Notes under the pieces: generated by a model
Database searches by the model: none
Told to the model about the DNA's origin: nothing
The model's input: the letters and a program-made list of their open reading frames with translations, nothing else
Part shown: in pieces, positions 1-64,000 of the stretch
Position numbering within the stretch: position 1 is the first letter of the stretch
How the letters are laid out: every line of letters begins with the position of its first letter
Position numbers and translations under genes: made by a program
Virus record (IMG/VR): IMGVR_UViG_3300020048_006428
Span: 119,178 to 183,177 of that record
Length of the DNA: 64,000 nucleotides
Direction: 5' to 3' (one strand)
Source: a virus
Taxonomy: Duplodnaviria > Heunggongvirae > Uroviricota > Caudoviricetes

Positions 1-315
1 ATTTTCTTCCAAATAGGCAATTGCAATTGCAGTAATGGTAAGTAGGACTATATTTTCTGTTGTTAATTCTACATTTAAATTTGAGTTTTTAATTAAATGT
101 TCCACAATCGGATACATAGAACTTATACCAGTCCCAAATGAAAAAATCAAACTATAATTGAATTTTAAATCAGATGCTAATTGTTTTAAAATTTTATTGA
201 TAGTTTCTTTGTTTATCAAACCCTCATTTATTTTAGGATTTGTTAAATTTTCTACAAAATCTTCAAATATATCTAAAGATTTTTCATATTCTTTATATCT
301 TAATATCTTATTCAT
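1..315 (-). CDS. Hypothetical protein, partial (runs off the window start)
   Basis: Open frame from ATG at 315 (MNKILRYKEYEKSLDIFEDFVEN...) to the window edge, 105 codons; preceded by a TTAATATATA motif at 330-321. Confidence 0.6.
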   Translation of the reverse strand, partial: MNKILRYKEYEKSLDIFEDFVENLTNPKINEGLINKETINKILKQLASDLKFNYSLIFSFGTGISSMYPIVEHLIKNSNLNVELTTENIVLLTITAIAIAYLEEN

Positions 316-356
316 ATTTCTATATATTAATAATTAAATTTAATATATAGAAATAT
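314..356. promoter_or_regulatory. Back-to-back pair of identical putative late promoters (perfect 17-bp inverted repeat)
   Basis: ATATTTCTATATATTAA (314-330) and TTAATATATAGAAATAT (340-356) each end at the ATG of a divergent gene. Confidence 0.6.
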
Positions 357-941
357 ATGAAATACTTAAGATTATTTGAAAATTTTAATCAAACACAAAT
401 TGATTATTTATGTAAAAAATATAAAATTAAAAAATATAAAATTAATTCTGATGGATCAATTGATGTAGATGGTGATGTTTCTATAACTGGAAAAAATTTA
501 ACTAAATTACCACTTAAATTTAATAAAGTCATTGGTAATTTTACTTGTAATCATAATAAATTGACAACATTAGAAGGATGTCCAAATTATATCACTCTTG
601 ATTTTCATTGTATTAATAATAAATTAACATCATTAGAAGGATGTCCAGATTATATAGGTAGGGATTTTATTTTTCCTGGTAATAATGTAACAATTATAAA
701 AGATTATCCAAAAGAAGTTGTGGGCAGTCCTTATTACTCGGATAATCCAATAGAACCAATACTAAAATTATTTGAGGGAAATGTTAAGATATATTTAGAA
801 TATCAAGAAACATATAATTTTATTAGAACGGACAGTAAAATAGTTAAACATTTATTAGAAGAAGCTTTAAAAGATTATAATGAATATTATGGTGTTAAAA
901 AGGAATTACCAAAAGAAATAAAAGGATATACTTATATATGA
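357..941 (+). CDS. LRR-family protein, paralog 1 (3 x 21-aa repeats)
   Basis: MKYLRLFENF start, DGSIDVDGDV cap, FxCxxNxLTxLxGxP repeats, ELPKEIKGYTYI end. Confidence 0.85.
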   Translation: MKYLRLFENFNQTQIDYLCKKYKIKKYKINSDGSIDVDGDVSITGKNLTKLPLKFNKVIGNFTCNHNKLTTLEGCPNYITLDFHCINNKLTSLEGCPDYIGRDFIFPGNNVTIIKDYPKEVVGSPYYSDNPIEPILKLFEGNVKIYLEYQETYNFIRTDSKIVKHLLEEALKDYNEYYGVKKELPKEIKGYTYI

Positions 942-1585
942 AATACTTAAGATTATTTGAAAATTTTAATCAATCAGAAATTGACAAAATTTGTAGACAA
1001 TATAAAATAGAAAATTATACTATAAATCCAGATGGATCTATTGATGTAGATGGTGATGTTACACTTAATTGGAAAAGTTTAACAAAACTTCCACTTAAAT
1101 TCAATAAAGTTTCTGGTTATTTTTTGTGTACTTATAATAAATTAACAAGTTTAGATGGTTGCCCTAATTATGTAGGCAAGAGTTTTTTCTGTCAAAATAA
1201 TGAATTAACTAATTTAATTGGTGCTCCAATTTTTGTTGCTGATAATGTTGATTGTTCTAAGAATAATATAACTAATTTAATTGGTGCGCCAATTAAAGTT
1301 GGTAATACTTTTAATTGCTCATATAATGAATTAACAAGTTTAGATGGTTATCCTAAAGAAGTTGGATATATATTTAATTATTCAGGTAATCCAATAAAAC
1401 CAATAATAGATTTATTTTATTGCAATGTTAAAATTTATTTAGACTATCAAGAAACTTATAATTTTCTAAGAAAAGATTGTAAAATAGTTAAACATTTATT
1501 AATAGAAGCTTTAAAAGATTACAATGAATATTATAATCAATCAGTTGAATTACCAAAAGAAATAAAAGGATATACTTATATATGA
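938..1585 (+). CDS. LRR-family protein, paralog 2 (4 repeats)
   Basis: Same caps as paralog 1 and exactly 21 aa longer; ATGA overlap with paralog 1. Confidence 0.85.
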   Translation: MKYLRLFENFNQSEIDKICRQYKIENYTINPDGSIDVDGDVTLNWKSLTKLPLKFNKVSGYFLCTYNKLTSLDGCPNYVGKSFFCQNNELTNLIGAPIFVADNVDCSKNNITNLIGAPIKVGNTFNCSYNELTSLDGYPKEVGYIFNYSGNPIKPIIDLFYCNVKIYLDYQETYNFLRKDCKIVKHLLIEALKDYNEYYNQSVELPKEIKGYTYI

Positions 1586-2382
1586 AATACTTAAGATTAT
1601 TTGAACAATTTGAAATAGAAAAGGGTGATATTTTAAATCATCCATATCGTACACTAAATGATGTAACAGAAGATATAAAATATTTAGCACAAATATTTAG
1701 AAATCATTATATTGGTTCTTCATTTCGGGATAAAGAAGAAATTGAACTAAGACTTATCCAAAATTTAGAAAAAAGAAATTTTTCTCCATCAATAGCCAAT
1801 GCTTACCCATCATTCATAAAAATAGAAGAAATATTAAATAAAGAAATTGAATCTATTAGAAAAAAAGGTGGTTCAAGTGAATCCGAAACAAATGAATATT
1901 TAAAATTCTATAATGATTTTGCTGAACTCGTTCATATGGCACTTACGAAAAACATTAATGAAAATTATAGTATAAAGAATTATACATATAATGATTATAA
2001 ATATATTGTAAAATACAATGGTGATCATCTATACATAGAATTGCCTAATATTGGCTTTGTAGAGGGTTATAAGATGCCAATCGAACTTGATATTGCAGAA
2101 GATTTATCAAGTGATGAAATAGAAGAATTGGGTATAATTGATCCATATTTCACAATAAAACACATTGAAGTGTATGATAAAAGAAAAGGATATGGAAATG
2201 AACTTATGTCAGTTTTTTTAGACATAACAAATAAACTTGGATTAAATCAAATAATCTTAAATGCTTCTCCATTAGATAGAAATATAGATTTAGAAGGTTT
2301 AGTTGCCTTTTATGAAGATTGGGGATTTGAAGTTATAAAAAAATATAAAGATCATTCTATAATGATGCTAAATAGACTATGA
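1582..2382 (+). CDS. GNAT-family acetyltransferase with MKYLRLFE N-terminal tag
   Basis: C-terminal HIEVYDKRKGYGNELM (acetyl-CoA-binding motif A) and LVAFYEDWGFEV (motif B). Confidence 0.7.
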   Translation: MKYLRLFEQFEIEKGDILNHPYRTLNDVTEDIKYLAQIFRNHYIGSSFRDKEEIELRLIQNLEKRNFSPSIANAYPSFIKIEEILNKEIESIRKKGGSSESETNEYLKFYNDFAELVHMALTKNINENYSIKNYTYNDYKYIVKYNGDHLYIELPNIGFVEGYKMPIELDIAEDLSSDEIEELGIIDPYFTIKHIEVYDKRKGYGNELMSVFLDITNKLGLNQIILNASPLDRNIDLEGLVAFYEDWGFEVIKKYKDHSIMMLNRL

Positions 2383-4160
2383 AATATTTAATAAAATACA
2401 AAAACTATAAACTATTGGAATCGGTAATTGTTTCAAGTGATGATTTTAAGAGTATTATTACTAAATTACCAGACGAAAAAATATCAAATTATATTTATGA
2501 TATAATTAAATATGATACTGATGTTAATACAAAATATAACTATCTTAACTTATCAGATAAAAATGATGAAGTAGAATTTCTACCTGATAATCAATTCCAA
2601 AGATTCCTAAATGATGGTAGTTATGAAACAAGAAAAAGAAGTAACATAAATGTTGGTAGACTTGTATCACAAATTTTAAAGGATAATAATATAGACTTTA
2701 CTGAAACTGAATTGGTTACTTTTATAAATAATTTTAAAGCATTTCACAGTAAAATGAAAAATGTTGATATATCAATCGTTAAAGGAAATGATATATTGAA
2801 ATGGTATTTGATTGATAATTATATAGATTCAAATAATGGGACATTAAATAATTCTTGTATGGCAGATACAAAGAAAAATCATTTTATGAAAATCTATGCT
2901 GATAATCCAAATAAAATATCAATGGTTATAATTAAAGAAGATGATGGATTGGTTGCAAGAGCTTTATTATGGAAAATAGATGAATCTAATTACTATTTAG
3001 ATAGAATATATTATACAGATGGTTCACAACAAAGATTTATTCATAGTTGGGTATTAGAAAATATAGTAAATAATGGCAAAGATAAATTATTAAGTCATCT
3101 TGAATTTGATAATACACGTGGTGATATATCTATTCAATTAGACAAAATAAATTATGATTTTTATCCATATATGGATAGTTTTCCGTTTTTATATGAAAAA
3201 TTGGAAGATGGTGAACAAACAGGAAATGGATATGTTGCAAATTATAATCTATTAGATGATGGGAAGAATTATGATGATTATATGATATCCAGAATTCGAT
3301 CAAGTTCAACTGGTGAAAGAGAATGGTTAACCCATATATATTCAAAATTACTTGAAAAATGGTTTCCTAAAAATGAAGTTGTAGTAGTTATAACTAAAAA
3401 AGATAATAAACTTGATTATTTTGCAGTTCCTAAAAGTATGGCTTTTTATTCTAATTTAGAAGATTCTTATATACTCCAAACAGATGCTGTTTATTCAAAT
3501 ATATTATCTGACTATTTATCTGAATATAAATCTATATCACATCCAAAATATGGTGTTATACCAAAAGACAGTATTGTCAAAGCAAACACTAAATATATTG
3601 GGAAATATACTAACCCACTTGAAATATATAATGCACTTAAAAATGGTGAAGAGTTATATGAAATTGATGATGTTTTTGATCCGAATGGAAATGAAGTTAC
3701 TTTTGTATATGATACACCTAATAATGTGTTAGAATTATTTAAAAATGATTTACTTGTAGAAGATTATTTGGGGTATAAGAATATCGAAAAGATATGTGTT
3801 AAATTATTTAAAATAAATGGTGATTTGATGGAAACTTGTTTTGATAACAATTACATATTCTTTAAATATGGCGAAAAGTTGGGAAGATTTGAAAAAGATT
3901 TCTGGGCATACATTATGGAAGAAGATTGTATATTATTTAATAAAAATGAAATTGATTCAAATTACTACAAAACTGTTCCAATAGATTCTAGTCTAATAAT
4001 GGATAGACTTATTCATAATTTTGATATTAATAGTGTAATAGAATTTATAAATAATTCAAATATATCAGAATCTGAAAAACAAAAATTAATTGAAAGCAAA
4101 AATAAATATCATAATGAATTATTGAAAAACCAAGTTTATAAAAATAGAGTGAAAAAGTGA
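2379..4160 (+). CDS. Hypothetical 593-aa protein with N-terminal tag; possible PcfJ-like domain
   Basis: Long ORF; NSCM...YADNP...ARALLW...LDRIY core; three imperfect YSxxxxxY/W repeats. Confidence 0.55.
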   Translation: MKYLIKYKNYKLLESVIVSSDDFKSIITKLPDEKISNYIYDIIKYDTDVNTKYNYLNLSDKNDEVEFLPDNQFQRFLNDGSYETRKRSNINVGRLVSQILKDNNIDFTETELVTFINNFKAFHSKMKNVDISIVKGNDILKWYLIDNYIDSNNGTLNNSCMADTKKNHFMKIYADNPNKISMVIIKEDDGLVARALLWKIDESNYYLDRIYYTDGSQQRFIHSWVLENIVNNGKDKLLSHLEFDNTRGDISIQLDKINYDFYPYMDSFPFLYEKLEDGEQTGNGYVANYNLLDDGKNYDDYMISRIRSSSTGEREWLTHIYSKLLEKWFPKNEVVVVITKKDNKLDYFAVPKSMAFYSNLEDSYILQTDAVYSNILSDYLSEYKSISHPKYGVIPKDSIVKANTKYIGKYTNPLEIYNALKNGEELYEIDDVFDPNGNEVTFVYDTPNNVLELFKNDLLVEDYLGYKNIEKICVKLFKINGDLMETCFDNNYIFFKYGEKLGRFEKDFWAYIMEEDCILFNKNEIDSNYYKTVPIDSSLIMDRLIHNFDINSVIEFINNSNISESEKQKLIESKNKYHNELLKNQVYKNRVKK

Positions 4161-4170
4161 AAATAAAATA

Positions 4171-4202
4171 AAAACACATTATAATTTATAATGTGTTTTT
4201 TT
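4171..4202. terminator. Intrinsic terminator hairpin
   Basis: AAAACACATTATA-ATT-TATAATGTGTTTTT after the stop at 4160. Confidence 0.75.
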
Positions 4203-4254
4203 AATTAAACTAAAATAGATATATCATATATAATTAAAAAATAATTAATATAAA

Positions 4255-4980
4255 ATGACCATATCTTTAGAAAAGGTATTTTTTACATTTATTTTAAAAA
4301 ATAAAAGGCACTTCGGTATAGTAGAACCAATTTTTTTCAAAAATGCAGAAATACAATTAGTATATAATATACTTAGAAAATATATACTTAAAAATTCAGA
4401 AGCAGAAGTTCCACAACCAAGACAAATTCTTGAAATGGTGTCGCTTGAAGATAAAGAATCTTTAATTACAAAAGATATTCTAAAAGCAATGCTAACAGTT
4501 AATCTTAGTGAGTATGATGAAACTAATTTTATAATACCAAAATTTAATGCTTGGATATTATCTAATAGATTAAAAGCAGGCACTATTGATATAATAGATG
4601 AAACCAGAAATCTTGACACTAAAACAGACTTTGATTCAATATTAGAATCTGCTAATAAGATTAAAAATATTGTAGATCAAATGGCAAATATAAACTTTGC
4701 TGATGATGACGATCTTGGTGCAGATTTTGATGACCCAGAACAACACGCACAAGATTCTTCTAAATTTAAAATAAAATCAGGATTTGCTACTATTGATCAT
4801 ATGCTTGGTGGTGGTTGGGATATATCAACTTTAAACATTCTGATGGCTGAAACGTCCAACGGAAAATGTTTTTCAGGATTGATAAGGGTTTCAGAAGATT
4901 CTGAAAAAACAGAAACAATAAAAATAGAAGATTTTTTCAATAGAATTAAAAATATGTCTAAGGCGGTGAAAAAGAAATAA
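4255..4980 (+). CDS. dnaB: Replicative helicase (gp41/DnaB-like), N-terminal half, fused to the 37-aa N-part of a split intein
   Basis: SGFATIDHMLGGGW...LNILMAETSNGK is a Walker A that stops at Lys and is followed by intein Cys1 (TGT at 4867-4869), CFSGLIRV...KKK*. Confidence 0.85.
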   Translation: MTISLEKVFFTFILKNKRHFGIVEPIFFKNAEIQLVYNILRKYILKNSEAEVPQPRQILEMVSLEDKESLITKDILKAMLTVNLSEYDETNFIIPKFNAWILSNRLKAGTIDIIDETRNLDTKTDFDSILESANKIKNIVDQMANINFADDDDLGADFDDPEQHAQDSSKFKIKSGFATIDHMLGGGWDISTLNILMAETSNGKCFSGLIRVSEDSEKTETIKIEDFFNRIKNMSKAVKKK

Positions 4981-5002
4981 TATATAAAAATAAACAGCCA
5001 AT

Positions 5003-6448
5003 ATGAATAATTTATGGACAGATAAGGAAATTGATTTATTAACTAATAATTATATGTCTATGACATATAAAGAAATAGCTAATTTATTAAATAGAAGTGA
5101 AACATCAATTGAAAGAAAATTAAGTAGATTAGGATTATCCAAAAAAGCAACTGATGATTATACATATTGGGATGCTGAAAAATTGACATATTTAGTTAAA
5201 AATTATAATGATTATTCTTGTAAAGAATTAGGTGAAAAATTAGGATTTTCAGAAAAGAAAATTATAAAAAAACTATCTGATTTAAAATTAAAGAAGGTCG
5301 TTATCAGAAAAAAAGTTGAAAAATCAGAACATAAACATATAAACACAGGAGATATATGTTGTAAGGTTTGTAATAATGGATTTAAGAATTTAAAGGGACT
5401 TGAAATACATTTAACTAAAAAGCATAAAGAAGTAGATGTAGAAGCTTATTACTTAGAAAATATTGGTAGTGTGGTAGTCTGTAGAATATGTGATGAAGAT
5501 GGTAGGTTTTTATCACTAACTAATGGATTTAGGGACTTGTGTAAAAAGGAAGAATGTATTAAAAAATCATATGAAAGTGGTTCAATAGATTTTTGGATAA
5601 ACAAAGGTTATAATGAGAATGATGCAAAAATAAGATTTCAAGAATATACTACAAAAAGAGTTGAAAGTCTATTAAAAGGTGATGAAGAAAGATTAAAAGG
5701 AAATCCAAATTATTATAAGGAAAAATCACATAATACAAAACAATATTGGGTTAAGAAAGGTTTATCAAATAGTGATTCTATGATAAAATCAAATGATGTT
5801 ATGAAAATGATTTCATCAAAATCTTCAATTATATTTAAAAATAATCCAGAAAAATATGCATCTAAATATCCAACTAAAATTGAATATTATTTACATAGGG
5901 GTTTTACAGAAGAACAAGGTAGGGAAATGATTTCTGAAAGACAGAAGACATTTACATTAGAAAAGTTAATTGAAAGATATGGTGAAGAAGAAGCTAATAA
6001 AGTATATAATAGTCGCCAAGAAAAGTGGTTAAAATCATTACATAGCAACGGAAAATTGAAAGGTGGTTATTCATTAGTTTCACAAGAATTATTTAAAAAA
6101 ATAGATGAATATTATATAGATAATAATTTTCAATATATGTTAAAGAATGGCGAATTTGTGATTTCTAAATATTGTGTTGATTTTATTGACCATGATACAA
6201 ATAGAATAATAGAATTTAATGGTGATGTTTACCATGCCAATCCTAATATATTTAAGTTTGATGATACACCAAATCCATGGAATAAGAAATTGTTATCAGA
6301 ACAGATATGGGAAAGTGATAGGATTAGGAATGAATTAATAGAATCGTTAGGATATAAAGTTTTTGTTGTTTGGGAATTGGAATATAGAAAAAATACAAAA
6401 CAAACAGTAGAAAAATGTATAGAATTTTTAGATAAAAATAAGATTTAA
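5003..6448 (+). mobile_element. Free-standing homing-endonuclease-like gene (Vsr/PD-(D/E)XK-like C-terminus) between the split-intein halves
   Basis: N-terminal HTH-like repeats (WTDKEIDLL / WDAEKLTYL), C2H2-like CKVC...HLTKKH, C-terminal VDF...IIEFNGDVYHANP...LGYKVFVVWE. Confidence 0.75.
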
Positions 6449-6449
6449 A

Positions 6450-7613
6450 ATGTTAGAATTAGAATATATTGAAGCGGATAGTTTATTTGATGGGGTTTAT
6501 GAAGCACCATTATATGATAAATTTATTGAGGCTTATAGGGTTAATAATATTAAGGTTGAGACACCTAATGGATTGGTAGATGTAGAAGGTGTTGGAAAAA
6601 CCATTGAATTTGAAGAATATAGGATATTTACATCAGGGGGTAAAGAATTGATATGTGCTGATAAGCATATATTATATCGTTGTGATAATATGGATTTCGT
6701 TACATTAAAATGTGATTTAAATGAGATTTATTGTGAATATTTACAATTAGGTGATTTCATTATGACTAAGGATGGACCAGAAATGGTAATGGAATATGGA
6801 TTAACAGGTAATAAATCACATATGTATGATTTACAATTATCAGAAGGTTCAAATAAGCAATATTACACAAATGATATATTGAGTCATAATTCTTTATGGA
6901 TGCAGAATTTCGCTGTAAAATCTGCTGATATGGGTTATAATGTATTATATATAACTTTGGAAATGAGTGAAAAGAAAGTTATGAAGAGATTGGGTTCTAT
7001 GCGTTTAAAGATACCAATAAATGAATATGATAATTTGAGTAAGGATGTAGACTATATAAAAGCAAAAATTGATACATTAAAAAATTCAAATTCAAATGAT
7101 TTATTTGAAAAGAAGATTGGTAAAATAATAGCTAAATTTTGGGCTGCTGGAACTGCAACTGTAAATGATTTTGATAATTACATACAGAAACTAAAAGATA
7201 AAAAAGGTATAAAAATAGATTTTGTTATAGTTGATTATATAACTTTGATAGCACCAATAAAAGGAATGGCGGGTGGTGATAATCTATATTCAAAAGGAAA
7301 AGCTTTAGCAGAGGGATTAAGAGCAATTGGTGCTAAATACAAGATTCCTGTATTAACTGCAATTCAAGTTGCAAGGGATGCTTGGAATTCAACCCAAATA
7401 ACTTTATCATCTATACCTGAAAGCAAAGCCATTGCCGAAACTGCGGATACATTTTGGGCTATAATAAGGACAGAAGATATGAAAAGACAGAATATATATA
7501 GATTTAAAATGCTAAAACAAAGAGATGGTGACTTTTCGAGTTCCCAGATAAAATTGAATTTAAATCCTTTATATCTAACATTAGAAAATGATATATTCAT
7601 TGACCAAGAATAA
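6450..7613 (+). CDS. dnaB: Split-intein C-part (147 aa) fused to the helicase C-terminal half
   Basis: Intein block B (LICADKHIL), block F (MYDLQL) and G (DILSHN, ending at 6890), then Ser+1; SLWMQN...YITLEMSE...VIVDYITL...TAIQV...ESKAIAETAD...KQRDG are DnaB-family motifs. Confidence 0.9.
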   Translation: MLELEYIEADSLFDGVYEAPLYDKFIEAYRVNNIKVETPNGLVDVEGVGKTIEFEEYRIFTSGGKELICADKHILYRCDNMDFVTLKCDLNEIYCEYLQLGDFIMTKDGPEMVMEYGLTGNKSHMYDLQLSEGSNKQYYTNDILSHNSLWMQNFAVKSADMGYNVLYITLEMSEKKVMKRLGSMRLKIPINEYDNLSKDVDYIKAKIDTLKNSNSNDLFEKKIGKIIAKFWAAGTATVNDFDNYIQKLKDKKGIKIDFVIVDYITLIAPIKGMAGGDNLYSKGKALAEGLRAIGAKYKIPVLTAIQVARDAWNSTQITLSSIPESKAIAETADTFWAIIRTEDMKRQNIYRFKMLKQRDGDFSSSQIKLNLNPLYLTLENDIFIDQE

Positions 7614-8920
7614 TAATTTATTTAGGATATCATCATCATATGATATCCTAAATAATAAAATATTATTATCTTCACAAAATTTATTTTTTATTGAATCTCT
7701 AAATATAGTTTTTTGGAATTCAACTTCACCACCAAATACATCAATTGGTTTGTAATGTTGAATTCCATCATATTCAATACAAATTTTATTATCATATAAA
7801 TAAAAATCAAAAGGTAGTTTTCTTATATTCTTACATTCATCAAATTTATATTGTGATTCAAAACTTATATTATTTGATATAAGAAATTCAGATATTATTT
7901 TTTCACCTTTTGAAAATCTGCATTTTGGACAACCTTGTTTACAGTGAAAATGTGAATATATTGACTGTTTAAAAAAACCATGTTTATTACAAATAATTCT
8001 CACTTTATTCTTTATTGTTTTAAAATCATTTTTTGTGTGTGAATAATCATAATTTATATTTATATTTTTTAATTCATTTATAGCACTATCTATATCAAAA
8101 TTTGAGCATTTATAACAACCCGAACCATTTAAATGTGATTTTGCATTTTGCCAAAAATCGCCATGTATAGGACAGTTTATTTTAAGTTTATTAGATGTTC
8201 CTTTATAAGTGGATTCATAATATGAATACTTATTTTTAAATATATTATTACATTTATTTAAAAATTCATTATAATTTAATTTAATTTTATCAAAATGACA
8301 TTTTTTACACCCACTTCTCAAATGATTTTTCACACTTTGCTTAAATATATTATGGGTTGGACATTTTATTTCAAGTATTGATTTTGTGTCTTCAATAGAA
8401 TCAATATTAATATATTCAAAAAAATTATTATATTTAATATTAATTTTTTCTATTATTTGCTTCTTTGATAATTTTTTCTTATCATCAGCGCACTTTTTAC
8501 ATGAAATTCCCGTGTATGCAAAATTTGATATATTAGATTTGAATTCACCATGAACTGGACAAATAACAACTATTTTTGATCTTGTGTGAAATTCTTCTAT
8601 TTTTGATAAGTCATAAAATCCATTATATTTATCATTTATCATTCCAATGACTTTTTCCTTTTGTATATTATTTCTTATTTCATCATTACAACATTTTAGA
8701 CCATATATAATAGAATTAGCAGGTGATGTTTTTATATCACCGTGTTTTAAACATTTAAAACACGTTTTGGTCTTATTATTTATATAAATGAAGTTACTAA
8801 AATCTACTATATTTCCCCATTTAGAAATAAAATTATTAATAAAAATTTCCTTGTTTTCCATATATTTTATATGAAAAACAACAGTTATGTTTAAACTTTA
8901 ACATTAGAAAATGATATATT
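7576..8920. repeat. 22-bp direct repeat flanking the endonuclease insertion (duplicated helicase 3' end)
   Basis: TAACATTAGAAAATGATATATT at 7576-7597 and 8899-8920. Confidence 0.85.
7581..8861 (-). mobile_element. Free-standing homing-endonuclease-like gene (repeated YDYS/CPxHG Zn modules + PD-(D/E)XK-like nuclease)
   Basis: Repeated CPxHG.F and GCxxC modules; C-terminal LPFDFYL...CIEYDGIQHY...LFRISY; antisense to and overlapping the helicase 3' end. Confidence 0.75.
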
Positions 8921-8952
8921 TATGGATGCAATATAAAAAAAAAACAATAAAA

Positions 8953-9837
8953 ATGGAATTAAATAAAGAAGAAGAAGAATTCATTGAAAATAATGAAGTT
9001 GAAAATGAAGTTGATGAATCAGTTGATTCTTTTGATGATGATTCAACTGACTTTACAGATGAAGTAATTGAAATTGATGAAGAAGATTTGAAATTTGATA
9101 TTAAGTCTGAAACATCAGATGCTGTATTATCTAAGCACACAATACAAGGAAAACATAGTTTAAAATATGATTCTATTTTCAAAGGAAAAAAGGAAGATCC
9201 ATTAAGTGAAGAAAATGCCGAATATACAAGTGGATATAATGAAACATTTGAGGTTGATAAATCTTCACATCATTGGTATGAATCGGTTGATAATGAAAAT
9301 TATATAAAGGAAAAAAGGATTAAAGAAAGAGTATATGCTGTTTTATCCAATGAAACAGATATTAATTTTTTAAATAATAGACGAAAGCCATCAAGAGTTG
9401 ACTTTAATAGATATTATCAATTATTGAAGATTAATTTAAATGAGGATGGATTTACAAACATTGAATTATTTAATGAGTTAGCAGTTTATTTTTCTGATAA
9501 TTTGTTTAATATGTTTAAACTATTGGACAACAAATGGAGAAATCTTATAATATTTGAATTACAAGAACATATAGGAAAGCAGAATTATTCTGATGAAATA
9601 ATGAATAGGAATATATATGAAGGAACTGAAATAGAATTTATAGAAGATGATTTTATAAAAGATGAAATAATACATATAACTGGTGTAGTTATTGAAACGG
9701 ATTATGATAATAATTTATATAAAGTTAATTCATATGAAAAAATATATGAGGTGGAGCTTTGTAATATAACGAAAATATTAAATAATACTAAATTTAAGTA
9801 CAATTTGAATAAACTTAACAATATAGATTTTCTATAA
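8953..9837 (+). CDS. Hypothetical protein with acidic N-terminus
   Basis: The track start at 8911 falls inside the duplicated helicase end; the in-frame ATG at 8953 (MELNKEEEE) is more plausible. Confidence 0.6.
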   Translation: MELNKEEEEFIENNEVENEVDESVDSFDDDSTDFTDEVIEIDEEDLKFDIKSETSDAVLSKHTIQGKHSLKYDSIFKGKKEDPLSEENAEYTSGYNETFEVDKSSHHWYESVDNENYIKEKRIKERVYAVLSNETDINFLNNRRKPSRVDFNRYYQLLKINLNEDGFTNIELFNELAVYFSDNLFNMFKLLDNKWRNLIIFELQEHIGKQNYSDEIMNRNIYEGTEIEFIEDDFIKDEIIHITGVVIETDYDNNLYKVNSYEKIYEVELCNITKILNNTKFKYNLNKLNNIDFL

Positions 9838-9937
9838 AAAATAATTTCATTGGTATTTAATTTTTTAAAAAAAACCAATGAAATTTTATTTTATTCATTT
9901 AACTAATGATATATACATAACAAAAAATACTTAAATT

Positions 9938-10891
9938 ATGATAGAAGAAAAAATATTAAAAGAAAACCCAGATCGTTTCGTTATATTTCCAATACAACAT
10001 CCAGATATTTGGCAATTTTATAAAGATCACAAATCTGCTTTTTGGACAGCAGAAGAAATTGATTTAGTTGAAGACATTAGAGATTGGAATAATTTATCCG
10101 ATAATGAAAGATATTTCATTAAAAGTATATTATCCTTTTTTGCAGCAAGTGATGGTATTGTAAATGAAAATTTGGCACAAAATTTTTGTAATGAAGTTCA
10201 ATATCCAGAAGCTAAATTTTTCTATGCTTTTCAAATGGCTATGGAAAATATACATTCAGAAACATATTCATTACTTATAGAAACATATATAACTGATTCT
10301 GATGAAAAAGATGAATGTTTTCATGCACTTGATAGATTACCTGCGGTAGCGAAAAAAGCAAAATGGGCATTAGATTGGATTGAAAATTCTTCTTTCCAAG
10401 AAAGGTTAGTAGCTTTTGCAGCAGTTGAAGGTATTTTCTTTTCTGGATCATTTTGTTCAATATTTTGGTTGAAATCAAGGGGTATAATGCAAGGATTAGC
10501 TAATGCAAATGCCTTAATATTCAAGGACGAGAATTTACATACTGAATTCGCTATACATCTTTTGAATAACCACATAGAAAATAAACCATCTGAAAAAAGA
10601 ATTAAAGAGATATTATTATCTGCATTAGAAATCGAAAAAGAATTTATAACAGAATCATTGCCTGTTAGTTTAATTGGTATGAATTCAAATCTAATGAAGC
10701 AATATTTGGAATTTGTTGTTGATGGTTTATTAGTTAAATTTGGCTGTAAAAAACAATTTAATGTTGAACAACCATTCAAATTTATGGAATCAATTGGAAT
10801 GGAAACAAAGGGCAACTTTTTTGAATCAAGAACAATTGAATATCAAAAAGCTAAAATAAATGAATCTTTCAAATTAACTGAAGATTTCTAA
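9938..10891 (+). CDS. nrdB: Ribonucleotide reductase class Ia beta subunit
   Basis: FWTAEEIDL, FFAASDGIVNENL, ENIHSETY (radical Tyr), VEGIFFSGSF, DENLH di-iron motifs. Confidence 0.97.
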   Translation: MIEEKILKENPDRFVIFPIQHPDIWQFYKDHKSAFWTAEEIDLVEDIRDWNNLSDNERYFIKSILSFFAASDGIVNENLAQNFCNEVQYPEAKFFYAFQMAMENIHSETYSLLIETYITDSDEKDECFHALDRLPAVAKKAKWALDWIENSSFQERLVAFAAVEGIFFSGSFCSIFWLKSRGIMQGLANANALIFKDENLHTEFAIHLLNNHIENKPSEKRIKEILLSALEIEKEFITESLPVSLIGMNSNLMKQYLEFVVDGLLVKFGCKKQFNVEQPFKFMESIGMETKGNFFESRTIEYQKAKINESFKLTEDF

Positions 10892-10909
10892 AAATAAAAA
10901 ATAAAAAAT

Positions 10910-13297
10910 ATGTCTTTAAAAATTTTAAAAAGAAGTGGGGAAGAAACTTCATTTAATCCAACAAAAATACACAATAGAATTAAGAAAACTTCTAAGGGGT
11001 TGAATGTAAAATCAGATGAAATATTTATAAAAGTTATAACTTCTGTTCCAACAGAAGGTGTTATATCCACTAAACAATTGGATAAATTAATATCTGAAAT
11101 TGCAGCAGCTTATACAGGAGATCACCATGATTATTCAAAATTTTCTGCAAATGTAGCTGTTTCATCTTATCACAAAGAAACAAAAGAAAGTTTTTGTGAT
11201 ACTATGATTGAATTACACAAATTAAATATTGTCCATGATAAGCTAATAGATATTATAAATGAATATGGTAAAGAAAATATAGACAATATTATAAAACATA
11301 ATAATGATTATAATTTTGATTATTTTGCTTGGCGTACTTTATTAGAAATGTATCTTTTAAAAACTAACGAAGGTGTTACTATTGAAAGACCACAACATAT
11401 GTTTATGAGAATTGCTTTGTGGGTAACTGATTCATTTGATGATGCAGTTGATTATTACAATTCTTTATCAACACAATTGATATCAAAAGCAACACCAATT
11501 ATGATAAATTCGGGTACTAAGATACCACAATTGGCTTCTTGTGTTTTACATTATAATGATGGTGATTCGAGAGAAGGATTATTAAATACATTTCATGATA
11601 TTGCATCTTATTCTGCTGATGCAGCGGGTATTGGATTGTGTATGACTAACATAAGATCAAAGGAAAGTAGACTAAGTTCGTCAGGTGGTTTTTCAGGTGG
11701 TCTTTTGAAATATCTTAAAATCGTAAATGAAGGCTTGCGTTTTTTCAATCAACAAGGAAGAAGACCAGGTTCAGCAGCTATTTATATTGAACCTTGGCAC
11801 AAAGACTTATTGGATTTATTAGATATTAAAAAGAATACGGGAAAAGATGAAATGAGGGCTAGAGATTTATTCACTGCTTTATGGATACCTGATAACTTTA
11901 TGAATGCAGTTATGAATGATGAAGATTGGTATTTATTTTGTCCAAATGATATAATAAAGGCTGGTATTAAGCCATTACAAGAAACATATGGTGATGAATA
12001 TGAAGCGAATTATAAAAAAGCTATTGAATTAGGTATAGGTAAGAAAATAAAAGCACAAGAAGTTTGGAATAAAATAATTGAATCTCAAATTGAAACAGGT
12101 GTTCCATATTTATGTTCCAAAGATAGTGCAAATAGAAAGACAAATCATCAAAATATTGGTGTTATTAAGCAATCAAATTTATGTGCTGAAATTTTTCAAT
12201 ATACAGATGAAGAAACAACTGCAATATGTACTTTATCTTCGGTTATATTGAAAAATTACATAAAAGATGGTAAATTTGATTTTGATTTATTGATAAGTGA
12301 AACTAAGAAAATAGTAAGATCTTTAAATAAAGTAATTGATATTAATAATTATTCAAGCAGGAAAGGTAAGAAAGGTGGATTAGAGCAGAGATCAATTGCA
12401 ATTGGAACACAAGGTTTAGCAGATGTTTTTTTCCTTTTAGATTATGTTTTTGGATCAAATGATGCAATTGAATTAAATAAAAAAATATTTGAAACAATAT
12501 ATTTTGCTTCCATAACAGAAAGTATGAATCTTTGTAAAAGTGGTAAATATAAACCATACGATTTCTATGAAGGATCACCAATGTCAGAAGGTATTTTTCA
12601 ATTTGATATGTGGGGAATTGATAATAGCGAATTACATTATGATTGGAATGAATTAAAAGAAGAAGTTAAAAAATATGGTGTTTGTAATTCATTATTAACA
12701 GCACAAATGCCCGTAGCCGGTTCGGCAAAAATTTCTGGATCGTATGAAATGACTGAACCAGCACATTCTGCAATTTTTACAAGACGTGTTATTGGTGGTG
12801 AAATAATCATAGTAAATAAATATTTGATTAATGATTTTGAAAAATTAGGTATATGGAGTGAAGATTTCAAAAATGAAATAATTATGAATGATGGTTCTAT
12901 ACAAAATATAAATTTCAATAATTATTTAGATATAGAAGACAAAAAATATAATTTTAAAGTAAAAAGAATTGAACATTTAATACAGAAATATAGAACAATT
13001 TGGGAAATAAAACAAAGGGAATTAATTGATATGGCAGCAGATAGAGCACCATTCATTGATCAGTCACAATCAATGAATATCTATATGGATAGTCCTACTT
13101 TATCTAAAATTTCATCAGCACATTTTCATAGTTGGAGTAAGGGCTTAAAAACACTTTGTTATTATGTAAGAACAAGAGCAATTTCAACAGGTGCAAAACA
13201 CTTAGCAATTGATTTATCAAAAAGTGAACTTAAACCAGGGAATATACCAACTAAACCAGATGATTCCCCATTTGATTGTTTTGGTTGTTCATCTTAA
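10910..13297 (+). CDS. nrdA: Ribonucleotide reductase class Ia alpha subunit with ATP cone
   Basis: N-terminal ATP cone, ERPQH, QLASC, SNLCAE, DQSQSMN, LCYYVR and C-terminal CFGC. Confidence 0.97.
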   Translation: MSLKILKRSGEETSFNPTKIHNRIKKTSKGLNVKSDEIFIKVITSVPTEGVISTKQLDKLISEIAAAYTGDHHDYSKFSANVAVSSYHKETKESFCDTMIELHKLNIVHDKLIDIINEYGKENIDNIIKHNNDYNFDYFAWRTLLEMYLLKTNEGVTIERPQHMFMRIALWVTDSFDDAVDYYNSLSTQLISKATPIMINSGTKIPQLASCVLHYNDGDSREGLLNTFHDIASYSADAAGIGLCMTNIRSKESRLSSSGGFSGGLLKYLKIVNEGLRFFNQQGRRPGSAAIYIEPWHKDLLDLLDIKKNTGKDEMRARDLFTALWIPDNFMNAVMNDEDWYLFCPNDIIKAGIKPLQETYGDEYEANYKKAIELGIGKKIKAQEVWNKIIESQIETGVPYLCSKDSANRKTNHQNIGVIKQSNLCAEIFQYTDEETTAICTLSSVILKNYIKDGKFDFDLLISETKKIVRSLNKVIDINNYSSRKGKKGGLEQRSIAIGTQGLADVFFLLDYVFGSNDAIELNKKIFETIYFASITESMNLCKSGKYKPYDFYEGSPMSEGIFQFDMWGIDNSELHYDWNELKEEVKKYGVCNSLLTAQMPVAGSAKISGSYEMTEPAHSAIFTRRVIGGEIIIVNKYLINDFEKLGIWSEDFKNEIIMNDGSIQNINFNNYLDIEDKKYNFKVKRIEHLIQKYRTIWEIKQRELIDMAADRAPFIDQSQSMNIYMDSPTLSKISSAHFHSWSKGLKTLCYYVRTRAISTGAKHLAIDLSKSELKPGNIPTKPDDSPFDCFGCSS

Positions 13298-13304
13298 AAT
13301 TATT

Positions 13305-13336
13305 AAAAAAGCAGAATCAAATGATTCTGCTTTTTT
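13305..13336. terminator. Intrinsic terminator hairpin
   Basis: AAAAAAGCAGAATC-AAAT-GATTCTGCTTTTTT right after nrdA. Confidence 0.85.
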
Positions 13337-13420
13337 AAACATTTATTTGGTGGTAAAACATAATGAAACAACAACTTTATCTAAATAATTAATAAAATAA
13401 TAAAATTAATTTTTAATTAA

Positions 13421-14179
13421 ATGGGAATTGTAGATATAATAAAAAGTGTATTATCTAATACAAAAAAAATTGATTTAACCAAATTACCAAGTCAAGGTTA
13501 TTTTTATCAAACGGATTTCTTTATAAAAATAAAGAAAGCATCTATTGAAGATATAATAGAATATGAACATAATTATAGTAAAGAAAATTTATATTCAGTT
13601 ATTGAAGCTATTAAAAAAATAGTCCGTAAAAATACAACATTTTCAACTGGCTATTACTTTGAAGATATTAAAAGTGTTGATGTTGTTTATATATTTTTAG
13701 AAATAGTAAAATATTCATTAAATAAAAAAATTAACATATCCTATTTCAATGATAAAATAGGAAAAGAAGATTTTATAGAATTTGATAGTTCAAATTTTAA
13801 CTATTTTGATTTTAGTAATTATGAATATGATTCTGAAAATCGTGAAATATTAGTTGATGGATATAGATTCTCAATGCCATCCATTGGTGTAGAAAATTGT
13901 CTAACTTATTATTTATCAAATAAGTTAGAACATAATAAAAGTTATGGTGATTATAATTATGATTTTATATTCTTAACAGGAAATGCAAATAATTTAACCT
14001 TTGAACAAATTGATAATTTAGTTACAATATTTAATGTTGATTTAGATGATAGTGAATTAGAATTGATAGGAAATATGAATAGGAAATTTATGGATGTTAT
14101 TGGATATTCATTAAAGGTTAATAATAGAATAGTTGATTTAAAATCAAAATTAAATTTGGAAAAAATATGGAAAGATTAG
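13421..14179 (+). CDS. Putative T4 gp26-like baseplate-hub assembly protein
   Basis: LPSQGYFY...IKKASIEDI...DVVYIFLEIV resembles the LPSxGxxY gp26-like family. Confidence 0.45.
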   Translation: MGIVDIIKSVLSNTKKIDLTKLPSQGYFYQTDFFIKIKKASIEDIIEYEHNYSKENLYSVIEAIKKIVRKNTTFSTGYYFEDIKSVDVVYIFLEIVKYSLNKKINISYFNDKIGKEDFIEFDSSNFNYFDFSNYEYDSENREILVDGYRFSMPSIGVENCLTYYLSNKLEHNKSYGDYNYDFIFLTGNANNLTFEQIDNLVTIFNVDLDDSELELIGNMNRKFMDVIGYSLKVNNRIVDLKSKLNLEKIWKD

Positions 14180-14221
14180 AAAAATCTAATTAATGAGTTT
14201 TCATTTATCATATATATTAAT

Positions 14222-14932
14222 ATGATAAATGAACTTATTTTAGGCGATTGTTTTGATTTATTACCAAATATCAAAAGTAAATCAATAGATTTAATATTAA
14301 TAGATCCACCATATTTTATATCAAAAGATTCTAATTATACAAAGGTTAATGATAATACATCTGATTTGATGAAGTTGAAATATTCAAAATTATCAATTGA
14401 TTATGGTGACTGGGATAAAAAAGATATAGATTTTGAATTTTTATTTAAAGAATATTATAGAATTTTAAAAAAAGGTGGGACAATAATAATATTCTATGAT
14501 ATTTGGAAAGCAGCAGATATTAAAAAGATTGCTAATGATGTAGGATTTAAACAACCACGTGTTTGTTGTTGGATTAAAAACAATCCAGTTCCAATAAATT
14601 CAAAATGTAATTATTTATCAAATGCTTCTGAATATTTCTTTACTTTTGTAAAACATTCCAAACCAACATTTAATTCTAAATATGATAAAGGATTCTACAA
14701 CTATCCATTATGTCATGGTAAAGAAAGATTTAATCACCCAACTCAAAAACCATACGGATTAATTAAAGAGTTAATTTTAAAACATTCAAATGAAGGTGAT
14801 TTGGTATTAGATACATTTGCAGGAACATATACAACATCTGTTGTATGTAGAGATTTAAATAGAAATTTTATATCTATTGAAAAAGAAGAAAAATATTTTA
14901 AAATTGGAAAAGAAAGATATGATAAAGATTAA
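14222..14932 (+). CDS. DNA amino-methyltransferase (N6-A/N4-C, beta class)
   Basis: DPPY catalytic motif near the N-terminus, then HPTQKP and DTFAGTYTT (motif I, last Gly replaced by Tyr). Confidence 0.9.
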   Translation: MINELILGDCFDLLPNIKSKSIDLILIDPPYFISKDSNYTKVNDNTSDLMKLKYSKLSIDYGDWDKKDIDFEFLFKEYYRILKKGGTIIIFYDIWKAADIKKIANDVGFKQPRVCCWIKNNPVPINSKCNYLSNASEYFFTFVKHSKPTFNSKYDKGFYNYPLCHGKERFNHPTQKPYGLIKELILKHSNEGDLVLDTFAGTYTTSVVCRDLNRNFISIEKEEKYFKIGKERYDKD

Positions 14933-15317
14933 AAATTCACAATTAAATAATGAAACAATATCATCATTAAATTATTTAATGGATATGGAAATAAATGCAA
15001 AATTAGCATTTAAACTAATGAAGATAATAAAAGAAATTTCTTCCTTAGTAGAAGATAAACTAAAATTAGAAAAGAGAATTTTAGAAAAAAATTTAGAAAG
15101 AGATGATAGTGGTAATCCAATAACGGCATTAGATGATAATGGCAATGTTATACAAGGGGGATTTAAAATTAAAAATTCAGAAGATTTTAATAAGGAAATG
15201 GGTGAACTTATGTCTTATGAAAATCAAATTGAATTTGATAAAATTGGATTTGATGATTTGGATTTAAAAACTGCTAAAATAAAAGATTTGATGAAAATTG
15301 AATTTTTGTTTATATGA
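14919..15317 (+). CDS. Hypothetical protein
   Basis: The in-frame ATG at 14919 (MIKIKNSQL) is more plausible than the track start at 14877; helical AKLAFKLMKIIKEI segment. Confidence 0.6.
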   Translation: MIKIKNSQLNNETISSLNYLMDMEINAKLAFKLMKIIKEISSLVEDKLKLEKRILEKNLERDDSGNPITALDDNGNVIQGGFKIKNSEDFNKEMGELMSYENQIEFDKIGFDDLDLKTAKIKDLMKIEFLFI

Positions 15318-15412
15318 TTATATTAACAGAATACCAAAAAAAATCACTAAAACAATTAAGAAGAATATATTTTTTTAACTGTTTAAAAAAATATATAATT
15401 AATAATGAATAA
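15314..15412 (+). CDS. Putative 32-aa microprotein
   Basis: MIILTEYQKKSLKQLRRIYFFNCLKKYIINNE; ATGA overlap with the upstream stop; below the ORF-track cutoff. Confidence 0.4.
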   Translation: MIILTEYQKKSLKQLRRIYFFNCLKKYIINNE

Positions 15413-15509
15413 TAGAATCTACCCACCAGAAACATTTAAAGAAAGTATGATGCATATTATAAAATTGATTAGGATTAAAAGAATTAAACAAATACTCAGT
15501 AAAATTTGA
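15405..15509 (+). CDS. Putative 34-aa microprotein with C-terminal RxxRIxxIL motif
   Basis: MNNRIYPPETFKESMMHIIKLIRIKRIKQILSKI; overlaps the previous micro-ORF. Confidence 0.45.
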   Translation: MNNRIYPPETFKESMMHIIKLIRIKRIKQILSKI

Positions 15510-15576
15510 GTATTTGTTTTTTTTACCACAATTAAGATTAGATAATTTAATATATAATAAAAATTGAACTTAATTA

Positions 15577-17205
15577 ATGGCCACTTATAGTATAGGAACA
15601 CCACCAACAGATGCTACAAAATTATTAGACTTACAATCTGCTTTAAATATATTGCCTGATAACACATCTAAGTTAATACAACCAAAAGATGTTAGAGATT
15701 CTATATATACATTATGGGAAAATATTATATTTAAACCTACAACTGCATTAGGAACAGAATATATTGGGGTTGATCAAACATCAGTTCAAAAGAAAATTTA
15801 TTTTGGTAAAAAAACAGTTGGTGGACAATATGTATTAAATAACAATTTACTATCTACTGATGTAGATATGTTTTTCTATAACACAAAGACTGAACCACAA
15901 TCAGATTATAACACAACAGTAGCATTCTTAGCCGGAACAAGTTCAAATTATAAATTAGGTCAATTAGATGCACCATATATAAAATCAACTGATATAACTA
16001 ACCCAGGTTATTCAAATACAATAGACTTTGAAATTATAAATCCATCATATTATACAATTAGTGGAACAAATACAGGTGGAAATATTAATATTTATAGCCA
16101 AAATGGTAATGTTGTATTAAATGGTACAAGATTCCCAACATATACAGAAAATACTGTTGGTATAGCACAAAATAACTATGTGTTGAAATATAAATGGATT
16201 GGTGGAACACCATATGCAAAATGGGAAATTAACTCAACAGCAAGCGTTACAGATATAATATCAACAGGTACAGTTTCTATAACAGGAAGTCCAGTTTTAT
16301 TAAATGGAATACCTATTAATTTTAGTTATAATATACCAACACCTGTAACTATTGGTGGTATACCAGCAGGTTCAACATTTAGTAATGTTCCTGTTACTGA
16401 AATGATTAGAATGATATTATATCCATATATAGAACCATTATTATCAACAAGTATGAACTATACACTAATTGAAATTGGTGATAATACATCAGCGGGTTTA
16501 GTAAGATTTAATTATACTATTACAAGAAATGCAACTTATAGTATAAATGGATTAAGTCTTGTCGGTGGTTTTTCGGGTGCTTTAATAACACCAGGTTTAA
16601 TAGTAAATGGTGTTACATCAAGTCAAGTGATACCAACAATAAATATGGTTTCATTAGTAAGTAGTCCAGATTCATACGGAACATTTTCTTGGACAATGAA
16701 TTTATCTGATACATATCCAACATCAAAGACTTCAACTTCAACAATAACTGCTGTATTACCTTGGTATTATGGAACAGCAACTATATCATCAACACAATCA
16801 CTTGGTATAGATGCTATCTTAGGAACACAATCAAATCCTATATCTGGTATATTAACTCCAATTTTAGCAAATCCAGCAACTTATTCTGATGCAGCATTTA
16901 ATAAAACAGTAACACTAACAACATCAGTATTAAGTGGAAATCAAGGATATATTTATTTTGGATATCCAAGTGATTATGCTGATTTAGCAGAAATACTTGA
17001 TCCAAATGGTTATGATGTAACTGGATCTTTTTATAAATTCACAGTATCTGGTATAGGTTCACCATTACCAAATTTATTTTGGTCAGGTAGAAGTTACAAG
17101 TTTTATATTTATGTTGGTTCATCTCCTGGTGCATCAACCCCATTATTAACAACAATCGGATCGTCACCAAGTTATAGTGGTGATTATCAATTTAAATTTG
17201 TATAA
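15577..17205 (+). CDS. Putative virion structural / tail-associated protein
   Basis: Thr/Ser/Gly-rich, beta-type composition; TTTAATATATA at 15546. Confidence 0.6.
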   Translation: MATYSIGTPPTDATKLLDLQSALNILPDNTSKLIQPKDVRDSIYTLWENIIFKPTTALGTEYIGVDQTSVQKKIYFGKKTVGGQYVLNNNLLSTDVDMFFYNTKTEPQSDYNTTVAFLAGTSSNYKLGQLDAPYIKSTDITNPGYSNTIDFEIINPSYYTISGTNTGGNINIYSQNGNVVLNGTRFPTYTENTVGIAQNNYVLKYKWIGGTPYAKWEINSTASVTDIISTGTVSITGSPVLLNGIPINFSYNIPTPVTIGGIPAGSTFSNVPVTEMIRMILYPYIEPLLSTSMNYTLIEIGDNTSAGLVRFNYTITRNATYSINGLSLVGGFSGALITPGLIVNGVTSSQVIPTINMVSLVSSPDSYGTFSWTMNLSDTYPTSKTSTSTITAVLPWYYGTATISSTQSLGIDAILGTQSNPISGILTPILANPATYSDAAFNKTVTLTTSVLSGNQGYIYFGYPSDYADLAEILDPNGYDVTGSFYKFTVSGIGSPLPNLFWSGRSYKFYIYVGSSPGASTPLLTTIGSSPSYSGDYQFKFV

Positions 17206-17222
17206 AAAATAATTAATTAAAA

Positions 17223-18674
17223 ATGTCTGGAATTAGTATAATATCTAATTTTGATTTAAATCAAACTGTTCCATTAGATTCAAGATTGGTTGCTTCAAAC
17301 TCTACAGCAAGAGATGCAATCCAATATAAATACGATGGTTTAAAAGTATATCAACTAAGTGATGGTAAATCATATCTATGGAATGGTGTTACTTGGAGTA
17401 TTGATGGAAATGGTATTTATGGTGGAAGTGGTTCATTATTAGGAAATACAGAAATATCATTAGGTAATATTGGTGGTAGTGTTAATGATACATCTTATAG
17501 TTTATCACAGAAAGGTCAAGCAAATACAAATGTAGTTTATTTTGAAAATGAATTTTCAAGACACACAGGAGCAGTCTCTAGTAATGAATGGCTTGGATTG
17601 GAATATAAACAACAATTTAAATATTATAATGGGACTACATTATATGAAAGTGCTTATATAGCATATAACCCAATTGATCCAAATAGCAAACGTGGTGGTA
17701 TATCATTTAACACAGGCGATGGGGCATCTTATACTTTGTCGGAAAAAATGAGAATAACACCAGATGGAAAGATTGGTATAAACACAAATGATCCAAAGGG
17801 TGATTTACAAATTGGAACAAGTAGCGTTATTTTCAAGCCAATAGTCATACACACTAAATCAATTGGAAATATAGCGACTATTGGACACAACTGGTATCCA
17901 AGTGGAACTGGTACAGATTTAAATTTTGATTCTACTATTGGTTCATCAAAAATAGTTCAGAATAATGGTAATATAATAATTCAAAATAGACCAGCAAATG
18001 GAACATATAATAATACTCTTTTTGTTGGTACTGCAAGTAGAGTTGGTATAATGACAACTACTCCAGGTGCTACATTAGATGTAAATGGTACTATAAAGGG
18101 TAATAATCTAATAGTTAATGGTAGTGCAACAGTAAGTAGTGGAGATTTAGTAGTTCAGACAGGTGCAATATTAAATTATGAAATACCAACTAATTTGACT
18201 TGGGTTGATAATAAAGTTATATGGTCAAATAATAATATTTGGAACGGTGCAGCAATAAATGGTGGTAGTTTTAGTTCTAATTGGAATTTATCAACAGAAG
18301 CATATAGAATTGGCAATTTAATTAATTTAAAAATTGAATTAGAAAGTTTAATCAATCCATCATTTTCAACTGGATTTTATGGTATAATATTAAAAGTTTC
18401 TTCAAGTAAGTTTAGACCAAATACATCATATTATGGATTGGGAAATGGTTGGGCAACATATAATGCTACACCTACATATACATCACCTATTATAATTGAA
18501 ACATTCACAAGTGATCCTTCAACTGGTGGAAGTGGTGTAACCACTTTAAGTGGAAATGAGTTTTGGATTAGAATAAGAGTATTCAAAGGAAATACATCAA
18601 CCTATGGTAATGACTTCCTAGGAAGTCATAATAGTATGCAATTCAGGGGAAATATAACTTATGTTGGAAATTAG
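17223..18674 (+). CDS. Putative tail fibre protein
   Basis: PLDSRLV N-terminus; EKMRITPDGKIGINTNDP and RVGIMTTTPGATLDVNG fibre-type repeats. Confidence 0.6.
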   Translation: MSGISIISNFDLNQTVPLDSRLVASNSTARDAIQYKYDGLKVYQLSDGKSYLWNGVTWSIDGNGIYGGSGSLLGNTEISLGNIGGSVNDTSYSLSQKGQANTNVVYFENEFSRHTGAVSSNEWLGLEYKQQFKYYNGTTLYESAYIAYNPIDPNSKRGGISFNTGDGASYTLSEKMRITPDGKIGINTNDPKGDLQIGTSSVIFKPIVIHTKSIGNIATIGHNWYPSGTGTDLNFDSTIGSSKIVQNNGNIIIQNRPANGTYNNTLFVGTASRVGIMTTTPGATLDVNGTIKGNNLIVNGSATVSSGDLVVQTGAILNYEIPTNLTWVDNKVIWSNNNIWNGAAINGGSFSSNWNLSTEAYRIGNLINLKIELESLINPSFSTGFYGIILKVSSSKFRPNTSYYGLGNGWATYNATPTYTSPIIIETFTSDPSTGGSGVTTLSGNEFWIRIRVFKGNTSTYGNDFLGSHNSMQFRGNITYVGN

Positions 18675-19351
18675 GATAGTTTTTCAAACCAATAATTAAA
18701 GTAAATAAAATTATCATTTAATAAGGTATATAATTCGTTATTATACCTTATTATTATTTTATTATCAAAAGCTCTAACAACTTCAACAATTGTATTTTTT
18801 TCTATTTTTGCTAATTTTCCAGTTTCTACTGAATAACATATAACATAATCATTCAATAATCTATACTTGTCACTTTTAGGATGTAACCATTGTTTAATAT
18901 TTTTTACTAACAATCCTTTTGTTTTAATTACCCATTCTTTAGCTTGAACCAAATCAGAATCTTTAAATATTTCTGAATTCATAATTGGATTTTCTGAAAG
19001 AATATTTTTAATTTCCCCAAAATATTCTTCTTCATCAACTACAAAACTAATATAAACATCATAATGAACATGATCTTTAGTTATTATTCTTAATATCTTT
19101 AGTGATGTTATCTGCTGTTGGTCTAACATCAACTTTGATTTCAAATTTCTATATAAAGATCCACCAGAAAGAGTTGTCATTATATTACCTAATCTATCAA
19201 TACCTGCCCTTATTGCATCTTGATGTTTATCAAAAGCATTTTGTGACAATTGTGGATTATCAACTTGAACAGACATTTGTGCAGAATCTGGATTTAAACG
19301 ATTTGCATTGAACTCTGAAAATTCTAATATTAATTTGTTTCTTCTTTTCAT
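18671..19351 (-). CDS. Hypothetical protein
   Basis: 226-aa ORF with upstream TTTAATATATA (minus strand, 19376-19366). Confidence 0.65.
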   Translation of the reverse strand: MKRRNKLILEFSEFNANRLNPDSAQMSVQVDNPQLSQNAFDKHQDAIRAGIDRLGNIMTTLSGGSLYRNLKSKLMLDQQQITSLKILRIITKDHVHYDVYISFVVDEEEYFGEIKNILSENPIMNSEIFKDSDLVQAKEWVIKTKGLLVKNIKQWLHPKSDKYRLLNDYVICYSVETGKLAKIEKNTIVEVVRAFDNKIIIRYNNELYTLLNDNFIYFNYWFEKLS

Positions 19352-19353
19352 AA

Positions 19354-19376
19354 TTTAATATATATTATATATTAAA
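19354..19376. promoter_or_regulatory. Palindromic overlapping pair of putative late promoters
   Basis: TTTAATATATA-T-TATATATTAAA between divergent genes starting at 19351 (-) and 19393 (+). Confidence 0.55.
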
Positions 19377-19392
19377 AAAAATAATTATAAAT

Positions 19393-19701
19393 ATGAAGAT
19401 TAAAAAGTTTTTTGAACAAGATGAAAACTTATCACTTTCAGAAGATAAAATAAAAGAAATGATTGATAAAATTTCTGAAATAAGTTCACTTATTGATAAT
19501 AAGAAAGTAGATATAACATCTATGTTAAATAGCTTATCAAATTTGAAATCAAAATCAAAAAAATCAAATACACAGATTGATGATTCATATTTATATTTAG
19601 AATCCATATCTAATAAAATAGATGATATAATATCAACATTTGATGTGATAAACAACAATTTAAATGACTACTATGAATCAGGAGAACGATACCTATATTA
19701 A
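19393..19701 (+). CDS. Hypothetical coiled-coil protein with N-terminal tag (MKIKKFFE)
   Basis: ORF with promoter motif upstream. Confidence 0.65.
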   Translation: MKIKKFFEQDENLSLSEDKIKEMIDKISEISSLIDNKKVDITSMLNSLSNLKSKSKKSNTQIDDSYLYLESISNKIDDIISTFDVINNNLNDYYESGERYLY

Positions 19702-19864
19702 AGATAATATATTACTTGGAAATAAATCCAATAACAGCGGATATATTTTTGTACCATATATTATTAAAACTATGACTGCAACAATATCGGAAGGTTATAC
19801 CAAAAATTGGTCAAGAAGATATAGAATTAGTAAAATATTAAATAAGATAAGATATGGATTATAA
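19664..19864 (+). CDS. Small hypothetical protein
   Basis: ORF ending RRYRISKILNKIRYGL; start uncertain. Confidence 0.45.
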   Translation: MTTMNQENDTYIKDNILLGNKSNNSGYIFVPYIIKTMTATISEGYTKNWSRRYRISKILNKIRYGL

Positions 19865-20318
19865 AGATAGATCAGAATATAGATATGAATTTTTTACCAG
19901 ATATGAAGATAATGGACTAATCTTATTAGAAGACGAATATATATTAGATGTTAATAGATTAATATATGAAAAACAATCTATAACACGCTGCCCCAATCAC
20001 ATCACGCAAGGTTTGCGCCTTGGCCAAACTTTAAATAAAGTTACAATTACACATAATGATAAATATTTTAATCATTTATCTAAAAATATTAAATTTAATA
20101 ATAAAGCAACAATTATTATTAAAAATAGAATGGGTCAACTATTAGATAGAATTACTTTTTTCATATCAAAAGTAGTTATTAAAGATGATGTGCTCATAGT
20201 TGAATATAATGTTACTAATTTACCTTATGATTGGATATCAGATAATGAAATAAATATTTATAAAAATAATAAAGTCTCTTTTTTAAGAGACTTTAAGATA
20301 AATTCAATTTTGGAATAA
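19854..20318 (+). CDS. Hypothetical protein with C-terminal RDFKINSIL motif
   Basis: 154-aa ORF. Confidence 0.6.
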   Translation: MDYKDRSEYRYEFFTRYEDNGLILLEDEYILDVNRLIYEKQSITRCPNHITQGLRLGQTLNKVTITHNDKYFNHLSKNIKFNNKATIIIKNRMGQLLDRITFFISKVVIKDDVLIVEYNVTNLPYDWISDNEINIYKNNKVSFLRDFKINSILE

Positions 20319-20798
20319 TTATTTATTATATTTCAATTTATATAATGTCTTGTATATCAATACTAAAATATCATCAATTATATTAAAATAATGTGTATCT
20401 TCTGCATTAAAACACTTTCTTTCTGATTTTATAAAGTCACCCAATTCAGTAAAATATTCAATTGTATCTTTTGTGTTACTATCAGATGTGTCTATAACAT
20501 CATAATTTTTAATCAATATATATTGACCCTGATATATTTCAACTAAATCATCAATTGATTCTAATATACCTTCATAATATCCTTGCATAGCTTCGTGTTT
20601 ACCTAATGAACCCATATCACCAGTAACTTTTAAATGATACATATGCGCCATTTCTCTACTTTCAAACAACTTAGAAACAAATTTAGCAACATCAGTCTTA
20701 TCCACATTTAAAGGTGGTGCAGTTGATTCATTTATTCTGAATAGTTTATTTTCGTTTATATTATTCCATTTTGGATTTATATTTGTGAATTTTTTCAT
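20319..20798 (-). CDS. Ferritin/Dps-like four-helix-bundle protein
   Basis: AHMYHLKV...KHEAMQGYYEGILESIDDLVEIYQGQY matches the Dps-like H..H / H / D...E ligand spacing. Confidence 0.7.
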   Translation of the reverse strand: MKKFTNINPKWNNINENKLFRINESTAPPLNVDKTDVAKFVSKLFESREMAHMYHLKVTGDMGSLGKHEAMQGYYEGILESIDDLVEIYQGQYILIKNYDVIDTSDSNTKDTIEYFTELGDFIKSERKCFNAEDTHYFNIIDDILVLIYKTLYKLKYNK

Positions 20799-21016
20799 AA
20801 TTTATCTATATTATTTTTTTTTATTTGTATGCTAATATCTTGTATTTCAGAAATATCAATAATTGTATACTCATCAGCCATAGAAGATAATTCACTATCT
20901 GCTATATATCCAGCTTCACCTGTATTTTCAGCTTTTATTGTAAATTCAACTTCTGCCTTTATTTTATAAGTTTTTTCTATATTAATATTTTCAATTAATT
21001 TACTAAATCTTTTCAT
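20795..21016 (-). CDS. Small hypothetical protein with N-terminal tag (MKRFSKLIE)
   Basis: ORF; TTTAATATATA at 21060-21050. Confidence 0.6.
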   Translation of the reverse strand: MKRFSKLIENINIEKTYKIKAEVEFTIKAENTGEAGYIADSELSSMADEYTIIDISEIQDISIQIKKNNIDKL

Positions 21017-21299
21017 TTTAATATTTCATTTTTTGGCTAAACCCTCGTTTATATATTAAACTTTAAAATCAAAAAATCTAATATATGATATAATTTATAT
21101 AAATTTAAGGCATTCTCGACGGGAAGTTAAGATTTTCATTGAAATGTTTCAACACTTCTACCATAAATATCTAATACAAGTGCTTTATATTGATATAAAT
21201 AATTATCCATATTAAATATTAATTTTATTTATATATTAATAATAAATTGATAAAAATGGAAATTATAATTTAATATATAAATAAAATTAAGATATTTTA

Positions 21300-21554
21300 A
21301 TGAAACATATTAAGAAATATAAAATGTTTTTAGAATCAACTGCTGCGGCTGAACCAACAACCGAACCAGCACCAACTAAAACACCGGTAAAAGTACCAAC
21401 AAAACCAGAAAAACCAATAAAACCAGAAGAACCTATTGGTATACCATCTATCAGTCCTGAAAGAAAAGGTGTTACTGAAAAAGATGTCGTTAATAGATTT
21501 TTAGAAGAAATGGATGAACAAGGTGAATCTATCAAAAAATATTTAGATAAATAA
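21300..21554 (+). CDS. Pro/Thr/Lys-rich small protein with N-terminal tag (MKHIKKYKMFLES)
   Basis: ORF; TTTAATATATA at 21269. Confidence 0.7.
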   Translation: MKHIKKYKMFLESTAAAEPTTEPAPTKTPVKVPTKPEKPIKPEEPIGIPSISPERKGVTEKDVVNRFLEEMDEQGESIKKYLDK

Positions 21555-21555
21555 T

Positions 21556-23034
21556 ATGAAAATAAAAGATTTTGAAAAGTTTCTTTTAGAAGAAATAACA
21601 ATAAAAGGAAATCCCGCTATTCCAGGCGAAGGTGCAGATAAAGATGAAGAAAAATATTTATCAAATGTTGAACGTAGAACAAAAGAAAGATTGGGTATAA
21701 CTGGACAAGGATCAGGTTCTATTGCTTCACAATTAATGAGTTTATTAGAAGAATCTAAGACATATACAAAAGGTAAGGAAAAACAATTAGAATCATTAGC
21801 AAATGATATTATGATGGGTAACTATGGTGATATCATCAAAAGATATGAAATAACATTAGACATCAAAATGATTAAATCAGGAAAAGATGTTAAAGAATTT
21901 ATGGATGATATCGACGATGAACATGATGAAGAAGAAAAAGAATATGTTGATTGGATTCAAGTAAAAGATGAAGATGAAAGAAATGAAGTATATAAAAGAA
22001 AAATAGCCAATTTAATTATACAAGGTGAATCAAAAAACACTAAACATATTTTACATTCTGATGAATGTAAAAGTGGATTAGAAGTTATTTTTGGTGGGGA
22101 CGCTGATAAAATATTTAAAATTTGGGATGAAATGTCTAAATTAGCAGATAAGTTAGATTGGTTACTTCCAACTGATAGTAGGGCAAATATGATGAAAGAA
22201 AACCCAGAAGGTTTTGCTGGTGCATCGGGTGTTGGATGGAAACCAAAAGAAGAATCAGAAGAATTACAAGAATACGAAGAAGAATCAGAAGAAGAATATA
22301 CTGCTTGGACAGGTGAAGAAGATGAAGAAGAAATGTATAATGATTATACAGAAGAAGAATACATAGAACCAACAATTTCATATACACCAATATTAAAAGC
22401 AGTTGGTATTGATTTTCCTATGTTATTACATGAATCTGTAAAAGGATTATTTGAAATATTATCATTAGGTGGTATACCAAAAGATGCTACTGTTGCAAAT
22501 ATAGCTTTATCTAATACAGGGATGGAAGATGAACCAGAAGATTGGAAATATGGCCCAGAAGTGGCAAGAGATTTCAGAAGATTTTTAAATGTAAATAAAA
22601 ATATTGATAAATATCCAAATATAAGAGAAGAATTATATAAGATATTAATTGATAAAAATACAATGTCAACCAAAGAATTCTTAAAGTTATTCAAAGGTAT
22701 TTTATCAAATACTGATGAAGCAAGAAGAAAAATTGATGTTTTGATAAACAAAGCCATTGAAAATATAGAAGTATATAACAACTATCTTGCAGAATTGGAT
22801 CAATATGAAAAAGATATGAAACAATATGAAATAGATATGGCTAACTTTGGAAAAAGTGGTAGTGTTGTAGATGATGAAGAAATTGTTGATATCAAAGAAG
22901 TTGATTACTCTACAATGAATAAAAGAGAACTTCAAGCTGAAATTGATGCTGCATTAGATAATGGAAATTATACGAAAGTTAAGATGTTATCAAAATACAT
23001 AAAAGAAAGTAGAAATAATAAAAAATATAATTAA
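21556..23034 (+). CDS. Acidic hypothetical protein with N-terminal tag and UVR-like C-terminal helix pair
   Basis: 492-aa ORF; Glu-rich tract; ends ELQAEIDAALDNGNYTKVKMLSKY. Confidence 0.65.
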   Translation: MKIKDFEKFLLEEITIKGNPAIPGEGADKDEEKYLSNVERRTKERLGITGQGSGSIASQLMSLLEESKTYTKGKEKQLESLANDIMMGNYGDIIKRYEITLDIKMIKSGKDVKEFMDDIDDEHDEEEKEYVDWIQVKDEDERNEVYKRKIANLIIQGESKNTKHILHSDECKSGLEVIFGGDADKIFKIWDEMSKLADKLDWLLPTDSRANMMKENPEGFAGASGVGWKPKEESEELQEYEEESEEEYTAWTGEEDEEEMYNDYTEEEYIEPTISYTPILKAVGIDFPMLLHESVKGLFEILSLGGIPKDATVANIALSNTGMEDEPEDWKYGPEVARDFRRFLNVNKNIDKYPNIREELYKILIDKNTMSTKEFLKLFKGILSNTDEARRKIDVLINKAIENIEVYNNYLAELDQYEKDMKQYEIDMANFGKSGSVVDDEEIVDIKEVDYSTMNKRELQAEIDAALDNGNYTKVKMLSKYIKESRNNKKYN

Positions 23035-23039
23035 TAAAA

Positions 23040-24854
23040 ATGATAAAGAAATATTTAGATTTTAGACAAACAGTTAATGAAAAATATTCAAATGAATTAA
23101 TTAATGAAAATATAGCCCAAGCCAAAACATTCTTGAAAAATAGAGCTTTGAAGATAAAAAAAGATAGAATGGGCGATTCAGAAGAACCAGTTGGATTATC
23201 ACCACAAGAAGTAAAAGCTGCTGAACAAGATAGAGATTTTCTTGAAATTGTTAAACTTGCAAAAGATATGTCTGGTTATACTTATGTATTTACTAAATTT
23301 TTCTATGAAGATTTGGAATATTTAGATAAATCCGATAGAATTGATGAACTAAGTAGACTTTTAAATATTTTAAAGGAATATAGACAATCAATCGGTGAAC
23401 TACCTATGCCAGTTGATAGGTATTGCAGTAAAGCAGCAATCGAAGAAGAAGTAAAATCAGCAACAGATGAAGGTAGACCGATAAGAAGTTCTTATGAACG
23501 CTTATGTGATGATTTAGAAAAATTAAAGACAAGTAAAATAACAAAAAAATGGATAAATGAATTACCATCAGAACAAAAATCATGGTTTGCAAGATTAACT
23601 GAAGACCAAAAGAAATTGGTTGACGCAATAGCTCTTGGATTTGACTTAATGGGTTCAGAAGATGGTGTAAAAGATCCAAAAGCAAATAAAATATTAACTC
23701 GTAACTTCTTTGAAAAATTAAAAGACTATAAAACATTTGGTGACTTAATTATATCTGCACAATATGCTATAAAATCTGCTAATAATGCATCGTTTAAAAA
23801 ATTTTTAGTTTCACTTGATAAAGTGAATCAAAAATATGGTGAATTAAATGGAACAGAAATAAAGTATAACGAAAATGGTATATTAATTATTGAAGTTAGG
23901 TCATATCAAGCAAATAAAGAATTAAACTCACATACCAAACACTGCATTATACATTTTGGACATTGGACTCATTATTTAGGTGATTTTAATAAACAATATT
24001 ATATTTATAATTTTAATTTGGATCAAACTGATAATAAATCAGTAATTGGTATTACAATAGGTGAAAATAATAAAGTAACTGCTTGTCATCTTAAAAATGA
24101 TGACAACTTTATAAGTGGTATTGTTAATCATATGAATTCACTTAAGCTTGATTTACCAAAAGGTGTCAAATCACCAATGGAAATAATGCCAGGTATGACA
24201 AAACCAGAAGTTGAAGCCAAAAAGAAAAAAATTGCAGCCAGTAAAGAAATTATTAAAGATAACTTATCATTAGATAAGATAAAAGAACTTTTGGAGTTAG
24301 GTGCAGATCCAAATGCAGCCAAAGGAAAAGTTTTGGAAAATTCTGTTAGAGAAAGTGATTTAGAAAAAACTAAATATTTATTAGAAAAAGGTGCAATGCC
24401 AAGTTTAAATAATCCTATTAAATTTGCTAAAACTATGGATATGATAAAATTATTAGTTTCATACCATTGTGAATTGACAAGTGAAGTGTTTAAAAATATA
24501 ATGGGTGATATTGAAGGTGTTGAATATGTATTAAAAGCAGGTATGGATCCTAATTTTGATAGAGGATTACCTGTTAGACTTGCTGTTGCACAAGATAATA
24601 AAAAAGTATTAGATTTATTAATACATTATAAAGCAGATCTTTCAAATAGAAATTATTTAATTTTAAAAGTAGCTGCACAACATGCACAATCAGAGGTATT
24701 TGAATATCTATATAATGGTGTTGAAAACATACCAAGCTTTAAGAAGATTGAAGAACACATTAAAACTGAATGTTTAAATTGGGCAAAAAGTGCTGAATTA
24801 CCACAAGATAAAATAGATACTATGGTTGAAACCATAACAAGATTGATGAGATAA
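23040..24854 (+). CDS. Ankyrin-repeat protein with a central PcfJ-like domain
   Basis: LLELGADPN, YLLEKGAMP, LKAGMDPN...LAVAQDNKKVLDLLIHYKAD ankyrin-like units; central HTKHCI...HWTHY...YYIYNF. Confidence 0.7.
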   Translation: MIKKYLDFRQTVNEKYSNELINENIAQAKTFLKNRALKIKKDRMGDSEEPVGLSPQEVKAAEQDRDFLEIVKLAKDMSGYTYVFTKFFYEDLEYLDKSDRIDELSRLLNILKEYRQSIGELPMPVDRYCSKAAIEEEVKSATDEGRPIRSSYERLCDDLEKLKTSKITKKWINELPSEQKSWFARLTEDQKKLVDAIALGFDLMGSEDGVKDPKANKILTRNFFEKLKDYKTFGDLIISAQYAIKSANNASFKKFLVSLDKVNQKYGELNGTEIKYNENGILIIEVRSYQANKELNSHTKHCIIHFGHWTHYLGDFNKQYYIYNFNLDQTDNKSVIGITIGENNKVTACHLKNDDNFISGIVNHMNSLKLDLPKGVKSPMEIMPGMTKPEVEAKKKKIAASKEIIKDNLSLDKIKELLELGADPNAAKGKVLENSVRESDLEKTKYLLEKGAMPSLNNPIKFAKTMDMIKLLVSYHCELTSEVFKNIMGDIEGVEYVLKAGMDPNFDRGLPVRLAVAQDNKKVLDLLIHYKADLSNRNYLILKVAAQHAQSEVFEYLYNGVENIPSFKKIEEHIKTECLNWAKSAELPQDKIDTMVETITRLMR

Positions 24855-24855
24855 T

Positions 24856-24893
24856 AAAAAAAGACAACCTAAAAAATTAGGTTGTCTTTTTTT
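24856..24893. terminator. Bidirectional intrinsic terminator (identical core to 53339-53377)
   Basis: A7-GACAACCT-AAAAAATT-AGGTTGTC-T7 between convergent genes. Confidence 0.85.
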
Positions 24894-25854
24894 ATTTTAC
24901 TTTTATATTTATTTTTAACCAAAACTCACTTGTTGTTATACTATATTGTACTTTTTCTGACCATTTAAATTTCAAAATATAATTTCTAAAATTAGTTTTT
25001 ACATTCTCAACTTCTCCAATATCCATTACACCATTATCCCATTTACCAATTCCATAATACGCAAAAGTTATTATATTATCTGTTATTATTGGTAATGATT
25101 TTTTTTCTGTATAACCGGGATTAAAACTTAACATTTCTTTTTTAATTTTAGAAAATAAGTTTAATTTATCATAATCAATATCGTTAAATAACATCCTTAG
25201 ACTAATTGATGATGGTGAAGTTAATTGTGCTAAATAATTAATAATACTTTTTGTTATTTTAAATTGTCCATATTTAATTGCTAAATCATCTATTTGCAAA
25301 CCATATTCAAAAAACATATCATTTCTTATACCATAATATAATCTATATTTATTACCATCTTTTGATGAATTAATTATATCATCAAAGTATTTATATCTAA
25401 TTGAAACAGATTTTAGTGTATTATAATCAACAAAATCTGTATTAAAATACATTAAAAATATATCAGGTGTTACTTCCCAATTTGGTTTTATATTTTTGAA
25501 TCCTAATGCAGTTATTATTTTCAAAAAGCATTTGAATAGGTTTTTACCACCGATTTCATTTGATTCCAACAAATCAATATCTGTATGTGTTGTTATTTCA
25601 GCTTCACCTGGTTCTTCACCTTTTTTATCTTTTAGTATTAAATCTATTATTAGATTTTGTGTAAATTCATCCAATAAATTTATAGCATTTGCTAATCTAA
25701 TATTTGAATGGATATCTTTTGTATATTGTGAAATTATATTTAAAGCATATTCATTATCTTCTGCTAATTTTTCAATATATTCACCAATAGTATCAAAATA
25801 ATTAGATGATAATGATTCTACAATAAATCTGTTATATTTTTTCAATCTTTTCAT
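24892..25854 (-). CDS. Hypothetical protein with N-terminal tag (MKRLKKYNRFIVES)
   Basis: 320-aa ORF; TTTAATATATA at 25869-25859. Confidence 0.7.
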   Translation of the reverse strand: MKRLKKYNRFIVESLSSNYFDTIGEYIEKLAEDNEYALNIISQYTKDIHSNIRLANAINLLDEFTQNLIIDLILKDKKGEEPGEAEITTHTDIDLLESNEIGGKNLFKCFLKIITALGFKNIKPNWEVTPDIFLMYFNTDFVDYNTLKSVSIRYKYFDDIINSSKDGNKYRLYYGIRNDMFFEYGLQIDDLAIKYGQFKITKSIINYLAQLTSPSSISLRMLFNDIDYDKLNLFSKIKKEMLSFNPGYTEKKSLPIITDNIITFAYYGIGKWDNGVMDIGEVENVKTNFRNYILKFKWSEKVQYSITTSEFWLKINIKVK

Positions 25855-25953
25855 ATTATATATATTAAATTTTTAATATAAGATAACATATAATTAATTG
25901 AAATAAATAAATTATAAGATATTAATTTTAGACACATTGGTAAAAAATGCAAG

Positions 25954-26850
25954 TTATAATACACTTAAAACTTCTTCATAAATTTCTTTTGCAGTTTTAT
26001 TTCTTGTGTTTATTATTTTCTTATAATCAAATTCCTTTTCTATTTCACTTTTTAATTTAACCCAATAAGTGACATCATCTTCTAAATTCATTAATTCTAA
26101 AAACTTATCAATATTAAATTTTCCTTCAAATAAAGATTTATGTAATTCATCATCATCCAATAAATCTATTATTTCTTGTTTTGACCAACTTTTATCATCA
26201 ATTGTATCTTTTCTATTTTCACTTAATTCATATCTTTCAACAAAATCTTTCAAAAAGACATTAGCCCCACGCATATCATATTTTGATCTACTTATCAAAT
26301 TTCTTTTTAAATCATCTAATGGTGCATATAATAAAACTATATCACACTCAGGTAATTCAAAATATTTGCTATATAAAGCACAACCAGGTTCTATATCATC
26401 TATAACAACATCCACACATTTTGGATTTCTACCTACCCTATTACCATCATCATCCAAATAGCTATTTTCCCATATTTTACATTCCTTTATTTCTTTCATC
26501 ATATAATATTGAACACTATCAAACATATTCTTTGGATATCTTATTGCACTTGAATCAGAAAATGGGTCTTCATTATGCACATTATTATATAAAGCATGTT
26601 CATCATTTGTAGTGTGCCATATTTTTCCATAAATATCAGTTATAGTAGATCCATCATTATATTTTTCAGTTGCAAAAGAATCAGGAAATAATACATTATA
26701 AAAAGAATCAACAGATATAACACACCAACCATTTTTTACCAATGGCTTAGAAATATAGCTTTTTCCACTTGATGATGTACCATCAAGTATCAATATACTA
26801 TTTGGAATGTTTTTTTTATCAAAATTATCAAAAAGCTTTGTGTATTTCAT
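25954..26850 (-). CDS. P-loop small-molecule kinase (chloramphenicol-phosphotransferase-like) with N-terminal tag
   Basis: ILILDGTSSSGKS Walker A followed by VISVDSF; VVIDD; R(N)xxxR lid-like segment. Confidence 0.65.
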   Translation of the reverse strand: MKYTKLFDNFDKKNIPNSILILDGTSSSGKSYISKPLVKNGWCVISVDSFYNVLFPDSFATEKYNDGSTITDIYGKIWHTTNDEHALYNNVHNEDPFSDSSAIRYPKNMFDSVQYYMMKEIKECKIWENSYLDDDGNRVGRNPKCVDVVIDDIEPGCALYSKYFELPECDIVLLYAPLDDLKRNLISRSKYDMRGANVFLKDFVERYELSENRKDTIDDKSWSKQEIIDLLDDDELHKSLFEGKFNIDKFLELMNLEDDVTYWVKLKSEIEKEFDYKKIINTRNKTAKEIYEEVLSVL

Positions 26851-26858
26851 TATTTATC

Positions 26859-29573
26859 TTATTTATCTAATTTTTCTATTAAATATCTTTCATCAATTGA
26901 AGATTCATCAGAATCTGATATTCTTGTTATTCTATATTTATATCCTTTATTCAAATCCAAATAAGGCTTATTAGACAATAAATAAGTATATGTTGTTGAA
27001 TTAAAAGGCAAAGGTAATCCACCTTGAACAATATTACTTGCACTACTTCCATAATTCATTAATGTTTTATTGTTGTTAACATCTAAATAAATATATGAAT
27101 TAGTTAAACCAATTGAATTAATTTTATATTGTCCGGAAAAATCTATTTGACTTATTGTTCCAATTGTAAAGTCTTCCAATAATAAAGAATCACCTATTTT
27201 AAATGAATTATTTACTAAATTATAATTACCAACAATAGGAACTTCTAAAATACCACCAGTATTTAACTGCAATGATTTATTTAAATCTACTTCAAAATTA
27301 ATATTCTTCCAATTATTTGCAGAATTTGATAATTGAGTAACACTATTATAATATATTGGTAATTCAATAGTATCTAATATTTTTGTTTCAACAGGAACAT
27401 TATTTTGAACACCTAATCTATATTTTATATAAATTTCTAATTGTTTATTTTCAGTTGCATCCAAATCCGCATCAATTATAATATCAACACTTTGTTTAAA
27501 ATCTAAATCCCTATCAATAACAATTATCAATTTATTACTGTTTGGTAAAGTTATGTTATTAGTATCATTATTAGTTATATTTATAAGGAAATTTTTATTT
27601 TCCGGAACACTTGTTATATATGGTATAGCATCACTTACATTATAAAGATCAGTAGTCAATATATTATAAATTATATTATATGAAGTATCAATATTTCTAA
27701 GTGTTAATCTAGGTGGACTATAAGTATTGTCCAAATCAACAAAAATTGTTTCCGAATTTACTATTTGATTTGTAGAATACATTCTCAATAATAATTCCAT
27801 ATTTGCTATCTTAGCATTTATTGAACGGAAATCAACTTGTGTATATAATAACTGTTTTATATTATATAATTCTGATTGTAAATCATTTTGTTCAGCAATT
27901 ATATTTAAATATGAATCATTAACATTAGCTAATCTTCTCATAGCTTCATTAAACAAATTAAAACTAAATAATGAATTTATTGCTTGTGGATTATATGTAT
28001 CTTGTGGGTTTTCATTAATAATATTGAAATTTAAATTAAGTGAAAATGCATATGAAATACCATCCTGTAAATCATTTGCTGCTAATTTTTTAAATGTAGG
28101 TATTCTCAAAGATACCTCTGATTCAATTGGATTGTTATCTGGATTATCAACAAATGATATACCATATAAATTAGTAAATGAATTACCAGTTAAATCTTCA
28201 ACTGTATAATACCATAAAATAGCATTAAAATCAAAATCAGCAGGTGGTTCATTATTAACAGTTAAAGCATTAAACTGATCAAAATTAGTTATTTCACGAC
28301 CAGTTATATTCATTTTAACATAATGATTAGTATTAAAATCAATTGATATACCATCAATTGTTGAACTATCAACAATTGGTACATTTATATCACCACTTAT
28401 CCCATAATAATCACCACTTCTTCTCAATGAATCACCAGAAGAAGTTTCATATGTAAAATCAACAGTATCAAATTGCCCATAATATCCACCCGGATAGTTA
28501 CTTGGATTACTAACTATTGGACTACTAAAATTTAAAACCCCATTTATTGCAGCACCTATTATTTCAGGTTGATATTGAGATGGTAATATAGGATATGTTA
28601 AATTTGGCTTATAATTACTATCGACCATTGTTCTAAATAAAACATCCGGTGTTTGTCCAGTATGATCGGGTATATGTGCATATACTTCTGTATATGACTT
28701 ATTAGCTTCATTTACATTATTTATACCATTTACTTCACCAATATATCTAACCAATCTGTGATATACCAATTTAGCAGTTCCTATTGTTTCAGCTAAAACA
28801 CCATATGTATAAGTAGCGAAATCAGTTACTATTTTTTGTCCTTCTGTTACAGTAGCAGGGATTATATACACCACTTTCATTCTTTTTCCAGAAGCACCAA
28901 ATATAGATACTAAAGTATTTTCAGATAAATCATTTAATTCTATAATATCACCAATTTTAAAATTAGTAGTTCCTTCAAATTCAATTTGCAAATTAGTTAA
29001 ATATCCAGACACAGCACTTTCTGAAAATTCAGCAGTTTCCCAACTTATAACTTCACGTTCTTTCCACAAAATTTCTTGAAAATATTCATCATCTGTTAAA
29101 TTATTTCTTTCAAATTCTTGTAGATTTCCAAAGTACTCATCACCATCATTAGCTGGTTCAAAATCAATTATATTTAGTTTTTTACACCATTTCCAAAATA
29201 TTTTTTCAGTTGGTGTTGATAGAACAGTATTATCATAGTAATATTCTGTGTTATTTATCTTTGAATCTTTTAATGTCACTTCATAATTAGCAACATAATT
29301 CCTTAAAGATTCAACTAATTGATCTTGATATGATGTTGGTGGTGTTGAAAATGCTGATCTTTCAAACCCATTTTCAAAATCCCAATAAATAGGATTGCTA
29401 TTAGTTCCAACTGATAGATTTTGTTTGGGTAGATTTAATAAAATGTATTTAGAAAAATACATTTTATAATTTTGATTTTGATAAGCAGCCGATATATCTT
29501 CTGCTGCACCAGGAAAAGCATAAAATGATGTTCCGTTAGTTTTTAATCTTTTATATGTGGGTGTTACTGCCAT
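26859..29573 (-). CDS. Large putative virion structural protein (904 aa)
   Basis: Long ORF, beta-rich with a central coiled coil; TTTAATATATA at 29609-29599. Confidence 0.55.
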   Translation of the reverse strand: MAVTPTYKRLKTNGTSFYAFPGAAEDISAAYQNQNYKMYFSKYILLNLPKQNLSVGTNSNPIYWDFENGFERSAFSTPPTSYQDQLVESLRNYVANYEVTLKDSKINNTEYYYDNTVLSTPTEKIFWKWCKKLNIIDFEPANDGDEYFGNLQEFERNNLTDDEYFQEILWKEREVISWETAEFSESAVSGYLTNLQIEFEGTTNFKIGDIIELNDLSENTLVSIFGASGKRMKVVYIIPATVTEGQKIVTDFATYTYGVLAETIGTAKLVYHRLVRYIGEVNGINNVNEANKSYTEVYAHIPDHTGQTPDVLFRTMVDSNYKPNLTYPILPSQYQPEIIGAAINGVLNFSSPIVSNPSNYPGGYYGQFDTVDFTYETSSGDSLRRSGDYYGISGDINVPIVDSSTIDGISIDFNTNHYVKMNITGREITNFDQFNALTVNNEPPADFDFNAILWYYTVEDLTGNSFTNLYGISFVDNPDNNPIESEVSLRIPTFKKLAANDLQDGISYAFSLNLNFNIINENPQDTYNPQAINSLFSFNLFNEAMRRLANVNDSYLNIIAEQNDLQSELYNIKQLLYTQVDFRSINAKIANMELLLRMYSTNQIVNSETIFVDLDNTYSPPRLTLRNIDTSYNIIYNILTTDLYNVSDAIPYITSVPENKNFLINITNNDTNNITLPNSNKLIIVIDRDLDFKQSVDIIIDADLDATENKQLEIYIKYRLGVQNNVPVETKILDTIELPIYYNSVTQLSNSANNWKNINFEVDLNKSLQLNTGGILEVPIVGNYNLVNNSFKIGDSLLLEDFTIGTISQIDFSGQYKINSIGLTNSYIYLDVNNNKTLMNYGSSASNIVQGGLPLPFNSTTYTYLLSNKPYLDLNKGYKYRITRISDSDESSIDERYLIEKLDK

Positions 29574-29675
29574 AGTATTTAAAAAAATATAATTTACTTA
29601 TATATTAAATTATAACCATTTCATTTACTAAACATTTAAAAAACCATTGATATAATATAAAAATATATTAAATCA

Positions 29676-30098
29676 ATGGTTTTTATAGGACACATATTTT
29701 ATTTTATCGGACTACTTGTCTTTATTATGAATTTAAATAATTTATTAAATAGTAGAAAATTATCAAGCTTAATTGAATGGTCAATTTCATTCAATAAAGT
29801 AACTAAGAAAATAGTATCTAAAGATGATTTACCAGAAAATGATTTTAAATTAGTTCAAAACTATTCAAATTCAATGGTAATAACTTTTGCTTGGATGTTA
29901 TTAGGATTAATAACAAATAGTTGGTTGATATTTCTATCACTAATAAGTATTAATTTTTTGATGAGTTTCATTAGAAATAACACACCATTTAAATTTATAC
30001 AGTTTTTTATTATGTGTTTTATTAATGTATTAGTCATTGGATTCACATTCATAAATCATTTTCATTTACATATTGACGTATATAAATTTCTATTTTGA
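29676..30098 (+). CDS. Predicted membrane protein (3-4 hydrophobic segments)
   Basis: Hydrophobic stretches; TAAAC-N17-TATAAT promoter at 29629-29656. Confidence 0.6.
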   Translation: MVFIGHIFYFIGLLVFIMNLNNLLNSRKLSSLIEWSISFNKVTKKIVSKDDLPENDFKLVQNYSNSMVITFAWMLLGLITNSWLIFLSLISINFLMSFIRNNTPFKFIQFFIMCFINVLVIGFTFINHFHLHIDVYKFLF

Positions 30099-30488
30099 TT
30101 CATCTTTAATGTTAATAACAATATCTTCAATAGCTTTCATTGTTCCTTTTATTATATAATCATATAAGCTAAAACAATTTATTTCAGAAGGAACTTCATC
30201 ATAGAAATTTATTTTTGATAATAATGAATCAATATCATTTCTATAACTTAAATAGAATTCATATACATCTGAATCATTAATCAATCCTTCTATTTTACTT
30301 TTATCAGAATCTCTTATAAAAGCTTCAATAAAATCATTAAATACGTCTATATCATCGCTATTTAATGATTTTATTATTTTATCAATAATTTCATCTTTTA
30401 AATCTTTGTATTCTGGTTTTAATTTAGATGATATATCATCTTTTAAATCTTCATTTACAAAGCTTAAATATTTTTTTACATTTTTCAT
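30090..30488 (-). CDS. Hypothetical acidic protein with N-terminal tag (MKNVKKYLSFVNE)
   Basis: ATGA-coupled to the upstream LRR gene. Confidence 0.65.
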   Translation of the reverse strand: MKNVKKYLSFVNEDLKDDISSKLKPEYKDLKDEIIDKIIKSLNSDDIDVFNDFIEAFIRDSDKSKIEGLINDSDVYEFYLSYRNDIDSLLSKINFYDEVPSEINCFSLYDYIIKGTMKAIEDIVINIKDESK

Positions 30489-31072
30489 ATATAAGTATAT
30501 CCTTTTATTTCTTCTGGCAATTCTACCTGTTTATTATAATATTCATTATAATCTTTTAATGCTTCTTCCAATAAGTGTTTAACTATTTTAGAATCCTTTC
30601 TAAGAAAATTATATGTTTCCTGATAATCTAAATATATCTTAACATCTTCATTAAATAAATCTATTATTGGTTCTATTGGATTAGAAAAATATAAAAAATT
30701 TCTACCAACAACTTTTTTAGGACCACCATCTAAACTGGTTAATTTATTTCTAGAACAATAAAAATCCCCACCAACTTCTTTAGGACAACCTATTAAACTG
30801 GTTAATTCATTATAAGAACAAATAAAATTTCCACCAACCTCTTTAGGACAACCATCTAAACTAGTCAATTTATTCCAAGAACAATCAAAACTTCCATAAA
30901 CTTTATTAAATTTTAATGGTAATTCAGTTAAACTTCTATCGGATAACCAAACATTCCCATCAACATCAATAGACACATCAGGATTTATTGTATAGTTTCT
31001 AATATTATAGTGTTCACAAATATAATCAATTTCTGATTGATTAAAGTTTTCAAATAATTTCAAGTATTTCAT
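30485..31072 (-). CDS. LRR-family protein, paralog 3 (3 repeats)
   Basis: MKYLKLFENF...FDCSWNKLTSLDGCPKEVGGN...ELPEEIKGYTYI. Confidence 0.85.
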   Translation of the reverse strand: MKYLKLFENFNQSEIDYICEHYNIRNYTINPDVSIDVDGNVWLSDRSLTELPLKFNKVYGSFDCSWNKLTSLDGCPKEVGGNFICSYNELTSLIGCPKEVGGDFYCSRNKLTSLDGGPKKVVGRNFLYFSNPIEPIIDLFNEDVKIYLDYQETYNFLRKDSKIVKHLLEEALKDYNEYYNKQVELPEEIKGYTYI

Positions 31073-31097
31073 ATTTTTATATATTAAAAATCAAATA

Positions 31098-34000
31098 TTA
31101 ATTTCCCCAATTTCCATTGAATACACCATTATACCATATACCAGAATCATATTGACCACCTTCAAATATACCATTTGTCCATAAACCACTTTTCCAATTG
31201 GAATCCTTGAAATAACTAACTATTCTTAATCCAGTTTCAACATCAGAATAACTTGCTGTTGCTATTGAAGCAGGAACTCCCAAACTTGATAAGTTATAAT
31301 TTAAATATAGTTTTGTACTATCTTCTAATTCTAAAATTTCATTTATTCTATATTTCATTGGATTTTCATTATTACCTAAGTATGAAAATGCACCACCTGT
31401 ATAATCATCAATAACCCATATTTCATCACCAATGTTAAATTTGAATATACCATTAATAGTTATTGAATTTGTTGATTGTGATGCAGGTAATATAGCATCA
31501 ACACCAATTATCTGTATTTCTTCCAATATACCACCGTGCCATACACCACTTCTAAAGTCAATATTATAAGCTATACCACCATAAAAATTACCCTTTAACC
31601 ATATACCAGTTTTCCAAATTGAATATTTATGAATATCTGATACAATAGGTATTCCAGTTGAACTATCTATATTCATATATGAATGAAATTCACCATTTAT
31701 CCATTTGCCCCCATTCCAAGTTGATGTTCTACTATTAGTTGATTTAGTACCAAATCTTGATAATAAACCCTTATCATTACCAAATTGTCCATTATACCAT
31801 ATACCATTTTCAAAGTCACCACTTTTAAATGTTCCATCCAACCAATAAGATGGCTTAGAATCACAATTTAATATACCAGATTCCCAATTTCCTAAAACCC
31901 AAACACCACCATAGAAATTACCAGTTTTCCAGTTACCATCATTCCATATTCCATTATACCAATTACCAGTGTTCCAATCCCCATCATATCTTCTACCATC
32001 ATACCAAGTTCCACCATTCCAAATTCCATCAAACCATCTACCACCAAACCACTTAGAAACAGTATTATCAATAAATGATGTATCTATTTTAACACCAATA
32101 ACTTTATAAATAGTATTATACGAATTCCACAATCCATTATACCAATCCCCACCAACCCAAGTTCCTGAATACCAAGTTCCACCAAACCATCTACCACATT
32201 TCCAAGTTCCTGAATACCAAACTAAACCATTTATATCCTTTCCTATTATTGCATTTGATATTTCAGCTTCTAATAACCAAGGGTATAAATTACCTACTTC
32301 TTCCAATGATAAACCATCTACAAATTGGAATCTATATCTTTTCAAGTCTAAATTTATTAAATTATATTTAGAACCATCCAAATCATAATTTTCAGGCAAT
32401 ATTTCAACTGATCTTGTAACTTTTTTATCAATACCATAATCTATTATATCAATAGGTTGATAATTAAAGAATGCATCTTTTTTCAAGAATGATATCTTAC
32501 CAAAGTCTTGAATCAAAGAGTTTACACCAAAATCATTTGATGTTACAACAAAACTATTTCCAGGTGATGACAAAGCATAAATAACTGTCTGTAAACCAAA
32601 ATATTGTGGATTTAATGTTTGTGATGAGTTAGTTCCACCATTAAATTCAACATAGATTAAATCACCTTCAATTAAATCATGTGTCCCATCAATATCAATC
32701 TTTAGTTTATTTGTAAATCCGTTTATAGTTTGTTGTGATGTGCTTAATATTTTATATGTTTTTTCTTCATCTAAATTAAGAATATTCATAGCTATCTGAT
32801 AATTATTATCAGTGTATATTATACCACTTATAAATTGTCTTATATTATAGTCAGATGCCAATACTTTAAAATATGAATCAGTTGGATATTTACTACTCAA
32901 TTCATTTTCTAAACTTGTAAACGTATTTAATAATTGAATTGATTTTGTTATTGATGTTCTTTGTATATTATTCAATAGTTGCAAATCACTACTTATTTGA
33001 GATAATCTATTTCTACTTAAAAAAGCAAAACTATTCACATCAAAACTATTCACAGGAATACCACTTGATACTTCTATTTTTTTATGAAATTCCATAACAT
33101 AACCATCAATTGATGAATCATAATACTTTTTAGTTATTAACATTCTTTCATTTGTTACTTGACCATATGTTGTTGATGTCATATTCAAATCTATAAATGT
33201 ATTCAATAACAAAGAATCCCATTGGAATTTATAATTACTTCCAAATATAACTTTATTTGTTCCACTTCTATACCAACTGTATGTTCCTACTTGTGCTCCT
33301 TCTGATAAATCAATATAAACATTACTTTGTGTAAATGTATTTCCACCATTACCAGGTAAACCATAATATTCAGGCAATATCGTGAATATTGTACTTGATG
33401 TAAAATATACAGGATTTATTTTACCCAAATAATCCAATAAATTATATGTTGGGCTATAACCAAAATTTAAGAAGCTTTCTTCATATACCATATCTTTAGA
33501 TATGACACCAACTTCTATTGTAGATTGCATATTATAATATGCAGTTTTATTATTAAATCTTTGTGATACAGTTACAATACCATTAATTAATTCCAAATCA
33601 TATCCAATAGAAATTGGATGTATTTCATAATTAGTCAATAGATTCGGAATATCACTAAATTTATTTAGATTGTTTATAGTGAATCCAGAATTTTTAAGAT
33701 TTCTTATTATATTGTCGTTAAAATCACTATAACAATATACATATGTTGATAATACTTGACCCGGACCTAAAACAACAGGCCAAAATAATTGCCTGATGCC
33801 CAAACTACTTACAAAAGTATTAGTAATATATCTTTCTATTCTATTTACAACTAAATTACAATCAATAACATCAGAAGTTAAATTTATAACATCACCTTCA
33901 TCAATTGGTAGATTAGTTTTAAATATAATTAAATATTTATTAATTAATGCCCTATAAGAAGTAGAAAACGTCATAGATATAGGAATATCTTCAATAAATT

Positions 34001-36683
34001 TAGAAGCTGAACTTGAAGTAATATTTGGTGCCAATGGAAGTATATCTGAAACACTAATTGATATTTCAGAACTGTTAATAGATGTTCCTGTTCTTGCTCC
34101 ACCTGTAGATGAAAAGGTGCTTGAAAATTCTATTTTATCTGAATCAGATATAGAAGAGTTATATGCAAATGTCTTTTCAGCATCTTTGTAGTAATTTAAC
34201 CAATTTTTTTCACCTGATATATTTTTTATTACAAATGAGCTTGTAAAACTACTTGAACTAAAAGTAACAGAATTAGCCAATCTATAATCGCCACCATCAG
34301 TAAAGAAATTCAATTTTGATGCAACATCATAATCCAAAAATAAAAATCTTGATTTTATACTATCATTAAAAGAAGGATCCAAATCATTGAAATCTAAATT
34401 TATATAATCATCCCTTTTTAATAATGAGTTATTACCACTTATATAAATATTATCATTAGTTAAATATAATTTATTTATATAAAAATCTTTTACTATTGAA
34501 CTTGTTCCACTTGATACATTAATTCCATTATTAATATTAATAATATTAGAAAAATCAACACTATATATTTTATCACCACCAATATATACACTGGAATCAG
34601 TTGGTCTTCTTGATATTGTTTTTATATCAGAGTGTGACTGCGTTGATGAAAAATAAATAAATGATTCATTTGAAATTATGTTATTAACATCATATGTTAT
34701 TATATTATCATTATTAGTTGATATTAGTAAAATTTTACCATTAATAGTTTTTACATCATAAGAATATGTAGTATAAATATAACTTGGTAATACAACACCA
34801 TTTGAATAGTTATAGAATAATTTAGCATTAATTGTATAAGTCGTATTCTTTAAATTACCCTTATCATCAATTGACAAAGATGTTGTAAACAAATCTTTAA
34901 ATACTTGTGTTCCTGGTGTAGTAATACCTATATATTTATAAAAATCATATGTTTGGAATGATAATGGAATTGGCGTATTATTAGAATATAATGGATTAGA
35001 ATAAACAATATTAGAATCTGAATCAATTATTTCTAAAGCAATAAAAAACTGTGATGTATTAAATACAGAATCACCATAATACTTACTATCAATATCTATT
35101 TCAATTCCATAACTATTATAAGAAGAATTGTTATAAACTAAATTATAAGCAAAATCATTAATTGCTTGATTCTTTGATGCAGTTGAACTTATTAAAACAG
35201 TCCAATCTGTTTTGGACATATCGTTTATATCTTCAACTAAAATATATTCATCAATAGAATCCAATTTCTTAGAAACTTTTCTTTTATAAGCAATCCAAGC
35301 TCCAGTTGAATAATTTAATTCTATAAAAACACCAGCTTCACCACCAATATAAGCTTTACTAAAGTCAATATGAGTTACTTTATTATATGAGTAAATATCA
35401 AAATTAGGATATTCTAATTTATTCCAACTATCACCACCATTATTTGTCCAATATATTGTGTTAAATTTACCAACAACAATACCATTTAAATTACCATAGA
35501 AAGAAATTGAAGTTAGATTACTTGTTTCATTCAATTCAATTCTTTTTATAGAAAAGTCATGCTTATTTATCCTTAATAATGTTCCTTCATCACCACATAC
35601 CCAATAATATTTTTCAACTTCATAAATTGATTTAATATTAACTTTATATTTATTACTTATAATAGTAGAATTACTATGTGTAGAAGATGATGATATTATA
35701 TCTTGATTATTTATTATAACACCAAATTCACCAACTGCTATTGTTCTACTTGGTATAGAATATGTTCTTGAATCCAATTCTATATAGACTGATTGTGTTG
35801 AATGGTTTATTATATCATAATAATTTATATCATAAATATTATTATAATCAACTCTATTTCTTAATATCCAATTATGCTTTTCTTCAAATTCAACATTTTG
35901 ACCTTCAGATATCAATGGATAATAACCATTATTCAATCTTTTTAAATGAAATTGCCTTTCTCTATTAACACCACCCATTTTAACACAAACTGAATATCTA
36001 TAAGCATCTTCATATAAATCCAAATCAGTTGTTATAACTAATTTATTATTTGTATATAAATAAACACCATTCTGATTATTATAAAAACTATAAACTTTAC
36101 TGGTTACATTATCACTGACTAAATCATAACTAGAAGTTAGCTCAAAATTTAAGAAATAATCATCAGGATCAACATTAGATGCTAATGTAACTTCTGATTT
36201 TTGATCTTTTATTAAAACTCTATGACCTTCTAATAATTTAATACCATCTATTGTTAGATTTGTATCTACTTGACCAATATTATTTAATTCTGATATAGAT
36301 GCAACATCAACATATAGATAATTATCTAATTGATCATCTATTAATTTATTTGGTGTAAATAAATTCTTTAATGTAAAGGCATTTTCCTTTAAATATTTAT
36401 TATAAAATTCATTTGAATTTGATGCATTCAATGGTAAGGCTGGACCATTTAGAGGTGCATTAATTGCACCACCACCAACTCTAACATAATAGCCTACTTT
36501 ATCAATATCTAAAACATCATATATATTATCCAAACTATTAATTGGTAAATATGTAGCACCACTAAGACATTTAGAATATAAACGAACTTTATCTAAATCT
36601 TGTTTTAAACTATCATAATAGTCCTTTCTAAGTGTATCTTTTTGATTAAACCATTTACCAGTATCAGAATTTCTTGTATACAT
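31098..36683 (-). CDS. Giant putative tail/baseplate protein (1861 aa) with BNR-like propeller segment and C-terminal G-x-W pentapeptide repeats
   Basis: IDGIKLLEGHRVLIKDQ fibre-type motif; VGKFNTIYWTNNGGDSW BNR-like; GTWYSGTWVGGDWYNGLWN repeats. Confidence 0.65.
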   Translation of the reverse strand: MYTRNSDTGKWFNQKDTLRKDYYDSLKQDLDKVRLYSKCLSGATYLPINSLDNIYDVLDIDKVGYYVRVGGGAINAPLNGPALPLNASNSNEFYNKYLKENAFTLKNLFTPNKLIDDQLDNYLYVDVASISELNNIGQVDTNLTIDGIKLLEGHRVLIKDQKSEVTLASNVDPDDYFLNFELTSSYDLVSDNVTSKVYSFYNNQNGVYLYTNNKLVITTDLDLYEDAYRYSVCVKMGGVNRERQFHLKRLNNGYYPLISEGQNVEFEEKHNWILRNRVDYNNIYDINYYDIINHSTQSVYIELDSRTYSIPSRTIAVGEFGVIINNQDIISSSSTHSNSTIISNKYKVNIKSIYEVEKYYWVCGDEGTLLRINKHDFSIKRIELNETSNLTSISFYGNLNGIVVGKFNTIYWTNNGGDSWNKLEYPNFDIYSYNKVTHIDFSKAYIGGEAGVFIELNYSTGAWIAYKRKVSKKLDSIDEYILVEDINDMSKTDWTVLISSTASKNQAINDFAYNLVYNNSSYNSYGIEIDIDSKYYGDSVFNTSQFFIALEIIDSDSNIVYSNPLYSNNTPIPLSFQTYDFYKYIGITTPGTQVFKDLFTTSLSIDDKGNLKNTTYTINAKLFYNYSNGVVLPSYIYTTYSYDVKTINGKILLISTNNDNIITYDVNNIISNESFIYFSSTQSHSDIKTISRRPTDSSVYIGGDKIYSVDFSNIININNGINVSSGTSSIVKDFYINKLYLTNDNIYISGNNSLLKRDDYINLDFNDLDPSFNDSIKSRFLFLDYDVASKLNFFTDGGDYRLANSVTFSSSSFTSSFVIKNISGEKNWLNYYKDAEKTFAYNSSISDSDKIEFSSTFSSTGGARTGTSINSSEISISVSDILPLAPNITSSSASKFIEDIPISMTFSTSYRALINKYLIIFKTNLPIDEGDVINLTSDVIDCNLVVNRIERYITNTFVSSLGIRQLFWPVVLGPGQVLSTYVYCYSDFNDNIIRNLKNSGFTINNLNKFSDIPNLLTNYEIHPISIGYDLELINGIVTVSQRFNNKTAYYNMQSTIEVGVISKDMVYEESFLNFGYSPTYNLLDYLGKINPVYFTSSTIFTILPEYYGLPGNGGNTFTQSNVYIDLSEGAQVGTYSWYRSGTNKVIFGSNYKFQWDSLLLNTFIDLNMTSTTYGQVTNERMLITKKYYDSSIDGYVMEFHKKIEVSSGIPVNSFDVNSFAFLSRNRLSQISSDLQLLNNIQRTSITKSIQLLNTFTSLENELSSKYPTDSYFKVLASDYNIRQFISGIIYTDNNYQIAMNILNLDEEKTYKILSTSQQTINGFTNKLKIDIDGTHDLIEGDLIYVEFNGGTNSSQTLNPQYFGLQTVIYALSSPGNSFVVTSNDFGVNSLIQDFGKISFLKKDAFFNYQPIDIIDYGIDKKVTRSVEILPENYDLDGSKYNLINLDLKRYRFQFVDGLSLEEVGNLYPWLLEAEISNAIIGKDINGLVWYSGTWKCGRWFGGTWYSGTWVGGDWYNGLWNSYNTIYKVIGVKIDTSFIDNTVSKWFGGRWFDGIWNGGTWYDGRRYDGDWNTGNWYNGIWNDGNWKTGNFYGGVWVLGNWESGILNCDSKPSYWLDGTFKSGDFENGIWYNGQFGNDKGLLSRFGTKSTNSRTSTWNGGKWINGEFHSYMNIDSSTGIPIVSDIHKYSIWKTGIWLKGNFYGGIAYNIDFRSGVWHGGILEEIQIIGVDAILPASQSTNSITINGIFKFNIGDEIWVIDDYTGGAFSYLGNNENPMKYRINEILELEDSTKLYLNYNLSSLGVPASIATASYSDVETGLRIVSYFKDSNWKSGLWTNGIFEGGQYDSGIWYNGVFNGNWGN

Positions 36684-36714
36684 TTCTTTAATAATTTTTT
36701 AATATATTATATAT

Positions 36715-36746
36715 AAAAAAATGGTCTACAAGTGTAGACCATTTTT
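36715..36746. terminator. Intrinsic terminator after phoH
   Basis: AAAAAAATGGTCTAC-AAGT-GTAGACCATTTTT. Confidence 0.8.
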
Positions 36747-36748
36747 AA

Positions 36749-37528
36749 TTAATTTTTATATTTCCATTTTTCATATTTTTCAACAACACTAATAAGAAAC
36801 TTATTCCTTACAATGTCTTCTATACCAAATTTAAAATTATAAACGTCATCAACGTCTTCCATCAATCGTATAAAGTCTAAGAAGTTAGAATCTTTTGCTT
36901 TAACATCATATTGGGAAACGTCACCCATCATCATAGCTTTTGAGCCTTCCCCTAATCTTGTGACCCATAACATTATCTGTGACATATTACAATTCTGTAC
37001 TTCATCAATTAACAACAATGATCTATCATAACTTGCACCCCTCATAAAAGCAAGTGTTTCAACTTGTATAGCACCAATTGTCATAAACCATTCAAAGTTA
37101 ATTTTACCCATAATCTTTTCAAATGTAGTAAAATAACTCTTCATGAACGGTGACACCTTTTCTTCTAAAGAACCCTTAAGATAACCAACATCTTCCCAAG
37201 AAGTCTGTAATGGTTTTGTTAATATTATTTTATCAATTTTACCATCTGCCAAAAGTGAAAGTGCTGTATAACAAGCAGTATAAGTTTTTGATGTTCCACT
37301 TGGTCCATGACATATAGTCAATGTATTATTTCTAATACCTTTAAATAATTCTGTTTGTTTAGGTGTTAATTCTATATTATATTTTTGAAACTCTTCCTTT
37401 GTTAGCTTTTTCCTACTTGGTTTTTTTCCATTTTGGTATTCTTGAAGTTCTCTATTAAGTTCCCTATTCATTTCATCGTTAGATGTTGATTGATTCCTTG
37501 ATTGTTTACTTTTTGGTTGTCTTGACAT
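36749..37528 (-). CDS. phoH: PhoH-family ATPase
   Basis: LTPKQ, GPSGTSKT, GYLKGSLEEK, LAFMRGASY, IDEVQN, TRLGEGSK, GDVSQYD. Confidence 0.93.
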   Translation of the reverse strand: MSRQPKSKQSRNQSTSNDEMNRELNRELQEYQNGKKPSRKKLTKEEFQKYNIELTPKQTELFKGIRNNTLTICHGPSGTSKTYTACYTALSLLADGKIDKIILTKPLQTSWEDVGYLKGSLEEKVSPFMKSYFTTFEKIMGKINFEWFMTIGAIQVETLAFMRGASYDRSLLLIDEVQNCNMSQIMLWVTRLGEGSKAMMMGDVSQYDVKAKDSNFLDFIRLMEDVDDVYNFKFGIEDIVRNKFLISVVEKYEKWKYKN

Positions 37529-37577
37529 ATTTAATGTTATTTTTTAATATTTATTAAATATAATAATATCCCTTTAT

Positions 37578-37616
37578 AAAAAAAAATCCAACTAATTTTT
37601 TAGTTGGATTTTTTTT
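37578..37616. terminator. Intrinsic terminator after argS
   Basis: A9-TCCAACTAA-TTTT-TTAGTTGGA-T8. Confidence 0.8.
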
Positions 37617-37623
37617 ATTAGAC

Positions 37624-38808
37624 TTATACTTTATCAATTGAAAACATACCAAGTGTTTCCATACCCAATTTTAAATCTGATATTAAATCAGAAAATATTT
37701 TAATATTTTCTTCATTATTCTTTATATAATGTGTCTCATACATCTTATTTATCATCTTACAATGTTCAACCAATGCTGAAAATAAAATCTGTGGTGATAA
37801 CAAAACCTTAGATTTCAAGTCACAAAATTGTAAATTTTTAGATGTATATTCTTTTTTATCAAAAGTTTCAACTCCACAACTTTTTATGTGTGCCATTGTA
37901 TATGATAAATATAAACCCATAGATTGTTTTGGATTATCTATGATATCCATATTAATATTTTTGGCTGTTTCAGGTGCGCTTTTTAATATAAAACCCGCAA
38001 TAACATTATATACCAATTTTATATTATTATCAAATTTAACCATCAAAGAATCAATAAAATCATTTAGCATAATAACGTTACCTTCTGATGAAGACATTTT
38101 TTTACCACCAAGATTGACCAATCCCAAACCAATATGTTTAACTTTTGGAAATAGTTTACTAAGTGTTTTAAAATGATTACTTTGTTCAACACCAGTTAAA
38201 TATAATGTTTCTGCATCAAGGTATTCAGCTAAAGCAACATCTTGATAAAAATATGTTGTACTACCATTATTTTTAATTCCAACTATTTTTTCATCATCAC
38301 CAATTTCAAATACTTTAGTTCCTGTATATGACTCAACACCATCTGATAAAAGATTAGAATTTTTTATTTTCATATCAGATGCATAAAATTTATCAGATAC
38401 TTTATAATCAAATGTTTTACATATTTTATCATATTCAACTAACGCATCATATTTTGTCACAACACCATTTAGTGTATCTCCTAAAATAGCTATAAATTTT
38501 TCACCAATATCCATATGTTGTAAAGCATTAGCGATTACAAGATTTGATACGTGTCCAATATGTAGATGTTTATTTAGATTTGGCGAAAATCCATCAACAT
38601 ATTTAAATGTGTTTGGGTTTTCAAAAGCTTCACAAACGTTGAAACTATCAGTTGGATAAATATTTGTGAATTTACCAGATATTTCTGATTTCAATCCCCA
38701 ACATTCAATCCATTTTTCAAGTTCTGTATCTGGTTCACCAAAAATACAAAATCCCCAATTTCCAATATTATTGGGTATAATCTTAACTTTATTTATATCA
38801 ATTTTCAT
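37624..38808 (-). CDS. argS: Arginyl-tRNA synthetase, compact (about 394 aa)
   Basis: FSPNLNKHLHIGH (HIGH), YFYQDVA, GVEQSNHF, KKMSSSEGNVI (KMSKS), GLYLSYTMAHIKS anticodon-domain helix; start moved from 38949 to 38808 because the track start overlaps a terminator and the ligase gene. Confidence 0.8.
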   Translation of the reverse strand: MKIDINKVKIIPNNIGNWGFCIFGEPDTELEKWIECWGLKSEISGKFTNIYPTDSFNVCEAFENPNTFKYVDGFSPNLNKHLHIGHVSNLVIANALQHMDIGEKFIAILGDTLNGVVTKYDALVEYDKICKTFDYKVSDKFYASDMKIKNSNLLSDGVESYTGTKVFEIGDDEKIVGIKNNGSTTYFYQDVALAEYLDAETLYLTGVEQSNHFKTLSKLFPKVKHIGLGLVNLGGKKMSSSEGNVIMLNDFIDSLMVKFDNNIKLVYNVIAGFILKSAPETAKNINMDIIDNPKQSMGLYLSYTMAHIKSCGVETFDKKEYTSKNLQFCDLKSKVLLSPQILFSALVEHCKMINKMYETHYIKNNEENIKIFSDLISDLKLGMETLGMFSIDKV

Positions 38809-38890
38809 ATAGCTTTTATTTTTATTACGTAAATATAAGAATAATATTATAGAAAAAAAAATTTTTAATATAAAAAATAGTTGAAGATGG

Positions 38891-38931
38891 AAAATAAAAA
38901 AGGATGTCATTATGACACCCTTTTTTATTTT
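38891..38931 (-). terminator. Intrinsic terminator after the RNA ligase
   Basis: Minus-strand RNA AAAAUAAAAAAGGGUGUCA-UAA-UGACAUCCUUUUUUAUUUU (one G-U pair). Confidence 0.7.
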
Positions 38932-40018
38932 AGTTAAATTCTTCACCACTTTCTTTATAAGCAGGATTTATAATTTTCAATCTAAGTTTTGTACCATCTT
39001 TAGCATATCTATCAATATATGGTCTTAAAACAACACCCTCTCTTATATGAAGTTCTTTCCCAGAAACCAATTCTTTTCCCTTACAAAGATCAACAATCTC
39101 TTTAGGAAGCATATATTCAAACTTTGTTTTGTGTATTCCATTTTCAGGATCAGAATATATAACAACTTCTTTCTTATCAAGATTCAACACACCATCAAAT
39201 ACAATTGGAACCCAAAGTGGTTTAAAATCTTCTGGAACCATATCATATGGTATTGATACGCTATTTACACGAATATCAAATATTCTTACAGTTGGTTTAT
39301 TTTGACCATAACTATAACCAGCTTGAATAGGAATTACTTCACCAAAAATTTGGACAACAACATCTTTAAAATTAGCTTTAATTTTTTCAACCAATTTATC
39401 ATTTCTACAAGCAATCCAATAAGTGTTTTCTTCACTTTCTTCAATTACAAGACCACTTTTAAGCAATCCTTTTGAACTTACCAATGTTTTATCATTAAGT
39501 ATATCATATGCTAAAATATTTTGACTGCCGTGCAGCTTTTCAGAAATAATTACTCTTTCACCATCAACTAAGTCATTAACATATATGTTTGCGTGTTCAC
39601 AATCATGACTACCAATAAAAGGCATATCAAATGTTTTAACTTTTCCTGAAAGTTGTTGTGGAATAGGTGGTTCGTATTTAACAATACCCAACATTTCAGA
39701 AATATCTTCACCAACTTGAATAGATTCAAAATTATCAATAAGATGTGGTGGTATGATAATACCACAAGATATTTCACCACGCAATCTAATTGATTTTACT
39801 CTATCCTTAGATTTACCTGATAAATATTTTTCATATTCGCCTTTAAGAGCACCACTAAGTATAGATTTTTCAGGTGCGAAAATAACTTCATCACCATCAT
39901 TATACATACCTTTTTGTACAACTACTTGATAAGATCCAACCTTACCTATTTGTAATGCATCTGCATTTGGGTGAACAAAAAGTTCTATTTTTTCTTTTGA
40001 AACTTTGAAATTACTCAT
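38930..40018 (-). CDS. ATP-dependent RNA ligase (Rnl2 / DRB0094-like) with N-terminal OB-like domain
   Basis: HPNADAL N-domain; nucleotidyltransferase motifs SEKLHGS (I), IFGEVI (III), IFDI (IIIa), REGVVLR (IV), LKIIN (V). Confidence 0.88.
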   Translation of the reverse strand: MSNFKVSKEKIELFVHPNADALQIGKVGSYQVVVQKGMYNDGDEVIFAPEKSILSGALKGEYEKYLSGKSKDRVKSIRLRGEISCGIIIPPHLIDNFESIQVGEDISEMLGIVKYEPPIPQQLSGKVKTFDMPFIGSHDCEHANIYVNDLVDGERVIISEKLHGSQNILAYDILNDKTLVSSKGLLKSGLVIEESEENTYWIACRNDKLVEKIKANFKDVVVQIFGEVIPIQAGYSYGQNKPTVRIFDIRVNSVSIPYDMVPEDFKPLWVPIVFDGVLNLDKKEVVIYSDPENGIHKTKFEYMLPKEIVDLCKGKELVSGKELHIREGVVLRPYIDRYAKDGTKLRLKIINPAYKESGEEFN

Positions 40019-40269
40019 ACTTTATTTTTTAATTTATTAAATTTTTTCTCAAGTGAATTAATTACTTTTACACCTTGTCTAATGGACTTTTTGGATTTTC
40101 CAGTGTTTTGGCTATATGAATGATCAAAAAACATATAATCTTCATTATATGAAGTTTTAAACCAATGATAAACAAATTTATTTGGTAGACAAAAGCCATA
40201 TAATCCATTTTCACAAACCAAATTATATTTTAATAATTCTAACGCTTCTTTAAATTCTAAAAGTGTCAT
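40015..40269 (-). CDS. Small hypothetical protein
   Basis: 84-aa ORF, ATGA-coupled to the ligase. Confidence 0.55.
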   Translation of the reverse strand: MTLLEFKEALELLKYNLVCENGLYGFCLPNKFVYHWFKTSYNEDYMFFDHSYSQNTGKSKKSIRQGVKVINSLEKKFNKLKNKV

Positions 40270-40322
40270 ATTGTTATGTTTTTATTATCATTCAATACCA
40301 CATAAACAAAGAAGTTTATTTT

Positions 40323-40546
40323 TTAGTTCCCTAAAATCATATTAATTCTTTCATCCCTTACATAAACTAATAAATCTTCTATTTTTATTTTATATAAAGA
40401 ATTATACCAAATATTCCATTTTGGATCCATTTTAGAAGCAATATTAACACGATATTCATATCAATCATATTAACAACATAATATTTATTTTCTGGTCTTT
40501 CTTGTTCTATATCAAGTATAGCTTTAATTAGTAAATTTGTATCCAT
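40323..40546 (-). pseudogene. Probable small gene with a 1-nt frameshift (or assembly error)
   Basis: MDTNLLIKAILDIEQERPENKYYVVNMID joins, after a shift near 40465, YEYRVNIASKMDPKW...YVRDERINMILGN*; span is 224 nt. Confidence 0.4.
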
Positions 40547-40565
40547 ATTATTTAATATATAATTA

Positions 40566-40916
40566 ATGAAATATTTAAAAAAATTTAATGAAAGTTCAAA
40601 CTATGAATTATCATCACAACATGATAAAGAAATTTTTTATAAAAAATATAATAGTTTAGATTTTAACAAAAATGAAATAAATGAAATAAAGGCTATTATG
40701 GCTAATTTCAATTTCTTTGAACATAATTTAACTAAATGCTTTTTATTTACAAGAGAAATAAAAAATTCAAGTGAAAAATCTGAAATTTATATTACAAAAT
40801 ATGAAGATTATTGGTTTTATCTAAGCTATTATAAAAACTATAATTCAAATGCAATTGTATATAAATGTGATCAATTAAATGGATTAATTGAATGCTTAAA
40901 ATATATACTACAATAA
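40566..40916 (+). CDS. Hypothetical protein with N-terminal tag (MKYLKKFNES)
   Basis: ORF; TTTAATATATA at 40551. Confidence 0.7.
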   Translation: MKYLKKFNESSNYELSSQHDKEIFYKKYNSLDFNKNEINEIKAIMANFNFFEHNLTKCFLFTREIKNSSEKSEIYITKYEDYWFYLSYYKNYNSNAIVYKCDQLNGLIECLKYILQ

Positions 40917-40971
40917 GATATAAAAAGATTAAACTATTTAATATATAAATAAAAGATTAAATAGTTTTAAA

Positions 40972-43900
40972 ATGGCAACACCTATAATAACATCAATTAA
41001 TCCACTAATAGATAATCCAACATATCAAAACACAACAACATCAAATAAATTTTATAGTTCTAAACTATTAAATTATGTTGAACCAATAGAAATTGGTGGA
41101 TTTATAAAAACTGTATTTTATAGTGAATTAAATACAAATTTTAATATCAATGACAGAATATTCATAGTCAATGGTAATTATGATTCTAATGATTTTATTT
41201 TACAAAACAAATATACAAAATATACAGATGGATATAGAGTATTAGGTGTAGATGGATGTAGAATAATATTAGATATAGAATATTCTGCTACATTACCTTA
41301 TATTGAACCAGTTTTAGACAATTTAATAAAGGTATATCACATTCAAGACCAAAGAGAATTTGATTATATAAATTCAATAAAGGTTAATATAGAACCTATT
41401 AGTGTAACTAATAGTGTTAATACAATTGTTGGTGGTATAACATCAACAAGATCAATTTCCAAATTTAGTGGACAAACATACCAATTAACAGCAACATCAC
41501 CCCAATTTACAGCAGTATTATTTTCGGATAGTATAATCTATGTTGATGATGCTTTTAATAGTTCTGCACAACCACACAATTTAAATAGTGGTGTATTATC
41601 AAGTGGGTTTTATATAAGAAATGATTCTGCAATAACACCCCAATGGATAGATATAACAAGTCTTTTTTATTCAAATTATATGAAAGTGTATAATTCAAAT
41701 TATACTATTGATAATAATATTCATATAATAGGCGAAGATATAGATTCAAACACATATTTAAAACAAAGAACAACATATAAATATGTAAGCAACAATTGGG
41801 AAATTGATATAAAATATAAACAAGCATTAATATCTAAAAGTAATTTTAGATTTGGTAAATTTAAAGGAAAACACAATGATGGCATTTTTGGAACAAATAT
41901 TAGAAAAAACACTTGGAATTCAGCAACTTGGAATTCAGGTATTTTCTTAAATTCCAATTGGATTAATGGATTAATGAATTCTAAATCAATTTTAGGTGAT
42001 AAGTCTTATTATTCAAATTTAAAAATTTTAAGTGGAACAACATCTATTCCTGTTCAAACTATTGATTTTTCCAATAATAGAAGCTTTGGATATAACATAA
42101 TATTAGATTCTAATTTATATAAAGGAAACCTATTAAATGGAAATTTTGAAAATTGTAATGTTGGTTTATCATCATCATATTCAGCACTTGATATTTATTT
42201 TGGGCTAACACAAAGTTACGAAATGACAATAGGTGGTAAGTATAATTTATGTGATATAAATAGTGTAAATTCTGATAATTCAACTATAAACAATAGTGAA
42301 TTAGTAAATTCACTATTGATTAACTCTTCAATTGTAAATTCACAAGTTATTAATACAGTTTCCAATAAATCAAAATATTCAGACAATGATTCTATTAAAA
42401 TAATTGCTGCTGATTTATGGTCATATAACACAACAACATCATTAAATGATATTAGGGGTATATTAAAATTATATATTGACGATTCTAATATTACGAAATT
42501 TAATATTGGTGATGCTTTTTATTTAACAAAAATAAATAAGGAATATTATTTAAATTCTTTAACAAAGGATGAAAGAATATTACTACCATTTGAAACTAAA
42601 TATATCTTTGATAATTATTTTGATTACGAATTATCATCAAATAAGTTGATTGTTTCAATTAAAAGTAAAAATGATAATAAAGTAAAATCAATTGTTAAAA
42701 AGACAACAAATATAATATCACCAACTTACATAAATATTTTTTCTGATAATATCTATAATTATTCATCAATTGATATAGATTGCGCAGAATTTGGTTGGTA
42801 TGAAAGGACAACACAAGCGGTTACATCACTTGGTGGTGGTATAACAACGCCAAGTTTGGTATTATTTACACCAGTTTCATCATATGTTTTATATCCAGTT
42901 GATAGAGATAATGTAAATAAATTATTTACAAATATAGATATAAAAAATTCCGATTATAAATCAGGTTATTTCAACAATTCTACTTGGGTAAGTGGTGATA
43001 ATATTAACTATTTTAATAATAAAATTAATAAATTATTTTCAAATTTATACATAAGTTATATAAGCCAGACAACAATATCTATAAATTTAAATTTAACACA
43101 AATGAATCCAAATATACCTATATATGGTGAAGATTTATTTGTTGGTGATAAAATTTGGTTAAATTCAATTAGTTTATTTGATAGTAATTTTACTGAAAAG
43201 AAAATAGATGGTAGATATAATATAATATCTATTCAGAACAATTTAACCAATAGGGAAATATTCATACAAAGTGAACAAGGTTTAACTTTTTCACCTGGTA
43301 CTTTTTCTATTGTTGGTGCTGAATATTCTAACTATAATTCCATAAGTAAATTTTCAATAAATAACAGTAAAATAGAAAGTGGATTATTTAAAAGAACTAA
43401 TATTTTAAATAGCACATTTATAAATTCAGAATTTGATTCAACTGATAAAACACTAAAACTAAATAACATCAATAAATTAAGGATTATAAATTTAACATTT
43501 AAAGATACAAATAACACTATAAATTCAGGTTTGATTTATAAATCACATTTCATTAATGATATATGGAATAATGGAATTTTATTCAATTCTATTTGGAATG
43601 GTGGTATATTCAATAATGGAATTGTTAATAATTCATATTGGAAAAATGGAACATTTAATAATGGTAGTTTCATAGATTCTAAAGATATAACCACAACAAC
43701 ACAAACATATGATGATCAACCAAATTATAGAAATTGGGTTGATGGAACTTTTAATATGGGTGAATTTTATAATTCATCTTGGTCAAAAGGTATTTTTAAT
43801 AATGGTAGATTTCATAATTCAGATTGGTATTCAGGTACATGGAACAATGGTGTTTTAGGTAGTTCTACTTTACAATTTTCAGATACTAAATTTGGATATT

Positions 43901-46900
43901 ATTCACCTTTAACAATAAGCACATTTTCATCAATTTGGAATAACGGAATTGTTGACAACGCTTTAATTGGTGGATCAGGATCAGTATATTGGTTTAAAGG
44001 TAAGTTCAATAATGGTGAGATAACAAGCTTTGGGACAAATTCAAATAATGAAACTATTTGGTTGAATGGTGATTTCAATGGTGGTAAGTTTACTGATTTA
44101 GCAAGATGGCGAAATGGTAACTTCAACAAAGGTAAATTCTTATCACATTATGGTTATACTAATGTATCACCAACAAACCCATCAACACAATCATTTGATT
44201 ATGGTTGGGAAAATGGTAAATTTAATGGTGGTGAATTTGGAAATGCCAGTTTAGGAACAAATTCTGTTTGGTTTAATGGTGAATTTAATGGTGGTATATT
44301 CATTGGTAGATTTTGGAATAATGGTATTTTTTCAAAAGGTGATTTTATTGGAAGTGGAACATATAGTTTATACAGTTCAAATATATCAAGTATAAATGAG
44401 TATAATTATGTTAATTCTTATACAAATAGCTACTATGGATTATGGAACAATGGTTATGTAACTGATAACCCACAAAATATAAAGGTTGATGAAAGAGTTT
44501 ATACTGAACTTACAAGAAAATCAGAAGAAAAAACGATTGATGATAAAGCAACACTTAAAAATATGTTATGGTTAAACGGAACATTTAATCATAAAAATGC
44601 AGGTATACAAAATTCTATTTGGTTAGATGGTAATTTTTATGATGGTGATTTTGATTCAAGTATTTTCAATGCTTATGTTGATAGACAGTTTTTAGGATCA
44701 TATTCAAATTCATCATTTGCATCAACATCATCTTGTGTTTGGCATAATGGTAAATTCAACTCCACTTTTGGAACAGGTTCATTCTATATATCAGAATGGA
44801 AAAATGGAACATTTAATAAAGGATATATGTCTGGTGCAACTTGGAAAAATGGAGTTTGGAACTATGGAACTGCTGAAAATATTTATTGGGAAAATGGATT
44901 ATGGAGAAATGGTAATTGGAACGGAACACCATTTGATTATAGCTATTTAATTGATGATCCTATTTTTTATGGACTTAATATTGTTGATGAAGGTAGAACA
45001 AAGGATATATTAATGAATACCAGTTTATCTATTGGAACAACATCCCTACATTTATTAAATGTATTTAGTGCATCAATAATAAACGCTAATGTTTTGACAG
45101 ATGTTGCAATAACAAGTTTAAATACATCAACAAGCAGTTGGACATATTCACAAGAAATTTATCAACGAATAATAGGTTATACCCAATCTTTTATTAATGG
45201 ATTGCCTATTCCAGAAACTCAATTTGGAAATACTTCAATTTGGGCATATTCACCTACATTTTCTATAAATAATACACAATATGCTGCCAACACACATGTT
45301 TATACATTTGGTGGTGATCCTAATATACCACAATTTAGAACAAGCATAATTCCAGGATATAATTGGACACAATTTGATAATATACCCGAAAGTTCAGTAT
45401 TATTTGCTGAAGTAAATAATAATAATGATATAGATGTATTTACAAATTCTAATAGTAGTTATGAAATAAAATTGGAATTGACCGTTGAATTAACACCTGA
45501 AGTTTATATTATGTTTAAATTAGGTGATAGCACACCATTTACATTAACATTTTCTTCAACATTAGAAACAATTGGATTAACTTCAAACTATTGGCCAAAG
45601 CAATACAATCTAACATTTGTATATAATACACCAACTACATTTACTAATAATATAGAAAAGCAATTCTACATTAAAAAATTAGATGGTGGTATAATAAGAT
45701 TATTAAAGGGATCAATATCAGAAAAAGTATATATTTATAATAATCAATATAATAATACATTATATAGAGCTATACAAGGAAATGATATAAGATTCCCAAG
45801 TTTAACACCATTAGCATCGTCTGATAATGGTAGCAATGTAAGTGTATATTATGGAAATGGTGTATTCAGATCAGGTATATGGGAAAATGGTATATGGAAT
45901 AATGGATTGAGAAGTAATGCTTGGTTTAGCAGCAGAGAATACTATCGTTTTGAAAATATAATTGGTGTAAATGGTATATCACCAACCAATGATAAAAACA
46001 CATATCAAATAGATGATAAAACTTGGTTAGTTACACTAAAATCAATTGATCCATTATTAGGTTTAACAATTGGTGATAAAGTTTCTATTGGTAATTTAGT
46101 AGCAATAGATATTAATGAATCCAGAAAGTTAATAAAAGACTACTATACCATTGTAGAAATAGATGATGTAAACTCAACCATTGTTATAAAATTAGTTACT
46201 AATTTCCCAATTAGAAGAATTGAAAAAGATTCAAGTAATCATTTAATCTATATAACTAAAAATATATGGTTAAGCGGTGCTTTCTTAAATGGTTACTTTT
46301 CAGGGGTGTGGAATAATGGTTTATTTAAAGGTTCACCTTATATAACACTTATGACTTCCACACATTGGACAGATGGTAAATTTGATGGTGGTAGATTTGT
46401 TTCAAGGACAATAAATGATATACAGACTAACAGAACATATAATACTGGATTATTACAGAATTTAACATTTGCAGATAACCCATCAACATTATTAGGACAA
46501 CCAATTAAATATTTATCTTGGATGGATGTTAATTATGGCAGTTCATCAATGACAAATATTAATCAAGATACACTTGTATACACATCTGAAAATGCATTTA
46601 ATGCTTATACATATTCATATTATGAAAATATAAATAATATGTATGGTTATATTACAAATGATATATTGGAAAGTAAATCAACATTTAGATCAATTGACAC
46701 ATTAAATAAAACAGATTATAAATTGGGTATAAAATATACAACTTACGATAATTTAATCCCAAATAGTGGATTATTTAACACCCCATTTAGTAATAACACA
46801 AATGGTTTGAATATGGATAATTTCTATTTAAATAGCTGGATATATTCTGACATAACTAACAATATAGCAAATACTTATAGCTTAAACCCAACATATGAAT

Positions 46901-47661
46901 TGTATCTTGAACCATCTGATGGATTCAAATTTAATTCCAATATAAGTTTAAACACAAATAATAAATTTAGGCTATTTTCAGCTTCAAGTTCATCAGTTTA
47001 TGAATGGATTGCAGGTACATATAATCAAACAAAATCATTAAAAATCATTTTGAATAATGATAACATTGATACTATAAAAAATAGATATTATTTGGCTTAT
47101 TTAGATTTGGCTTCTTATAGTATAATACCTGGATCAGTTTCGGCAGCAAGTTCTTCATCAACTTATTCATATTTATCTATGAATAAATATGTAAATGAAT
47201 TAGAAACACCAAGTAATATAAAAACCCAATATTTTTACAATAAACAAAACTTAGAATTAACGATAGATTGTACATTACAATCAACATCAGTTGGTATTGC
47301 ACCAAGTTTAGCTAATCCAACTTTTTCATTATTTCCAAGCATTTTAAGTGAAAATGTTATTGATATATCATTTAATGAAATTTCATTCTATGAAGTTGAT
47401 ATGATACCATTCTTTAAATATTGGACACAATCAAATATAGATGAAAAAATAAAAGTGCCATATTTTGCAATAGCACCTTTTATTGATTATAGCAATTCTA
47501 ATTTTGACTTTATTGGCAATGTAAATGTTACAATTGATTCAGACAGTATATTAGGACAAAACATTAGTTCAACTGTTGTAAGCGCAAATGGTATAAATGG
47601 ATCAGTTGATTTAAATGATGGCACTATCGAAGGTACATCCCCTAATACTCAGGTTTCCTAA
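40972..47661 (+). CDS. Giant putative virion protein (2229 aa) with multiple W/F-x-N-G pentapeptide-repeat blocks
   Basis: Blocks such as IWNNGILFNSIWNGGIFNNGIVNNSYWKNGTFNNGSF; TTTAATATATA at 40937. Confidence 0.65.
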   Translation: MATPIITSINPLIDNPTYQNTTTSNKFYSSKLLNYVEPIEIGGFIKTVFYSELNTNFNINDRIFIVNGNYDSNDFILQNKYTKYTDGYRVLGVDGCRIILDIEYSATLPYIEPVLDNLIKVYHIQDQREFDYINSIKVNIEPISVTNSVNTIVGGITSTRSISKFSGQTYQLTATSPQFTAVLFSDSIIYVDDAFNSSAQPHNLNSGVLSSGFYIRNDSAITPQWIDITSLFYSNYMKVYNSNYTIDNNIHIIGEDIDSNTYLKQRTTYKYVSNNWEIDIKYKQALISKSNFRFGKFKGKHNDGIFGTNIRKNTWNSATWNSGIFLNSNWINGLMNSKSILGDKSYYSNLKILSGTTSIPVQTIDFSNNRSFGYNIILDSNLYKGNLLNGNFENCNVGLSSSYSALDIYFGLTQSYEMTIGGKYNLCDINSVNSDNSTINNSELVNSLLINSSIVNSQVINTVSNKSKYSDNDSIKIIAADLWSYNTTTSLNDIRGILKLYIDDSNITKFNIGDAFYLTKINKEYYLNSLTKDERILLPFETKYIFDNYFDYELSSNKLIVSIKSKNDNKVKSIVKKTTNIISPTYINIFSDNIYNYSSIDIDCAEFGWYERTTQAVTSLGGGITTPSLVLFTPVSSYVLYPVDRDNVNKLFTNIDIKNSDYKSGYFNNSTWVSGDNINYFNNKINKLFSNLYISYISQTTISINLNLTQMNPNIPIYGEDLFVGDKIWLNSISLFDSNFTEKKIDGRYNIISIQNNLTNREIFIQSEQGLTFSPGTFSIVGAEYSNYNSISKFSINNSKIESGLFKRTNILNSTFINSEFDSTDKTLKLNNINKLRIINLTFKDTNNTINSGLIYKSHFINDIWNNGILFNSIWNGGIFNNGIVNNSYWKNGTFNNGSFIDSKDITTTTQTYDDQPNYRNWVDGTFNMGEFYNSSWSKGIFNNGRFHNSDWYSGTWNNGVLGSSTLQFSDTKFGYYSPLTISTFSSIWNNGIVDNALIGGSGSVYWFKGKFNNGEITSFGTNSNNETIWLNGDFNGGKFTDLARWRNGNFNKGKFLSHYGYTNVSPTNPSTQSFDYGWENGKFNGGEFGNASLGTNSVWFNGEFNGGIFIGRFWNNGIFSKGDFIGSGTYSLYSSNISSINEYNYVNSYTNSYYGLWNNGYVTDNPQNIKVDERVYTELTRKSEEKTIDDKATLKNMLWLNGTFNHKNAGIQNSIWLDGNFYDGDFDSSIFNAYVDRQFLGSYSNSSFASTSSCVWHNGKFNSTFGTGSFYISEWKNGTFNKGYMSGATWKNGVWNYGTAENIYWENGLWRNGNWNGTPFDYSYLIDDPIFYGLNIVDEGRTKDILMNTSLSIGTTSLHLLNVFSASIINANVLTDVAITSLNTSTSSWTYSQEIYQRIIGYTQSFINGLPIPETQFGNTSIWAYSPTFSINNTQYAANTHVYTFGGDPNIPQFRTSIIPGYNWTQFDNIPESSVLFAEVNNNNDIDVFTNSNSSYEIKLELTVELTPEVYIMFKLGDSTPFTLTFSSTLETIGLTSNYWPKQYNLTFVYNTPTTFTNNIEKQFYIKKLDGGIIRLLKGSISEKVYIYNNQYNNTLYRAIQGNDIRFPSLTPLASSDNGSNVSVYYGNGVFRSGIWENGIWNNGLRSNAWFSSREYYRFENIIGVNGISPTNDKNTYQIDDKTWLVTLKSIDPLLGLTIGDKVSIGNLVAIDINESRKLIKDYYTIVEIDDVNSTIVIKLVTNFPIRRIEKDSSNHLIYITKNIWLSGAFLNGYFSGVWNNGLFKGSPYITLMTSTHWTDGKFDGGRFVSRTINDIQTNRTYNTGLLQNLTFADNPSTLLGQPIKYLSWMDVNYGSSSMTNINQDTLVYTSENAFNAYTYSYYENINNMYGYITNDILESKSTFRSIDTLNKTDYKLGIKYTTYDNLIPNSGLFNTPFSNNTNGLNMDNFYLNSWIYSDITNNIANTYSLNPTYELYLEPSDGFKFNSNISLNTNNKFRLFSASSSSVYEWIAGTYNQTKSLKIILNNDNIDTIKNRYYLAYLDLASYSIIPGSVSAASSSSTYSYLSMNKYVNELETPSNIKTQYFYNKQNLELTIDCTLQSTSVGIAPSLANPTFSLFPSILSENVIDISFNEISFYEVDMIPFFKYWTQSNIDEKIKVPYFAIAPFIDYSNSNFDFIGNVNVTIDSDSILGQNISSTVVSANGINGSVDLNDGTIEGTSPNTQVS

Positions 47662-48379
47662 TTAACCATAATACACCAACTTTACCAACTTCATATTTTG
47701 ACATATGACCCATAGAATTTATTTTATGGGTTTTTTGTTTTTTAGGTATTTTAATCTTTGATAATTTCTGTTTACCCAAAATCCTTTTTTCACCATTGCA
47801 TGTTTTACAAACACTTAACCCAACAACACCTTGCCCAACACAGTAATAACAATCATTACCTTTCCAATCTTTTCCCTTTCCTTCACACATATCACACCCA
47901 TCTTCACCATCAAATAGTTTCACTAGATTTCCATTTTCGTCTTTTATTTCTATTTTAGACTTAGTATCTTTTCCACTACCATTACAAACTTTACAAGATA
48001 CCCATCTTTCAAATTCAACAGTCCCATTAAATTTATCATCAATATAAACTAATATGTTTAACTGATTATCTTTTTTCCAATCTTCAAATTTACTTTCATC
48101 CCATCCTTTTGATAAATTATTAAATTCAAAGTTTAGATATTCTGATGATTCATCGTAATTTAATCCCCATTTACTTTTAATATCATATTCAACTCTTTTA
48201 TCTGATATTAAAATTTCATAAGCAGAACATATTTCCGTAAAAATATATTTAGCATCTTCATTTTTATTTAAATCAGGGTGATATTGTTTAGATAAACTAT
48301 AATAAGCTTTCTTTATTTCTTTATCAGTTGATGTTTTTTCTATACCTAAAATAAGGTAATAATTTTTCATTAAATCCAT
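47642..48379 (-). CDS. dnaJ: DnaJ chaperone (J domain + Zn finger, shortened C-terminal domain)
   Basis: NYYLILG...QYHPDLN; CKVCNGSG, CDMCEGKG, CYYCVGQG, CKTCNGE. Confidence 0.9.
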   Translation of the reverse strand: MDLMKNYYLILGIEKTSTDKEIKKAYYSLSKQYHPDLNKNEDAKYIFTEICSAYEILISDKRVEYDIKSKWGLNYDESSEYLNFEFNNLSKGWDESKFEDWKKDNQLNILVYIDDKFNGTVEFERWVSCKVCNGSGKDTKSKIEIKDENGNLVKLFDGEDGCDMCEGKGKDWKGNDCYYCVGQGVVGLSVCKTCNGEKRILGKQKLSKIKIPKKQKTHKINSMGHMSKYEVGKVGVLWLIRKPEY

Positions 48380-48687
48380 TATTCAATAATCTTATTTATT
48401 TTATATTCTCTAATGAAAGACAATTTATCAGAATCTGACATTTTAGAAAAATCTTCAAATGATAATATACCAAGTAGTTCTATTATAAACTCAAAATATT
48501 CTAATTTTTCAGAAGTTATAGTTTTTACATAGCTTGGTGCAATATTATTTGCTGTAATAGTATAACTACCATATGATGAAATTATATTATTATTTACATT
48601 GTTCGTGCTCACAAGATTTATGTTTACATTTATATCCCGCCCAAATAGCAGGTAATAGACAACAAAATATATGATATTTAAAACCAT
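48379..48687 (-). CDS. Small hypothetical protein with C-terminal REYKINKII motif
   Basis: ORF; the start is uncertain because the 5' 98 bp overlap the upstream ORF. Confidence 0.5.
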   Translation of the reverse strand: MVLNIIYFVVYYLLFGRDINVNINLVSTNNVNNNIISSYGSYTITANNIAPSYVKTITSEKLEYFEFIIELLGILSFEDFSKMSDSDKLSFIREYKINKIIE

Positions 48688-48838
48688 ACACTATTATCAA
48701 TCCAATCCATCCAAATTCTAAATTATGTAGGTCAATATTAAAAAATTTATGTAATAAAAATTCTATGAACCATATCACAATAAATCCAATTATAAAGAAA
48801 AACAAAAATCTAAGAATAGTTTTTTTATTTTTAATCAT
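48590..48838 (-). CDS. Small membrane protein with Cys/His-rich tail
   Basis: Two hydrophobic segments, then KCKHKSCEHEQCK. Confidence 0.55.
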   Translation of the reverse strand: MIKNKKTILRFLFFFIIGFIVIWFIEFLLHKFFNIDLHNLEFGWIGLIIVYGFKYHIFCCLLPAIWAGYKCKHKSCEHEQCK

Positions 48839-49040
48839 TTAAAATATCATTTATTTTTTTATTTCTAATTTTAGAAATTAAATCATCAATATCAGTATTA
48901 TATTCAATACCACATTCTGAACACAATTGCCTTTCAATATCCCTCAAAAATACAACCAGTAAATAATCTTGCTTTTCAATAGCTAAATCTTTGGCTATTC
49001 TATTTTTTTGAATTTCTTTTAATATTTCAATATCATTCAT
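48831..49040 (-). CDS. Small UVR-like protein with C-terminal RNKKINDIL motif
   Basis: AKDLAIEKQDYLLVVFLRDIERQL resembles the ClpC/UvrB UVR motif. Confidence 0.5.
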   Translation of the reverse strand: MNDIEILKEIQKNRIAKDLAIEKQDYLLVVFLRDIERQLCSECGIEYNTDIDDLISKIRNKKINDILND

Positions 49041-50725
49041 TATTTAACTTCTATTATTTCTGAAAATACATTTTTTTCTATTCTAATTATCCTATCAAAC
49101 AATTCTTCATTCATTAAAGCGTGATGGACAACAAATATATTTATTTTATAATCATTTGCAAATGACTTTAATAAATTTAATATTTTTTCTATATTTTCTA
49201 TATCAATTGAAGAAAATACTTCATCTAAAAATAATATATTTACTGTTTTCTTTGTTCTTATCAATTTTAAATAAGAAACCAATATTGATATATTAATTAA
49301 TTTACTTTCACCAGTTGAAAGTGAATCTTGTTCAATAGGAACACCAAATTGCTTTATATTCGCAGTAAATGTTTCATCCAAATCAACTTGAAATGGTAAA
49401 CCCATTTTAGATATGTTATCATTCAAAAAGTAATTTATTGGCTTTATAATACCAGAGATTATACTTTTTTTAACACCATCTTCACCAAATATTTTAGACA
49501 ATTCTTTATAATAAGATTCCTTTTCTTTACAAGTATTTTGGTTTTCTCTACTATTTTCTTTTTTATTATCTAATTCAACAATTGTCTTTTCAAACTCACT
49601 AATATTAGTATTTACATTTTCAGTTACCTTTTTATTATTTAATTTATCTATTTGAGATTTATAATTTTTCAACAAATATGTCAAATCAGTAAAAGCTTTG
49701 TTTACATTATCAGATATCGTTTGTAACTTACTTTGTTTTTCCCTTATTGACTTTATATTGTTATCAATTTCATTCTTAATTAATTCAATTGTTCTTTTCT
49801 TTTCTAACAAAACATCCTTAAGGTTTTGAAAATGATCATTGTCAAAATCAGTTCTACAAGTGGGGCATTTACCAGAATCATATAAGTCAATATCTTTCTG
49901 TGCTGATCTAATTTCATTAGATATATTAATAGATTGTTCTCGTTCTTTATCCAATTCATTTTTAAGTTCATATTCTTTATTTTTTACCTTTTCAACTTTA
50001 TCTTTTAAAGTCTGATAATCATCTTTCTTAGAATCCATCATCTTTTTAATTTCATCTATTTCATCTTGAATATTTTCCTTTTCCTTTTCAACTGCATTAT
50101 TTATGCTTCTTTTAATAGATTGTATAGAATCATCCAATGTAGATATTTCAGAATCATATTTTATTAATTGTTGCTTATTGTTTTTATTTAAATCTTTTAA
50201 TATCTGATTCAATACATTTATTACTTCTAAATTAAATAGTTTATCTAAAAGAATCTGTTTTTCATCATTACTTAATGACATAAAATTTTTAAAATCATTT
50301 ATACTCAATGATATAAATGATTTAAATGTTTCAATATCCATTCCGACATATTTTTCTATCTTTTCATCTAAATTTGCCTTACCTGCTTTTTCATTTACTA
50401 CACCATTTTCAACCAACTTCAAAACATTTGGTGATATACCCCTAACAATTTCAATATCATCAGATGCTGCTTTAAATTTTATAGAAACTAACATATCACT
50501 ACCATTTATTCTATTTGGTAATGTTGATAATGTAGCCCATTTCTTTTTAGTACCTTTACATTTACCATATAAAGAAAAGTCAGTAGCAGCAAGGAATGTA
50601 GACTTTCCAACACCATTTGATCCCATCAATAGTATTAATTCACCAACATCTTCTTTTAAAATCAATGATTGTTCAGTATTTCCAAATGATTTAAAATTCT
50701 TAATTTTTATTTCTTTTATTATCAT
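49040..50725 (-). CDS. SMC-like recombination ATPase (T4 gp46 / SbcC / Rad50 family)
   Basis: NFKSFGN, GSNGVGKST, central CPTC zinc hook within a coiled coil, LSTGE signature, FLDEVFS. Confidence 0.93.
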   Translation of the reverse strand: MIIKEIKIKNFKSFGNTEQSLILKEDVGELILLMGSNGVGKSTFLAATDFSLYGKCKGTKKKWATLSTLPNRINGSDMLVSIKFKAASDDIEIVRGISPNVLKLVENGVVNEKAGKANLDEKIEKYVGMDIETFKSFISLSINDFKNFMSLSNDEKQILLDKLFNLEVINVLNQILKDLNKNNKQQLIKYDSEISTLDDSIQSIKRSINNAVEKEKENIQDEIDEIKKMMDSKKDDYQTLKDKVEKVKNKEYELKNELDKEREQSINISNEIRSAQKDIDLYDSGKCPTCRTDFDNDHFQNLKDVLLEKKRTIELIKNEIDNNIKSIREKQSKLQTISDNVNKAFTDLTYLLKNYKSQIDKLNNKKVTENVNTNISEFEKTIVELDNKKENSRENQNTCKEKESYYKELSKIFGEDGVKKSIISGIIKPINYFLNDNISKMGLPFQVDLDETFTANIKQFGVPIEQDSLSTGESKLINISILVSYLKLIRTKKTVNILFLDEVFSSIDIENIEKILNLLKSFANDYKINIFVVHHALMNEELFDRIIRIEKNVFSEIIEVK

Positions 50726-51207
50726 ATATTATCTATTAAATAGTTTAAATTATCTTCCCTTACCAATTTATATGTTATTCCAATATCATCAATAATATTA
50801 TTAAATTCTTCTTTAGTTTTTAAAGTAAGTTTTTCTTTAACAATTGATTCCAATTCATTAAAAATATCAGAATCTTTGTAGTGAATTCTAAAACCATAGT
50901 TTCTTCTAATAGAAAAACCTATTTGATCTATTGATATTTCAATATAATCTTCTTTGTGTGAATTACCCAAATTACCATTTATATTAATATCTTTTTCATA
51001 GATGTTTACATTTAAATTTAATTTAAATAAGTTTAAAACAAATTTTTTAAATTTTTTAGATATTTCTTCATCATATTCAATATGTTCATAACTAGTACGA
51101 TTAACTAATTTTTCTTCACTTTCAGCATATTTGTTTTTTCTAGCAGAAAATGATTTTGAATATTCATATATATACTTAGATATTTTTTTGAGTTTTTTCT
51201 TTTTCAT
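50722..51207 (-). CDS. Hypothetical protein
   Basis: 161-aa ORF ending LVREDNLNYLIDNI. Confidence 0.6.
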   Translation of the reverse strand: MKKKKLKKISKYIYEYSKSFSARKNKYAESEEKLVNRTSYEHIEYDEEISKKFKKFVLNLFKLNLNVNIYEKDININGNLGNSHKEDYIEISIDQIGFSIRRNYGFRIHYKDSDIFNELESIVKEKLTLKTKEEFNNIIDDIGITYKLVREDNLNYLIDNI

Positions 51208-51236
51208 ATCAATATATTTTTCTTATTATAAAAAAA

Positions 51237-51932
51237 TTAAGAATAAAGTTTTTGTAAATATTTATATAAGATATAACTATCATTTACATCTTCATATGGC
51301 TTTTTAATTGTAGTATTAGCAAGCAATTCATTTTTAATTAGCTTACAATGTTTGGACCAATCATCATCCCAACTTTCATTTTCAACAATTGATAGGAATA
51401 TTTCTCTTTTCGTAAAACTACCACCGGATATACCAAAATTATTTTTCCATTCCAATTTAGGTTTCTTTTTACCAACATCAACCGGTTTATATGTTAACAT
51501 ACAAGATTCTAGCTTCAATGTTGATGGACTTAATATGATTATATCTTTAGTTATATAATCATATATTTTTTTTCTTAATAAAGTTGAAAATGCTACTAAA
51601 TCCAATAACATCCCAACAGTGGCACCAAAATTAAATCCTTCTGCTGCTAACTTAATTGGTAAACTTTTATTAATGTTTTTTTCAATATCTTCAATTATCA
51701 TATCAGTTACCATATCATAATCTTTTAATTTAATTAATTCACCATCAGAATAATTATCAAAATTTCTATAATTTATAAATCTTAATTCCATTTCATCTTC
51801 ACATAATTTAAACCATTTACTTAAACCCCCTTTAGATAAAGTTGCATCAGATTCTCTACAATAATTAAACACTTTTCCATTAACAACCATTCCAGTTGAA
51901 ATTAAAGATGGATCTATTCCTATAAAATTCAT
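51237..51932 (-). CDS. RuvC-like (RNase H fold) Holliday-junction resolvase
   Basis: MNFIGIDPSLISTG, LAAEGFNFG and C-terminal DVNDSYIL give the acidic tetrad pattern. Confidence 0.7.
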   Translation of the reverse strand: MNFIGIDPSLISTGMVVNGKVFNYCRESDATLSKGGLSKWFKLCEDEMELRFINYRNFDNYSDGELIKLKDYDMVTDMIIEDIEKNINKSLPIKLAAEGFNFGATVGMLLDLVAFSTLLRKKIYDYITKDIIILSPSTLKLESCMLTYKPVDVGKKKPKLEWKNNFGISGGSFTKREIFLSIVENESWDDDWSKHCKLIKNELLANTTIKKPYEDVNDSYILYKYLQKLYS

Positions 51933-51981
51933 AATATAAATATTTTATTTTTATTTATAAAATATTACTACTTACATCAAC

Positions 51982-52033
51982 TATCTGAAATAAAAAACTC
52001 ACCATTATTTGGTGAGTTTTTTTTATTTCAGAT
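51982..52033. terminator. Terminator hairpin with extended arms
   Basis: TATCTGAAATAAAAAACTCACCA-TTATT-TGGTGAGTTTTTTTTATTTCAGATA; overlaps the stop at 52023. Confidence 0.75.
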
Positions 52034-52766
52034 AATCACTAAAATATTTTATCTTAAAACTTTCATTTTTAGTTGACTTATCAATAACATCTTTATTAGT
52101 TGTTGTGAAATAATATCCTTGTTTCATAAATTCATTTCTATCAGTAATTGCCGCCCCATTTTGACCAGGAAACGCTGTCATTACAGACAATACAATTTTA
52201 TCACCAATTTTTCCTAACTTAGCACCTATAAAACTCATAAAAGTTGTAGTTTTACCATCACCATCTTTGACTTTTATCTTAAAGTCATTCTTTTGACCTT
52301 TTCTTGGACCACCCTTTATTTCTTCACTATATTCATACACATCCAATGATTTGAAATCATCACTGTCTACATCCAGCTTATGTAAATTTTCAACACCAAC
52401 ATTCATTTTAGAATCAACACCTAACCATTTAAATTTTTCAGCATCATCCTTATTAGTAACTTCTCTTTCATTTGCTCCAAATCCAACAGACATTTTACTT
52501 ACTTTATTATTTGACACCAAAGATATAATAGCTTTTTTAAGATCAATGCCCTTATTAAATTTAGAACCTGGTATAGTTTCATCAATATGAGAATCTGTTA
52601 TGTGACTAACATCATCAATAAGTAAAATATAATCACCAGCTTCAAATACAGTATTGCTATTAGCATCAATTTTACCTTTAAGAAAGTCATTATTATCTAT
52701 CATTTTTTGAATATCTGGATATATATTATCTAAATTTTCAAATAATCTAAATTTCTTTATTATCAT
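52023..52766 (-). CDS. Hypothetical protein with N-terminal tag (MIIKKFRLFE)
   Basis: 247-aa ORF; TTTAATATATA at 52791-52781. Confidence 0.7.
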   Translation of the reverse strand: MIIKKFRLFENLDNIYPDIQKMIDNNDFLKGKIDANSNTVFEAGDYILLIDDVSHITDSHIDETIPGSKFNKGIDLKKAIISLVSNNKVSKMSVGFGANEREVTNKDDAEKFKWLGVDSKMNVGVENLHKLDVDSDDFKSLDVYEYSEEIKGGPRKGQKNDFKIKVKDGDGKTTTFMSFIGAKLGKIGDKIVLSVMTAFPGQNGAAITDRNEFMKQGYYFTTTNKDVIDKSTKNESFKIKYFSDYLK

Positions 52767-52812
52767 ATATTTTTTTCTTTTATATATTAAAAATTAAAAA
52801 TCAAAAATAAAT

Positions 52813-52844
52813 TTTGTTTTATCAAAAAATGTTTCTATATTTAC
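52813..52844 (+). promoter_or_regulatory. Bacteroidota-like housekeeping promoter candidate
   Basis: TTTG (52813-52816), 19 nt, TATATTTA (52836-52843), one mismatch to TAnnTTTG; TATATTTAC also precedes argS (38837-38829). Confidence 0.35.
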
Positions 52845-52875
52845 ATATTCATTAATAAAACATAAACTTAACAAT

Positions 52876-53337
52876 ATGAAAGCTGGTCTTATTTCACACG
52901 AAAACGCTTTGAGATTTATTTATGGCGGAAAATGTTTTGTTACCTTTCTTAATACACAAAGTGAAAATAGATTTACTTACAAAGTCTTTAAATGCAAAGA
53001 TGATGATAGTTTATATTTTGTTAGCCTATTAACCGGACCTGAACAATATACCTTTATTGGTACATTAACTGATGTAAATTTTTATCATTCTAAAAAATCA
53101 ACAATCGGTTTTGATGCACAATCAGTTAAAGTATTTAAATATGTCTTAAATAAATTAAAAGAAAATACTTTACAAGATTTTATTGAAATTTATCATGATG
53201 GTCGCTGTGGTAAATGCGGAAGACAATTAACTACACCAAATTCAGTAACTATTGGAATTGGACCGGAATGTCTTAAAAATATAAACTTGAGTATAGAAGA
53301 AAAACGTGAAATAAAACTAAGACAACTTGGTATATAA
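52876..53337 (+). CDS. DUF6011-like Zn-binding protein
   Basis: HDGRCGKCGRQLTTPNSVTIGIGPEC; ends REIKLRQLGI. Confidence 0.7.
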   Translation: MKAGLISHENALRFIYGGKCFVTFLNTQSENRFTYKVFKCKDDDSLYFVSLLTGPEQYTFIGTLTDVNFYHSKKSTIGFDAQSVKVFKYVLNKLKENTLQDFIEIYHDGRCGKCGRQLTTPNSVTIGIGPECLKNINLSIEEKREIKLRQLGI

Positions 53338-53338
53338 T

Positions 53339-53377
53339 AAAAAAGACAACCTAATTTTTTAGGTTGTCTTTTTTTTT
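53339..53377. terminator. Bidirectional terminator (identical core to 24856-24893, opposite orientation)
   Basis: A6-GACAACCT-AATTTTTT-AGGTTGTC-T9. Confidence 0.85.
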
Positions 53378-53378
53378 A

Positions 53379-54602
53379 TTATCCAAATAAATCTTCTGCA
53401 CTAATATCATCCGAATATCCATTTTCATCTAAATCACTTTCAATAACATCAACGAATTGCTTTTCAACTTCTTCAATTTCATCTAATGATTTAAATCTAA
53501 AATAATCATTTACAATTGGTGCCATTCTTTGTAACACATCTTGTGTAAATACTTCAGGTGTGAATAGATTTTTGAAAAATACAGATTTATCCAAATGTCT
53601 AACATACCATTTAAGACCACCTGGTTTAAATACCATTTCACCAGTTGCTTTATCTACTTCTTCTTTACCTTGTGCAATACCAATTTGCTTGAAATATTCA
53701 GGTCTACAAAAAGCATCCAATCCAGTATATGGATTCATACCTGATACAAAAGATATTTCAAATTTTATTTGCTTAGGTTTAGCCATACGATTTTTTATTG
53801 CTTTAAATGTAACAACAATACCAGATTGCCCCAAATCCATTTCATCCTCCTGTCCAGTCTTTAGCTTTGCCTTGGAAACCATCCCGATTATTGATGATGA
53901 ATAAACCAATGCTTTACCTCCTTTTAATATTTGCTGTGGATACATATTACCTTGTTCTAAATAAACATGGTTACAAACGACCATTGGTATTCCCAAATAC
54001 CCTAAATCAGTGTTTATGGATCTAAATAAAGCTGCTAATGCTTTAGCTCTAGTCATATCAACTTTTAGATTACCCGAAATTAAATCTTCCTTTTCTTTAT
54101 TTGAACTCATTTGTCCAACAGAATCTAATACAATTAAGAATGGTTCAATGGATCCATTTTCCATCTTTTCTTGCTTAAGTGAATCCAATAATTGAGTTAA
54201 TAACAAATTTATATCTTCAACCTTATTACCTCTTATCAATTTGAATTTTTCTGGATTGTTATCTATACCATATTTTGGCATATCATCTAAATTTAAACTA
54301 TATTCTGTATCTATATAAATAACACCATATCCATCCTTTTGCGCATTTTTAGCAACTGATAGAGCAACATAAGTCTTGCCTGTACCTGAATCACCTGCAA
54401 CACAAAATATTTTCCCCATTTCAATACCACCATCCATCATTCTTGCACTTAAGGCAGCATTTAATAAATAAACTCCTGTACTAATAAACCTTCTTTCTTG
54501 TATTTCCTTTTCTATAATAACTGGAACTTTTTTTGATATATTATCTAATAAATCACCAACTTTAGAAAAACTAAAACTTTTCTTTTCTATTTTCTTTGCC
54601 AT
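53379..54602 (-). CDS. recA: RecA/UvsX recombinase
   Basis: ISTGVYLLNAAL, AGDSGTGKT, YIDTE, VLDSV, DMTRAKAL, VCNHVY, GGKALVYSS, KNRMAKP. Confidence 0.92.
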   Translation of the reverse strand: MAKKIEKKSFSFSKVGDLLDNISKKVPVIIEKEIQERRFISTGVYLLNAALSARMMDGGIEMGKIFCVAGDSGTGKTYVALSVAKNAQKDGYGVIYIDTEYSLNLDDMPKYGIDNNPEKFKLIRGNKVEDINLLLTQLLDSLKQEKMENGSIEPFLIVLDSVGQMSSNKEKEDLISGNLKVDMTRAKALAALFRSINTDLGYLGIPMVVCNHVYLEQGNMYPQQILKGGKALVYSSSIIGMVSKAKLKTGQEDEMDLGQSGIVVTFKAIKNRMAKPKQIKFEISFVSGMNPYTGLDAFCRPEYFKQIGIAQGKEEVDKATGEMVFKPGGLKWYVRHLDKSVFFKNLFTPEVFTQDVLQRMAPIVNDYFRFKSLDEIEEVEKQFVDVIESDLDENGYSDDISAEDLFG

Positions 54603-54627
54603 TTTTCTTTCGCTTTTTTTTATATAG

Positions 54628-54734
54628 TATATATAAAAAATTCCACACCCCCCTTTCGATATTTTTAGACTTATTTAATTATTTATTTTATTTTCAAATA
54701 AATACTGAAGGGGGGTATAAGTTTTTTATATATA
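54628..54734. promoter_or_regulatory. Mirror-image divergent promoter pair containing G6 boxes
   Basis: AAGGGGGGT-N5/6-TTTTTTATATATA on both strands (54655-54628 toward recA; 54708-54734 toward the endonuclease). Confidence 0.55.
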
Positions 54735-54738
54735 ATTT

Positions 54739-56367
54739 ATGAACAGTTACGAATTTTTAAAAAAAGCACAAGAAGTACATGGACATAAATATTTATACCC
54801 ATTGTTACCAAATAAGATAACACACAAAGATAAAATTGATGTATTATATAATGATGTTTTATATACACAATCAGTTTGTAAACATCTTATGGGTAGATGC
54901 CCAGAAAAAAATATACCAATTAAAACACATGAACAATTCATTAATGAATGTAAGGAAATATGGGGGGATAAATATGACTATTCTTTAGTTGAATATATTG
55001 GTTCACTAAAACCAATTAAGATAATATATAATGGTGTAATTTTTGAACAAATAGCATCATCACATATAAATGGACTTAAACCCGAACTTAATATGAATAG
55101 GGATTGGTTCATAAAACGTTCTAAAGATAAATGGGGTGATAAATATGATTATTCTTTAGTTGAATACACAAATTGTAAAGCTAAAGTTAAAATAATTTAT
55201 AAAAAAACAGGTGAAATTTATGAGCAAACACCAGAAGGACATTTAAAAAACGCACCAGAAAATATACACCTTTCTATTAGAAGAACAACGGAAAAATTCA
55301 TAGAAGAATCAATTAAAATACATAAAGATAAATATGATTATTCATTAGTAAATTATATTACAAATAGTACTAAAGTAAATATAATATGTAAAAAACACGG
55401 TATATTTTCACAAGTCCCACAATCACATTTAATAGGAAATGGGTGTAAAAAATGTGGCTTTGAAAACAGTTCAAGGGAACATAAACCAAAATATACAACA
55501 GCAGAATTCATAAATGAAGCTAAAATTATATGGGGTGATAAATATGATTATTCTTTAGTTGACTATAAAAATTGTAAAACTAAAATAAAAATAATATTTG
55601 ATGGTATAATATATGAACAAACCCCAATATCACATTTTAAATATCCACCAGAAAGATTTCTAAATCAAGAAATCTTTCTAATAAAAGCTAAAAGGAAATG
55701 GGGTGATAAATATGATTATTCTTTGACTAATTTTATAGATTCACGAAAAACTATAAAAATAAAGTTTAACAACGAAATATATGAACAACTACCATGTAAT
55801 CATTTAAATTATGCACCTGAACTAAGAAACACCAAATCACAAGATGAATTTATAAATGAGTCAAAGAAAATACATAATTATAAATATAATTATGATGATG
55901 TAATTTATTCAAATATATCAACACAAGTTACTATAAGTTGCCCAAAACATGGAAAATTTAAACAGAAACCTTGTATTCATTTAAAGGGAAGTGGTTGTAA
56001 AAAATGTTCAGAATCTTTTGGTGAAAAAGCAATATCAAATTTTTTAGATATTAAAAACATTTCATATATTAGAGAACATAAATTTGATGATTGTAGATAC
56101 ATTCAATTACTTAAATTTGATTTCTATATACCATCCTTTAGAACTTGCATTGAATTTGATGGTATTCAACATTTTACACCTATTGAATATTTCGGTGGTA
56201 TAAAAGCATACGAATCGCTTGTAATTAGAGATAAAATAAAAGAACAATATTGCGAAGACAATTATATCAATCTAATAAGAATAAAATATGATAAGATTGA
56301 CAATATTGAAGAAATATTAAAAGAAAATTTAAAAGTCCTTTTAGAATTAAAAAACACCAATTATTAA
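54739..56367 (+). mobile_element. Free-standing homing-endonuclease-like gene (about 7 WGDKYDYSxVxY repeats + PD-(D/E)XK-like nuclease)
   Basis: Repeated F.......WGDKYDYSLVEY modules; C-terminal LKFDFYIP...CIEFDGIQHF...YCEDNYINLIRIKY, paralogous to 7581-8861. Confidence 0.75.
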
Positions 56368-56379
56368 TTGGTGTTTTTT
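56349..56379. terminator. Bidirectional terminator
   Basis: AAAAAACACCAATT-ATT-AATTGGTGTTTTTT between the convergent endonuclease and LRR genes. Confidence 0.8.
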
Positions 56380-56382
56380 AAA

Positions 56383-57090
56383 TTATATATAAGTATATCC
56401 TTCTATTTCTTCTGGTAATTCTACCTGTTTATTATAATATTCGTTATAATCTTTTAATGCTTCTTCTAAAAGGTATTTAACTATTTTACAATCTTTTCTT
56501 AAAAAATTAAATGTTTCTTGATAGTCTAAAAAAAGTTTATATTCATAATCCCCATGGAAAAACAATCCAGCTAAATTATCCAATGGTGTTTCATAACAAG
56601 ATATATCAGAATCAGTTGGAAGTCCTTCTAATGTTGATATCATATTATCATCAAATCTTACCATTTCAGCATTTGGACAGCCAACCAAAGATGTTAATTT
56701 GTTACCAGAACAAATAAATCGTTTTACGGTAGTTGGTAAATATTCCAATTTTTCCAAAAAATTACCAGAACAATTATACACACCATTAACTACTTTAGGA
56801 CCACCTTTTAAAGTAGTTAATCCATAGTTATTCATACAATAAAAACCTTCACCTACATAATTAGGAGATCCTTCTAAAGTTTTTAATTGATTATAGTTGC
56901 AATAAAAACTACCTGTTACTTTATTAAATTTTAATGGTAGTTCTTTTAATTTTTTACTATATAAAGAAACATTACCATCAACATCAATAGACCCATCAGG
57001 ATTTATTGTATAGTTTTGTATGTTATACACTTTACAAATTTCATCAATTTCTGACGTATCAAAGTTTTCAAATAATTTTAAGTATTTCAT
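56383..57090 (-). CDS. LRR-family protein, paralog 4 (about 5 more divergent repeats)
   Basis: Shared caps MKYLKLFENF / ELPEEIEGYTYI. Confidence 0.85.
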   Translation of the reverse strand: MKYLKLFENFDTSEIDEICKVYNIQNYTINPDGSIDVDGNVSLYSKKLKELPLKFNKVTGSFYCNYNQLKTLEGSPNYVGEGFYCMNNYGLTTLKGGPKVVNGVYNCSGNFLEKLEYLPTTVKRFICSGNKLTSLVGCPNAEMVRFDDNMISTLEGLPTDSDISCYETPLDNLAGLFFHGDYEYKLFLDYQETFNFLRKDCKIVKYLLEEALKDYNEYYNKQVELPEEIEGYTYI

Positions 57091-57641
57091 ATTTCAAAAT
57101 AAATATCTAATATTTCTAATGTTTTAGAATCATCTTTATTATATTGGATTTTATTATCACCCAATAATATTTTACCACCACTAATTAAATCAATTAGTGG
57201 TTCTTCTCTATTAAATAATTCCATTTCATCATTATTTATAATTATTTGAGTATCATAAATAACTTTACTTTCACCAATTCGAATTGATGCAGCATGTGAA
57301 GTTCCACCAATATTATTGGTCCTTGGTATTCTATTATTATTTTTGGAAGGTATTTTAATATTTAATTCTTTACCAATTGCTTCTGGATTATTAATAAAAT
57401 ATTTAGTAGCTTTTTCCTTAGCTTCATCAAAAATACCATCAAAATCATTTGATTCTTCATCAGGCATATTCATTTTGGCTATTTTAAATACTAAATCATA
57501 ATTACCATCATCTACTAAAGAATCAACATATTCTTTAGCACCTTTATTTATAATTGGATTGTATTTTGGGACAAAGTCAATTGACGATGAATCTCTATTT
57601 GAATCATCAATGAATGATTCGTATTTTTTTAAGTATTTCAT
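57087..57641 (-). CDS. Non-LRR hypothetical protein with N-terminal tag (MKYLKKYES), inside the LRR array
   Basis: ATGA-coupled on both sides. Confidence 0.7.
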   Translation of the reverse strand: MKYLKKYESFIDDSNRDSSSIDFVPKYNPIINKGAKEYVDSLVDDGNYDLVFKIAKMNMPDEESNDFDGIFDEAKEKATKYFINNPEAIGKELNIKIPSKNNNRIPRTNNIGGTSHAASIRIGESKVIYDTQIIINNDEMELFNREEPLIDLISGGKILLGDNKIQYNKDDSKTLEILDIYFEI

Positions 57642-58477
57642 ATATAAGTATATCCTTCTATTTTTTCAGGTAATTCTACCTGATTATTATAATATTCATT
57701 GTAATCTCTTATAGCTTCTTCTAATAAGTGTTTAACAATTTTAAAATCCTTTCTTATAAAATTATATGTTTCTTGATATTCTAAACAAATTTTAGCAACA
57801 TAACCAAATATACTTATAATAGAATCTATTGGATTATCATCATAATAGCTATCACCTTGAATTCTATTAGGGGCACCTTCTAATGATGTTATTTTATTAG
57901 ACTTACAATTTAACATCCCATTAATTTCATTTGGACAACCTATTAAATTTACCAATTGATTATTATAACAATAAAAATCACCTTCAACATAATTAGGACA
58001 ACCTATTAAACTTGTTAATTGATTATGTGAACAATCAAAAAACTCACCACCAACTTCTCTTGGACAACCTATCAAACTTGTTAATTTATTATCACGACAA
58101 TCAAAAGAATCAGCAACTTCTTTAGGACAACCATCTAAATTGGTTAATTGATTCCTTGCGCAATCAAAATAACCACCAACATAATTAGGACATCCTTCTA
58201 GATTAGTCAATTTATTCCAAGAACAAACAAAATCACGACCAACATAATTAGGACAACCTATTAAACTTACTAATTTGTTACTAGAACAAATAAAATTTCC
58301 AGAAACCCTATTAAATTTAAGTGGTAGTTTTGTTAAATTTATATATTTAAATTTCACATCACCATCCACATCAATAGATCCATCTGGATTAATTGTATAA
58401 TTTGTTATACCATATTCATTACAAATTTCATCAATTTCTGATGAATCAAAGTTTTCAAATAGTTTTATGTATTTCAT
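57638..58477 (-). CDS. LRR-family protein, paralog 5 (7 repeats)
   Basis: 279 aa = 194 + 4 x 21 + 1; shared caps. Confidence 0.88.
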   Translation of the reverse strand: MKYIKLFENFDSSEIDEICNEYGITNYTINPDGSIDVDGDVKFKYINLTKLPLKFNRVSGNFICSSNKLVSLIGCPNYVGRDFVCSWNKLTNLEGCPNYVGGYFDCARNQLTNLDGCPKEVADSFDCRDNKLTSLIGCPREVGGEFFDCSHNQLTSLIGCPNYVEGDFYCYNNQLVNLIGCPNEINGMLNCKSNKITSLEGAPNRIQGDSYYDDNPIDSIISIFGYVAKICLEYQETYNFIRKDFKIVKHLLEEAIRDYNEYYNNQVELPEKIEGYTYI

Positions 58478-59118
58478 ATATAAGTATATCCTTCTATTTT
58501 TTCAGGTAATTCTACCTGCTTTTTATAATATTCATTAAAATCTTTTAATGCTTCTTCTAATAAGTGTCTAACTATTTTACAATCCTTTCTTAAAAAATTA
58601 TATGTTTCTTGATATTCTAAATAATATTTAACTTCAAAATCAAATAAATCTGTAATTTTTGATATTGGATTACCACAATCATTAAAAAACCCATCAACTT
58701 TAGGACAACCTTCTAATGTAGTTAATTTATTATCAGCACAATGAAAACCACAAATAACTTCTTTTGGGCAACCATCTAAACTGGTTAATTTATTATCAGA
58801 ACAATCAAAATAACCACCAACTTCTTTTGGACCACCAATTAAATTGGTTAATTCATTATCAGAACAATTAAAATTATCACCTACATAATTAGGCGAACCT
58901 TCTAAAGTAGTTAATTTATTATCACCACAATCAAAACTCCCATAAACTTTATTAAATTTAAGTGGTAATTTAGTTAATTCATCACCCAATAAATCAACAT
59001 CTTCATCCACATCAATTGAACCATCTGAATTTATAGTATAATAATATATATCATATTCTTTACAAATAGCATCAATTTCCGATGAATTAAAGTTTTCAAA
59101 TAATTTTAAGTATTTCAT
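58474..59118 (-). CDS. LRR-family protein, paralog 6 (4 repeats)
   Basis: Shared caps; TTTAATATATA at 59157-59147. Confidence 0.88.
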   Translation of the reverse strand: MKYLKLFENFNSSEIDAICKEYDIYYYTINSDGSIDVDEDVDLLGDELTKLPLKFNKVYGSFDCGDNKLTTLEGSPNYVGDNFNCSDNELTNLIGGPKEVGGYFDCSDNKLTSLDGCPKEVICGFHCADNKLTTLEGCPKVDGFFNDCGNPISKITDLFDFEVKYYLEYQETYNFLRKDCKIVRHLLEEALKDFNEYYKKQVELPEKIEGYTYI

Positions 59119-59179
59119 TTTTAAAATAAACTTATCAATTTAATTGTATATATTAAATATTTTATACACAAAAAATATA

Positions 59180-59479
59180 ATGAACAAACTATATATCAAT
59201 ACAAAACAATTTACATATACCTTTGTAGATAAATATAAAAATGCTTTTCTGTTTAAAAAAAATCAATATATAGATTTTAAAAATGAATTGGATAAAGCTG
59301 AATTTATTTTATTTGAAGAAAATGGAACTTATTTTAAATATCTATCGTTAGTTAAATGTAAAATCTATTTACACGTTAATAGATATGATGATTATTTTGA
59401 ATTTGATACAAATTCAGAATATCAAAAATTAGAAATAGAAGACAAACGTGATTTTTTTATAAAAACAATATTAGAATAA
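59180..59479 (+). CDS. Hypothetical protein ending KRDFFIKTILE
   Basis: In-frame ATG at 59180 preferred because the track start at 59144 overlaps the divergent promoter. Confidence 0.55.
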   Translation: MNKLYINTKQFTYTFVDKYKNAFLFKKNQYIDFKNELDKAEFILFEENGTYFKYLSLVKCKIYLHVNRYDDYFEFDTNSEYQKLEIEDKRDFFIKTILE

Positions 59480-60030
59480 TGAATATTTGGTTTACATCCG
59501 ACTTACACTTTTCACATAAAAATATAGCTGGTGCAAAAGTTTCACAATGGAATTCCGGATTCCGGACATTTGATTCAATTGATCAAATGAATGACACCTT
59601 ATTTAACACACTTAATAAATATGTTAAAAAGGGCGATATACTTTATTTTCTTGGTGATTTTTGTTTTGGTGGGCATGACAAAACACCTTTATATAGATCA
59701 AAAATAAACTGTGACACAATCCACTTTATCAGAGGAAATCACGATGAACATATAGATTTATATAAAGATAGTTTCACATCAATAAATGATGTGATGACAC
59801 TTAAATATGCAAAGAAAACTATATTTCTATCACACTATGCACACAGAGCTTGGAATGGTAGCCATAAAGGTGTAGTTCATTTATATGGACATAATCATGG
59901 AACATTAGAAGATTATGGATTGTCTATGGATGTTGGTGTTGATGTAGCATATAGAATGTTTGGCGAATATAGACCATTCAACATAAATGAAATTATTGAT
60001 ATAATGAATAATAAAAATATAGAAAGATGA
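59479..60030 (+). CDS. Calcineurin-like metallophosphoesterase
   Basis: SDLHFSH, LGDF, GNHD, LSHY, GHNH. Confidence 0.9.
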   Translation: MNIWFTSDLHFSHKNIAGAKVSQWNSGFRTFDSIDQMNDTLFNTLNKYVKKGDILYFLGDFCFGGHDKTPLYRSKINCDTIHFIRGNHDEHIDLYKDSFTSINDVMTLKYAKKTIFLSHYAHRAWNGSHKGVVHLYGHNHGTLEDYGLSMDVGVDVAYRMFGEYRPFNINEIIDIMNNKNIER

Positions 60031-60239
60031 TAATAACAATAAAATTAGAAAAAGAAGATTTTGATGCAATGCATGATATAATATATGATGTTACAGGAAT
60101 CGAACCAACAAACGAACAAATCCAAGGAATTTGGGATATCTTACCAGATTATATTAAAGGAGTTGCCCTACAATGGGGGTGTAATGATTCAGTTTTCAGA
60201 GATGATATGTATGTATGGTTAAGAAAAAATAATAAATGA
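60027..60239 (+). CDS. Small hypothetical protein
   Basis: 70-aa ORF, ATGA-coupled on both sides. Confidence 0.55.
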   Translation: MIITIKLEKEDFDAMHDIIYDVTGIEPTNEQIQGIWDILPDYIKGVALQWGCNDSVFRDDMYVWLRKNNK

Positions 60240-60853
60240 TAAACATATTTGATAAAAATCCTATTAATTTAGGCAATTTAATATGTGCATCAGGTGGGGC
60301 AGATGGATCCGATACATATTTTGAATCTATTGGTAATAGATATGGTGTTTTGACAAAAGCATATTCATATAAAACAAAATCACATAAATCAACATCAAAA
60401 GTTGAAATTTCTGATTCTGATTATTTAGAAGGTGTTTTAGAAATTAAAAATGCCAATAAAATCTTAAAAAGATATGGCATTGATAGATATATGAATCTAT
60501 TAGCAAGAAATTGGGCGCAAGTCAAATATTCTAAGCAAATATTTGCTATTGGGACTATTTTATCACCAGGCGAAAAAGGTTCTAAAGGACATAAGTCAAA
60601 TGCTAAACATCAAACAGTAGATGGTGGGACAGGCTATGCCATCCAAATGGGTATAAATAATCTAAGAGATATATATGTTTTTGATCAAAATAAATCATCT
60701 TGGTATCATTGGGATTATAATAGTATATCATTTAAACTAACTAAACCACCAACTATAACATTTGAAGATTTTGCTGGAATCGGAACACGTCAAATTAACC
60801 AAAATGGAATTGATGCAATTGAAAAATTATATTTAGATACTTTTTCAAAATAA
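60236..60853 (+). CDS. SLOG/YspA-like nucleotide-binding protein
   Basis: ASGGADGSD, VDGGTGYA and FAGIGTR glycine-rich motifs. Confidence 0.6.
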   Translation: MINIFDKNPINLGNLICASGGADGSDTYFESIGNRYGVLTKAYSYKTKSHKSTSKVEISDSDYLEGVLEIKNANKILKRYGIDRYMNLLARNWAQVKYSKQIFAIGTILSPGEKGSKGHKSNAKHQTVDGGTGYAIQMGINNLRDIYVFDQNKSSWYHWDYNSISFKLTKPPTITFEDFAGIGTRQINQNGIDAIEKLYLDTFSK

Positions 60854-60913
60854 TTTAAACTTTATCAAAATACGTAATATAATATCCAATTTAAAACTAA
60901 CGAATAATTTAAT

Positions 60914-61387
60914 ATGCAAGAAAAAGTGATAATGACACGTGAACGTTATAATAAACTCACACAAGATTTTAATAGAATGAAACATGACGAAATGAAGGAA
61001 TGTTTATATAATTTGACCGATGCTCGTGAAAAAGGCGATATATCAGAAAATGCTGAATATGAAGTAGCTAAACAACATTTAGATGAACTAAATGATAGAA
61101 TTGGTAAAGTTGGTTCTATGTTGACAAATGCACAAATTATTGAAGGTGTAGTTGATAATGGAACTGTTCAACTATTAACATATGTTAAGTTAATAAATAA
61201 GACACTCAAAAAGGAATTGGAATATAAAATTGTACCTGAAAATGAATCTTCTTTAAAAGAAAATAAAATTTCTTTTACAAGCCCAATTGGAAAAGCTCTT
61301 ATGGGTAAAAAAATTGGTGATGTTGTAATGGTTACTGTACCAGCAGGAAAATTAGAACTGGAAATATTAAATATTAGATGTTTCTAA
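60914..61387 (+). CDS. greA: Transcription elongation factor GreA
   Basis: AREKGDISENAEY, ISFTSPIGKALMGKKIGD. Confidence 0.93.
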   Translation: MQEKVIMTRERYNKLTQDFNRMKHDEMKECLYNLTDAREKGDISENAEYEVAKQHLDELNDRIGKVGSMLTNAQIIEGVVDNGTVQLLTYVKLINKTLKKELEYKIVPENESSLKENKISFTSPIGKALMGKKIGDVVMVTVPAGKLELEILNIRCF

Positions 61388-62226
61388 TGAATGTTCTAAG
61401 TTTATTTGATGGGATGTCTTGTGGACAAATAGCTCTAAATAGATTAGGTATAAAATACGATAATTATTTTGCATCTGAAATAGATAAATATGCTATTAAA
61501 GTAACCCAACACAATTTTCCAAATACTATTCAATTAGGTGATGTTTCCAATATAAACGGAAGTGACCTACCAAATATAGATTTATTAATTGGTGGTAGTC
61601 CTTGTCAATCTTTTTCTAATGCAGGTGATATGACGGGATTTAATGGGAAGAGTGGTTTATTCTATGAATATGTTAGGTTATTAAAGGAAATAAATCCAAA
61701 ATATTTTCTATTAGAAAATGTTAAGATGAAAAAGGAGTGGAAAGATATAATATCTAAAGAATTGGGAGTAGAACCAATAATGATAAATAGTTCATTGGTT
61801 TCTGCACAAAATCGCAAAAGATTATATTGGACTAATATACCTAACATTGAACAACCAATTGACGAAAAAATAGGATGGGGTTCTATTAGAGAATTTAATG
61901 TAGCTAACAATTTTTATTATTCTGAAAAAGGTTTAAAATGGCTAAATAAACAAATAGATGAAAAGAATAAAAAGTTATCTATTTGGAAATCAGATGAAAA
62001 ATGTCAAATGATTGAAGCAAGCCATGCACATGGATATTCATCACAAAGATTTTTTGCAATAGAAGATACATATGGACTTAGATACATAACACCTTTAGAA
62101 TGTGAAAGGGCGCAAACAATACCTGATAATTACACAAATATTGTTTCAAATTCACAAAGATACAAAATGATTGGTAATGGTTGGACAGTTGATGTAATTA
62201 GCCATATTTTTAAAAATTTAATATAA
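61387..62226 (+). CDS. DNA cytosine-5 methyltransferase
   Basis: LSLFDGMSCG (I), GGSPCQ (IV), LLENV (VI), QNRKR (VIII), MIGNGW (X); TAATG coupling to greA puts the start at 61387. Confidence 0.92.
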   Translation: MNVLSLFDGMSCGQIALNRLGIKYDNYFASEIDKYAIKVTQHNFPNTIQLGDVSNINGSDLPNIDLLIGGSPCQSFSNAGDMTGFNGKSGLFYEYVRLLKEINPKYFLLENVKMKKEWKDIISKELGVEPIMINSSLVSAQNRKRLYWTNIPNIEQPIDEKIGWGSIREFNVANNFYYSEKGLKWLNKQIDEKNKKLSIWKSDEKCQMIEASHAHGYSSQRFFAIEDTYGLRYITPLECERAQTIPDNYTNIVSNSQRYKMIGNGWTVDVISHIFKNLI

Positions 62227-62227
62227 A

Positions 62228-62653
62228 ATGGGATATACAAGACATTATAAATTATTTAAAGAACTTGATAAAGAATTATTTGTTAAATATTCAAATGAAT
62301 GTAAATATATTTGTGAACAAATAACAAATGAATTTGGACACGGAATAGCGGGTGGTATTGGTGAAGGCGAACCGGAATTTACTGAAACGTATATTGACTT
62401 TAATGGTATTATTGGTTTAGTTGATGATTTATCACATGAAAATTTCTATATAGATACAACAGAACAACCATTTAATTTTTGTAAAACAAATAGAAAACCA
62501 TATGATAAACATGTATGTGCATGTATATATCTATTAAAAGAATATTTTGGTGATATTGTTGAAATTAAATCTGATGGTGGAAATAAGGATGAAGAAGTAA
62601 TTGGATTTATAAAATCAATTAAAAGAGATAATAAAATAAACACAATTTTATAA
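62228..62653 (+). CDS. Hypothetical protein ending KRDNKINTIL
   Basis: 141-aa ORF. Confidence 0.6.
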   Translation: MGYTRHYKLFKELDKELFVKYSNECKYICEQITNEFGHGIAGGIGEGEPEFTETYIDFNGIIGLVDDLSHENFYIDTTEQPFNFCKTNRKPYDKHVCACIYLLKEYFGDIVEIKSDGGNKDEEVIGFIKSIKRDNKINTIL

Positions 62654-62658
62654 TAAAT

Positions 62659-62729
62659 GGTTGGGTGCTCGAATATTTAGGGGAAGAATCGCAAATTCTT
62701 TTATGTTGGTGAAAATCCAACCCCGACCT
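62659..62729 (+). tRNA. tRNA-Cys(GCA)-like cloverleaf with non-canonical D and T loops
   Basis: Acceptor GGTTGGG/CCCGACC, D stem CTC/GGG, anticodon stem AAGAA/TTCTT with loop TC-GCA-AA (GCA at 62691-62693), T stem GTTGG/CCAAC, discriminator U; no encoded CCA. Confidence 0.6.
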
Positions 62730-62758
62730 CTATTTTTAATAACAAATTTAAATTAAAT

Positions 62759-63163
62759 ATGAACACAATTGAAAAAAGAATTGATACAGACTATATCAAA
62801 GCTTTCAAAGAAAGAAATGCTGAAGTTAAAATGCTTTTAAGCACAGTCAAAGGTGAAATGCAAACTTATAAAAAGAATATAATGGTTGAAACATTATCAG
62901 ATGATGAAGCTATTAAGATTCTTGATAAATTTTCAAAGAATCTTAAAGAAACCATTCAAATTACAAATGATGAAAAATGTAAGAGGGAATTGTCTATAAT
63001 TGAAGATTATCTACCAAGACAACTTACAGAATCAGAAATCAACGAAAAAATTGATGAGGCTATAACTAATGGTGCTAAAAATTTTGGTGAAGTTATGAAA
63101 ATGATTTCTAAATTTCCTTTGGATAAGAAAATAGCATCTGAGTTAGTTAAATCAAAATTTTAA
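62759..63163 (+). CDS. YqeY/GatB-domain protein
   Basis: AFKERN...LLSTVKGE...ELSIIEDYLPRQLTESEI...GEVMKMI. Confidence 0.8.
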   Translation: MNTIEKRIDTDYIKAFKERNAEVKMLLSTVKGEMQTYKKNIMVETLSDDEAIKILDKFSKNLKETIQITNDEKCKRELSIIEDYLPRQLTESEINEKIDEAITNGAKNFGEVMKMISKFPLDKKIASELVKSKF

Positions 63164-63330
63164 TATGAAAAGCATATATAAACATATTCTAACTTCTTTA
63201 GATATATACACGTTTGGATTTATATTGTTATTATATAATACCCCATTTGATTTTAAATTTATTATTTGTCTATTATTGTTTACAATAAGTAGTATGATTT
63301 CTACTGCATTCATTTTAAAAAGAATTAAAT

Positions 63331-63362
63331 AAAAAAAGGAAGCAATAATGCTTCCTTTTTTT
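63331..63362. terminator. Bidirectional terminator
   Basis: AAAAAAAGGAAGCA-ATAA-TGCTTCCTTTTTTT. Confidence 0.8.
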
Positions 63363-63648
63363 ATAAATCCAGTTTAGATAATCTATATTCTCTGTAATCC
63401 TGGGTTGATACAGAACCCAATTCATGCGCTCTTTGAAAGAAGACTTCAAATATATTTTCATGTCCCATTTCTTTTGCAGCCATTGCCCTATTTATACATT
63501 TATTTTCATCAGTTATTTTATTAGCTTGTGTTCTAGCTAATGAATTTTCTTTTTCTTCATCACCATTGGATTTATCAACAATATCACTAACTCTTTTGTA
63601 GTTTTTTTCAAATTCTGCTTTTGATTGCCCTTTCCACTTCATATACAA
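63361..63648 (-). CDS. Hypothetical protein ending YREYRLSKLDL
   Basis: 95-aa ORF; TAAAC-N17-TATAAT promoter just upstream (about 63690-63663). Confidence 0.6.
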   Translation of the reverse strand: MYMKWKGQSKAEFEKNYKRVSDIVDKSNGDEEKENSLARTQANKITDENKCINRAMAAKEMGHENIFEVFFQRAHELGSVSTQDYREYRLSKLDL

Positions 63649-63678
63649 GTATAATTTTCAAATTATATTAAAAATATC

Positions 63679-64000
63679 TTAAAAGTTTAAACCATATGAT
63701 TTTTTAAACTTTTCTTCTCCAATCTTATCTATCTTTTTTTCTTTCCATCGTCCATTTCTATTTGGATTATCAAACCAATCAATTCTTGAAGGATAAAACA
63801 AATTCATATTAATTAAAGCATCACTATATAATTTATAAAAATATTCAGCCCCATTCGGAATAGAACATATTATAAATTTTGAATCTTTAATAGCTGACAT
63901 AAGAGGCAAAACTGATACCATCATATTTGTTTTATTTTTATGATTCCATAATGCAAAGTTATTTAATATTAAAATATCAATATTAAAACCAATTGGTAGT
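63679..64000 (-). CDS. Terminase-large-subunit ATPase-like fragment, degenerate, partial (runs off the window end)
   Basis: Frame open to the edge: IGFNIDILILNNFA...IICSIPNGAEYFYKLY...IDWFDNPNRNGRWKE...GEEKFKKSYGLNF*. Confidence 0.6.
   Translation of the reverse strand, partial: LPIGFNIDILILNNFALWNHKNKTNMMVSVLPLMSAIKDSKFIICSIPNGAEYFYKLYSDALINMNLFYPSRIDWFDNPNRNGRWKEKKIDKIGEEKFKKSYGLNF

Follow-up and report, generated by a model that had tools for sequence, protein, structure and literature searches.

LRR proteins with a portable N-terminal tag form a recombining family specific to a lineage of large phages

A huge uncultured phage encodes a phage-lineage-specific family of recombining LRR proteins, probable binders, which carry a portable N-terminal tag that may direct them to the capsid; we give this reading a probability of about 0.6. 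Innate and adaptive immune receptors use LRR solenoids as their binding scaffold, as do effectors that bacteria inject. The family numbers at least 1760 homologues, with 16 to at least 25 copies in a genome, which places it among the largest families of unnamed proteins in big uncultured phages. The analysis began from a window of 64,000 nucleotides (positions 119,178 to 183,177 of the IMG/VR record IMGVR_UViG_3300020048_006428) and was extended to the 276.4-kb record and to related phages.

An earlier note, made from the letters of the window, had described six LRR ORFs. All six exist, and have a common tag, N-cap and C-cap, with 3-7 units of 21 aa (Table 1). Aligned end to end they are 55-66% identical with 84 invariant columns, and every one starts with MKY(L/I)(K/R)LFENF and ends with GYTYI. 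Between the caps lie 3, 4, 3, ~5, 7 and 4 copies, in order of position, of the unit FxCxxNxLTxLxGxPxxVxxx, and the lengths of the proteins step by about 21 aa because the number of these units varies. The layout of fixed caps flanking a variable number of modules is thus as it had been described. The cap motifs given at that time are broadly right, as approximations; the variants YLDYQETYNF, LLIEA and DFNEYY also occur.

The resemblance between the six paralogues is far beyond chance: the 276.4-kb record contains 20 stretches that a profile built from them matches, at E values down to 2e-119. A count of six is too low: the record, itself only ~47% of the phage genome, has at least 16 members, comprising 13 full-length copies, two short ones that have neither tag nor C-cap, and one that is truncated where the contig stops. 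Each of the 13 full-length copies is an intact, complete ORF with both caps. A related 183-kb contig contains 48 stretches matching the profile. The metagenomic homologues, at least 1760 of them, are all unnamed, nearly all viral and drawn from many habitats, and the clusters nearest to the C-cap (Atlas) are 82-100% viral and also unnamed. A search of 185,579 prokaryotic species genomes gave only one weak match to the family. The proteins are small (170-370 aa), soluble, acidic and cysteine-rich, and neither a signal peptide nor a membrane segment was found in them. The public sequencing runs containing the phage are all DNA.

Table 1. Positions in the window of the LRR paralogues, their tags and the associated genes
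Feature	Position	Strand	Details
LRR paralogue, 194 aa	357..941	+	tag, N-cap, 3 units (third degenerate), C-cap
LRR paralogue, 215 aa	938..1585	+	4 units; start overlaps stop of preceding gene (ATGA)
Unrelated gene, 266 aa	1582..2382	+	same tag; translationally coupled to LRR pair
Unrelated gene, 593 aa	2379..4160	+	tag variant MKYLIKYKNYKLLES
Gene, 132 aa	30090..30488	-	weak tag variant MKNVKKYLSF; coupled to LRR gene at 30485
LRR paralogue, 195 aa	30485..31072	-	3 units; directly downstream of 1861-aa gene
LRR paralogue, 235 aa	56383..57090	-	~5 irregular units
Unrelated tagged gene, 184 aa	57087..57641	-	within LRR cluster
LRR paralogue, 279 aa	57638..58477	-	7 units; protein used for structure model
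LRR paralogue, 214 aa	58474..59118	-	4 units; leads four-gene operon
10-codon tag MKYLRLFENF	357..386	+	first residues of LRR paralogue
Tag in other five paralogues	938-967	+	
	31043-31072	-	
	57061-57090	-	
	58448-58477	-	
	59089-59118	-	
65-nt junction	903..967	+	3' end of LRR gene, overlapping stop and start, and following tag; second copy at 1547-1611, 97% identical

What fold do these proteins adopt? An AF2 model of the 279-aa member (pLDDT 94, pTM 0.87) places a short strand at positions 1-2 of every repeat. When PDB sequences were searched with a profile, InlJ was the best match (6e-28) and SspH2 was found at 3e-16, and a Foldseek search with the model returned the LRR domains of IpaH3, SspH1 and IpaH7.8 (probability 1.00, TM 0.5-0.64, E 2e-5 to 1e-3). 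The three approaches agree with one another and with the solenoid originally proposed, and the paralogues are predicted to be curved LRR solenoids in which each unit contributes a short beta strand to the concave face. Over 616 units the conserved LRR segment LxxLxLxxNxL is present as (x)FxCxxNxL (N6 100%, F1 97%, C3 96%, L8 98%), and the variable segment is L-T-x-L-x-G-x-P-x-x-V (G13 94%, P15 96%). The C-terminal 70 aa, forming a small helical cap, have no match in Pfam or NCBIfam, and the only NCBIfam match of the LRR proteins is InlJ, whose score of 53 bits lies far below the cut-off of 1700. The LRR region of the 279-aa member matches phrog_21719 (E 1.6e-12) and phrog_7816 (E 6e-9), profiles of 554 and 739 positions that cover the repeats alone and are unnamed, with annotation that gives no function.

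Two known groups of bacterial LRR protein come close. InlJ (Listeria internalin J, PDB 3bz5) has the same 21-residue units with Cys for the second core Leu (LxxLxCxxNxL), and a 21-residue unit with Cys at position 6 of the conserved segment is a feature of the IRREKO / InlJ class (PMC2946307) that is found here. We rejected full membership of IRREKO; the nested LxxLDLxx(N/L/x)xx segment (PMC2946307) is absent and LTxLxGxPxxV is there instead. Unlike InlJ, the phage proteins have no signal peptide, LPXTG anchor or inter-repeat Ig-like region; their caps differ, and they are phage-encoded, intracellular and only 170-370 aa long. The best structural matches are the LRR domains of IpaH, SspH1/2, SlrP and YopM ('Bacterial' class), with 20-22-residue units and a proline in the variable segment. 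Judged by its sequence, the phage unit is best described as a hybrid of the IRREKO cysteine ladder with the proline-bearing 'Bacterial' class. The IpaH/SspH-type effectors are also small soluble solenoids, delivered to bind the proteins of another cell, as the phage proteins possibly are. The phage proteins differ from them in the core Cys ladder, in other caps and in having no type III secretion signal. Identity with the NEL effectors was rejected, the NEL E3-ligase domain being absent and a small helical C-cap taking its place.

The comparison with agnathan VLRs made earlier holds for the layout, in which LRR modules, variable in number, lie between an N-cap and a C-cap and concave diversity arises through recombination of LRR segments. 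It is an analogy only. VLRs are put together somatically, from flanking cassettes and a germline gene that is itself incomplete, whereas the phage genes are complete, germline and inherited, with no sign of somatic assembly; VLRs have disulfide-knotted LRRNT and LRRCT where the phage caps are helical, and the phage proteins have no stalk or membrane anchor.

The tag is not confined to LRR genes. When the score is required to exceed the 99.9th percentile of internal 10-mers, 48 of the 348 ORFs of the record (~14%) carry it, and the tagged genes are arranged in operons with ATGA overlaps. The sets known to be marked by a T4-type capsid-targeting sequence (CTS) are all much smaller than this 14% of genes. 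A Pfam scan of 23 tagged non-LRR proteins found none with a family above the curated cut-off, and the tag is present in none of the recognisable enzymes and head proteins of the record. The tagged proteins are mostly acidic, with a median pI of 4.9. Residues 1-6 of the tag are disordered in the AF2 model. Among 55 sequences E8 is invariant and L6 and F7 are nearly so (L6 at least 90%); a hydrophobic-x-E motif lies within the first 16 residues of 111/120 homologues, compared with 35% of internal windows, and 81 of the 120 have E at position 8. Synonymous divergence in the tag (pS = 0.44) equals that of the rest of the gene, with pN = 0.037 and pN/pS = 0.08. Since pS is high while pN is low, hitch-hiking on DNA junctions cannot account for the conservation of the tag, which is maintained at the level of the peptide and not of the DNA. 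The conclusion that emerges is that the tag is a separate, portable linear peptide signal.

The signal has a parallel in phage T4. Residues 4 and 7 of the T4 CTS govern targeting, and gp21 cleaves after L/I-x-E (PMC9026906). The internal proteins start with MKTYQEFIAE (IPIII and IPII) and MKTFKEF (IPI), and the tag agrees with the CTS in M1, K2, F7, the L-x-E site and the hydrophobic character of position 4, a likeness of about five positions within a 10-mer. Among the genes of the record are those for a portal, a gp23-like capsid protein and a Peptidase_S77 (gp21-type) protease; this prohead protease matches PF03420 at 29.3 bits (cut-off 27) and phrog_207 at 2.6e-31. Beyond the protease part, its ORF has a 14-aa repeat in 13 tandem copies, all containing Y(L/I)AE, and then an acidic tract; this extension contains 30 [LI]xE motifs at 2.6x the median density, and might act as a scaffold. 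No protease was found in the related 183-kb contig rich in LRR genes, a contig that may be incomplete. Because the tag resembles the T4 CTS and a T4-type protease is encoded, delivery from the capsid is plausible.

The likeness to T4 extends to the arrangement as a whole, where a leader of ~10 residues stands on the otherwise unrelated small proteins IPI, IPII and IPIII, with a gp21-type protease in the same genome. The T-even internal proteins are a diverse anti-restriction set with only the CTS in common, and their loci, like the present ones, are hypervariable among close relatives (PMC3012670). The mature T4 proteins have no sequence similarity to the phage LRR proteins, however; the putative cut is after residue 8 here and after residue 10 in T4, and T4 has 3 leader-bearing genes compared with ~48 here, for which packaging and cleavage are predicted only. 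We tentatively regard a T4-like capsid-targeting propeptide as the likeliest single role of the tag, at somewhat less than even odds. The protein would enter the scaffolding core by docking through its tag, the T4-type prohead protease would cut after Glu8 (L-F-E), and the mature LRR protein would be packaged and ejected with the DNA. The solenoids would most likely bind host proteins, and may have an anti-defence role. Should the targets prove to be proteins of host defence or takeover, the family would amount to a ready collection of natural protein binders, with anti-defence factors possibly among them. If the T4 principle holds at larger scale in huge phages, dozens of uncharacterised proteins would be injected. 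In the most far-reaching version, about one-seventh of the genes, including at least 16 LRR binders with recombining repeats, would be loaded into the prohead through the protease-scaffold fusion, trimmed after Glu8 and ejected with the DNA, neutralising host defence proteins ahead of any phage gene expression, so that the virion would arrive with an inherited, strain-variable binder library. We think this complete scheme unlikely.

Could the LRR proteins instead be cytoplasmic effectors made after infection and never packaged, the tag being some other signal or inherited along with the junctions where new genes enter? It might then act on timing, by way of a protease or chaperone, determine where in the infected cell the protein goes, or attract a phage partner that the tagged proteins have in common. 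The 48 tagged ORFs of 348 exceed any known capsid-targeted set, members of the family without the tag exist, and acidic proteins (median pI 4.9) are not obviously suited to packed DNA. The operons are ATGA-coupled, with a 65-nt junction 97% identical within the cluster, and one unrelated gene and two LRR genes have an identical 33-nt start, which indicates DNA exchange at junctions. Yet the peptide is held genome-wide (pN 0.037) despite diverged synonymous sites (pS 0.44), and the invariant Glu8 after Leu6 fits the site of a T4-type protease such as the record encodes. On balance we consider that effectors of this kind would be a possible explanation, albeit not a probable one.

Exposure on the virion, as surface or fibre-associated receptor binders whose caps dock on the particle while the solenoids vary in target, has precedent in virion proteins of the chimallivirus Goslar, where an N-terminal docking module is followed by LRR/beta-helix in proposed host-recognition elements (bioRxiv 10.64898/2026.04.21.720040). 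The LRR solenoids of internalins also bind surface ligands, and one LRR member lies directly behind the 1861-aa, structural-looking gene. The motif TAATATATA is found upstream of LRR genes and also of the portal and giant genes, but this promoter-like element is not restricted to structural genes. No known virion-docking domain was found in the LRR proteins, whose genes are scattered among small accessory genes and not placed in the tail module. Moreover, the tag is common to dozens of unrelated small proteins, and the particle would need 16 to at least 25 different small monomeric adaptors. Surface binding is consequently improbable.

In deep comparisons the variation is highest on the concave face, as had been claimed. 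The four concave LRR positions x3, x5, x7 and x8 (unit positions 21, 2, 4 and 5) have an entropy of 3.2-3.4 bits, and the value is at most 2.9 bits elsewhere, falling to 0-0.5 bits at the scaffold positions F1, C3, N6, L8, L11, G13 and P15. Among near-orthologues the face is only mildly enriched, with changes at 15% of concave positions, 11% of other exposed positions, 14% in LRR0 and 10% in the N-cap, compared with 1.8% at scaffold positions. Whole-gene dN/dS for near-orthologues is 0.36-0.56, elevated yet below 1, and thus positive selection is not demonstrated; unit-level pN/pS at the x positions is ~1.0-1.5, as estimated at saturation. Selfishly expanding repeat genes under relaxed constraint, with no specific binding role, could also give a raised dN/dS, a unit-level ratio near 1 and the drift of copy and repeat number seen among strains. 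It is very hard to reconcile with this that 13/13 full-length copies are intact, that the scaffold is nearly invariant over 616 units and the caps are conserved over at least 1760 homologues from many habitats, and that recent substitutions avoid the scaffold (1.8% vs 11-15%). Change at exposed residues on a constant scaffold points to an inherited, fast-changing set of binders.

The family had been suggested to be diversified by recombination, and phages 94-98% identical in nucleotide sequence provide examples in exact 63-nt unit indels, a donor-matched conversion patch and a cassette replacement. Identical gene sets in the relatives would have counted against the suggestion; the sets differ, because of these events. 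In the relatives L029, L030 and L031 the orthologues of 357..941 are 99-100% identical, and in L031 that of 938..1585 lacks exactly one 63-nt unit. Counterparts of 57638..58477 occur in 279-aa and 258-aa forms, and these, like the 215-aa and 194-aa forms, are related by exact 63-nt deletions, with flanking microhomology of 19 nt and 8 nt. In a relative's 279-aa gene, 15 of the 53 mismatches fall within 58 nt, a conversion patch for which the best donor is unit 2 of the 30485..31072 paralogue (95% over 61 nt). At the site of the 235-aa gene 56383..57090, L027 has a different paralogue of 190 aa.

These alignments indicate that the family diversifies by gain and loss of units, gene conversion and whole-gene replacement. 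Unequal recombination or slippage between units generates the 63-nt indels, paralogues convert one another, and whole genes are exchanged at the conserved stop/start junctions. A diversity-generating retroelement target was considered and rejected, the substitutions being patchy, donor-matched and not adenine-specific; a search for RVT_1 in the 276-kb record (~47% of the genome) gave no match. The differences between LRR genes occur between genomes, not within one locus. The orthologue of 58474..59118, P0001, is 92% identical, and the neighbouring gene 57087..57641 has 0 non-synonymous changes and 100% amino acid identity in a related phage, where the LRR genes on either side of it differ.

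The six tagged LRR genes that the earlier note had located in the window were all recovered as ORFs, exactly where it had placed them and with the layout it had described. The encoded proteins align over their full length with 55-66% identity and 84 invariant columns. Each starts with the 10-residue tag MKY(L/I)(K/R)LFENF and ends in GYTYI, and between the N-cap and the C-cap there are 3, 4, 3, about 5, 7 and 4 units of the form FxCxxNxLTxLxGxPxxVxxx. Counted over the whole record, the family has 13 full-length members, 2 short ones and 1 cut by the contig end. The short members have neither tag nor C-cap, the latter being replaced by a C-terminus NPLPQE(V/I)(I/L)DNP...(K/S)RLNREKK. A related 183-kb contig contains 48 matching stretches, corresponding to roughly 25 genes.

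The cap-specific LRR family is essentially viral. At least 1760 homologues were found at E <=0.001 among the scored candidates from a 5.8-billion-protein collection, all of them named 'hypothetical'; the best 120 carry 1 to 9 repeats each, with a recognisable tag in 82. The neighbours of the C-cap in Atlas are 82-100% viral, and a single one of 185,579 prokaryote species genomes gave a match, which was weak and lay on a 5.9-kb Flavobacteriales MAG contig. Neither Pfam, PHROGs nor NCBIfam provided a named family for the six proteins. The Pfam matches were all sub-threshold (LRR_4 in four of the six members, LRRNT in two), and NCBIfam gave only a far sub-threshold match to InlJ. A 'Plasmid_parti' Pfam match recurred on the C-cap, but was also sub-threshold and was distrusted. 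The relatives brought up by fold searches of AFDB and Atlas were all unnamed or only loosely named, and full-text literature searches on the tag and on LRR proteins of huge or jumbo phages turned up no account of the family.

The structure of the 279-aa member was modelled from a 55-sequence alignment, giving pLDDT 94 and pTM 0.87. The predicted solenoid is regular: each unit has a short strand at its positions 1-2, and positions 17-18 form another short ladder. It is closed by an N-cap comprising a helix plus hairpin and by a small alpha/beta C-cap, and the N-terminus is disordered (pLDDT <50 for residues 1-6). In a family profile search the first match was InlJ (3bz5; 6e-28), and SspH2 and the IpaH proteins came next; the top ranks in Foldseek were the LRR domains of IpaH3, SspH1 and IpaH7.8 (TM 0.5-0.64). 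The model and the InlJ and IpaH matches bear out the proposed LRR solenoid, and the layout of caps plus modules is shown as well. The fold itself is ordinary: InlJ and the LRR domains of IpaH/SspH are its nearest solved relatives, although the NEL domain of the latter is absent here. In a published class scheme that includes IRREKO subtypes and a 'Bacterial' class (PMC2946307), the unit resembles the second IRREKO subtype in its 21-residue length and in the Cys at position 6 of the conserved segment. However, its variable segment, the proline-bearing LTxLxGxP, departs from IRREKO and is closer to the 'Bacterial' class, and the unit is a hybrid in that scheme.

The LRR proteins lack a signal peptide and membrane segments. 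Most are acidic, with pI 4.4-5.9; one has pI 8.1. They contain 2.2-5.4% Cys, compared with a genome mean of 1.2%. Cys occupies position 14 in 30 of 54 units, so that a second Cys ladder is possible on the convex side. At positions 16-17 the same 54 units are of two types, CPNYVG and CPKEVG (N24/K19, Y18/E17), for example in the gene at window 57638-58477.

We computed the entropy of each unit position over 616 units from 120 homologues. It is highest at positions 21, 2, 4 and 5 (3.36, 3.19, 3.29 and 3.38 bits respectively), followed by positions 17 and 16 (2.95 and 2.76 bits), and is <=0.5 bits at F1, C3, N6, L8, L11, G13 and P15. Aligning the unit to LxxLxLxxN with F1 at L4 and C3 at L6 makes the most variable positions x3, x5, x7 and x8, which from established LRR geometry we take to face solvent on the concave strand and its exit. 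The claim that variation concentrates on the concave face therefore holds at deep divergence. It does not carry over fully to recent change, which is flatter and extends to other exposed sites and to the N-cap. In seven near-orthologue pairs of 86-97% identity, the residues changed amounted to 15.2% at concave positions, 11.1% at other x positions and 1.8% in the scaffold, with 14.3% for LRR0, 10.0% for the N-cap, 6.1% for the C-terminal part and 5.7% for the tag. Over whole genes, the LRR members have dN/dS of 0.36-0.56 and the non-LRR neighbour has 0; given these values and the flat recent pattern, positive selection is not demonstrated. Comparing unit with unit gives pN/pS of 1.0-1.5 at x positions, a ratio that cannot tell diversifying selection from relaxed constraint because synonymous change is close to saturated (pS 0.43). 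The data show that exposed residues change fast and that the scaffold is fixed.

The means of diversification can be read from syntenic loci of related phages in other metagenomes, with 94-98% DNA identity. At one of these (L031) the 215-aa gene is 194 aa long. It lacks 63 nt, flanked on both sides by a 19-nt stretch that recurs identically in successive units, and apart from this it is 100% identical. At a second (L028) the 279-aa type is reduced to 258 aa by an exact 63-nt loss with 8-nt microhomology. When the 279-aa gene of the window is compared with that of a third locus (L027), 15 of the 53 mismatches are packed in 58 nt. Over 61 nt the L027 patch matches unit 2 of the 30485-31072 paralogue with 95% identity, and we therefore interpret it as a gene-conversion tract. 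In L027 a different 190-aa paralogue also stands in place of the cluster's fourth gene (235 aa), and the gene at 57087-57641, between LRR genes of the cluster, has zero amino-acid changes relative to this locus. Diversification by recombination, through unit indels, conversion and cassette replacement, is thus shown, as the earlier note had proposed, and the window adds clean orthologous evidence for each, including a named donor for the conversion tract. The mechanism is unlike that of VLRs. A DGR mechanism was rejected, there being no reverse transcriptase in the record, which covers ~47% of the genome. Logan contigs from four metagenome runs, mapped against 56300-59200 in search of unit indels within populations, were shattered at the repeats and cross-mapped between paralogues, making their joints uninterpretable.

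A 65-nt junction repeat of 97% identity occurs at window 903-967 and 1547-1611, comprising an LRR 3' end, an ATGA stop/start overlap and the tag of the following gene. The first 33 nt of an unrelated 266-aa gene starting at 1582 are 91-100% the same as those of two LRR genes. By eye, this tagged protein (1582-2382) has a GNAT-like C-terminal motif RKGYGNELM...AFYEDWGFE, with no Pfam match at E <=0.001.

The tag was scored using a position matrix derived from strict tags, with a threshold at the 99.9th percentile of internal 10-mers, and 48 of 348 ORFs lie over this threshold. For the ten tag codons in 12 paralogues pN is 0.037, and since pS (0.44) matches that of the rest of the gene the constraint acts on the peptide rather than on DNA or RNA elements. 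This measured constraint is a further addition from the window. E8 is invariant among 55 family members, and L6, F7 and F10 are nearly so. Of the 120 homologues, 111 have a hydrophobic-x-E sequence within residues 1-16; for internal windows the figure is 35%. A scan of 23 tagged proteins other than the LRR ones gave no Pfam family over its curated cut-off, and the tag is absent from all recognisable enzymes and head proteins. A second family of tagged paralogues is found on both sides of the LRR gene at G000:C1:34837 (see table).

The tag can be compared with the capsid-targeting sequence (CTS) of T4. In the T4 record both IPIII and IPII begin with MKTYQEFIAE, and IPI begins with MKTFKEF. The first ten residues are enough for packaging, with residues 4 and 7 of the CTS responsible for targeting and residues 8 and 10 for processing; gp21 cleaves after L/I-x-E (PMC9026906). 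Matched position by position with this verified CTS, a comparison new to the window, the tag is alike in M1, K2, a hydrophobic residue at 4, F7 and the L-x-E site.

A T4-type head module lies ~30 kb upstream of the window, with genes for a portal, a prohead protease and a gp23-like capsid protein. The protease ORF has a Peptidase_S77 domain in residues 1-222, over the Pfam cut-off, followed by 13 tandem 14-aa repeats NI(S/A)YSEY(L/I)AE(S/T/N)(V/L)DK and a strongly acidic tract. It contains 30 [LI]xE motifs, 2.6x the median density, with Y(L/I)AE in every repeat. This looks like a protease-scaffold fusion in which each repeat has a T4-type cleavage motif, again an addition from the window, and the repeat extension looks like a scaffold designed for processing into short peptides by a protease with T4-like cleavage preference. 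A complex prediction for protease residues 1-240 with tag/N-cap residues 1-62 scored 0.00, which weighs neither way on binding. When the related 183-kb contig, which may be partial, was checked for co-occurrence of tag and protease, no protease was seen; as the check covered the protease alone, it counts neither for nor against the link.

From these sequence comparisons we estimate a probability of roughly 0.4 that the tag is a capsid-targeting signal. Delivery of the LRR proteins in the virion, as originally suggested, is plausible. Giant-phage heads with >=50 protein species are documented (PMC7411985 and PMC10052503). The internal proteins of T-even phages form a diverse defence-countering set with only the CTS in common (PMC3012670), and by analogy we infer that the LRR proteins might have an anti-defence role.

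Features located in the huge-phage record (G000, 276.4 kb; C1, its contig) and in the window
Feature	Coordinates	Sequence or length	Location
Second tagged paralogue family	G000:C1:34337-34831, 35601-36134, 56071-56595	MK(Y/H)LKLFENF...IIKIA(D/N)LINGLDLDLAIIL	
Short tagless members	G000:C1:190924-191304; 207391-207828	start M-T-I-(K/E)-E-I-C	
Prohead protease ORF	G000:C1:88884-91040 (= L025:6085-8241)	718 aa	~30 kb upstream of window
Examples of the upstream motif	upstream of 357, 31072, 59118, 29573, 40972	TAATATATA	in window

The window corresponds to G000:C1:119178-183177 of this IMG/VR virus record. The record has a G+C content of 25% and an estimated completeness of ~47% (CheckV), and the metagenome runs containing the sequence are aquatic, both marine and freshwater. 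The host probably belongs to the Flavobacteriales. Window genes include those for a DnaB-like helicase, ribonucleotide reductase, an SbcC-like nuclease, a RecA/UvsX-like protein and an RNA ligase, together with several giant ORFs. The motif TAATATATA precedes 84 gene starts in the record by 13-37 nt, among them those of LRR genes, of the portal gene and of giant ORFs, and totals 128 on both strands compared with ~81 expected from base composition by our own arithmetic. It is promoter-like, without class specificity. Its use as a late-promoter marker was rejected, and it is uninformative on timing because the downstream genes are of mixed kinds and the count is not far over the composition expectation.

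The match to DnaB-like helicase covers only residues 148-374 of a 387-aa ORF (window 6450-7613; also 4255-4980), which would fit a split or intein-interrupted helicase. A 542-aa protein (54739-56367, plus strand) has ~6 repeats of a ~60-aa module with WGDKYDYSLVEY, and a 426-aa protein (7581-8861, minus strand) matches DUF723; both look like homing-endonuclease-associated repeat proteins.

The cultured Vibrio phage VB_VaC_SRILMA (196 kb; PP083314.1) encodes a 211-aa protein (CDS0008; L026:2950-3585) that consists of eight 21-aa units, F.CSNNNLTSLEGAPQSVQGN, which are almost the same as one another; it has neither tag nor caps. This protein is a possible experimental entry point to the present type of LRR.

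Follow-up and report, generated by a model that had tools for sequence, protein, structure and literature searches.

A shared N-terminal tag on many proteins of a megaphage lineage resembles the T4 capsid-targeting sequence

About one in five proteins (~20%) encoded by the viral genome IMGVR_UViG_3300020048_006428 start with the same short peptide tag. We analyzed this tag in a window of 64,000 nucleotides (the whole stretch at genome positions 119178-183177), in the 276.4-kb record that contains it, and in other genomes. This shared N-terminus is probably a capsid-targeting propeptide of the T4 type that has undergone great expansion in one megaphage lineage, the relatives of the 'Mahaphage' genomes of 635-735 kb. 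The tag resembles the T4 head-loading tag, and the phage may therefore deliver a very large ready-made protein cargo along with its DNA.

A preliminary description of the window listed 20 tagged proteins, and translation confirms all 20 N-termini at their positions (Table 1), those at 20798, 21016, and 19393 being weak cases. The dominant form, class I (MKYLKLFENF type), reads MK(Y/H)(L/I)(K/R)x(F/Y)E(N/S)(F/Y), while the longer class II reads M(x)KK(Y/F)xx(F/Y)(I/L/V)xE(S/N). With a 10-column weight matrix derived from the tag itself, 37 of 349 N-termini score at least 12 bits (0.02 expected) versus 4 of 76,185 internal positions, an enrichment of more than 1,000-fold over internal positions. 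A simple regular expression matches 35 N-termini, against 0.08 expected, and a single site among those following 1,323 internal Met residues. The record, a fragment that CheckV estimates to be 47% complete, holds 44 core-tagged and up to 76 tagged proteins. Hydrophobic-(x)-Glu ends the tag by residue 16 in 73 of these 76; P3 is Leu in 33, Phe in 15, Ile in 9, and Val in 5, with Thr or Lys in some class I tags, and P1' is mostly Asn or Ser.

Table 1. Tagged proteins in the window (positions counted from its first nucleotide)
Protein	Position	Strand	N-terminus and remarks
LRR-family paralogue, 194 aa	357..941	+	class I tag MKYLRLFENF
LRR-family paralogue, 215 aa	938..1585	+	class I MKYLRLFENF; start overlaps upstream stop
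Orphan, 266 aa	1582..2382	+	class I MKYLRLFEQF; without Pfam or PHROG match
Member of 7-paralogue family, 593 aa	2379..4160	+	long tag MKYLIKYKNYKLLES; weak GNAT-like fold region
Orphan, 102 aa	19393..19701	+	variant MKIKKFFEQ; LR745206 orthologue starts MKIKRLYEN
Dps/ferritin-like DUF5856, 159 aa	20319..20798	-	weak long leader MKKFTNINPKWNNINEN...FRINES; domain from about residue 34-66
Orphan, 73 aa	20795..21016	-	weak tag MKRFSKLIEN
Pro/Thr/Glu-rich, 84 aa	21300..21554	+	class II MKHIKKYKMFLES; motif TTTAATATATA upstream
Orphan, 492 aa	21556..23034	+	class II MKIKDFEKFLLEE
Ankyrin-repeat protein, 604 aa	23040..24854	+	class II-like leader MIKKYLDFRQTVNE
Orphan, 320 aa	24892..25854	-	class II MKRLKKYNRFIVES; LR745206 orthologue starts MIIKKYIKFIKEN
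Weak CPT-type kinase match, 298 aa	25954..26850	-	class I-like MKYTKLFDNF ~15 residues ahead of P-loop
Orphan, 132 aa	30090..30488	-	class II MKNVKKYLSFVNED; translationally coupled to upstream LRR gene
LRR-family paralogue, 195 aa	30485..31072	-	class I MKYLKLFENF
Orphan, 116 aa	40566..40916	+	class I variant MKYLKKFNES; one paralogue elsewhere in genome
Orphan, 247 aa	52023..52766	-	variant MIIKKFRLFEN
LRR-family paralogue, 235 aa	56383..57090	-	class I MKYLKLFENF
Orphan, 184 aa	57087..57641	-	class I variant MKYLKKYESF; coupled to upstream LRR gene
LRR-family paralogue, 279 aa	57638..58477	-	class I MKYIKLFENF; AlphaFold2 pLDDT 92.3, IpaH/SspH/YopM-type LRR fold
LRR-family paralogue, 214 aa	58474..59118	-	class I MKYLKLFENF

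The carriers had been called unrelated, which holds in part. Six of the 20 (357, 938, 31072, 57090, 58477, and 59118) form one LRR family with 16 members genome-wide, and the protein at 2379 belongs to a family of seven; because these share kin, the window's 20 proteins represent about 15 sequence families. Genome-wide, BLAST clustering of the 44 core-tagged proteins without their first 15 residues yields 27 clusters. The tag is modular: LRR paralogues without it start exactly where it ends in their tagged paralogues, and one LR745206 protein has a complete Sa_NUDIX domain (profile positions 1-183) whose start at residue 16 directly follows MILDFLSFINES. Two confident models predict that it is a disordered appendage outside the fold, with pLDDT below 50 in residues 1-8 only of the 58477 LRR protein (AlphaFold2) and in residues 1-12 of the 2379 protein. 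Tagged orthologue pairs share 28% identity over residues 2-12 versus 12% over residues 13-23 (Wilcoxon p 0.005), and untagged pairs show no difference between these segments. In the 2379 family, the start K-Y-x-x-(F/Y)-L...LLES is preserved in homologues at 25-40% identity.

The preliminary description had raised the question of a gp21-like prohead protease, and one is encoded at genome positions 88884-91040, outside the window. It matches the Peptidase_S77/S80 profiles PF03420 (27.1-29.3 bits; cut-off, 27) and PF20034 (28.4 bits), and the catalytic His and Ser are present, GEFDHP and VSSRAAG aligning to GELNHP and VSSRGLG of T4 gp21. Nearby lie a gp20-like portal gene (Portal_T4, E 2e-59) and a gp23-like capsid gene (Gp23, E 4e-27). 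Fused to the protease is a scaffold in which a 14-residue unit, NIAYSEY(L/I)AExxDK, is repeated 12 times, and a separate 62-aa protein is made of three repeats of this type. All 120 protease homologues listed carry 5-14 scaffold repeats, and S(I/V)NES stands just past the protease domain in at least 107 of these 120. With SELAE and SINEN near the N-terminus of the capsid protein, hydrophobic-x-Glu is common to the tags, the protease-scaffold junction, the scaffold repeats, and the capsid-protein N-terminus. The stricter pattern [YF]xx[FY][LIV]xE marks the scaffold repeats and one tag class, with 11 N-terminal, 12 scaffold, and 19 other matches in ~84,000 residues; in nine T4 head proteins it occurs only in the capsid-targeting sequence (CTS) of IPII/IPIII, YQEFIAE, and in FGSFLTE, the gp23 maturation site. 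A matrix built from the scaffold repeats only gives weak N-terminal enrichment (3 and 7 of the 40 top matches versus ~2 expected; 5 of 40 in Tenacibaculum phage PTm1).

Tagged genes also share an upstream motif with structural genes. The sequence TTTAATATATA occurs 72 times in this genome versus 11 expected and is found upstream of the portal gene and large structural genes. It precedes 36 of 76 tagged versus 51 of 273 untagged genes here, and 39 of 86 tagged versus 106 of 827 untagged genes in LR745206 (p 6e-12). The motif is promoter-like, and we assume a late-promoter role.

Tag carriers are also found in relatives of 635 and 735 kb and in ~45 IMG/VR contigs, and wherever a tag-bearing contig has a capsid gene, that gene belongs to this clade. 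A search for the exact 10-residue tag finds it encoded in 56 IMG/VR stretches but in no genome among ~185,000 from bacteria and archaea; as it is absent from all bacterial genomes searched, the tag is not a copied host signal. Tags and the scaffold repeat occur together in this genome, LR745206, and LR756501. PTm1, which has the same T4-type head genes, has neither, no N-terminus there exceeding 5.2 bits. Since PTm1 has the same type of protease without tags, the protease does not need them.

Like the T4 CTS (MKTYQEFIAE and MKTFKEF...ITE), the tags are MK-starting leaders of 10-20 residues with aromatics, ending in (L/I)-x-Glu and carried by otherwise unrelated proteins; examples are MKIKKYLDFIAE and MKHIKKYKMFLES here and MLKYQEFINE in the 735-kb relative, and homologues of gp20, gp21, and gp23 are encoded in both systems. 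T4, however, has only a handful of known CTS-bearing proteins (IPI-III and Alt), as opposed to 44-76 carriers in this 47% complete genome and 54-86 in the 635-kb relative. The dominant MKYLKLFENF form is not seen in T4, and the carriers here, known from sequence alone, include large paralogue families and enzymes. The T4 prohead core proteins gp22, gp67, and gp68 are cut several times at (L/I)-x-Glu and then cleared from the head, and the scaffold part here likewise has ~12 regularly spaced Y-(L/I)-A-E sites. Unlike in T4, protease and scaffold form one polypeptide, as annotated in PTm1, and gp22 lacks the 14-residue repeat. The CTS of T4 IPI, IPII, IPIII, and Alt is removed by the prohead protease gp21 (PMC5694885). 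In the phiKZ-like giants (phiKZ, 201phi2-1, and SPN3US), which are unrelated to this lineage save for the protease fold, a gp21-related protease cuts many head-internal proteins after x-x-Glu, and paralogue families have conserved N-termini (PMC5694885). Most propeptides there exceed 100 residues, cleavage follows an (A/S/G)-x-Glu motif, and ~8-19 proteins are processed.

The T4-like interpretation given in the preliminary description is partly supported, each sequence-level prediction that we tested having been borne out; core binding, tag cleavage, packaging, and ejection are steps that we infer. Tagged proteins would be expressed from the promoter class common to structural genes, and the short amphipathic tag (a basic start, aromatics ~3-4 residues apart, then Glu) would bring about co-assembly with the prohead core. 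This core would be the protease-scaffold fusion, whose 14-residue repeats bear the same Y-x-x-(Y/F)-(L/I)-x-E pattern as the tags. The gp21-type protease would then cut past hydrophobic-x-Glu, for example at the slash in MKYLKLFE/NF or ...FLE/S, removing the tag; the mature proteins would be retained inside the head and would reach the cell together with the DNA. They would comprise binders of the LRR and ankyrin types, one Dps-like protein, and many orphans, joined in a relative by enzymes that act on nucleotides and RNA. What speaks against capsid targeting is that a carrier share of ~20% is far above any studied case, and that class I tags match the T4 pattern less closely than class II. 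Two tagged genes (genome positions 42436-45108 and 45105-45722) lie directly upstream of the tail sheath gene; should these genes code for tail proteins, tags on them would be unexpected.

The alternative that survives best, though we consider it unlikely, is a signal unconnected with the capsid: an amphipathic helix for a membrane or compartment, a handle for a chaperone of either phage or host, or a timing degron. A short, amphipathic tag that is N-terminal only, outside the fold, and conserved at the protein level fits any N-terminal signal, and ~20% of proteins, enzymes included, are easier to fit in the cytoplasm than in a capsid. K-Y-L-K-L also resembles one N-terminal ClpX recognition class (polar, hydrophobic, hydrophobic, basic, hydrophobic). 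Such a signal leaves unexplained, however, both the pattern common to tags, scaffold repeats, protease-scaffold junction, and T4 CTS and the co-occurrence of tags with scaffold repeats across genomes. A ClpP gene was not found in the 276-kb record, the tags have no hydrophobic core of the secretion-signal type, and the host genome searches described above also count against this alternative.

Still less probable is that the tag is mainly a DNA-level module, a 5' segment spread by duplication or recombination whose peptide has no packaging role, either as a gene-swapping handle (as proposed for T-even internal-protein loci) or as an integron-like cassette leader. Many copies of the 30-nt tag DNA in this genome are near-identical. 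At codon 3, 18 of 26 tags use TAC (8 of 15 at one gene per cluster), compared with 8.8% in gene bodies, and at codon 9, 13 of 20 use AAC, compared with 12.7%; the TAC bias points to DNA-level sharing or another constraint. In the LRR genes, moreover, a conserved ...GYTYI stop runs into the tagged ATG of the following gene, so that a junction spanning the gene boundary is conserved, and two tagged micro-ORFs are truncated. Conserved boundary DNA, tandem small genes, and truncated copies are likewise features of integron-type cassettes. Yet LR745206 and the IMG/VR contigs encode this peptide with differing synonymous codons, and insertion variants preserve the aromatic-hydrophobic-Glu pattern, not the DNA. 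Unlike the genes of such cassettes, the tagged genes show no hairpin excess at their starts, and their tags are conserved at the protein level in relatives. Folding energies around starts (-50 to +40) are equal for tagged and untagged genes (-7.6 versus -7.6 kcal/mol; p 0.95), so that there is no general hairpin at tagged starts, and by this comparison the tag DNA does not lie in a conserved recombination hairpin. Neither spacing nor sequence is constant between TTTAATATATA and the ATG, and many of the tagged genes lack their own promoter. A recombination role and a peptide role for the tag could coexist.

The idea that the tag arises incidentally from an AT-rich genome and from selection for 5' coding ends that are rich in Lys and unstructured, which would aid translation start, is effectively refuted by a control genome and positional statistics. 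AT-rich genomes in general commonly show MK starts, and this one has 25% GC with Lys at position 2 enriched 3.6-fold across all N-termini. PTm1 (30% GC), however, has the MK bias without tags or F7, E8, and F10 enrichment, which shows that composition is not the cause; the enrichment over internal positions is >1,000-fold, and codon or structure effects do not account for the conserved aromatic and Glu positions.

A broader form of the capsid-targeting reading can be put forward only tentatively. A 350-735-kb megaphage lineage may have adapted the T4 capsid-targeting peptide as a general address by which ~100 proteins per genome are loaded into the head for co-injection with the DNA, the tag acting as a mimic of the unit repeated in the phage's own fusion of protease and scaffold. 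Such cargo might range from diversified binders with LRR or ankyrin repeats through DNA-binding and acidic proteins to counter-defence-like enzymes (an Acb1-like 2H phosphoesterase with exonuclease, a SMODS-associated NUDIX, DHH, and RNA ligase). If tags do load the head, they offer a sequence-only readout of the injected proteome for phages that nobody can culture, a proteome that would amount to dozens to >100 proteins per genome. The largest known phages would then be devoting some of their extra coding capacity to a pre-made first-strike arsenal, not to genes for use after entry. The tagged orphans and the variable LRR family would be candidates for new anti-defence or host-takeover functions, and the tags would provide a natural set of short signals for loading foreign proteins into T4-type capsids.

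The domain labels first given to the carriers stand for some and are weak for others. The ankyrin protein matches Ank_2 (E 6.6e-7) and the Dps-like protein matches DUF5856 and PHROG 858; the kinase label is weak, a P-loop CPT match at E 1.8e-4, just below the cut-off, and the GNAT label corresponds only to weak fold similarity in the protein at 2379. The suggestion that the tag avoids enzymes fails in the 635-kb relative, where an RNA ligase, a NUDIX protein, a 2H-phosphoesterase/exonuclease, a DHH protein, and a lysozyme are tagged. The LRR label holds by fold. The family alignment shows repeats of 21-22 residues in variable copy number, agreeing with an LRR solenoid of the short bacterial type (20-22-residue LxxLxLxxN repeats); the Pfam LRR_4 match is weak, and the best Foldseek matches of the model are the LRR domains of IpaH, SspH, and YopM (E 4e-5; TM ~0.54).

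All 20 N-termini quoted in the preliminary description of this stretch translate exactly as written. To place their shared peptide, or tag (for example, MKYLKLFENF), in the context of the whole record (276.4 kb, GC ~25%), 349 ORFs were called, giving 91% coding; the window spans bases 119178-183177 of that record. A 10-column weight matrix derived from the tag reaches at least 12 bits at 37 of these N-termini versus 4 of 76,185 internal positions, and a regular expression for the tag matches 35 N-termini, with 0.08 expected, and follows one of 1,323 internal Met residues. When gapped variants are included, 76 proteins (~20%) carry the tag, 20 of them inside the window. There are two forms: class I, with the consensus MK(Y/H)(L/I)(K/R)x(F/Y)E(N/S)(F/Y), and class II, M(x)KK(Y/F)xx(F/Y)(I/L/V)xE(S/N), examples being MKHIKKYKMFLES, MKRLKKYNRFIVES, MKNVKKYLSFVNED, and MKIKKYLDFIAE, the last from beyond the window. 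A hydrophobic-(x)-Glu sequence is complete by residue 16 in 73/76 tags; 62 of the 76 have L, F, I, or V three residues before the would-be cut, and in most the residue following it is N or S. The tag letters were not found in papers of the searched literature, nor was discussion of leader peptides found in a jumbo-phage comparative paper (PMC7824862).

The tag is real and lineage-wide. By capsid protein, this genome is closest to LR745206 (635 kb, 64% identity), LR756502, LR756504, and LR756501/3 (735 kb, 49%), all uncultured huge phages; the Lak phages and Tenacibaculum phage PTm1 are distant (27-28%). In LR745206, 54/913 N-termini score at least 10 bits, or 86 counting class II. The strict class I DNA pattern is absent in LR756501, PTm1, and Lak-A2; LR756501, which has no class I tags, encodes 18 ATG-anchored class II tags, including MLKYQEFINE, versus none for a control pattern. 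In IMG/VR, 56 stretches on ~45 contigs encode the exact class I tag of 10 residues, with 126/768 ORFs tagged, and the pattern of this tag is absent from a bacterial and archaeal genome collection (~185,000 species). Capsid matches occur in 14 of 28 tag-bearing records checked, two being short weak matches only; 11 records have a full-length capsid gene 53-72% identical to that of this genome, and one 348-kb record has a capsid gene ~39% identical.

To establish whether the carriers are independent, the first 15 residues were cut off and the remainders compared by all-against-all BLAST, which sorts the 44 core-tagged proteins of the genome into 27 clusters. The biggest is an LRR family of 16 members, six in the window, in which the N-cap and the C-terminal domain are fixed while the 21-22-residue repeats vary in number; the AlphaFold2 model of one paralogue (pLDDT 92.3) resembles short bacterial LRR domains. 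The "about 20 unrelated proteins" described earlier thus become some 15 families in the window, as six are LRR paralogues and the 2379 protein is one of a seven-member family. When 50 proteins of this genome, tagged ones or their neighbours, were scanned with Pfam and PHROG, nearly all remained without a family. Nearly all tagged proteins here are thus orphans. Of the labels given earlier, ankyrin, Dps-like (a Dps/ferritin-like DUF5856 protein), and LRR (by fold) stand; kinase reduces to a weak P-loop match, and GNAT to a weakly GNAT-like fold.

In LR745206, class II tags are carried by a GH108 lysozyme, a DHH protein, a 2H-phosphoesterase (Acb1-like, below cut-off) fused to a DEDD exonuclease, a T4-type RNA ligase 1, and a SMODS-associated NUDIX protein, enzymes that would fit an injected counter-defence kit. 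A tagged 100-aa protein of this genome has a very acidic C-terminal half, with runs of D/E interspersed with Y/F, a composition that recalls DNA-mimic anti-restriction proteins. Two small ORFs (47 and 31 aa) have a perfect MKYLKLFENF start, the second running on into a RISKIRKILEK module; both may be tagged genes that were truncated or survive as remnants.

In the LRR family, two members that lack the tag begin exactly at its end point, showing that it is a separable module. Comparison of 18 orthologue pairs from this genome and LR745206 gives 28% identity over residues 2-12 versus 12% at residues 13-23 (Wilcoxon p 0.005), a step not seen in 111 untagged pairs. Homologues of the 2379 protein retain K-Y-x-x-(F/Y)-L...LLES at 25-40% identity. 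In the AlphaFold2 models of the LRR paralogue and of the 2379 protein, the tag is the sole long low-confidence N-terminal stretch (residues 1-8 and 1-12, respectively). One LR745206 protein has a complete Sa_NUDIX domain that begins at residue 16, directly after MILDFLSFINES.

Beyond the window lie genes for a T4-type portal (E 2e-59) and for a capsid protein of the gp23 type (E 4e-27). A gp21-like prohead protease, for which the preliminary description had suggested looking, is also found: the first ~170 residues of a 718-aa protein match Peptidase_S77/S80, and in a direct alignment with T4 gp21, GEFDHP and VSSRAAG fall on GELNHP and VSSRGLG, the motifs holding the catalytic His and Ser. A phmmer search gave no match for the protease domain among PDB sequences; kinship with gp21 rests on Pfam and the direct alignment. 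The domain is directly followed by S-I-N-E-S, near-invariant across 24 aligned homologues, then by 12 tandem 14-residue repeats, NIAYSEY(L/I)AExxDK, an acidic stretch, and a conserved C-terminal domain, an arrangement we call the protease-scaffold. Among 120 listed protease homologues, at least 107 have S(I/V)NES and every one has 5-14 such repeats; metagenomes hold >1,400 protease-scaffold homologues, on contigs up to 770 kb. The LR756501 protein has 13 Y-x-E-Y-I-A-E repeats, PTm1 has neither tags nor a scaffold repeat of this type, and in Lak-A2, read under code 11, a protease-scaffold ORF was not found upstream of the capsid gene. The capsid protein itself has SELAE and SINEN near its N-terminus, SINEN being kept in LR745206 and PTm1.

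A 62-aa protein made of three scaffold-like repeats, SY(N/A)DYIAE, may be a small prohead-core protein like T4 gp67/gp68. Within and around the head module, between the portal, protease, and capsid genes, sit members of an eight-paralogue family with DUF7487 and a weak restriction-endonuclease-like domain; the family looks like homing-endonuclease-type selfish genes.

To relate these sites to T4, its head genes were translated and nine proteins scanned with the pattern [YF]xx[FY][LIV]xE. Only YQEFIAE, from the IPII and IPIII targeting sequence, and FGSFLTE, which ends at the known gp23 maturation cut, are recovered. Applied to this genome, the pattern yields 11 matches inside the first 18 residues of proteins, another 12 in the scaffold repeats, and a further 19 elsewhere (~84,000 residues). 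With a weight matrix derived solely from the scaffold repeats, N-terminal enrichment is weak and similar in the control phage, so only the looser seven-residue pattern carries the idea of a tag imitating the scaffold repeat. Tags, protease-scaffold junction, scaffold repeats, and capsid N-terminus thus all present one kind of site, of the T4 gp21 type. The capsid-targeting reading proposed earlier, after T4 (targeting sequence, core, and gp21 processing are summarised in PMC5694885), is consistent with the tag, the gp21-type protease, and the site pattern; it is the best supported reading and more likely right than not, though it rests entirely on sequence logic.

Another N-terminal signal, such as a degron, chaperone handle, or compartment address, is a less likely possibility and would leave the resemblance to T4 and the scaffold unexplained; a ClpP gene was not found in the 276.4-kb record. 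A DNA-level module, instead of a peptide function, is suggested by codon choice, tag codon 3 being TAC in 18/26 cases (TAC is 8.8% of Tyr codons in gene bodies) and codon 9 AAC in 13/20 versus 12.7%, and by a conserved stop/start junction behind LRR genes. Counting a single gene per cluster leaves the TAC bias at 8/15; in LR745206 the bias is weaker. However, relatives, LR745206 included, write the tag in varied synonymous codons, gapped variants exist, and no hairpin excess was found at tagged starts, which argues that the peptide itself is selected. Base composition is excluded as the source, since PTm1, AT-rich (30% GC) and with the same head-gene set, shows the general MK bias with F7, E8, and F10 unenriched and all N-termini at or below 5.2 bits on the matrix.

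A promoter-like motif, TTTAATATATA, is present 72 times across the genome where 11 copies are expected. It sits in most cases 12-37 nt ahead of a start codon and precedes 36/76 tagged versus 51/273 untagged genes (odds ratio ~3.9). It is likewise over-represented in LR745206 (80 versus 14), upstream of 39/86 tagged versus 106/827 untagged genes (p 6e-12). It lies ahead of the portal gene and several large structural genes, with close variants upstream of the capsid, protease, and sheath genes. The genes listed behind the motif do not include those for ribonucleotide reductase, methylase, a DnaJ-like protein, or thymidylate synthase, gene identities being partly read off N-terminal motifs. By analogy with T4's TATAAATA, TTTAATATATA may be a late promoter. 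An 8-mer form of this motif, AATATATA, is not over-represented genome-wide (226 versus 215 expected), so an operon-chain statistic built on it was set aside and the evidence is that of the 9- and 11-mers.

Positions of features named in the text (window, positions in the 64,000-nt stretch; genome, positions in the whole record; rows for TTTAATATATA are examples)
Feature	Frame	Position	Strand
TTTAATATATA upstream of gene	window	357	
TTTAATATATA upstream of gene	window	15577	
TTTAATATATA upstream of gene	window	21300	
TTTAATATATA upstream of gene	window	29573	-
TTTAATATATA upstream of gene	window	40972	
TTTAATATATA upstream of gene	window	59118	-
LRR stop/start junction	window	938	
LRR stop/start junction	window	1582	
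LRR stop/start junction	window	30488	-
LRR stop/start junction	window	57641	-
LRR stop/start junction	window	58477	-
2379 protein, seven-member family	window	2379-4160	
62-aa repeat protein	genome	13623-13811	+
100-aa acidic tagged protein	genome	68773-69075	
DUF7487 family	genome	79667-94907 and elsewhere	
718-aa protease-scaffold	genome	88884-91040	
47-aa tagged ORF	genome	250055	-
31-aa tagged ORF	genome	251908	+

LRR-family genes finish in a conserved ...GYTYI, with the stop codon overlapping the ATG of the tagged gene that follows (TATATATGA), an overlap that probably gives translational coupling. Conserved DNA extends ~45 nt at this junction, and the gene downstream is often non-LRR.

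Follow-up and report, generated by a model that had tools for sequence, protein, structure and literature searches.

The window analysed here is a 64,000-nucleotide stretch of a 276-kb record that is ~47% complete, and its source is a very large, AT-rich aquatic phage, kin of the ~640-kb 'Mahaphage' genomes. The helicase locus within it consists of three ORFs, all intact, and its features are listed in Table 1. The N gene (ORF 4255-4980) reads GGA AAA TGT at 4861-4869, encoding G-K-C, and the codon of the first intein residue, Cys1 (4867-4869), is that of Cys205 of this ORF. The IntN coding sequence extends over 4867-4977 and is closed by TAA at 4978-4980, a stop that would not be read through under a TAG- or TGA-recoding code. 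The C gene (ORF 6450-7613) starts one base past the stop of the endonuclease ORF and reads AGT CAT AAT TCT at 6882-6893, encoding S-H-N-S, with Ser+1 at 6891. A preliminary description of this DNA had delimited a 37-aa IntN ending in a stop and a separate 147-aa IntC, and these limits proved exact to the base. No terminator-like site was found on the plus strand between the three ORFs.

Table 1. Features of the split helicase locus (positions in the window)
Feature	Position	Strand	Basis
N-extein, residues 1-204 of the helicase, up to Walker A ...AETSNGK	4255..4866	+	phrog_19; collinear with the 444-aa intein-less orthologues
IntN, 37 aa (Cys1 to Lys37), plus TAA stop	4867..4980	+	sequence
Free-standing homing endonuclease gene, 481 aa (putative)	5003..6448	+	Pfam, PHROG, Vsr alignment
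IntC, 147 aa, ending in Ser-His-Asn	6450..6890	+	CatC similarity, invariant residues, fold of contiguous allele
C-extein, Ser+1 followed by 239 residues of the DnaB-type ATPase domain, and stop	6891..7613	+	Pfam DnaB_C, phrog_19

The host protein is identified by profile matches that continue from one outer ORF into the other. The PHROG DnaB-like helicase profile phrog_19 aligns through its positions 184-366 with residues 22-204 of the N ORF and through positions 367-574 with residues 148-374 of the C ORF; the two halves abut with neither gap nor overlap, indicating that the gene is split exactly at the extein junction. Pfam DnaB_C matches residues 154-368 of the C ORF (E 4.9e-16) and is the sole match to this family in the record; a second helicase is possible in the part of the genome that the record does not cover. 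The predicted spliced helicase comprises 204 + 240 = 444 aa, in agreement with the length of about 444 aa proposed earlier, and the orthologues without an intein, from two phage genomes of ~640 kb (LR745206 and LR756502), are exactly 444 aa each. Across the junction these orthologues read AETN(G/N)GK-SLWMQNFA, and the interruption of Walker A between Lys and Ser, likewise claimed in the preliminary description, holds at its coordinates.

The two intein pieces together carry the features of a class 1 intein, namely a Cys nucleophile at position 1, the block B His, His-Asn followed by Ser+1, and the HINT fold. IntC opens with an acidic head of ~20 aa (net charge -6), after which the HINT core contains block B ICADKH (I68-C69-A70-D71-K72-H73), block F SHMYDL and the C terminus H146-N147-S148, where S148 is Ser+1. 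The block B motif I-C-A-D-x-H, including His73, the Asp of block F, His-Asn and Ser+1 are invariant in 41 sequences. Most inteins have Thr in block B (the TxxH motif), and the equivalent position is held here by Ala70, which is invariant in the family and is matched in the terminase intein of the same genome (CADNH). Cys1 is invariant in 44 aligned IntN sequences and is, with Phe24, the only invariant intein residue in this fragment. The 37-aa length reported for IntN stands and is retained in most of 118 relatives, but only ~27 of its residues match the contiguous allele described below, the final 10 (KNMSKAVKKK; basic, net charge +5) being a split-specific tail. Median net charges in the family are +3 for IntN and -15 for IntC. 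The dN/dS of IntC, a rough ratio with dS saturated, is 0.04-0.13 and the same as that of the exteins. For IntN the value is 0.3-1.05, almost neutral, which could be read as decay, yet the conserved length, Cys1 and Phe24 argue otherwise.

The best match of IntC among PDB sequences is CatC (6dsl_B; E 9.4e-6 with the single sequence, 6e-8 with the family profile), and the next solved relatives of the family are gp41-1 and VidaL. The IntN family profile returned nothing meaningful against PDB sequences, CatN included, the peptide being too short. An AlphaFold model of a contiguous allele (P0018:195-385) has pLDDT values of 84-96 across the IntC core. Its N-terminal ~55 residues are of low confidence (pLDDT below 50 at residues 1-16, 26-35, and 43-55) because the underlying alignment, A5, was used without IntN rows; a MAFFT alignment of IntN and IntC fragments with the contiguous allele (A4) had been discarded for misplacing the IntN fragments. 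In a Foldseek comparison of this model with the PDB, VidaL ranked first, the top 21 matches were all inteins (VidaL, gp41-1, Aes123 PolB1, Cat, and others), and all 42 matches at E <= 0.001 were inteins or related HINT domains (BIL, hedgehog). The break lies ~27 residues into the contiguous alleles and the CatC alignment begins ~30 residues into IntC; from these positions we infer that the split probably falls just after the first helix of the intein, ~27 codons in, a region where the fold model has no confident secondary structure.

The modelled complex of IntN with IntC gave an ipSAE of 0.69, compared with 0.02 for the best of three controls; among 80 solved complexes 58 attained the ipSAE mark, as did 2 of 110 mismatched pairs. 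At least 76% of the contacts are shared between runs, and the partner has a pLDDT of 64 or more. In the model, the Cys1 strand lies against blocks B, F, and G, IntN residues 20-31 touch IntC, and the contacts of lowest error are made by Phe24. The related complex 6dsl has been solved, and the good score may therefore partly reflect memory of that structure.

The product of the gene between the halves appears to combine sigma-70 region 4-like helix-turn-helix (HTH) elements, a zinc finger of the C2H2 type, and, at the C terminus, a Vsr/DUF559-like nuclease. The Pfam DUF559 match scores 21.6 bits, just above the cut-off of 20.6, the MTES_1575 match falls under its cut-off, and residues 393-477, in a protein that also contains the motif EFNGDVYH, align weakly to Escherichia coli Vsr (E 0.2 against the PDB). 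Further matches are Sigma70_r4_2, zf-C2H2, phrog_22677, and phrog_323. The Vsr-like assignment of the gene between the halves, a type that the preliminary description had named as known from fractured gp41 genes, is modestly supported. Over 202 residues, the protein is 45% identical to the C-terminal ~200-aa region of the endonuclease from the fractured terminase gene in the same genome.

The arrangement recurs widely. Pairs of a 241-aa and a ~387-aa ORF account for 393 helicase-IntN clusters and 438 IntC-helicase clusters at 90% identity, a recurrence far beyond chance, and the split-helicase clusters lie on contigs of up to 770 kb. Among the relatives, four stages are seen: a gene without intein, one with a contiguous mini-intein, one split around a full endonuclease gene, and one split with an endonuclease remnant only. 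The contiguous alleles P0018 and P0083 carry a ~170-aa intein within the P-loop in a single ORF. The split with an intervening endonuclease is found also at loci L007, L008, and L009 and in a 73.6-kb relative. At L010 the split is retained with an 80-aa endonuclease remnant and at L011/L012 with a remnant of 35 codons, which indicates that the split outlives the nuclease. Taken together, the relatives document the homing cycle as a natural series of unusual completeness, from the empty site through the contiguous mini-intein and the split with endonuclease to the decayed endonuclease.

Clusters related to this IntC (50% identity) numbered 546 in a full HMMER scan. Among the 138 near-complete matches, 118 have the short-IntN layout, starting no later than residue 45 of their protein, and the exteins are terminases in 82 cases, helicases in 32, and other proteins in 24. 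Short-IntN inteins had been called rare at the outset; this holds among characterized inteins, but these matches show them to be common in metagenomes, with helicases the second most frequent host behind terminases. In a quick IQ-TREE analysis with SH-aLRT support, 28 of the 32 helicase-borne inteins group together with weak support, in a set of 29 rows with one terminase-borne member, and most terminase-borne inteins fall outside it.

The explanation that best accounts for the locus as a whole, and that we consider very probable, is that the split gene is a replicative DnaB/gp41-type helicase with an unevenly split intein between the Walker A Lys and Ser, from which the 444-aa protein would be restored by trans-splicing. 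The Vsr/DUF559-like endonuclease gene would have been inserted ~27 codons into the intein coding sequence, so that the N-terminal half ends in a 37-aa IntN and the C-terminal half begins with a 147-aa IntC, and the three genes would be co-transcribed. The basic IntN would dock on a strongly acidic, largely pre-formed IntC with the invariant Phe24 as anchor, and the reassembled HINT domain would then carry out standard class 1 trans-splicing (Cys1 thioester, Ser+1 attack, and Asn cyclization) to yield a helicase whose GKS P-loop is intact. As a selfish passenger, the endonuclease would promote the spread of the cassette, and its decay or loss in some relatives would leave the split in place. 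If trans-splicing takes place in this way, it is the means by which a whole clade of the largest phages known produces the only replicative helicase detected there.

The halves might instead assemble non-covalently, with the intein pieces as a mere interaction module and no splicing, as reported for the fragmented NrdA of phage Aeh1, whose assembly relies on interaction domains of mobile-element origin (PMC3045599). The modelled complex would be compatible with such an assembly, as it supports docking and not chemistry. However, the Walker A Gly-Lys and Ser would then sit on separate chains, docking alone would not require the invariance of Cys1, the block B His, His-Asn, and Ser+1 in the 41-44 sampled relatives, and the contiguous alleles, with ~170 aa inside the P-loop, could give an active helicase only by splicing, all of which makes this alternative improbable. 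It is less probable still that the helicase gene is a non-functional relic of selfish elements, with another phage or host helicase doing the work, as might be suspected from the two endonuclease genes in or beside it and from a record that is just 47% complete; strong purifying selection acts on the exteins and on IntC, the ORFs are all intact, the split layout is maintained across hundreds of diverged phages, and no other DnaB_C match exists in the 276 kb. Excision of the intervening 1.5 kb from the RNA as an intron bearing the endonuclease gene, which the preliminary description had named as a possible refutation, is scarcely credible even though Vsr-like endonucleases occur in group I introns too (PMC2677866), since an Rfam scan of positions 4000-8000 returned no family at E <= 1, complete intein blocks are encoded in the flanks and would remain after exact excision, and the relatives without an endonuclease retain two separate ORFs.

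Within the trans-splicing explanation, the variability of IntN deserves separate consideration. Loci L010 and L011 agree fully in the exteins and IntC but differ markedly in IntN and also in the endonuclease remnant, and family-wide identity is ~25-35% for IntN compared with 73-90% for IntC. Together with the restriction of invariance to Cys1 and Phe24, this would fit a cassette in which IntN is swapped. It is conceivable, and we propose it only tentatively, that the conserved IntC accepts many dissimilar IntN fragments and that IntN, the endonuclease gene, and the IntC head form one recombining unit that passes from phage to phage. Short-IntN split inteins are wanted for semisynthesis, and the family supplies a ~27-aa core IntN, the Cys1/Ser+1 combination, and many natural variants; if the swapping proposal is correct, these variants amount to a natural library of interchangeable short IntN tags (~27-aa core) for one Cys1/Ser+1 IntC, and the homing endonuclease carries half an intein along with it.

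The locus resembles the 'fractured genes' reported by Dassa et al. (2009) from the GOS metagenome, which comprise gp41-1 to gp41-9, NrdA, NrdJ, IMPDH, DnaE, ligase, and terminase (PMC2677866). Common to both are a phage replication gene in two adjacent ORFs on the same strand with a split-intein piece on each, a free-standing endonuclease gene between the halves (GIY-YIG or Vsr-like in that set, Vsr-like here), oppositely charged intein halves, and an endonuclease-less allele, gp41-7 in that set (PMC2677866) and L011/L012 here. In contrast to gp41-1 to gp41-7, which are fractured at a point matching residue 356 of cyanophage P-SSM2 gp41, the present gene is interrupted in Walker A, and its endonuclease has extra HTH and C2H2 modules compared with those of the Dassa loci. 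The gp41 alleles have the canonical long IntN and short IntC (~90-130 and ~35-50 aa in the gp41-1 type), as the preliminary description had said and as the published set (PMC2677866) confirms, whereas the lengths here are 37 and 147 aa.

In this respect the intein is closer to the naturally atypically split phage terminase inteins GOS-TerL, AceL-TerL, and their consensus Cat (6dsl), with which it shares the short IntN, class 1 chemistry as judged from its residues, and insertion after the P-loop Lys. The natural short-IntN inteins characterized so far have IntN fragments of 15-37 aa (PMC13014065), including GOS-TerL, whose 37 aa can be shortened to 27, and AceL-TerL with 25 (PMC11766414); AceL-TerL and GOS-TerL are split after the first helix, at the 'S2' position (PMC13014065). 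The host is the large terminase subunit TerL in these cases and a DnaB-type helicase here, the +1 residue is Cys there and Ser here, and IntC measures 104-115 aa there and 147 here, with its acidic head of ~20 aa and an internal insertion. Even CatC, the nearest solved relative, is only ~25% identical. VidaL (6vgv) and PolB16 OarG (8cpn) likewise have a short IntN (16 and 15 aa) and a long IntC, but they are split directly after strand beta2, at 'S1' (PMC13014065), in contrast to the ~27 core residues, probably including the helix segment, in the present IntN, and PolB16 has Ser1/Ser+1 in place of Cys1/Ser+1.

The fractured terminase of the same genome (locus L004, G000:C1:63402-66716, outside the window) has the same layout as the helicase locus, with Walker A ...RQIGK followed by C, a 53-aa IntN, a 332-aa endonuclease, and an IntC ending in SHN before T. 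The helicase intein as a recent copy of this terminase intein was considered and rejected, since the two IntC fragments are 31% identical and occupy separate places in the tree, where that of L004 falls among the terminase-borne inteins. No helicase-borne short-IntN intein was found described in the literature searched, a set without the first descriptions of AceL-TerL, GOS-TerL, Cat, and VidaL, and inteins are unmentioned in the huge-phage paper (PMC7162821) and in one Lak paper (PMC8346664). A fractured gene with an atypically split intein is a known kind of element, of which this is a further example that leaves the current understanding of how such elements work unchanged, and on the similarity of its IntC the helicase intein appears to belong to the AceL-TerL/GOS-TerL/Cat lineage.

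The interval 4255-7613 is wholly occupied by three ORFs on the same strand. The N-terminal intein piece (IntN), 37 residues that begin with Cys1, is ended by TAA, a stop that would persist even if TAG or TGA were recoded, and the C-terminal piece (IntC) forms the first 147 residues of the third ORF, ending ...DILSHN, after which the helicase resumes with SLWMQNFAV.... The PHROG helicase profile phrog_19 is matched over positions 184-366 in the first ORF and 367-574 in the third, placing the break exactly at Lys204 and Ser148, and Pfam DnaB_C is present in the third ORF. The ORF reading and the profile positions bear out all coordinates and counts for this locus in the preliminary description. 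The element is real and very probably functional, with predicted trans-splicing. No terminator-like site was found between the three ORFs, consistent with their probable co-transcription.

Features of the fractured helicase locus, its surroundings and related loci
Feature	Position	Length	Remarks
N-half helicase ORF with IntN	4255-4980	241 aa	reads ...NILMAETSNGK, then Cys at 4867
Endonuclease ORF	5003-6448	481 aa	begins 22 bases after the N-half ORF
IntC with C-half helicase ORF	6450-7613	387 aa	begins 1 base past the endonuclease ORF stop
Second endonuclease gene	7581-8861, - strand	426 aa	overlaps the helicase 3' end
Direct repeat flanking the second endonuclease gene	7576-7616 / 8899-8939	41 nt	80% identical
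Upstream ORFs	2379-4160 and 357-2382	593, 266, 215, 194 aa	marginal PHROG matches only; no Pfam family
NrdA gene	10910-13297	795 aa	appears intact
Fractured large terminase (L004)	G000:C1:63402-66716, minus strand		same genome, outside the window
Compared segment, L010	3051-4008		related phage
Compared segment, L011	3170-4000		related phage
Further intein signals	L010-L012 ~7295-9170; L008 1-639		related megaphages

The 147-residue piece is an intein. Its best solved chain is CatC (6dsl_B), the IntC of the Cat consensus of AceL-TerL and GOS-TerL (E 9.4e-6 with the single sequence, 6e-8 with the family profile), followed by gp41-1 and VidaL. No variation is seen across 41 relatives in block B (I-C-A-D-x-H), block F (S-x-M-Y-D), His-Asn or Ser+1, nor at Cys1 across 44 IntN sequences. 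Modelled with AlphaFold, a contiguous allele shows pLDDT values of 84-96 across the IntC core; the model's best 21 PDB matches are inteins only, and each of the 42 with E ≤ 0.001 is an intein or a related HINT domain. No intron family was matched in 4000-8000 (Rfam, E ≤ 1).

Comparison with related phages gives a complete series of homing states. Intein-free helicases occur in LR745206 and LR756502, uncultured phage genomes of ~640 kb, and in environmental contigs. Both genomes align to the two halves of the helicase, with 70-73% nucleotide identity, and leave out all sequence in between, the helicase being a single 444-aa ORF that reads AETN(G/N)GK-SLWMQNFA at the junction. As 444 equals 204 + 240, splicing would restore this orthologue precisely. 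Contigs of two independent aquatic/marine DNA studies join 4823/4829 straight to 6887/6893, one reading T-N-G-G-K-S-L-W-M-Q across the joint, indicating that intein-free alleles of related phages exist in environmental DNA; the runs that hold them also hold sequence matching the window's helicase locus. In the second state, a contiguous mini-intein of ~170 aa lies within one ORF of 612 or 616 aa (P0018 and P0083, the latter present in ENA and JGI data), and 170 residues within the P-loop are tolerable only if the intein splices. At the join, IntC-head sequence is present in P0018 but the IntN tail is missing; P0083 has the IntN tail, and part of its IntC head is gone. Both stretches thus behave as dispensable linker, leaving an IntN core of ~27 residues. 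In the third state, seen in the window, a 73.6-kb near-twin and L007-L009, the split is accompanied by a full endonuclease (391 or 481 aa). In L010 the endonuclease is reduced to an 80-aa remnant, and in L011 and L012 only its last ~35 codons persist, inside a 117-nt spacer. The split therefore outlives loss of the nuclease, which argues for working trans-splicing.

The split is real and maintained. Relatives of the C-half ORF form 438 clusters (90% identity); in the 120 listed, IntC is 73-90% identical and nearly all ORFs are 385-393 aa, on contigs reaching 770 kb. For the N-half ORF there are 393 relatives, the majority exactly 241 aa long. The 276-kb virus record, about 47% complete, contains no second DnaB_C match. 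The dN/dS of IntC, 0.04-0.13 (Nei-Gojobori), equals that of the exteins, the ratio being rough because dS is saturated. IntN evolves much faster than IntC (dN/dS 0.3-1.05), and in most relatives is about 25-35% identical to the window's. Between L010 and L011 the exteins and IntC are identical, whereas IntN clearly differs and the endonuclease remnants are unlike, which suggests recombination or homing limited to the IntN-endonuclease segment. A 4.4-kb environmental contig differs from the window's exteins at 23 of about 870 and 13 of about 1,050 bases and is divergent in IntN, endonuclease and IntC head. From these observations comes the more doubtful proposal that IntN, endonuclease and IntC head swap as a single cassette and that IntC can accommodate a wide variety of IntN sequences. 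The complete homing series and the IntN/IntC asymmetry slightly raise the interest of an otherwise modest case.

The two pieces carry opposite charges. IntN is basic (family median +3; the window's tail, KNMSKAVKKK, +5) and IntC strongly acidic (family median -15; window -16 overall, head -6). A complex modelled with 10 extein residues on each piece gave an ipSAE of 0.69, against 0.02 for the best of three controls; 58 of 80 solved complexes attained that mark, as did 2 of 110 mismatched pairs. Agreement between runs covers at least 76% of contacts, and partner pLDDT is 64 or higher. The modelled Cys1 strand packs on blocks B, F and G, and the lowest-error contacts come from the invariant Phe24. 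Since the related Cat complex (6dsl) is already solved, part of this score may derive from that known structure, and the model indicates likeness, not binding.

The large terminase of the same genome is fractured likewise. Its Walker A motif reads ...RQIGK before the Cys of a 53-aa IntN, and its IntC, only 31% identical to that of the helicase, terminates SHN before Thr; the C-terminal ~200-aa region of its 332-aa paralogous endonuclease is 45% identical to the helicase-locus enzyme. In a full HMMER scan covering 1.84 billion representatives, 546 clusters of IntC relatives emerged (E ≤ 0.001). The short-IntN layout, with IntC starting by residue 45 of the protein, is seen in 118 of 138 near-complete matches, whose exteins are 82 terminases, 32 helicases and 24 others; among 96 of these examined with Pfam, ClpX-like AAA, ABC and clamp-loader ATPases also appear. 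A quick tree from IQ-TREE, built on 127 columns and with many forks unresolved, puts the window's IntC in a nine-member helicase clade with 100% support; this clade is nested in a weakly supported group of 29 rows, 28 of them drawn from the 32 helicase-borne members and one being terminase-borne. The L004 intein places among terminase-borne inteins, and host labels are far more clustered than by chance (6 changes; shuffle mean 28.9). Separately, related megaphages have a ResIII helicase with Hint/PT-HINT matches and a shortened NrdA ORF of 398 aa, after which come small ORFs matching Intein_splicing, possibly a fractured ribonucleotide reductase. The 73.6-kb relative shares the four ORFs upstream of the helicase.

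The 426-aa endonuclease adjoining the locus is DUF723- and DUF559-like and matches phrog_559 (HNH endonuclease); its gene is absent from the 73.6-kb near-twin and environmental contigs, with joints 7575->8899 and 7611->8936. In the 481-aa protein, sigma-70 region 4-like HTHs and a C2H2 finger accompany a predicted C-terminal nuclease of DUF559/Vsr-like type, DUF559 scoring just above its cut-off (21.6 against 20.6 bits) and E. coli Vsr aligning weakly (E 0.2).

Inteins are unmentioned in the megaphage papers PMC7162821 and PMC8346664, and we found no description of a helicase-borne short-IntN intein, a weak absence given incomplete literature coverage. The helicase intein belongs to an already known kind of element. 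Natural short-IntN inteins (AceL-TerL, GOS-TerL, VidaL and PolB16; IntN 15-37 aa) have been characterised (PMC13014065, PMC11766414, PMC10189870), and fractured genes that combine split inteins with Vsr-like endonucleases, gp41 helicases included, have been known since 2009 (PMC2677866). The predicted 481-aa nuclease fits the 'Vsr-like' family of those genes described by Dassa et al. The published fractured gp41 helicases have canonical splits at sites other than that of the window's helicase (PMC2677866).
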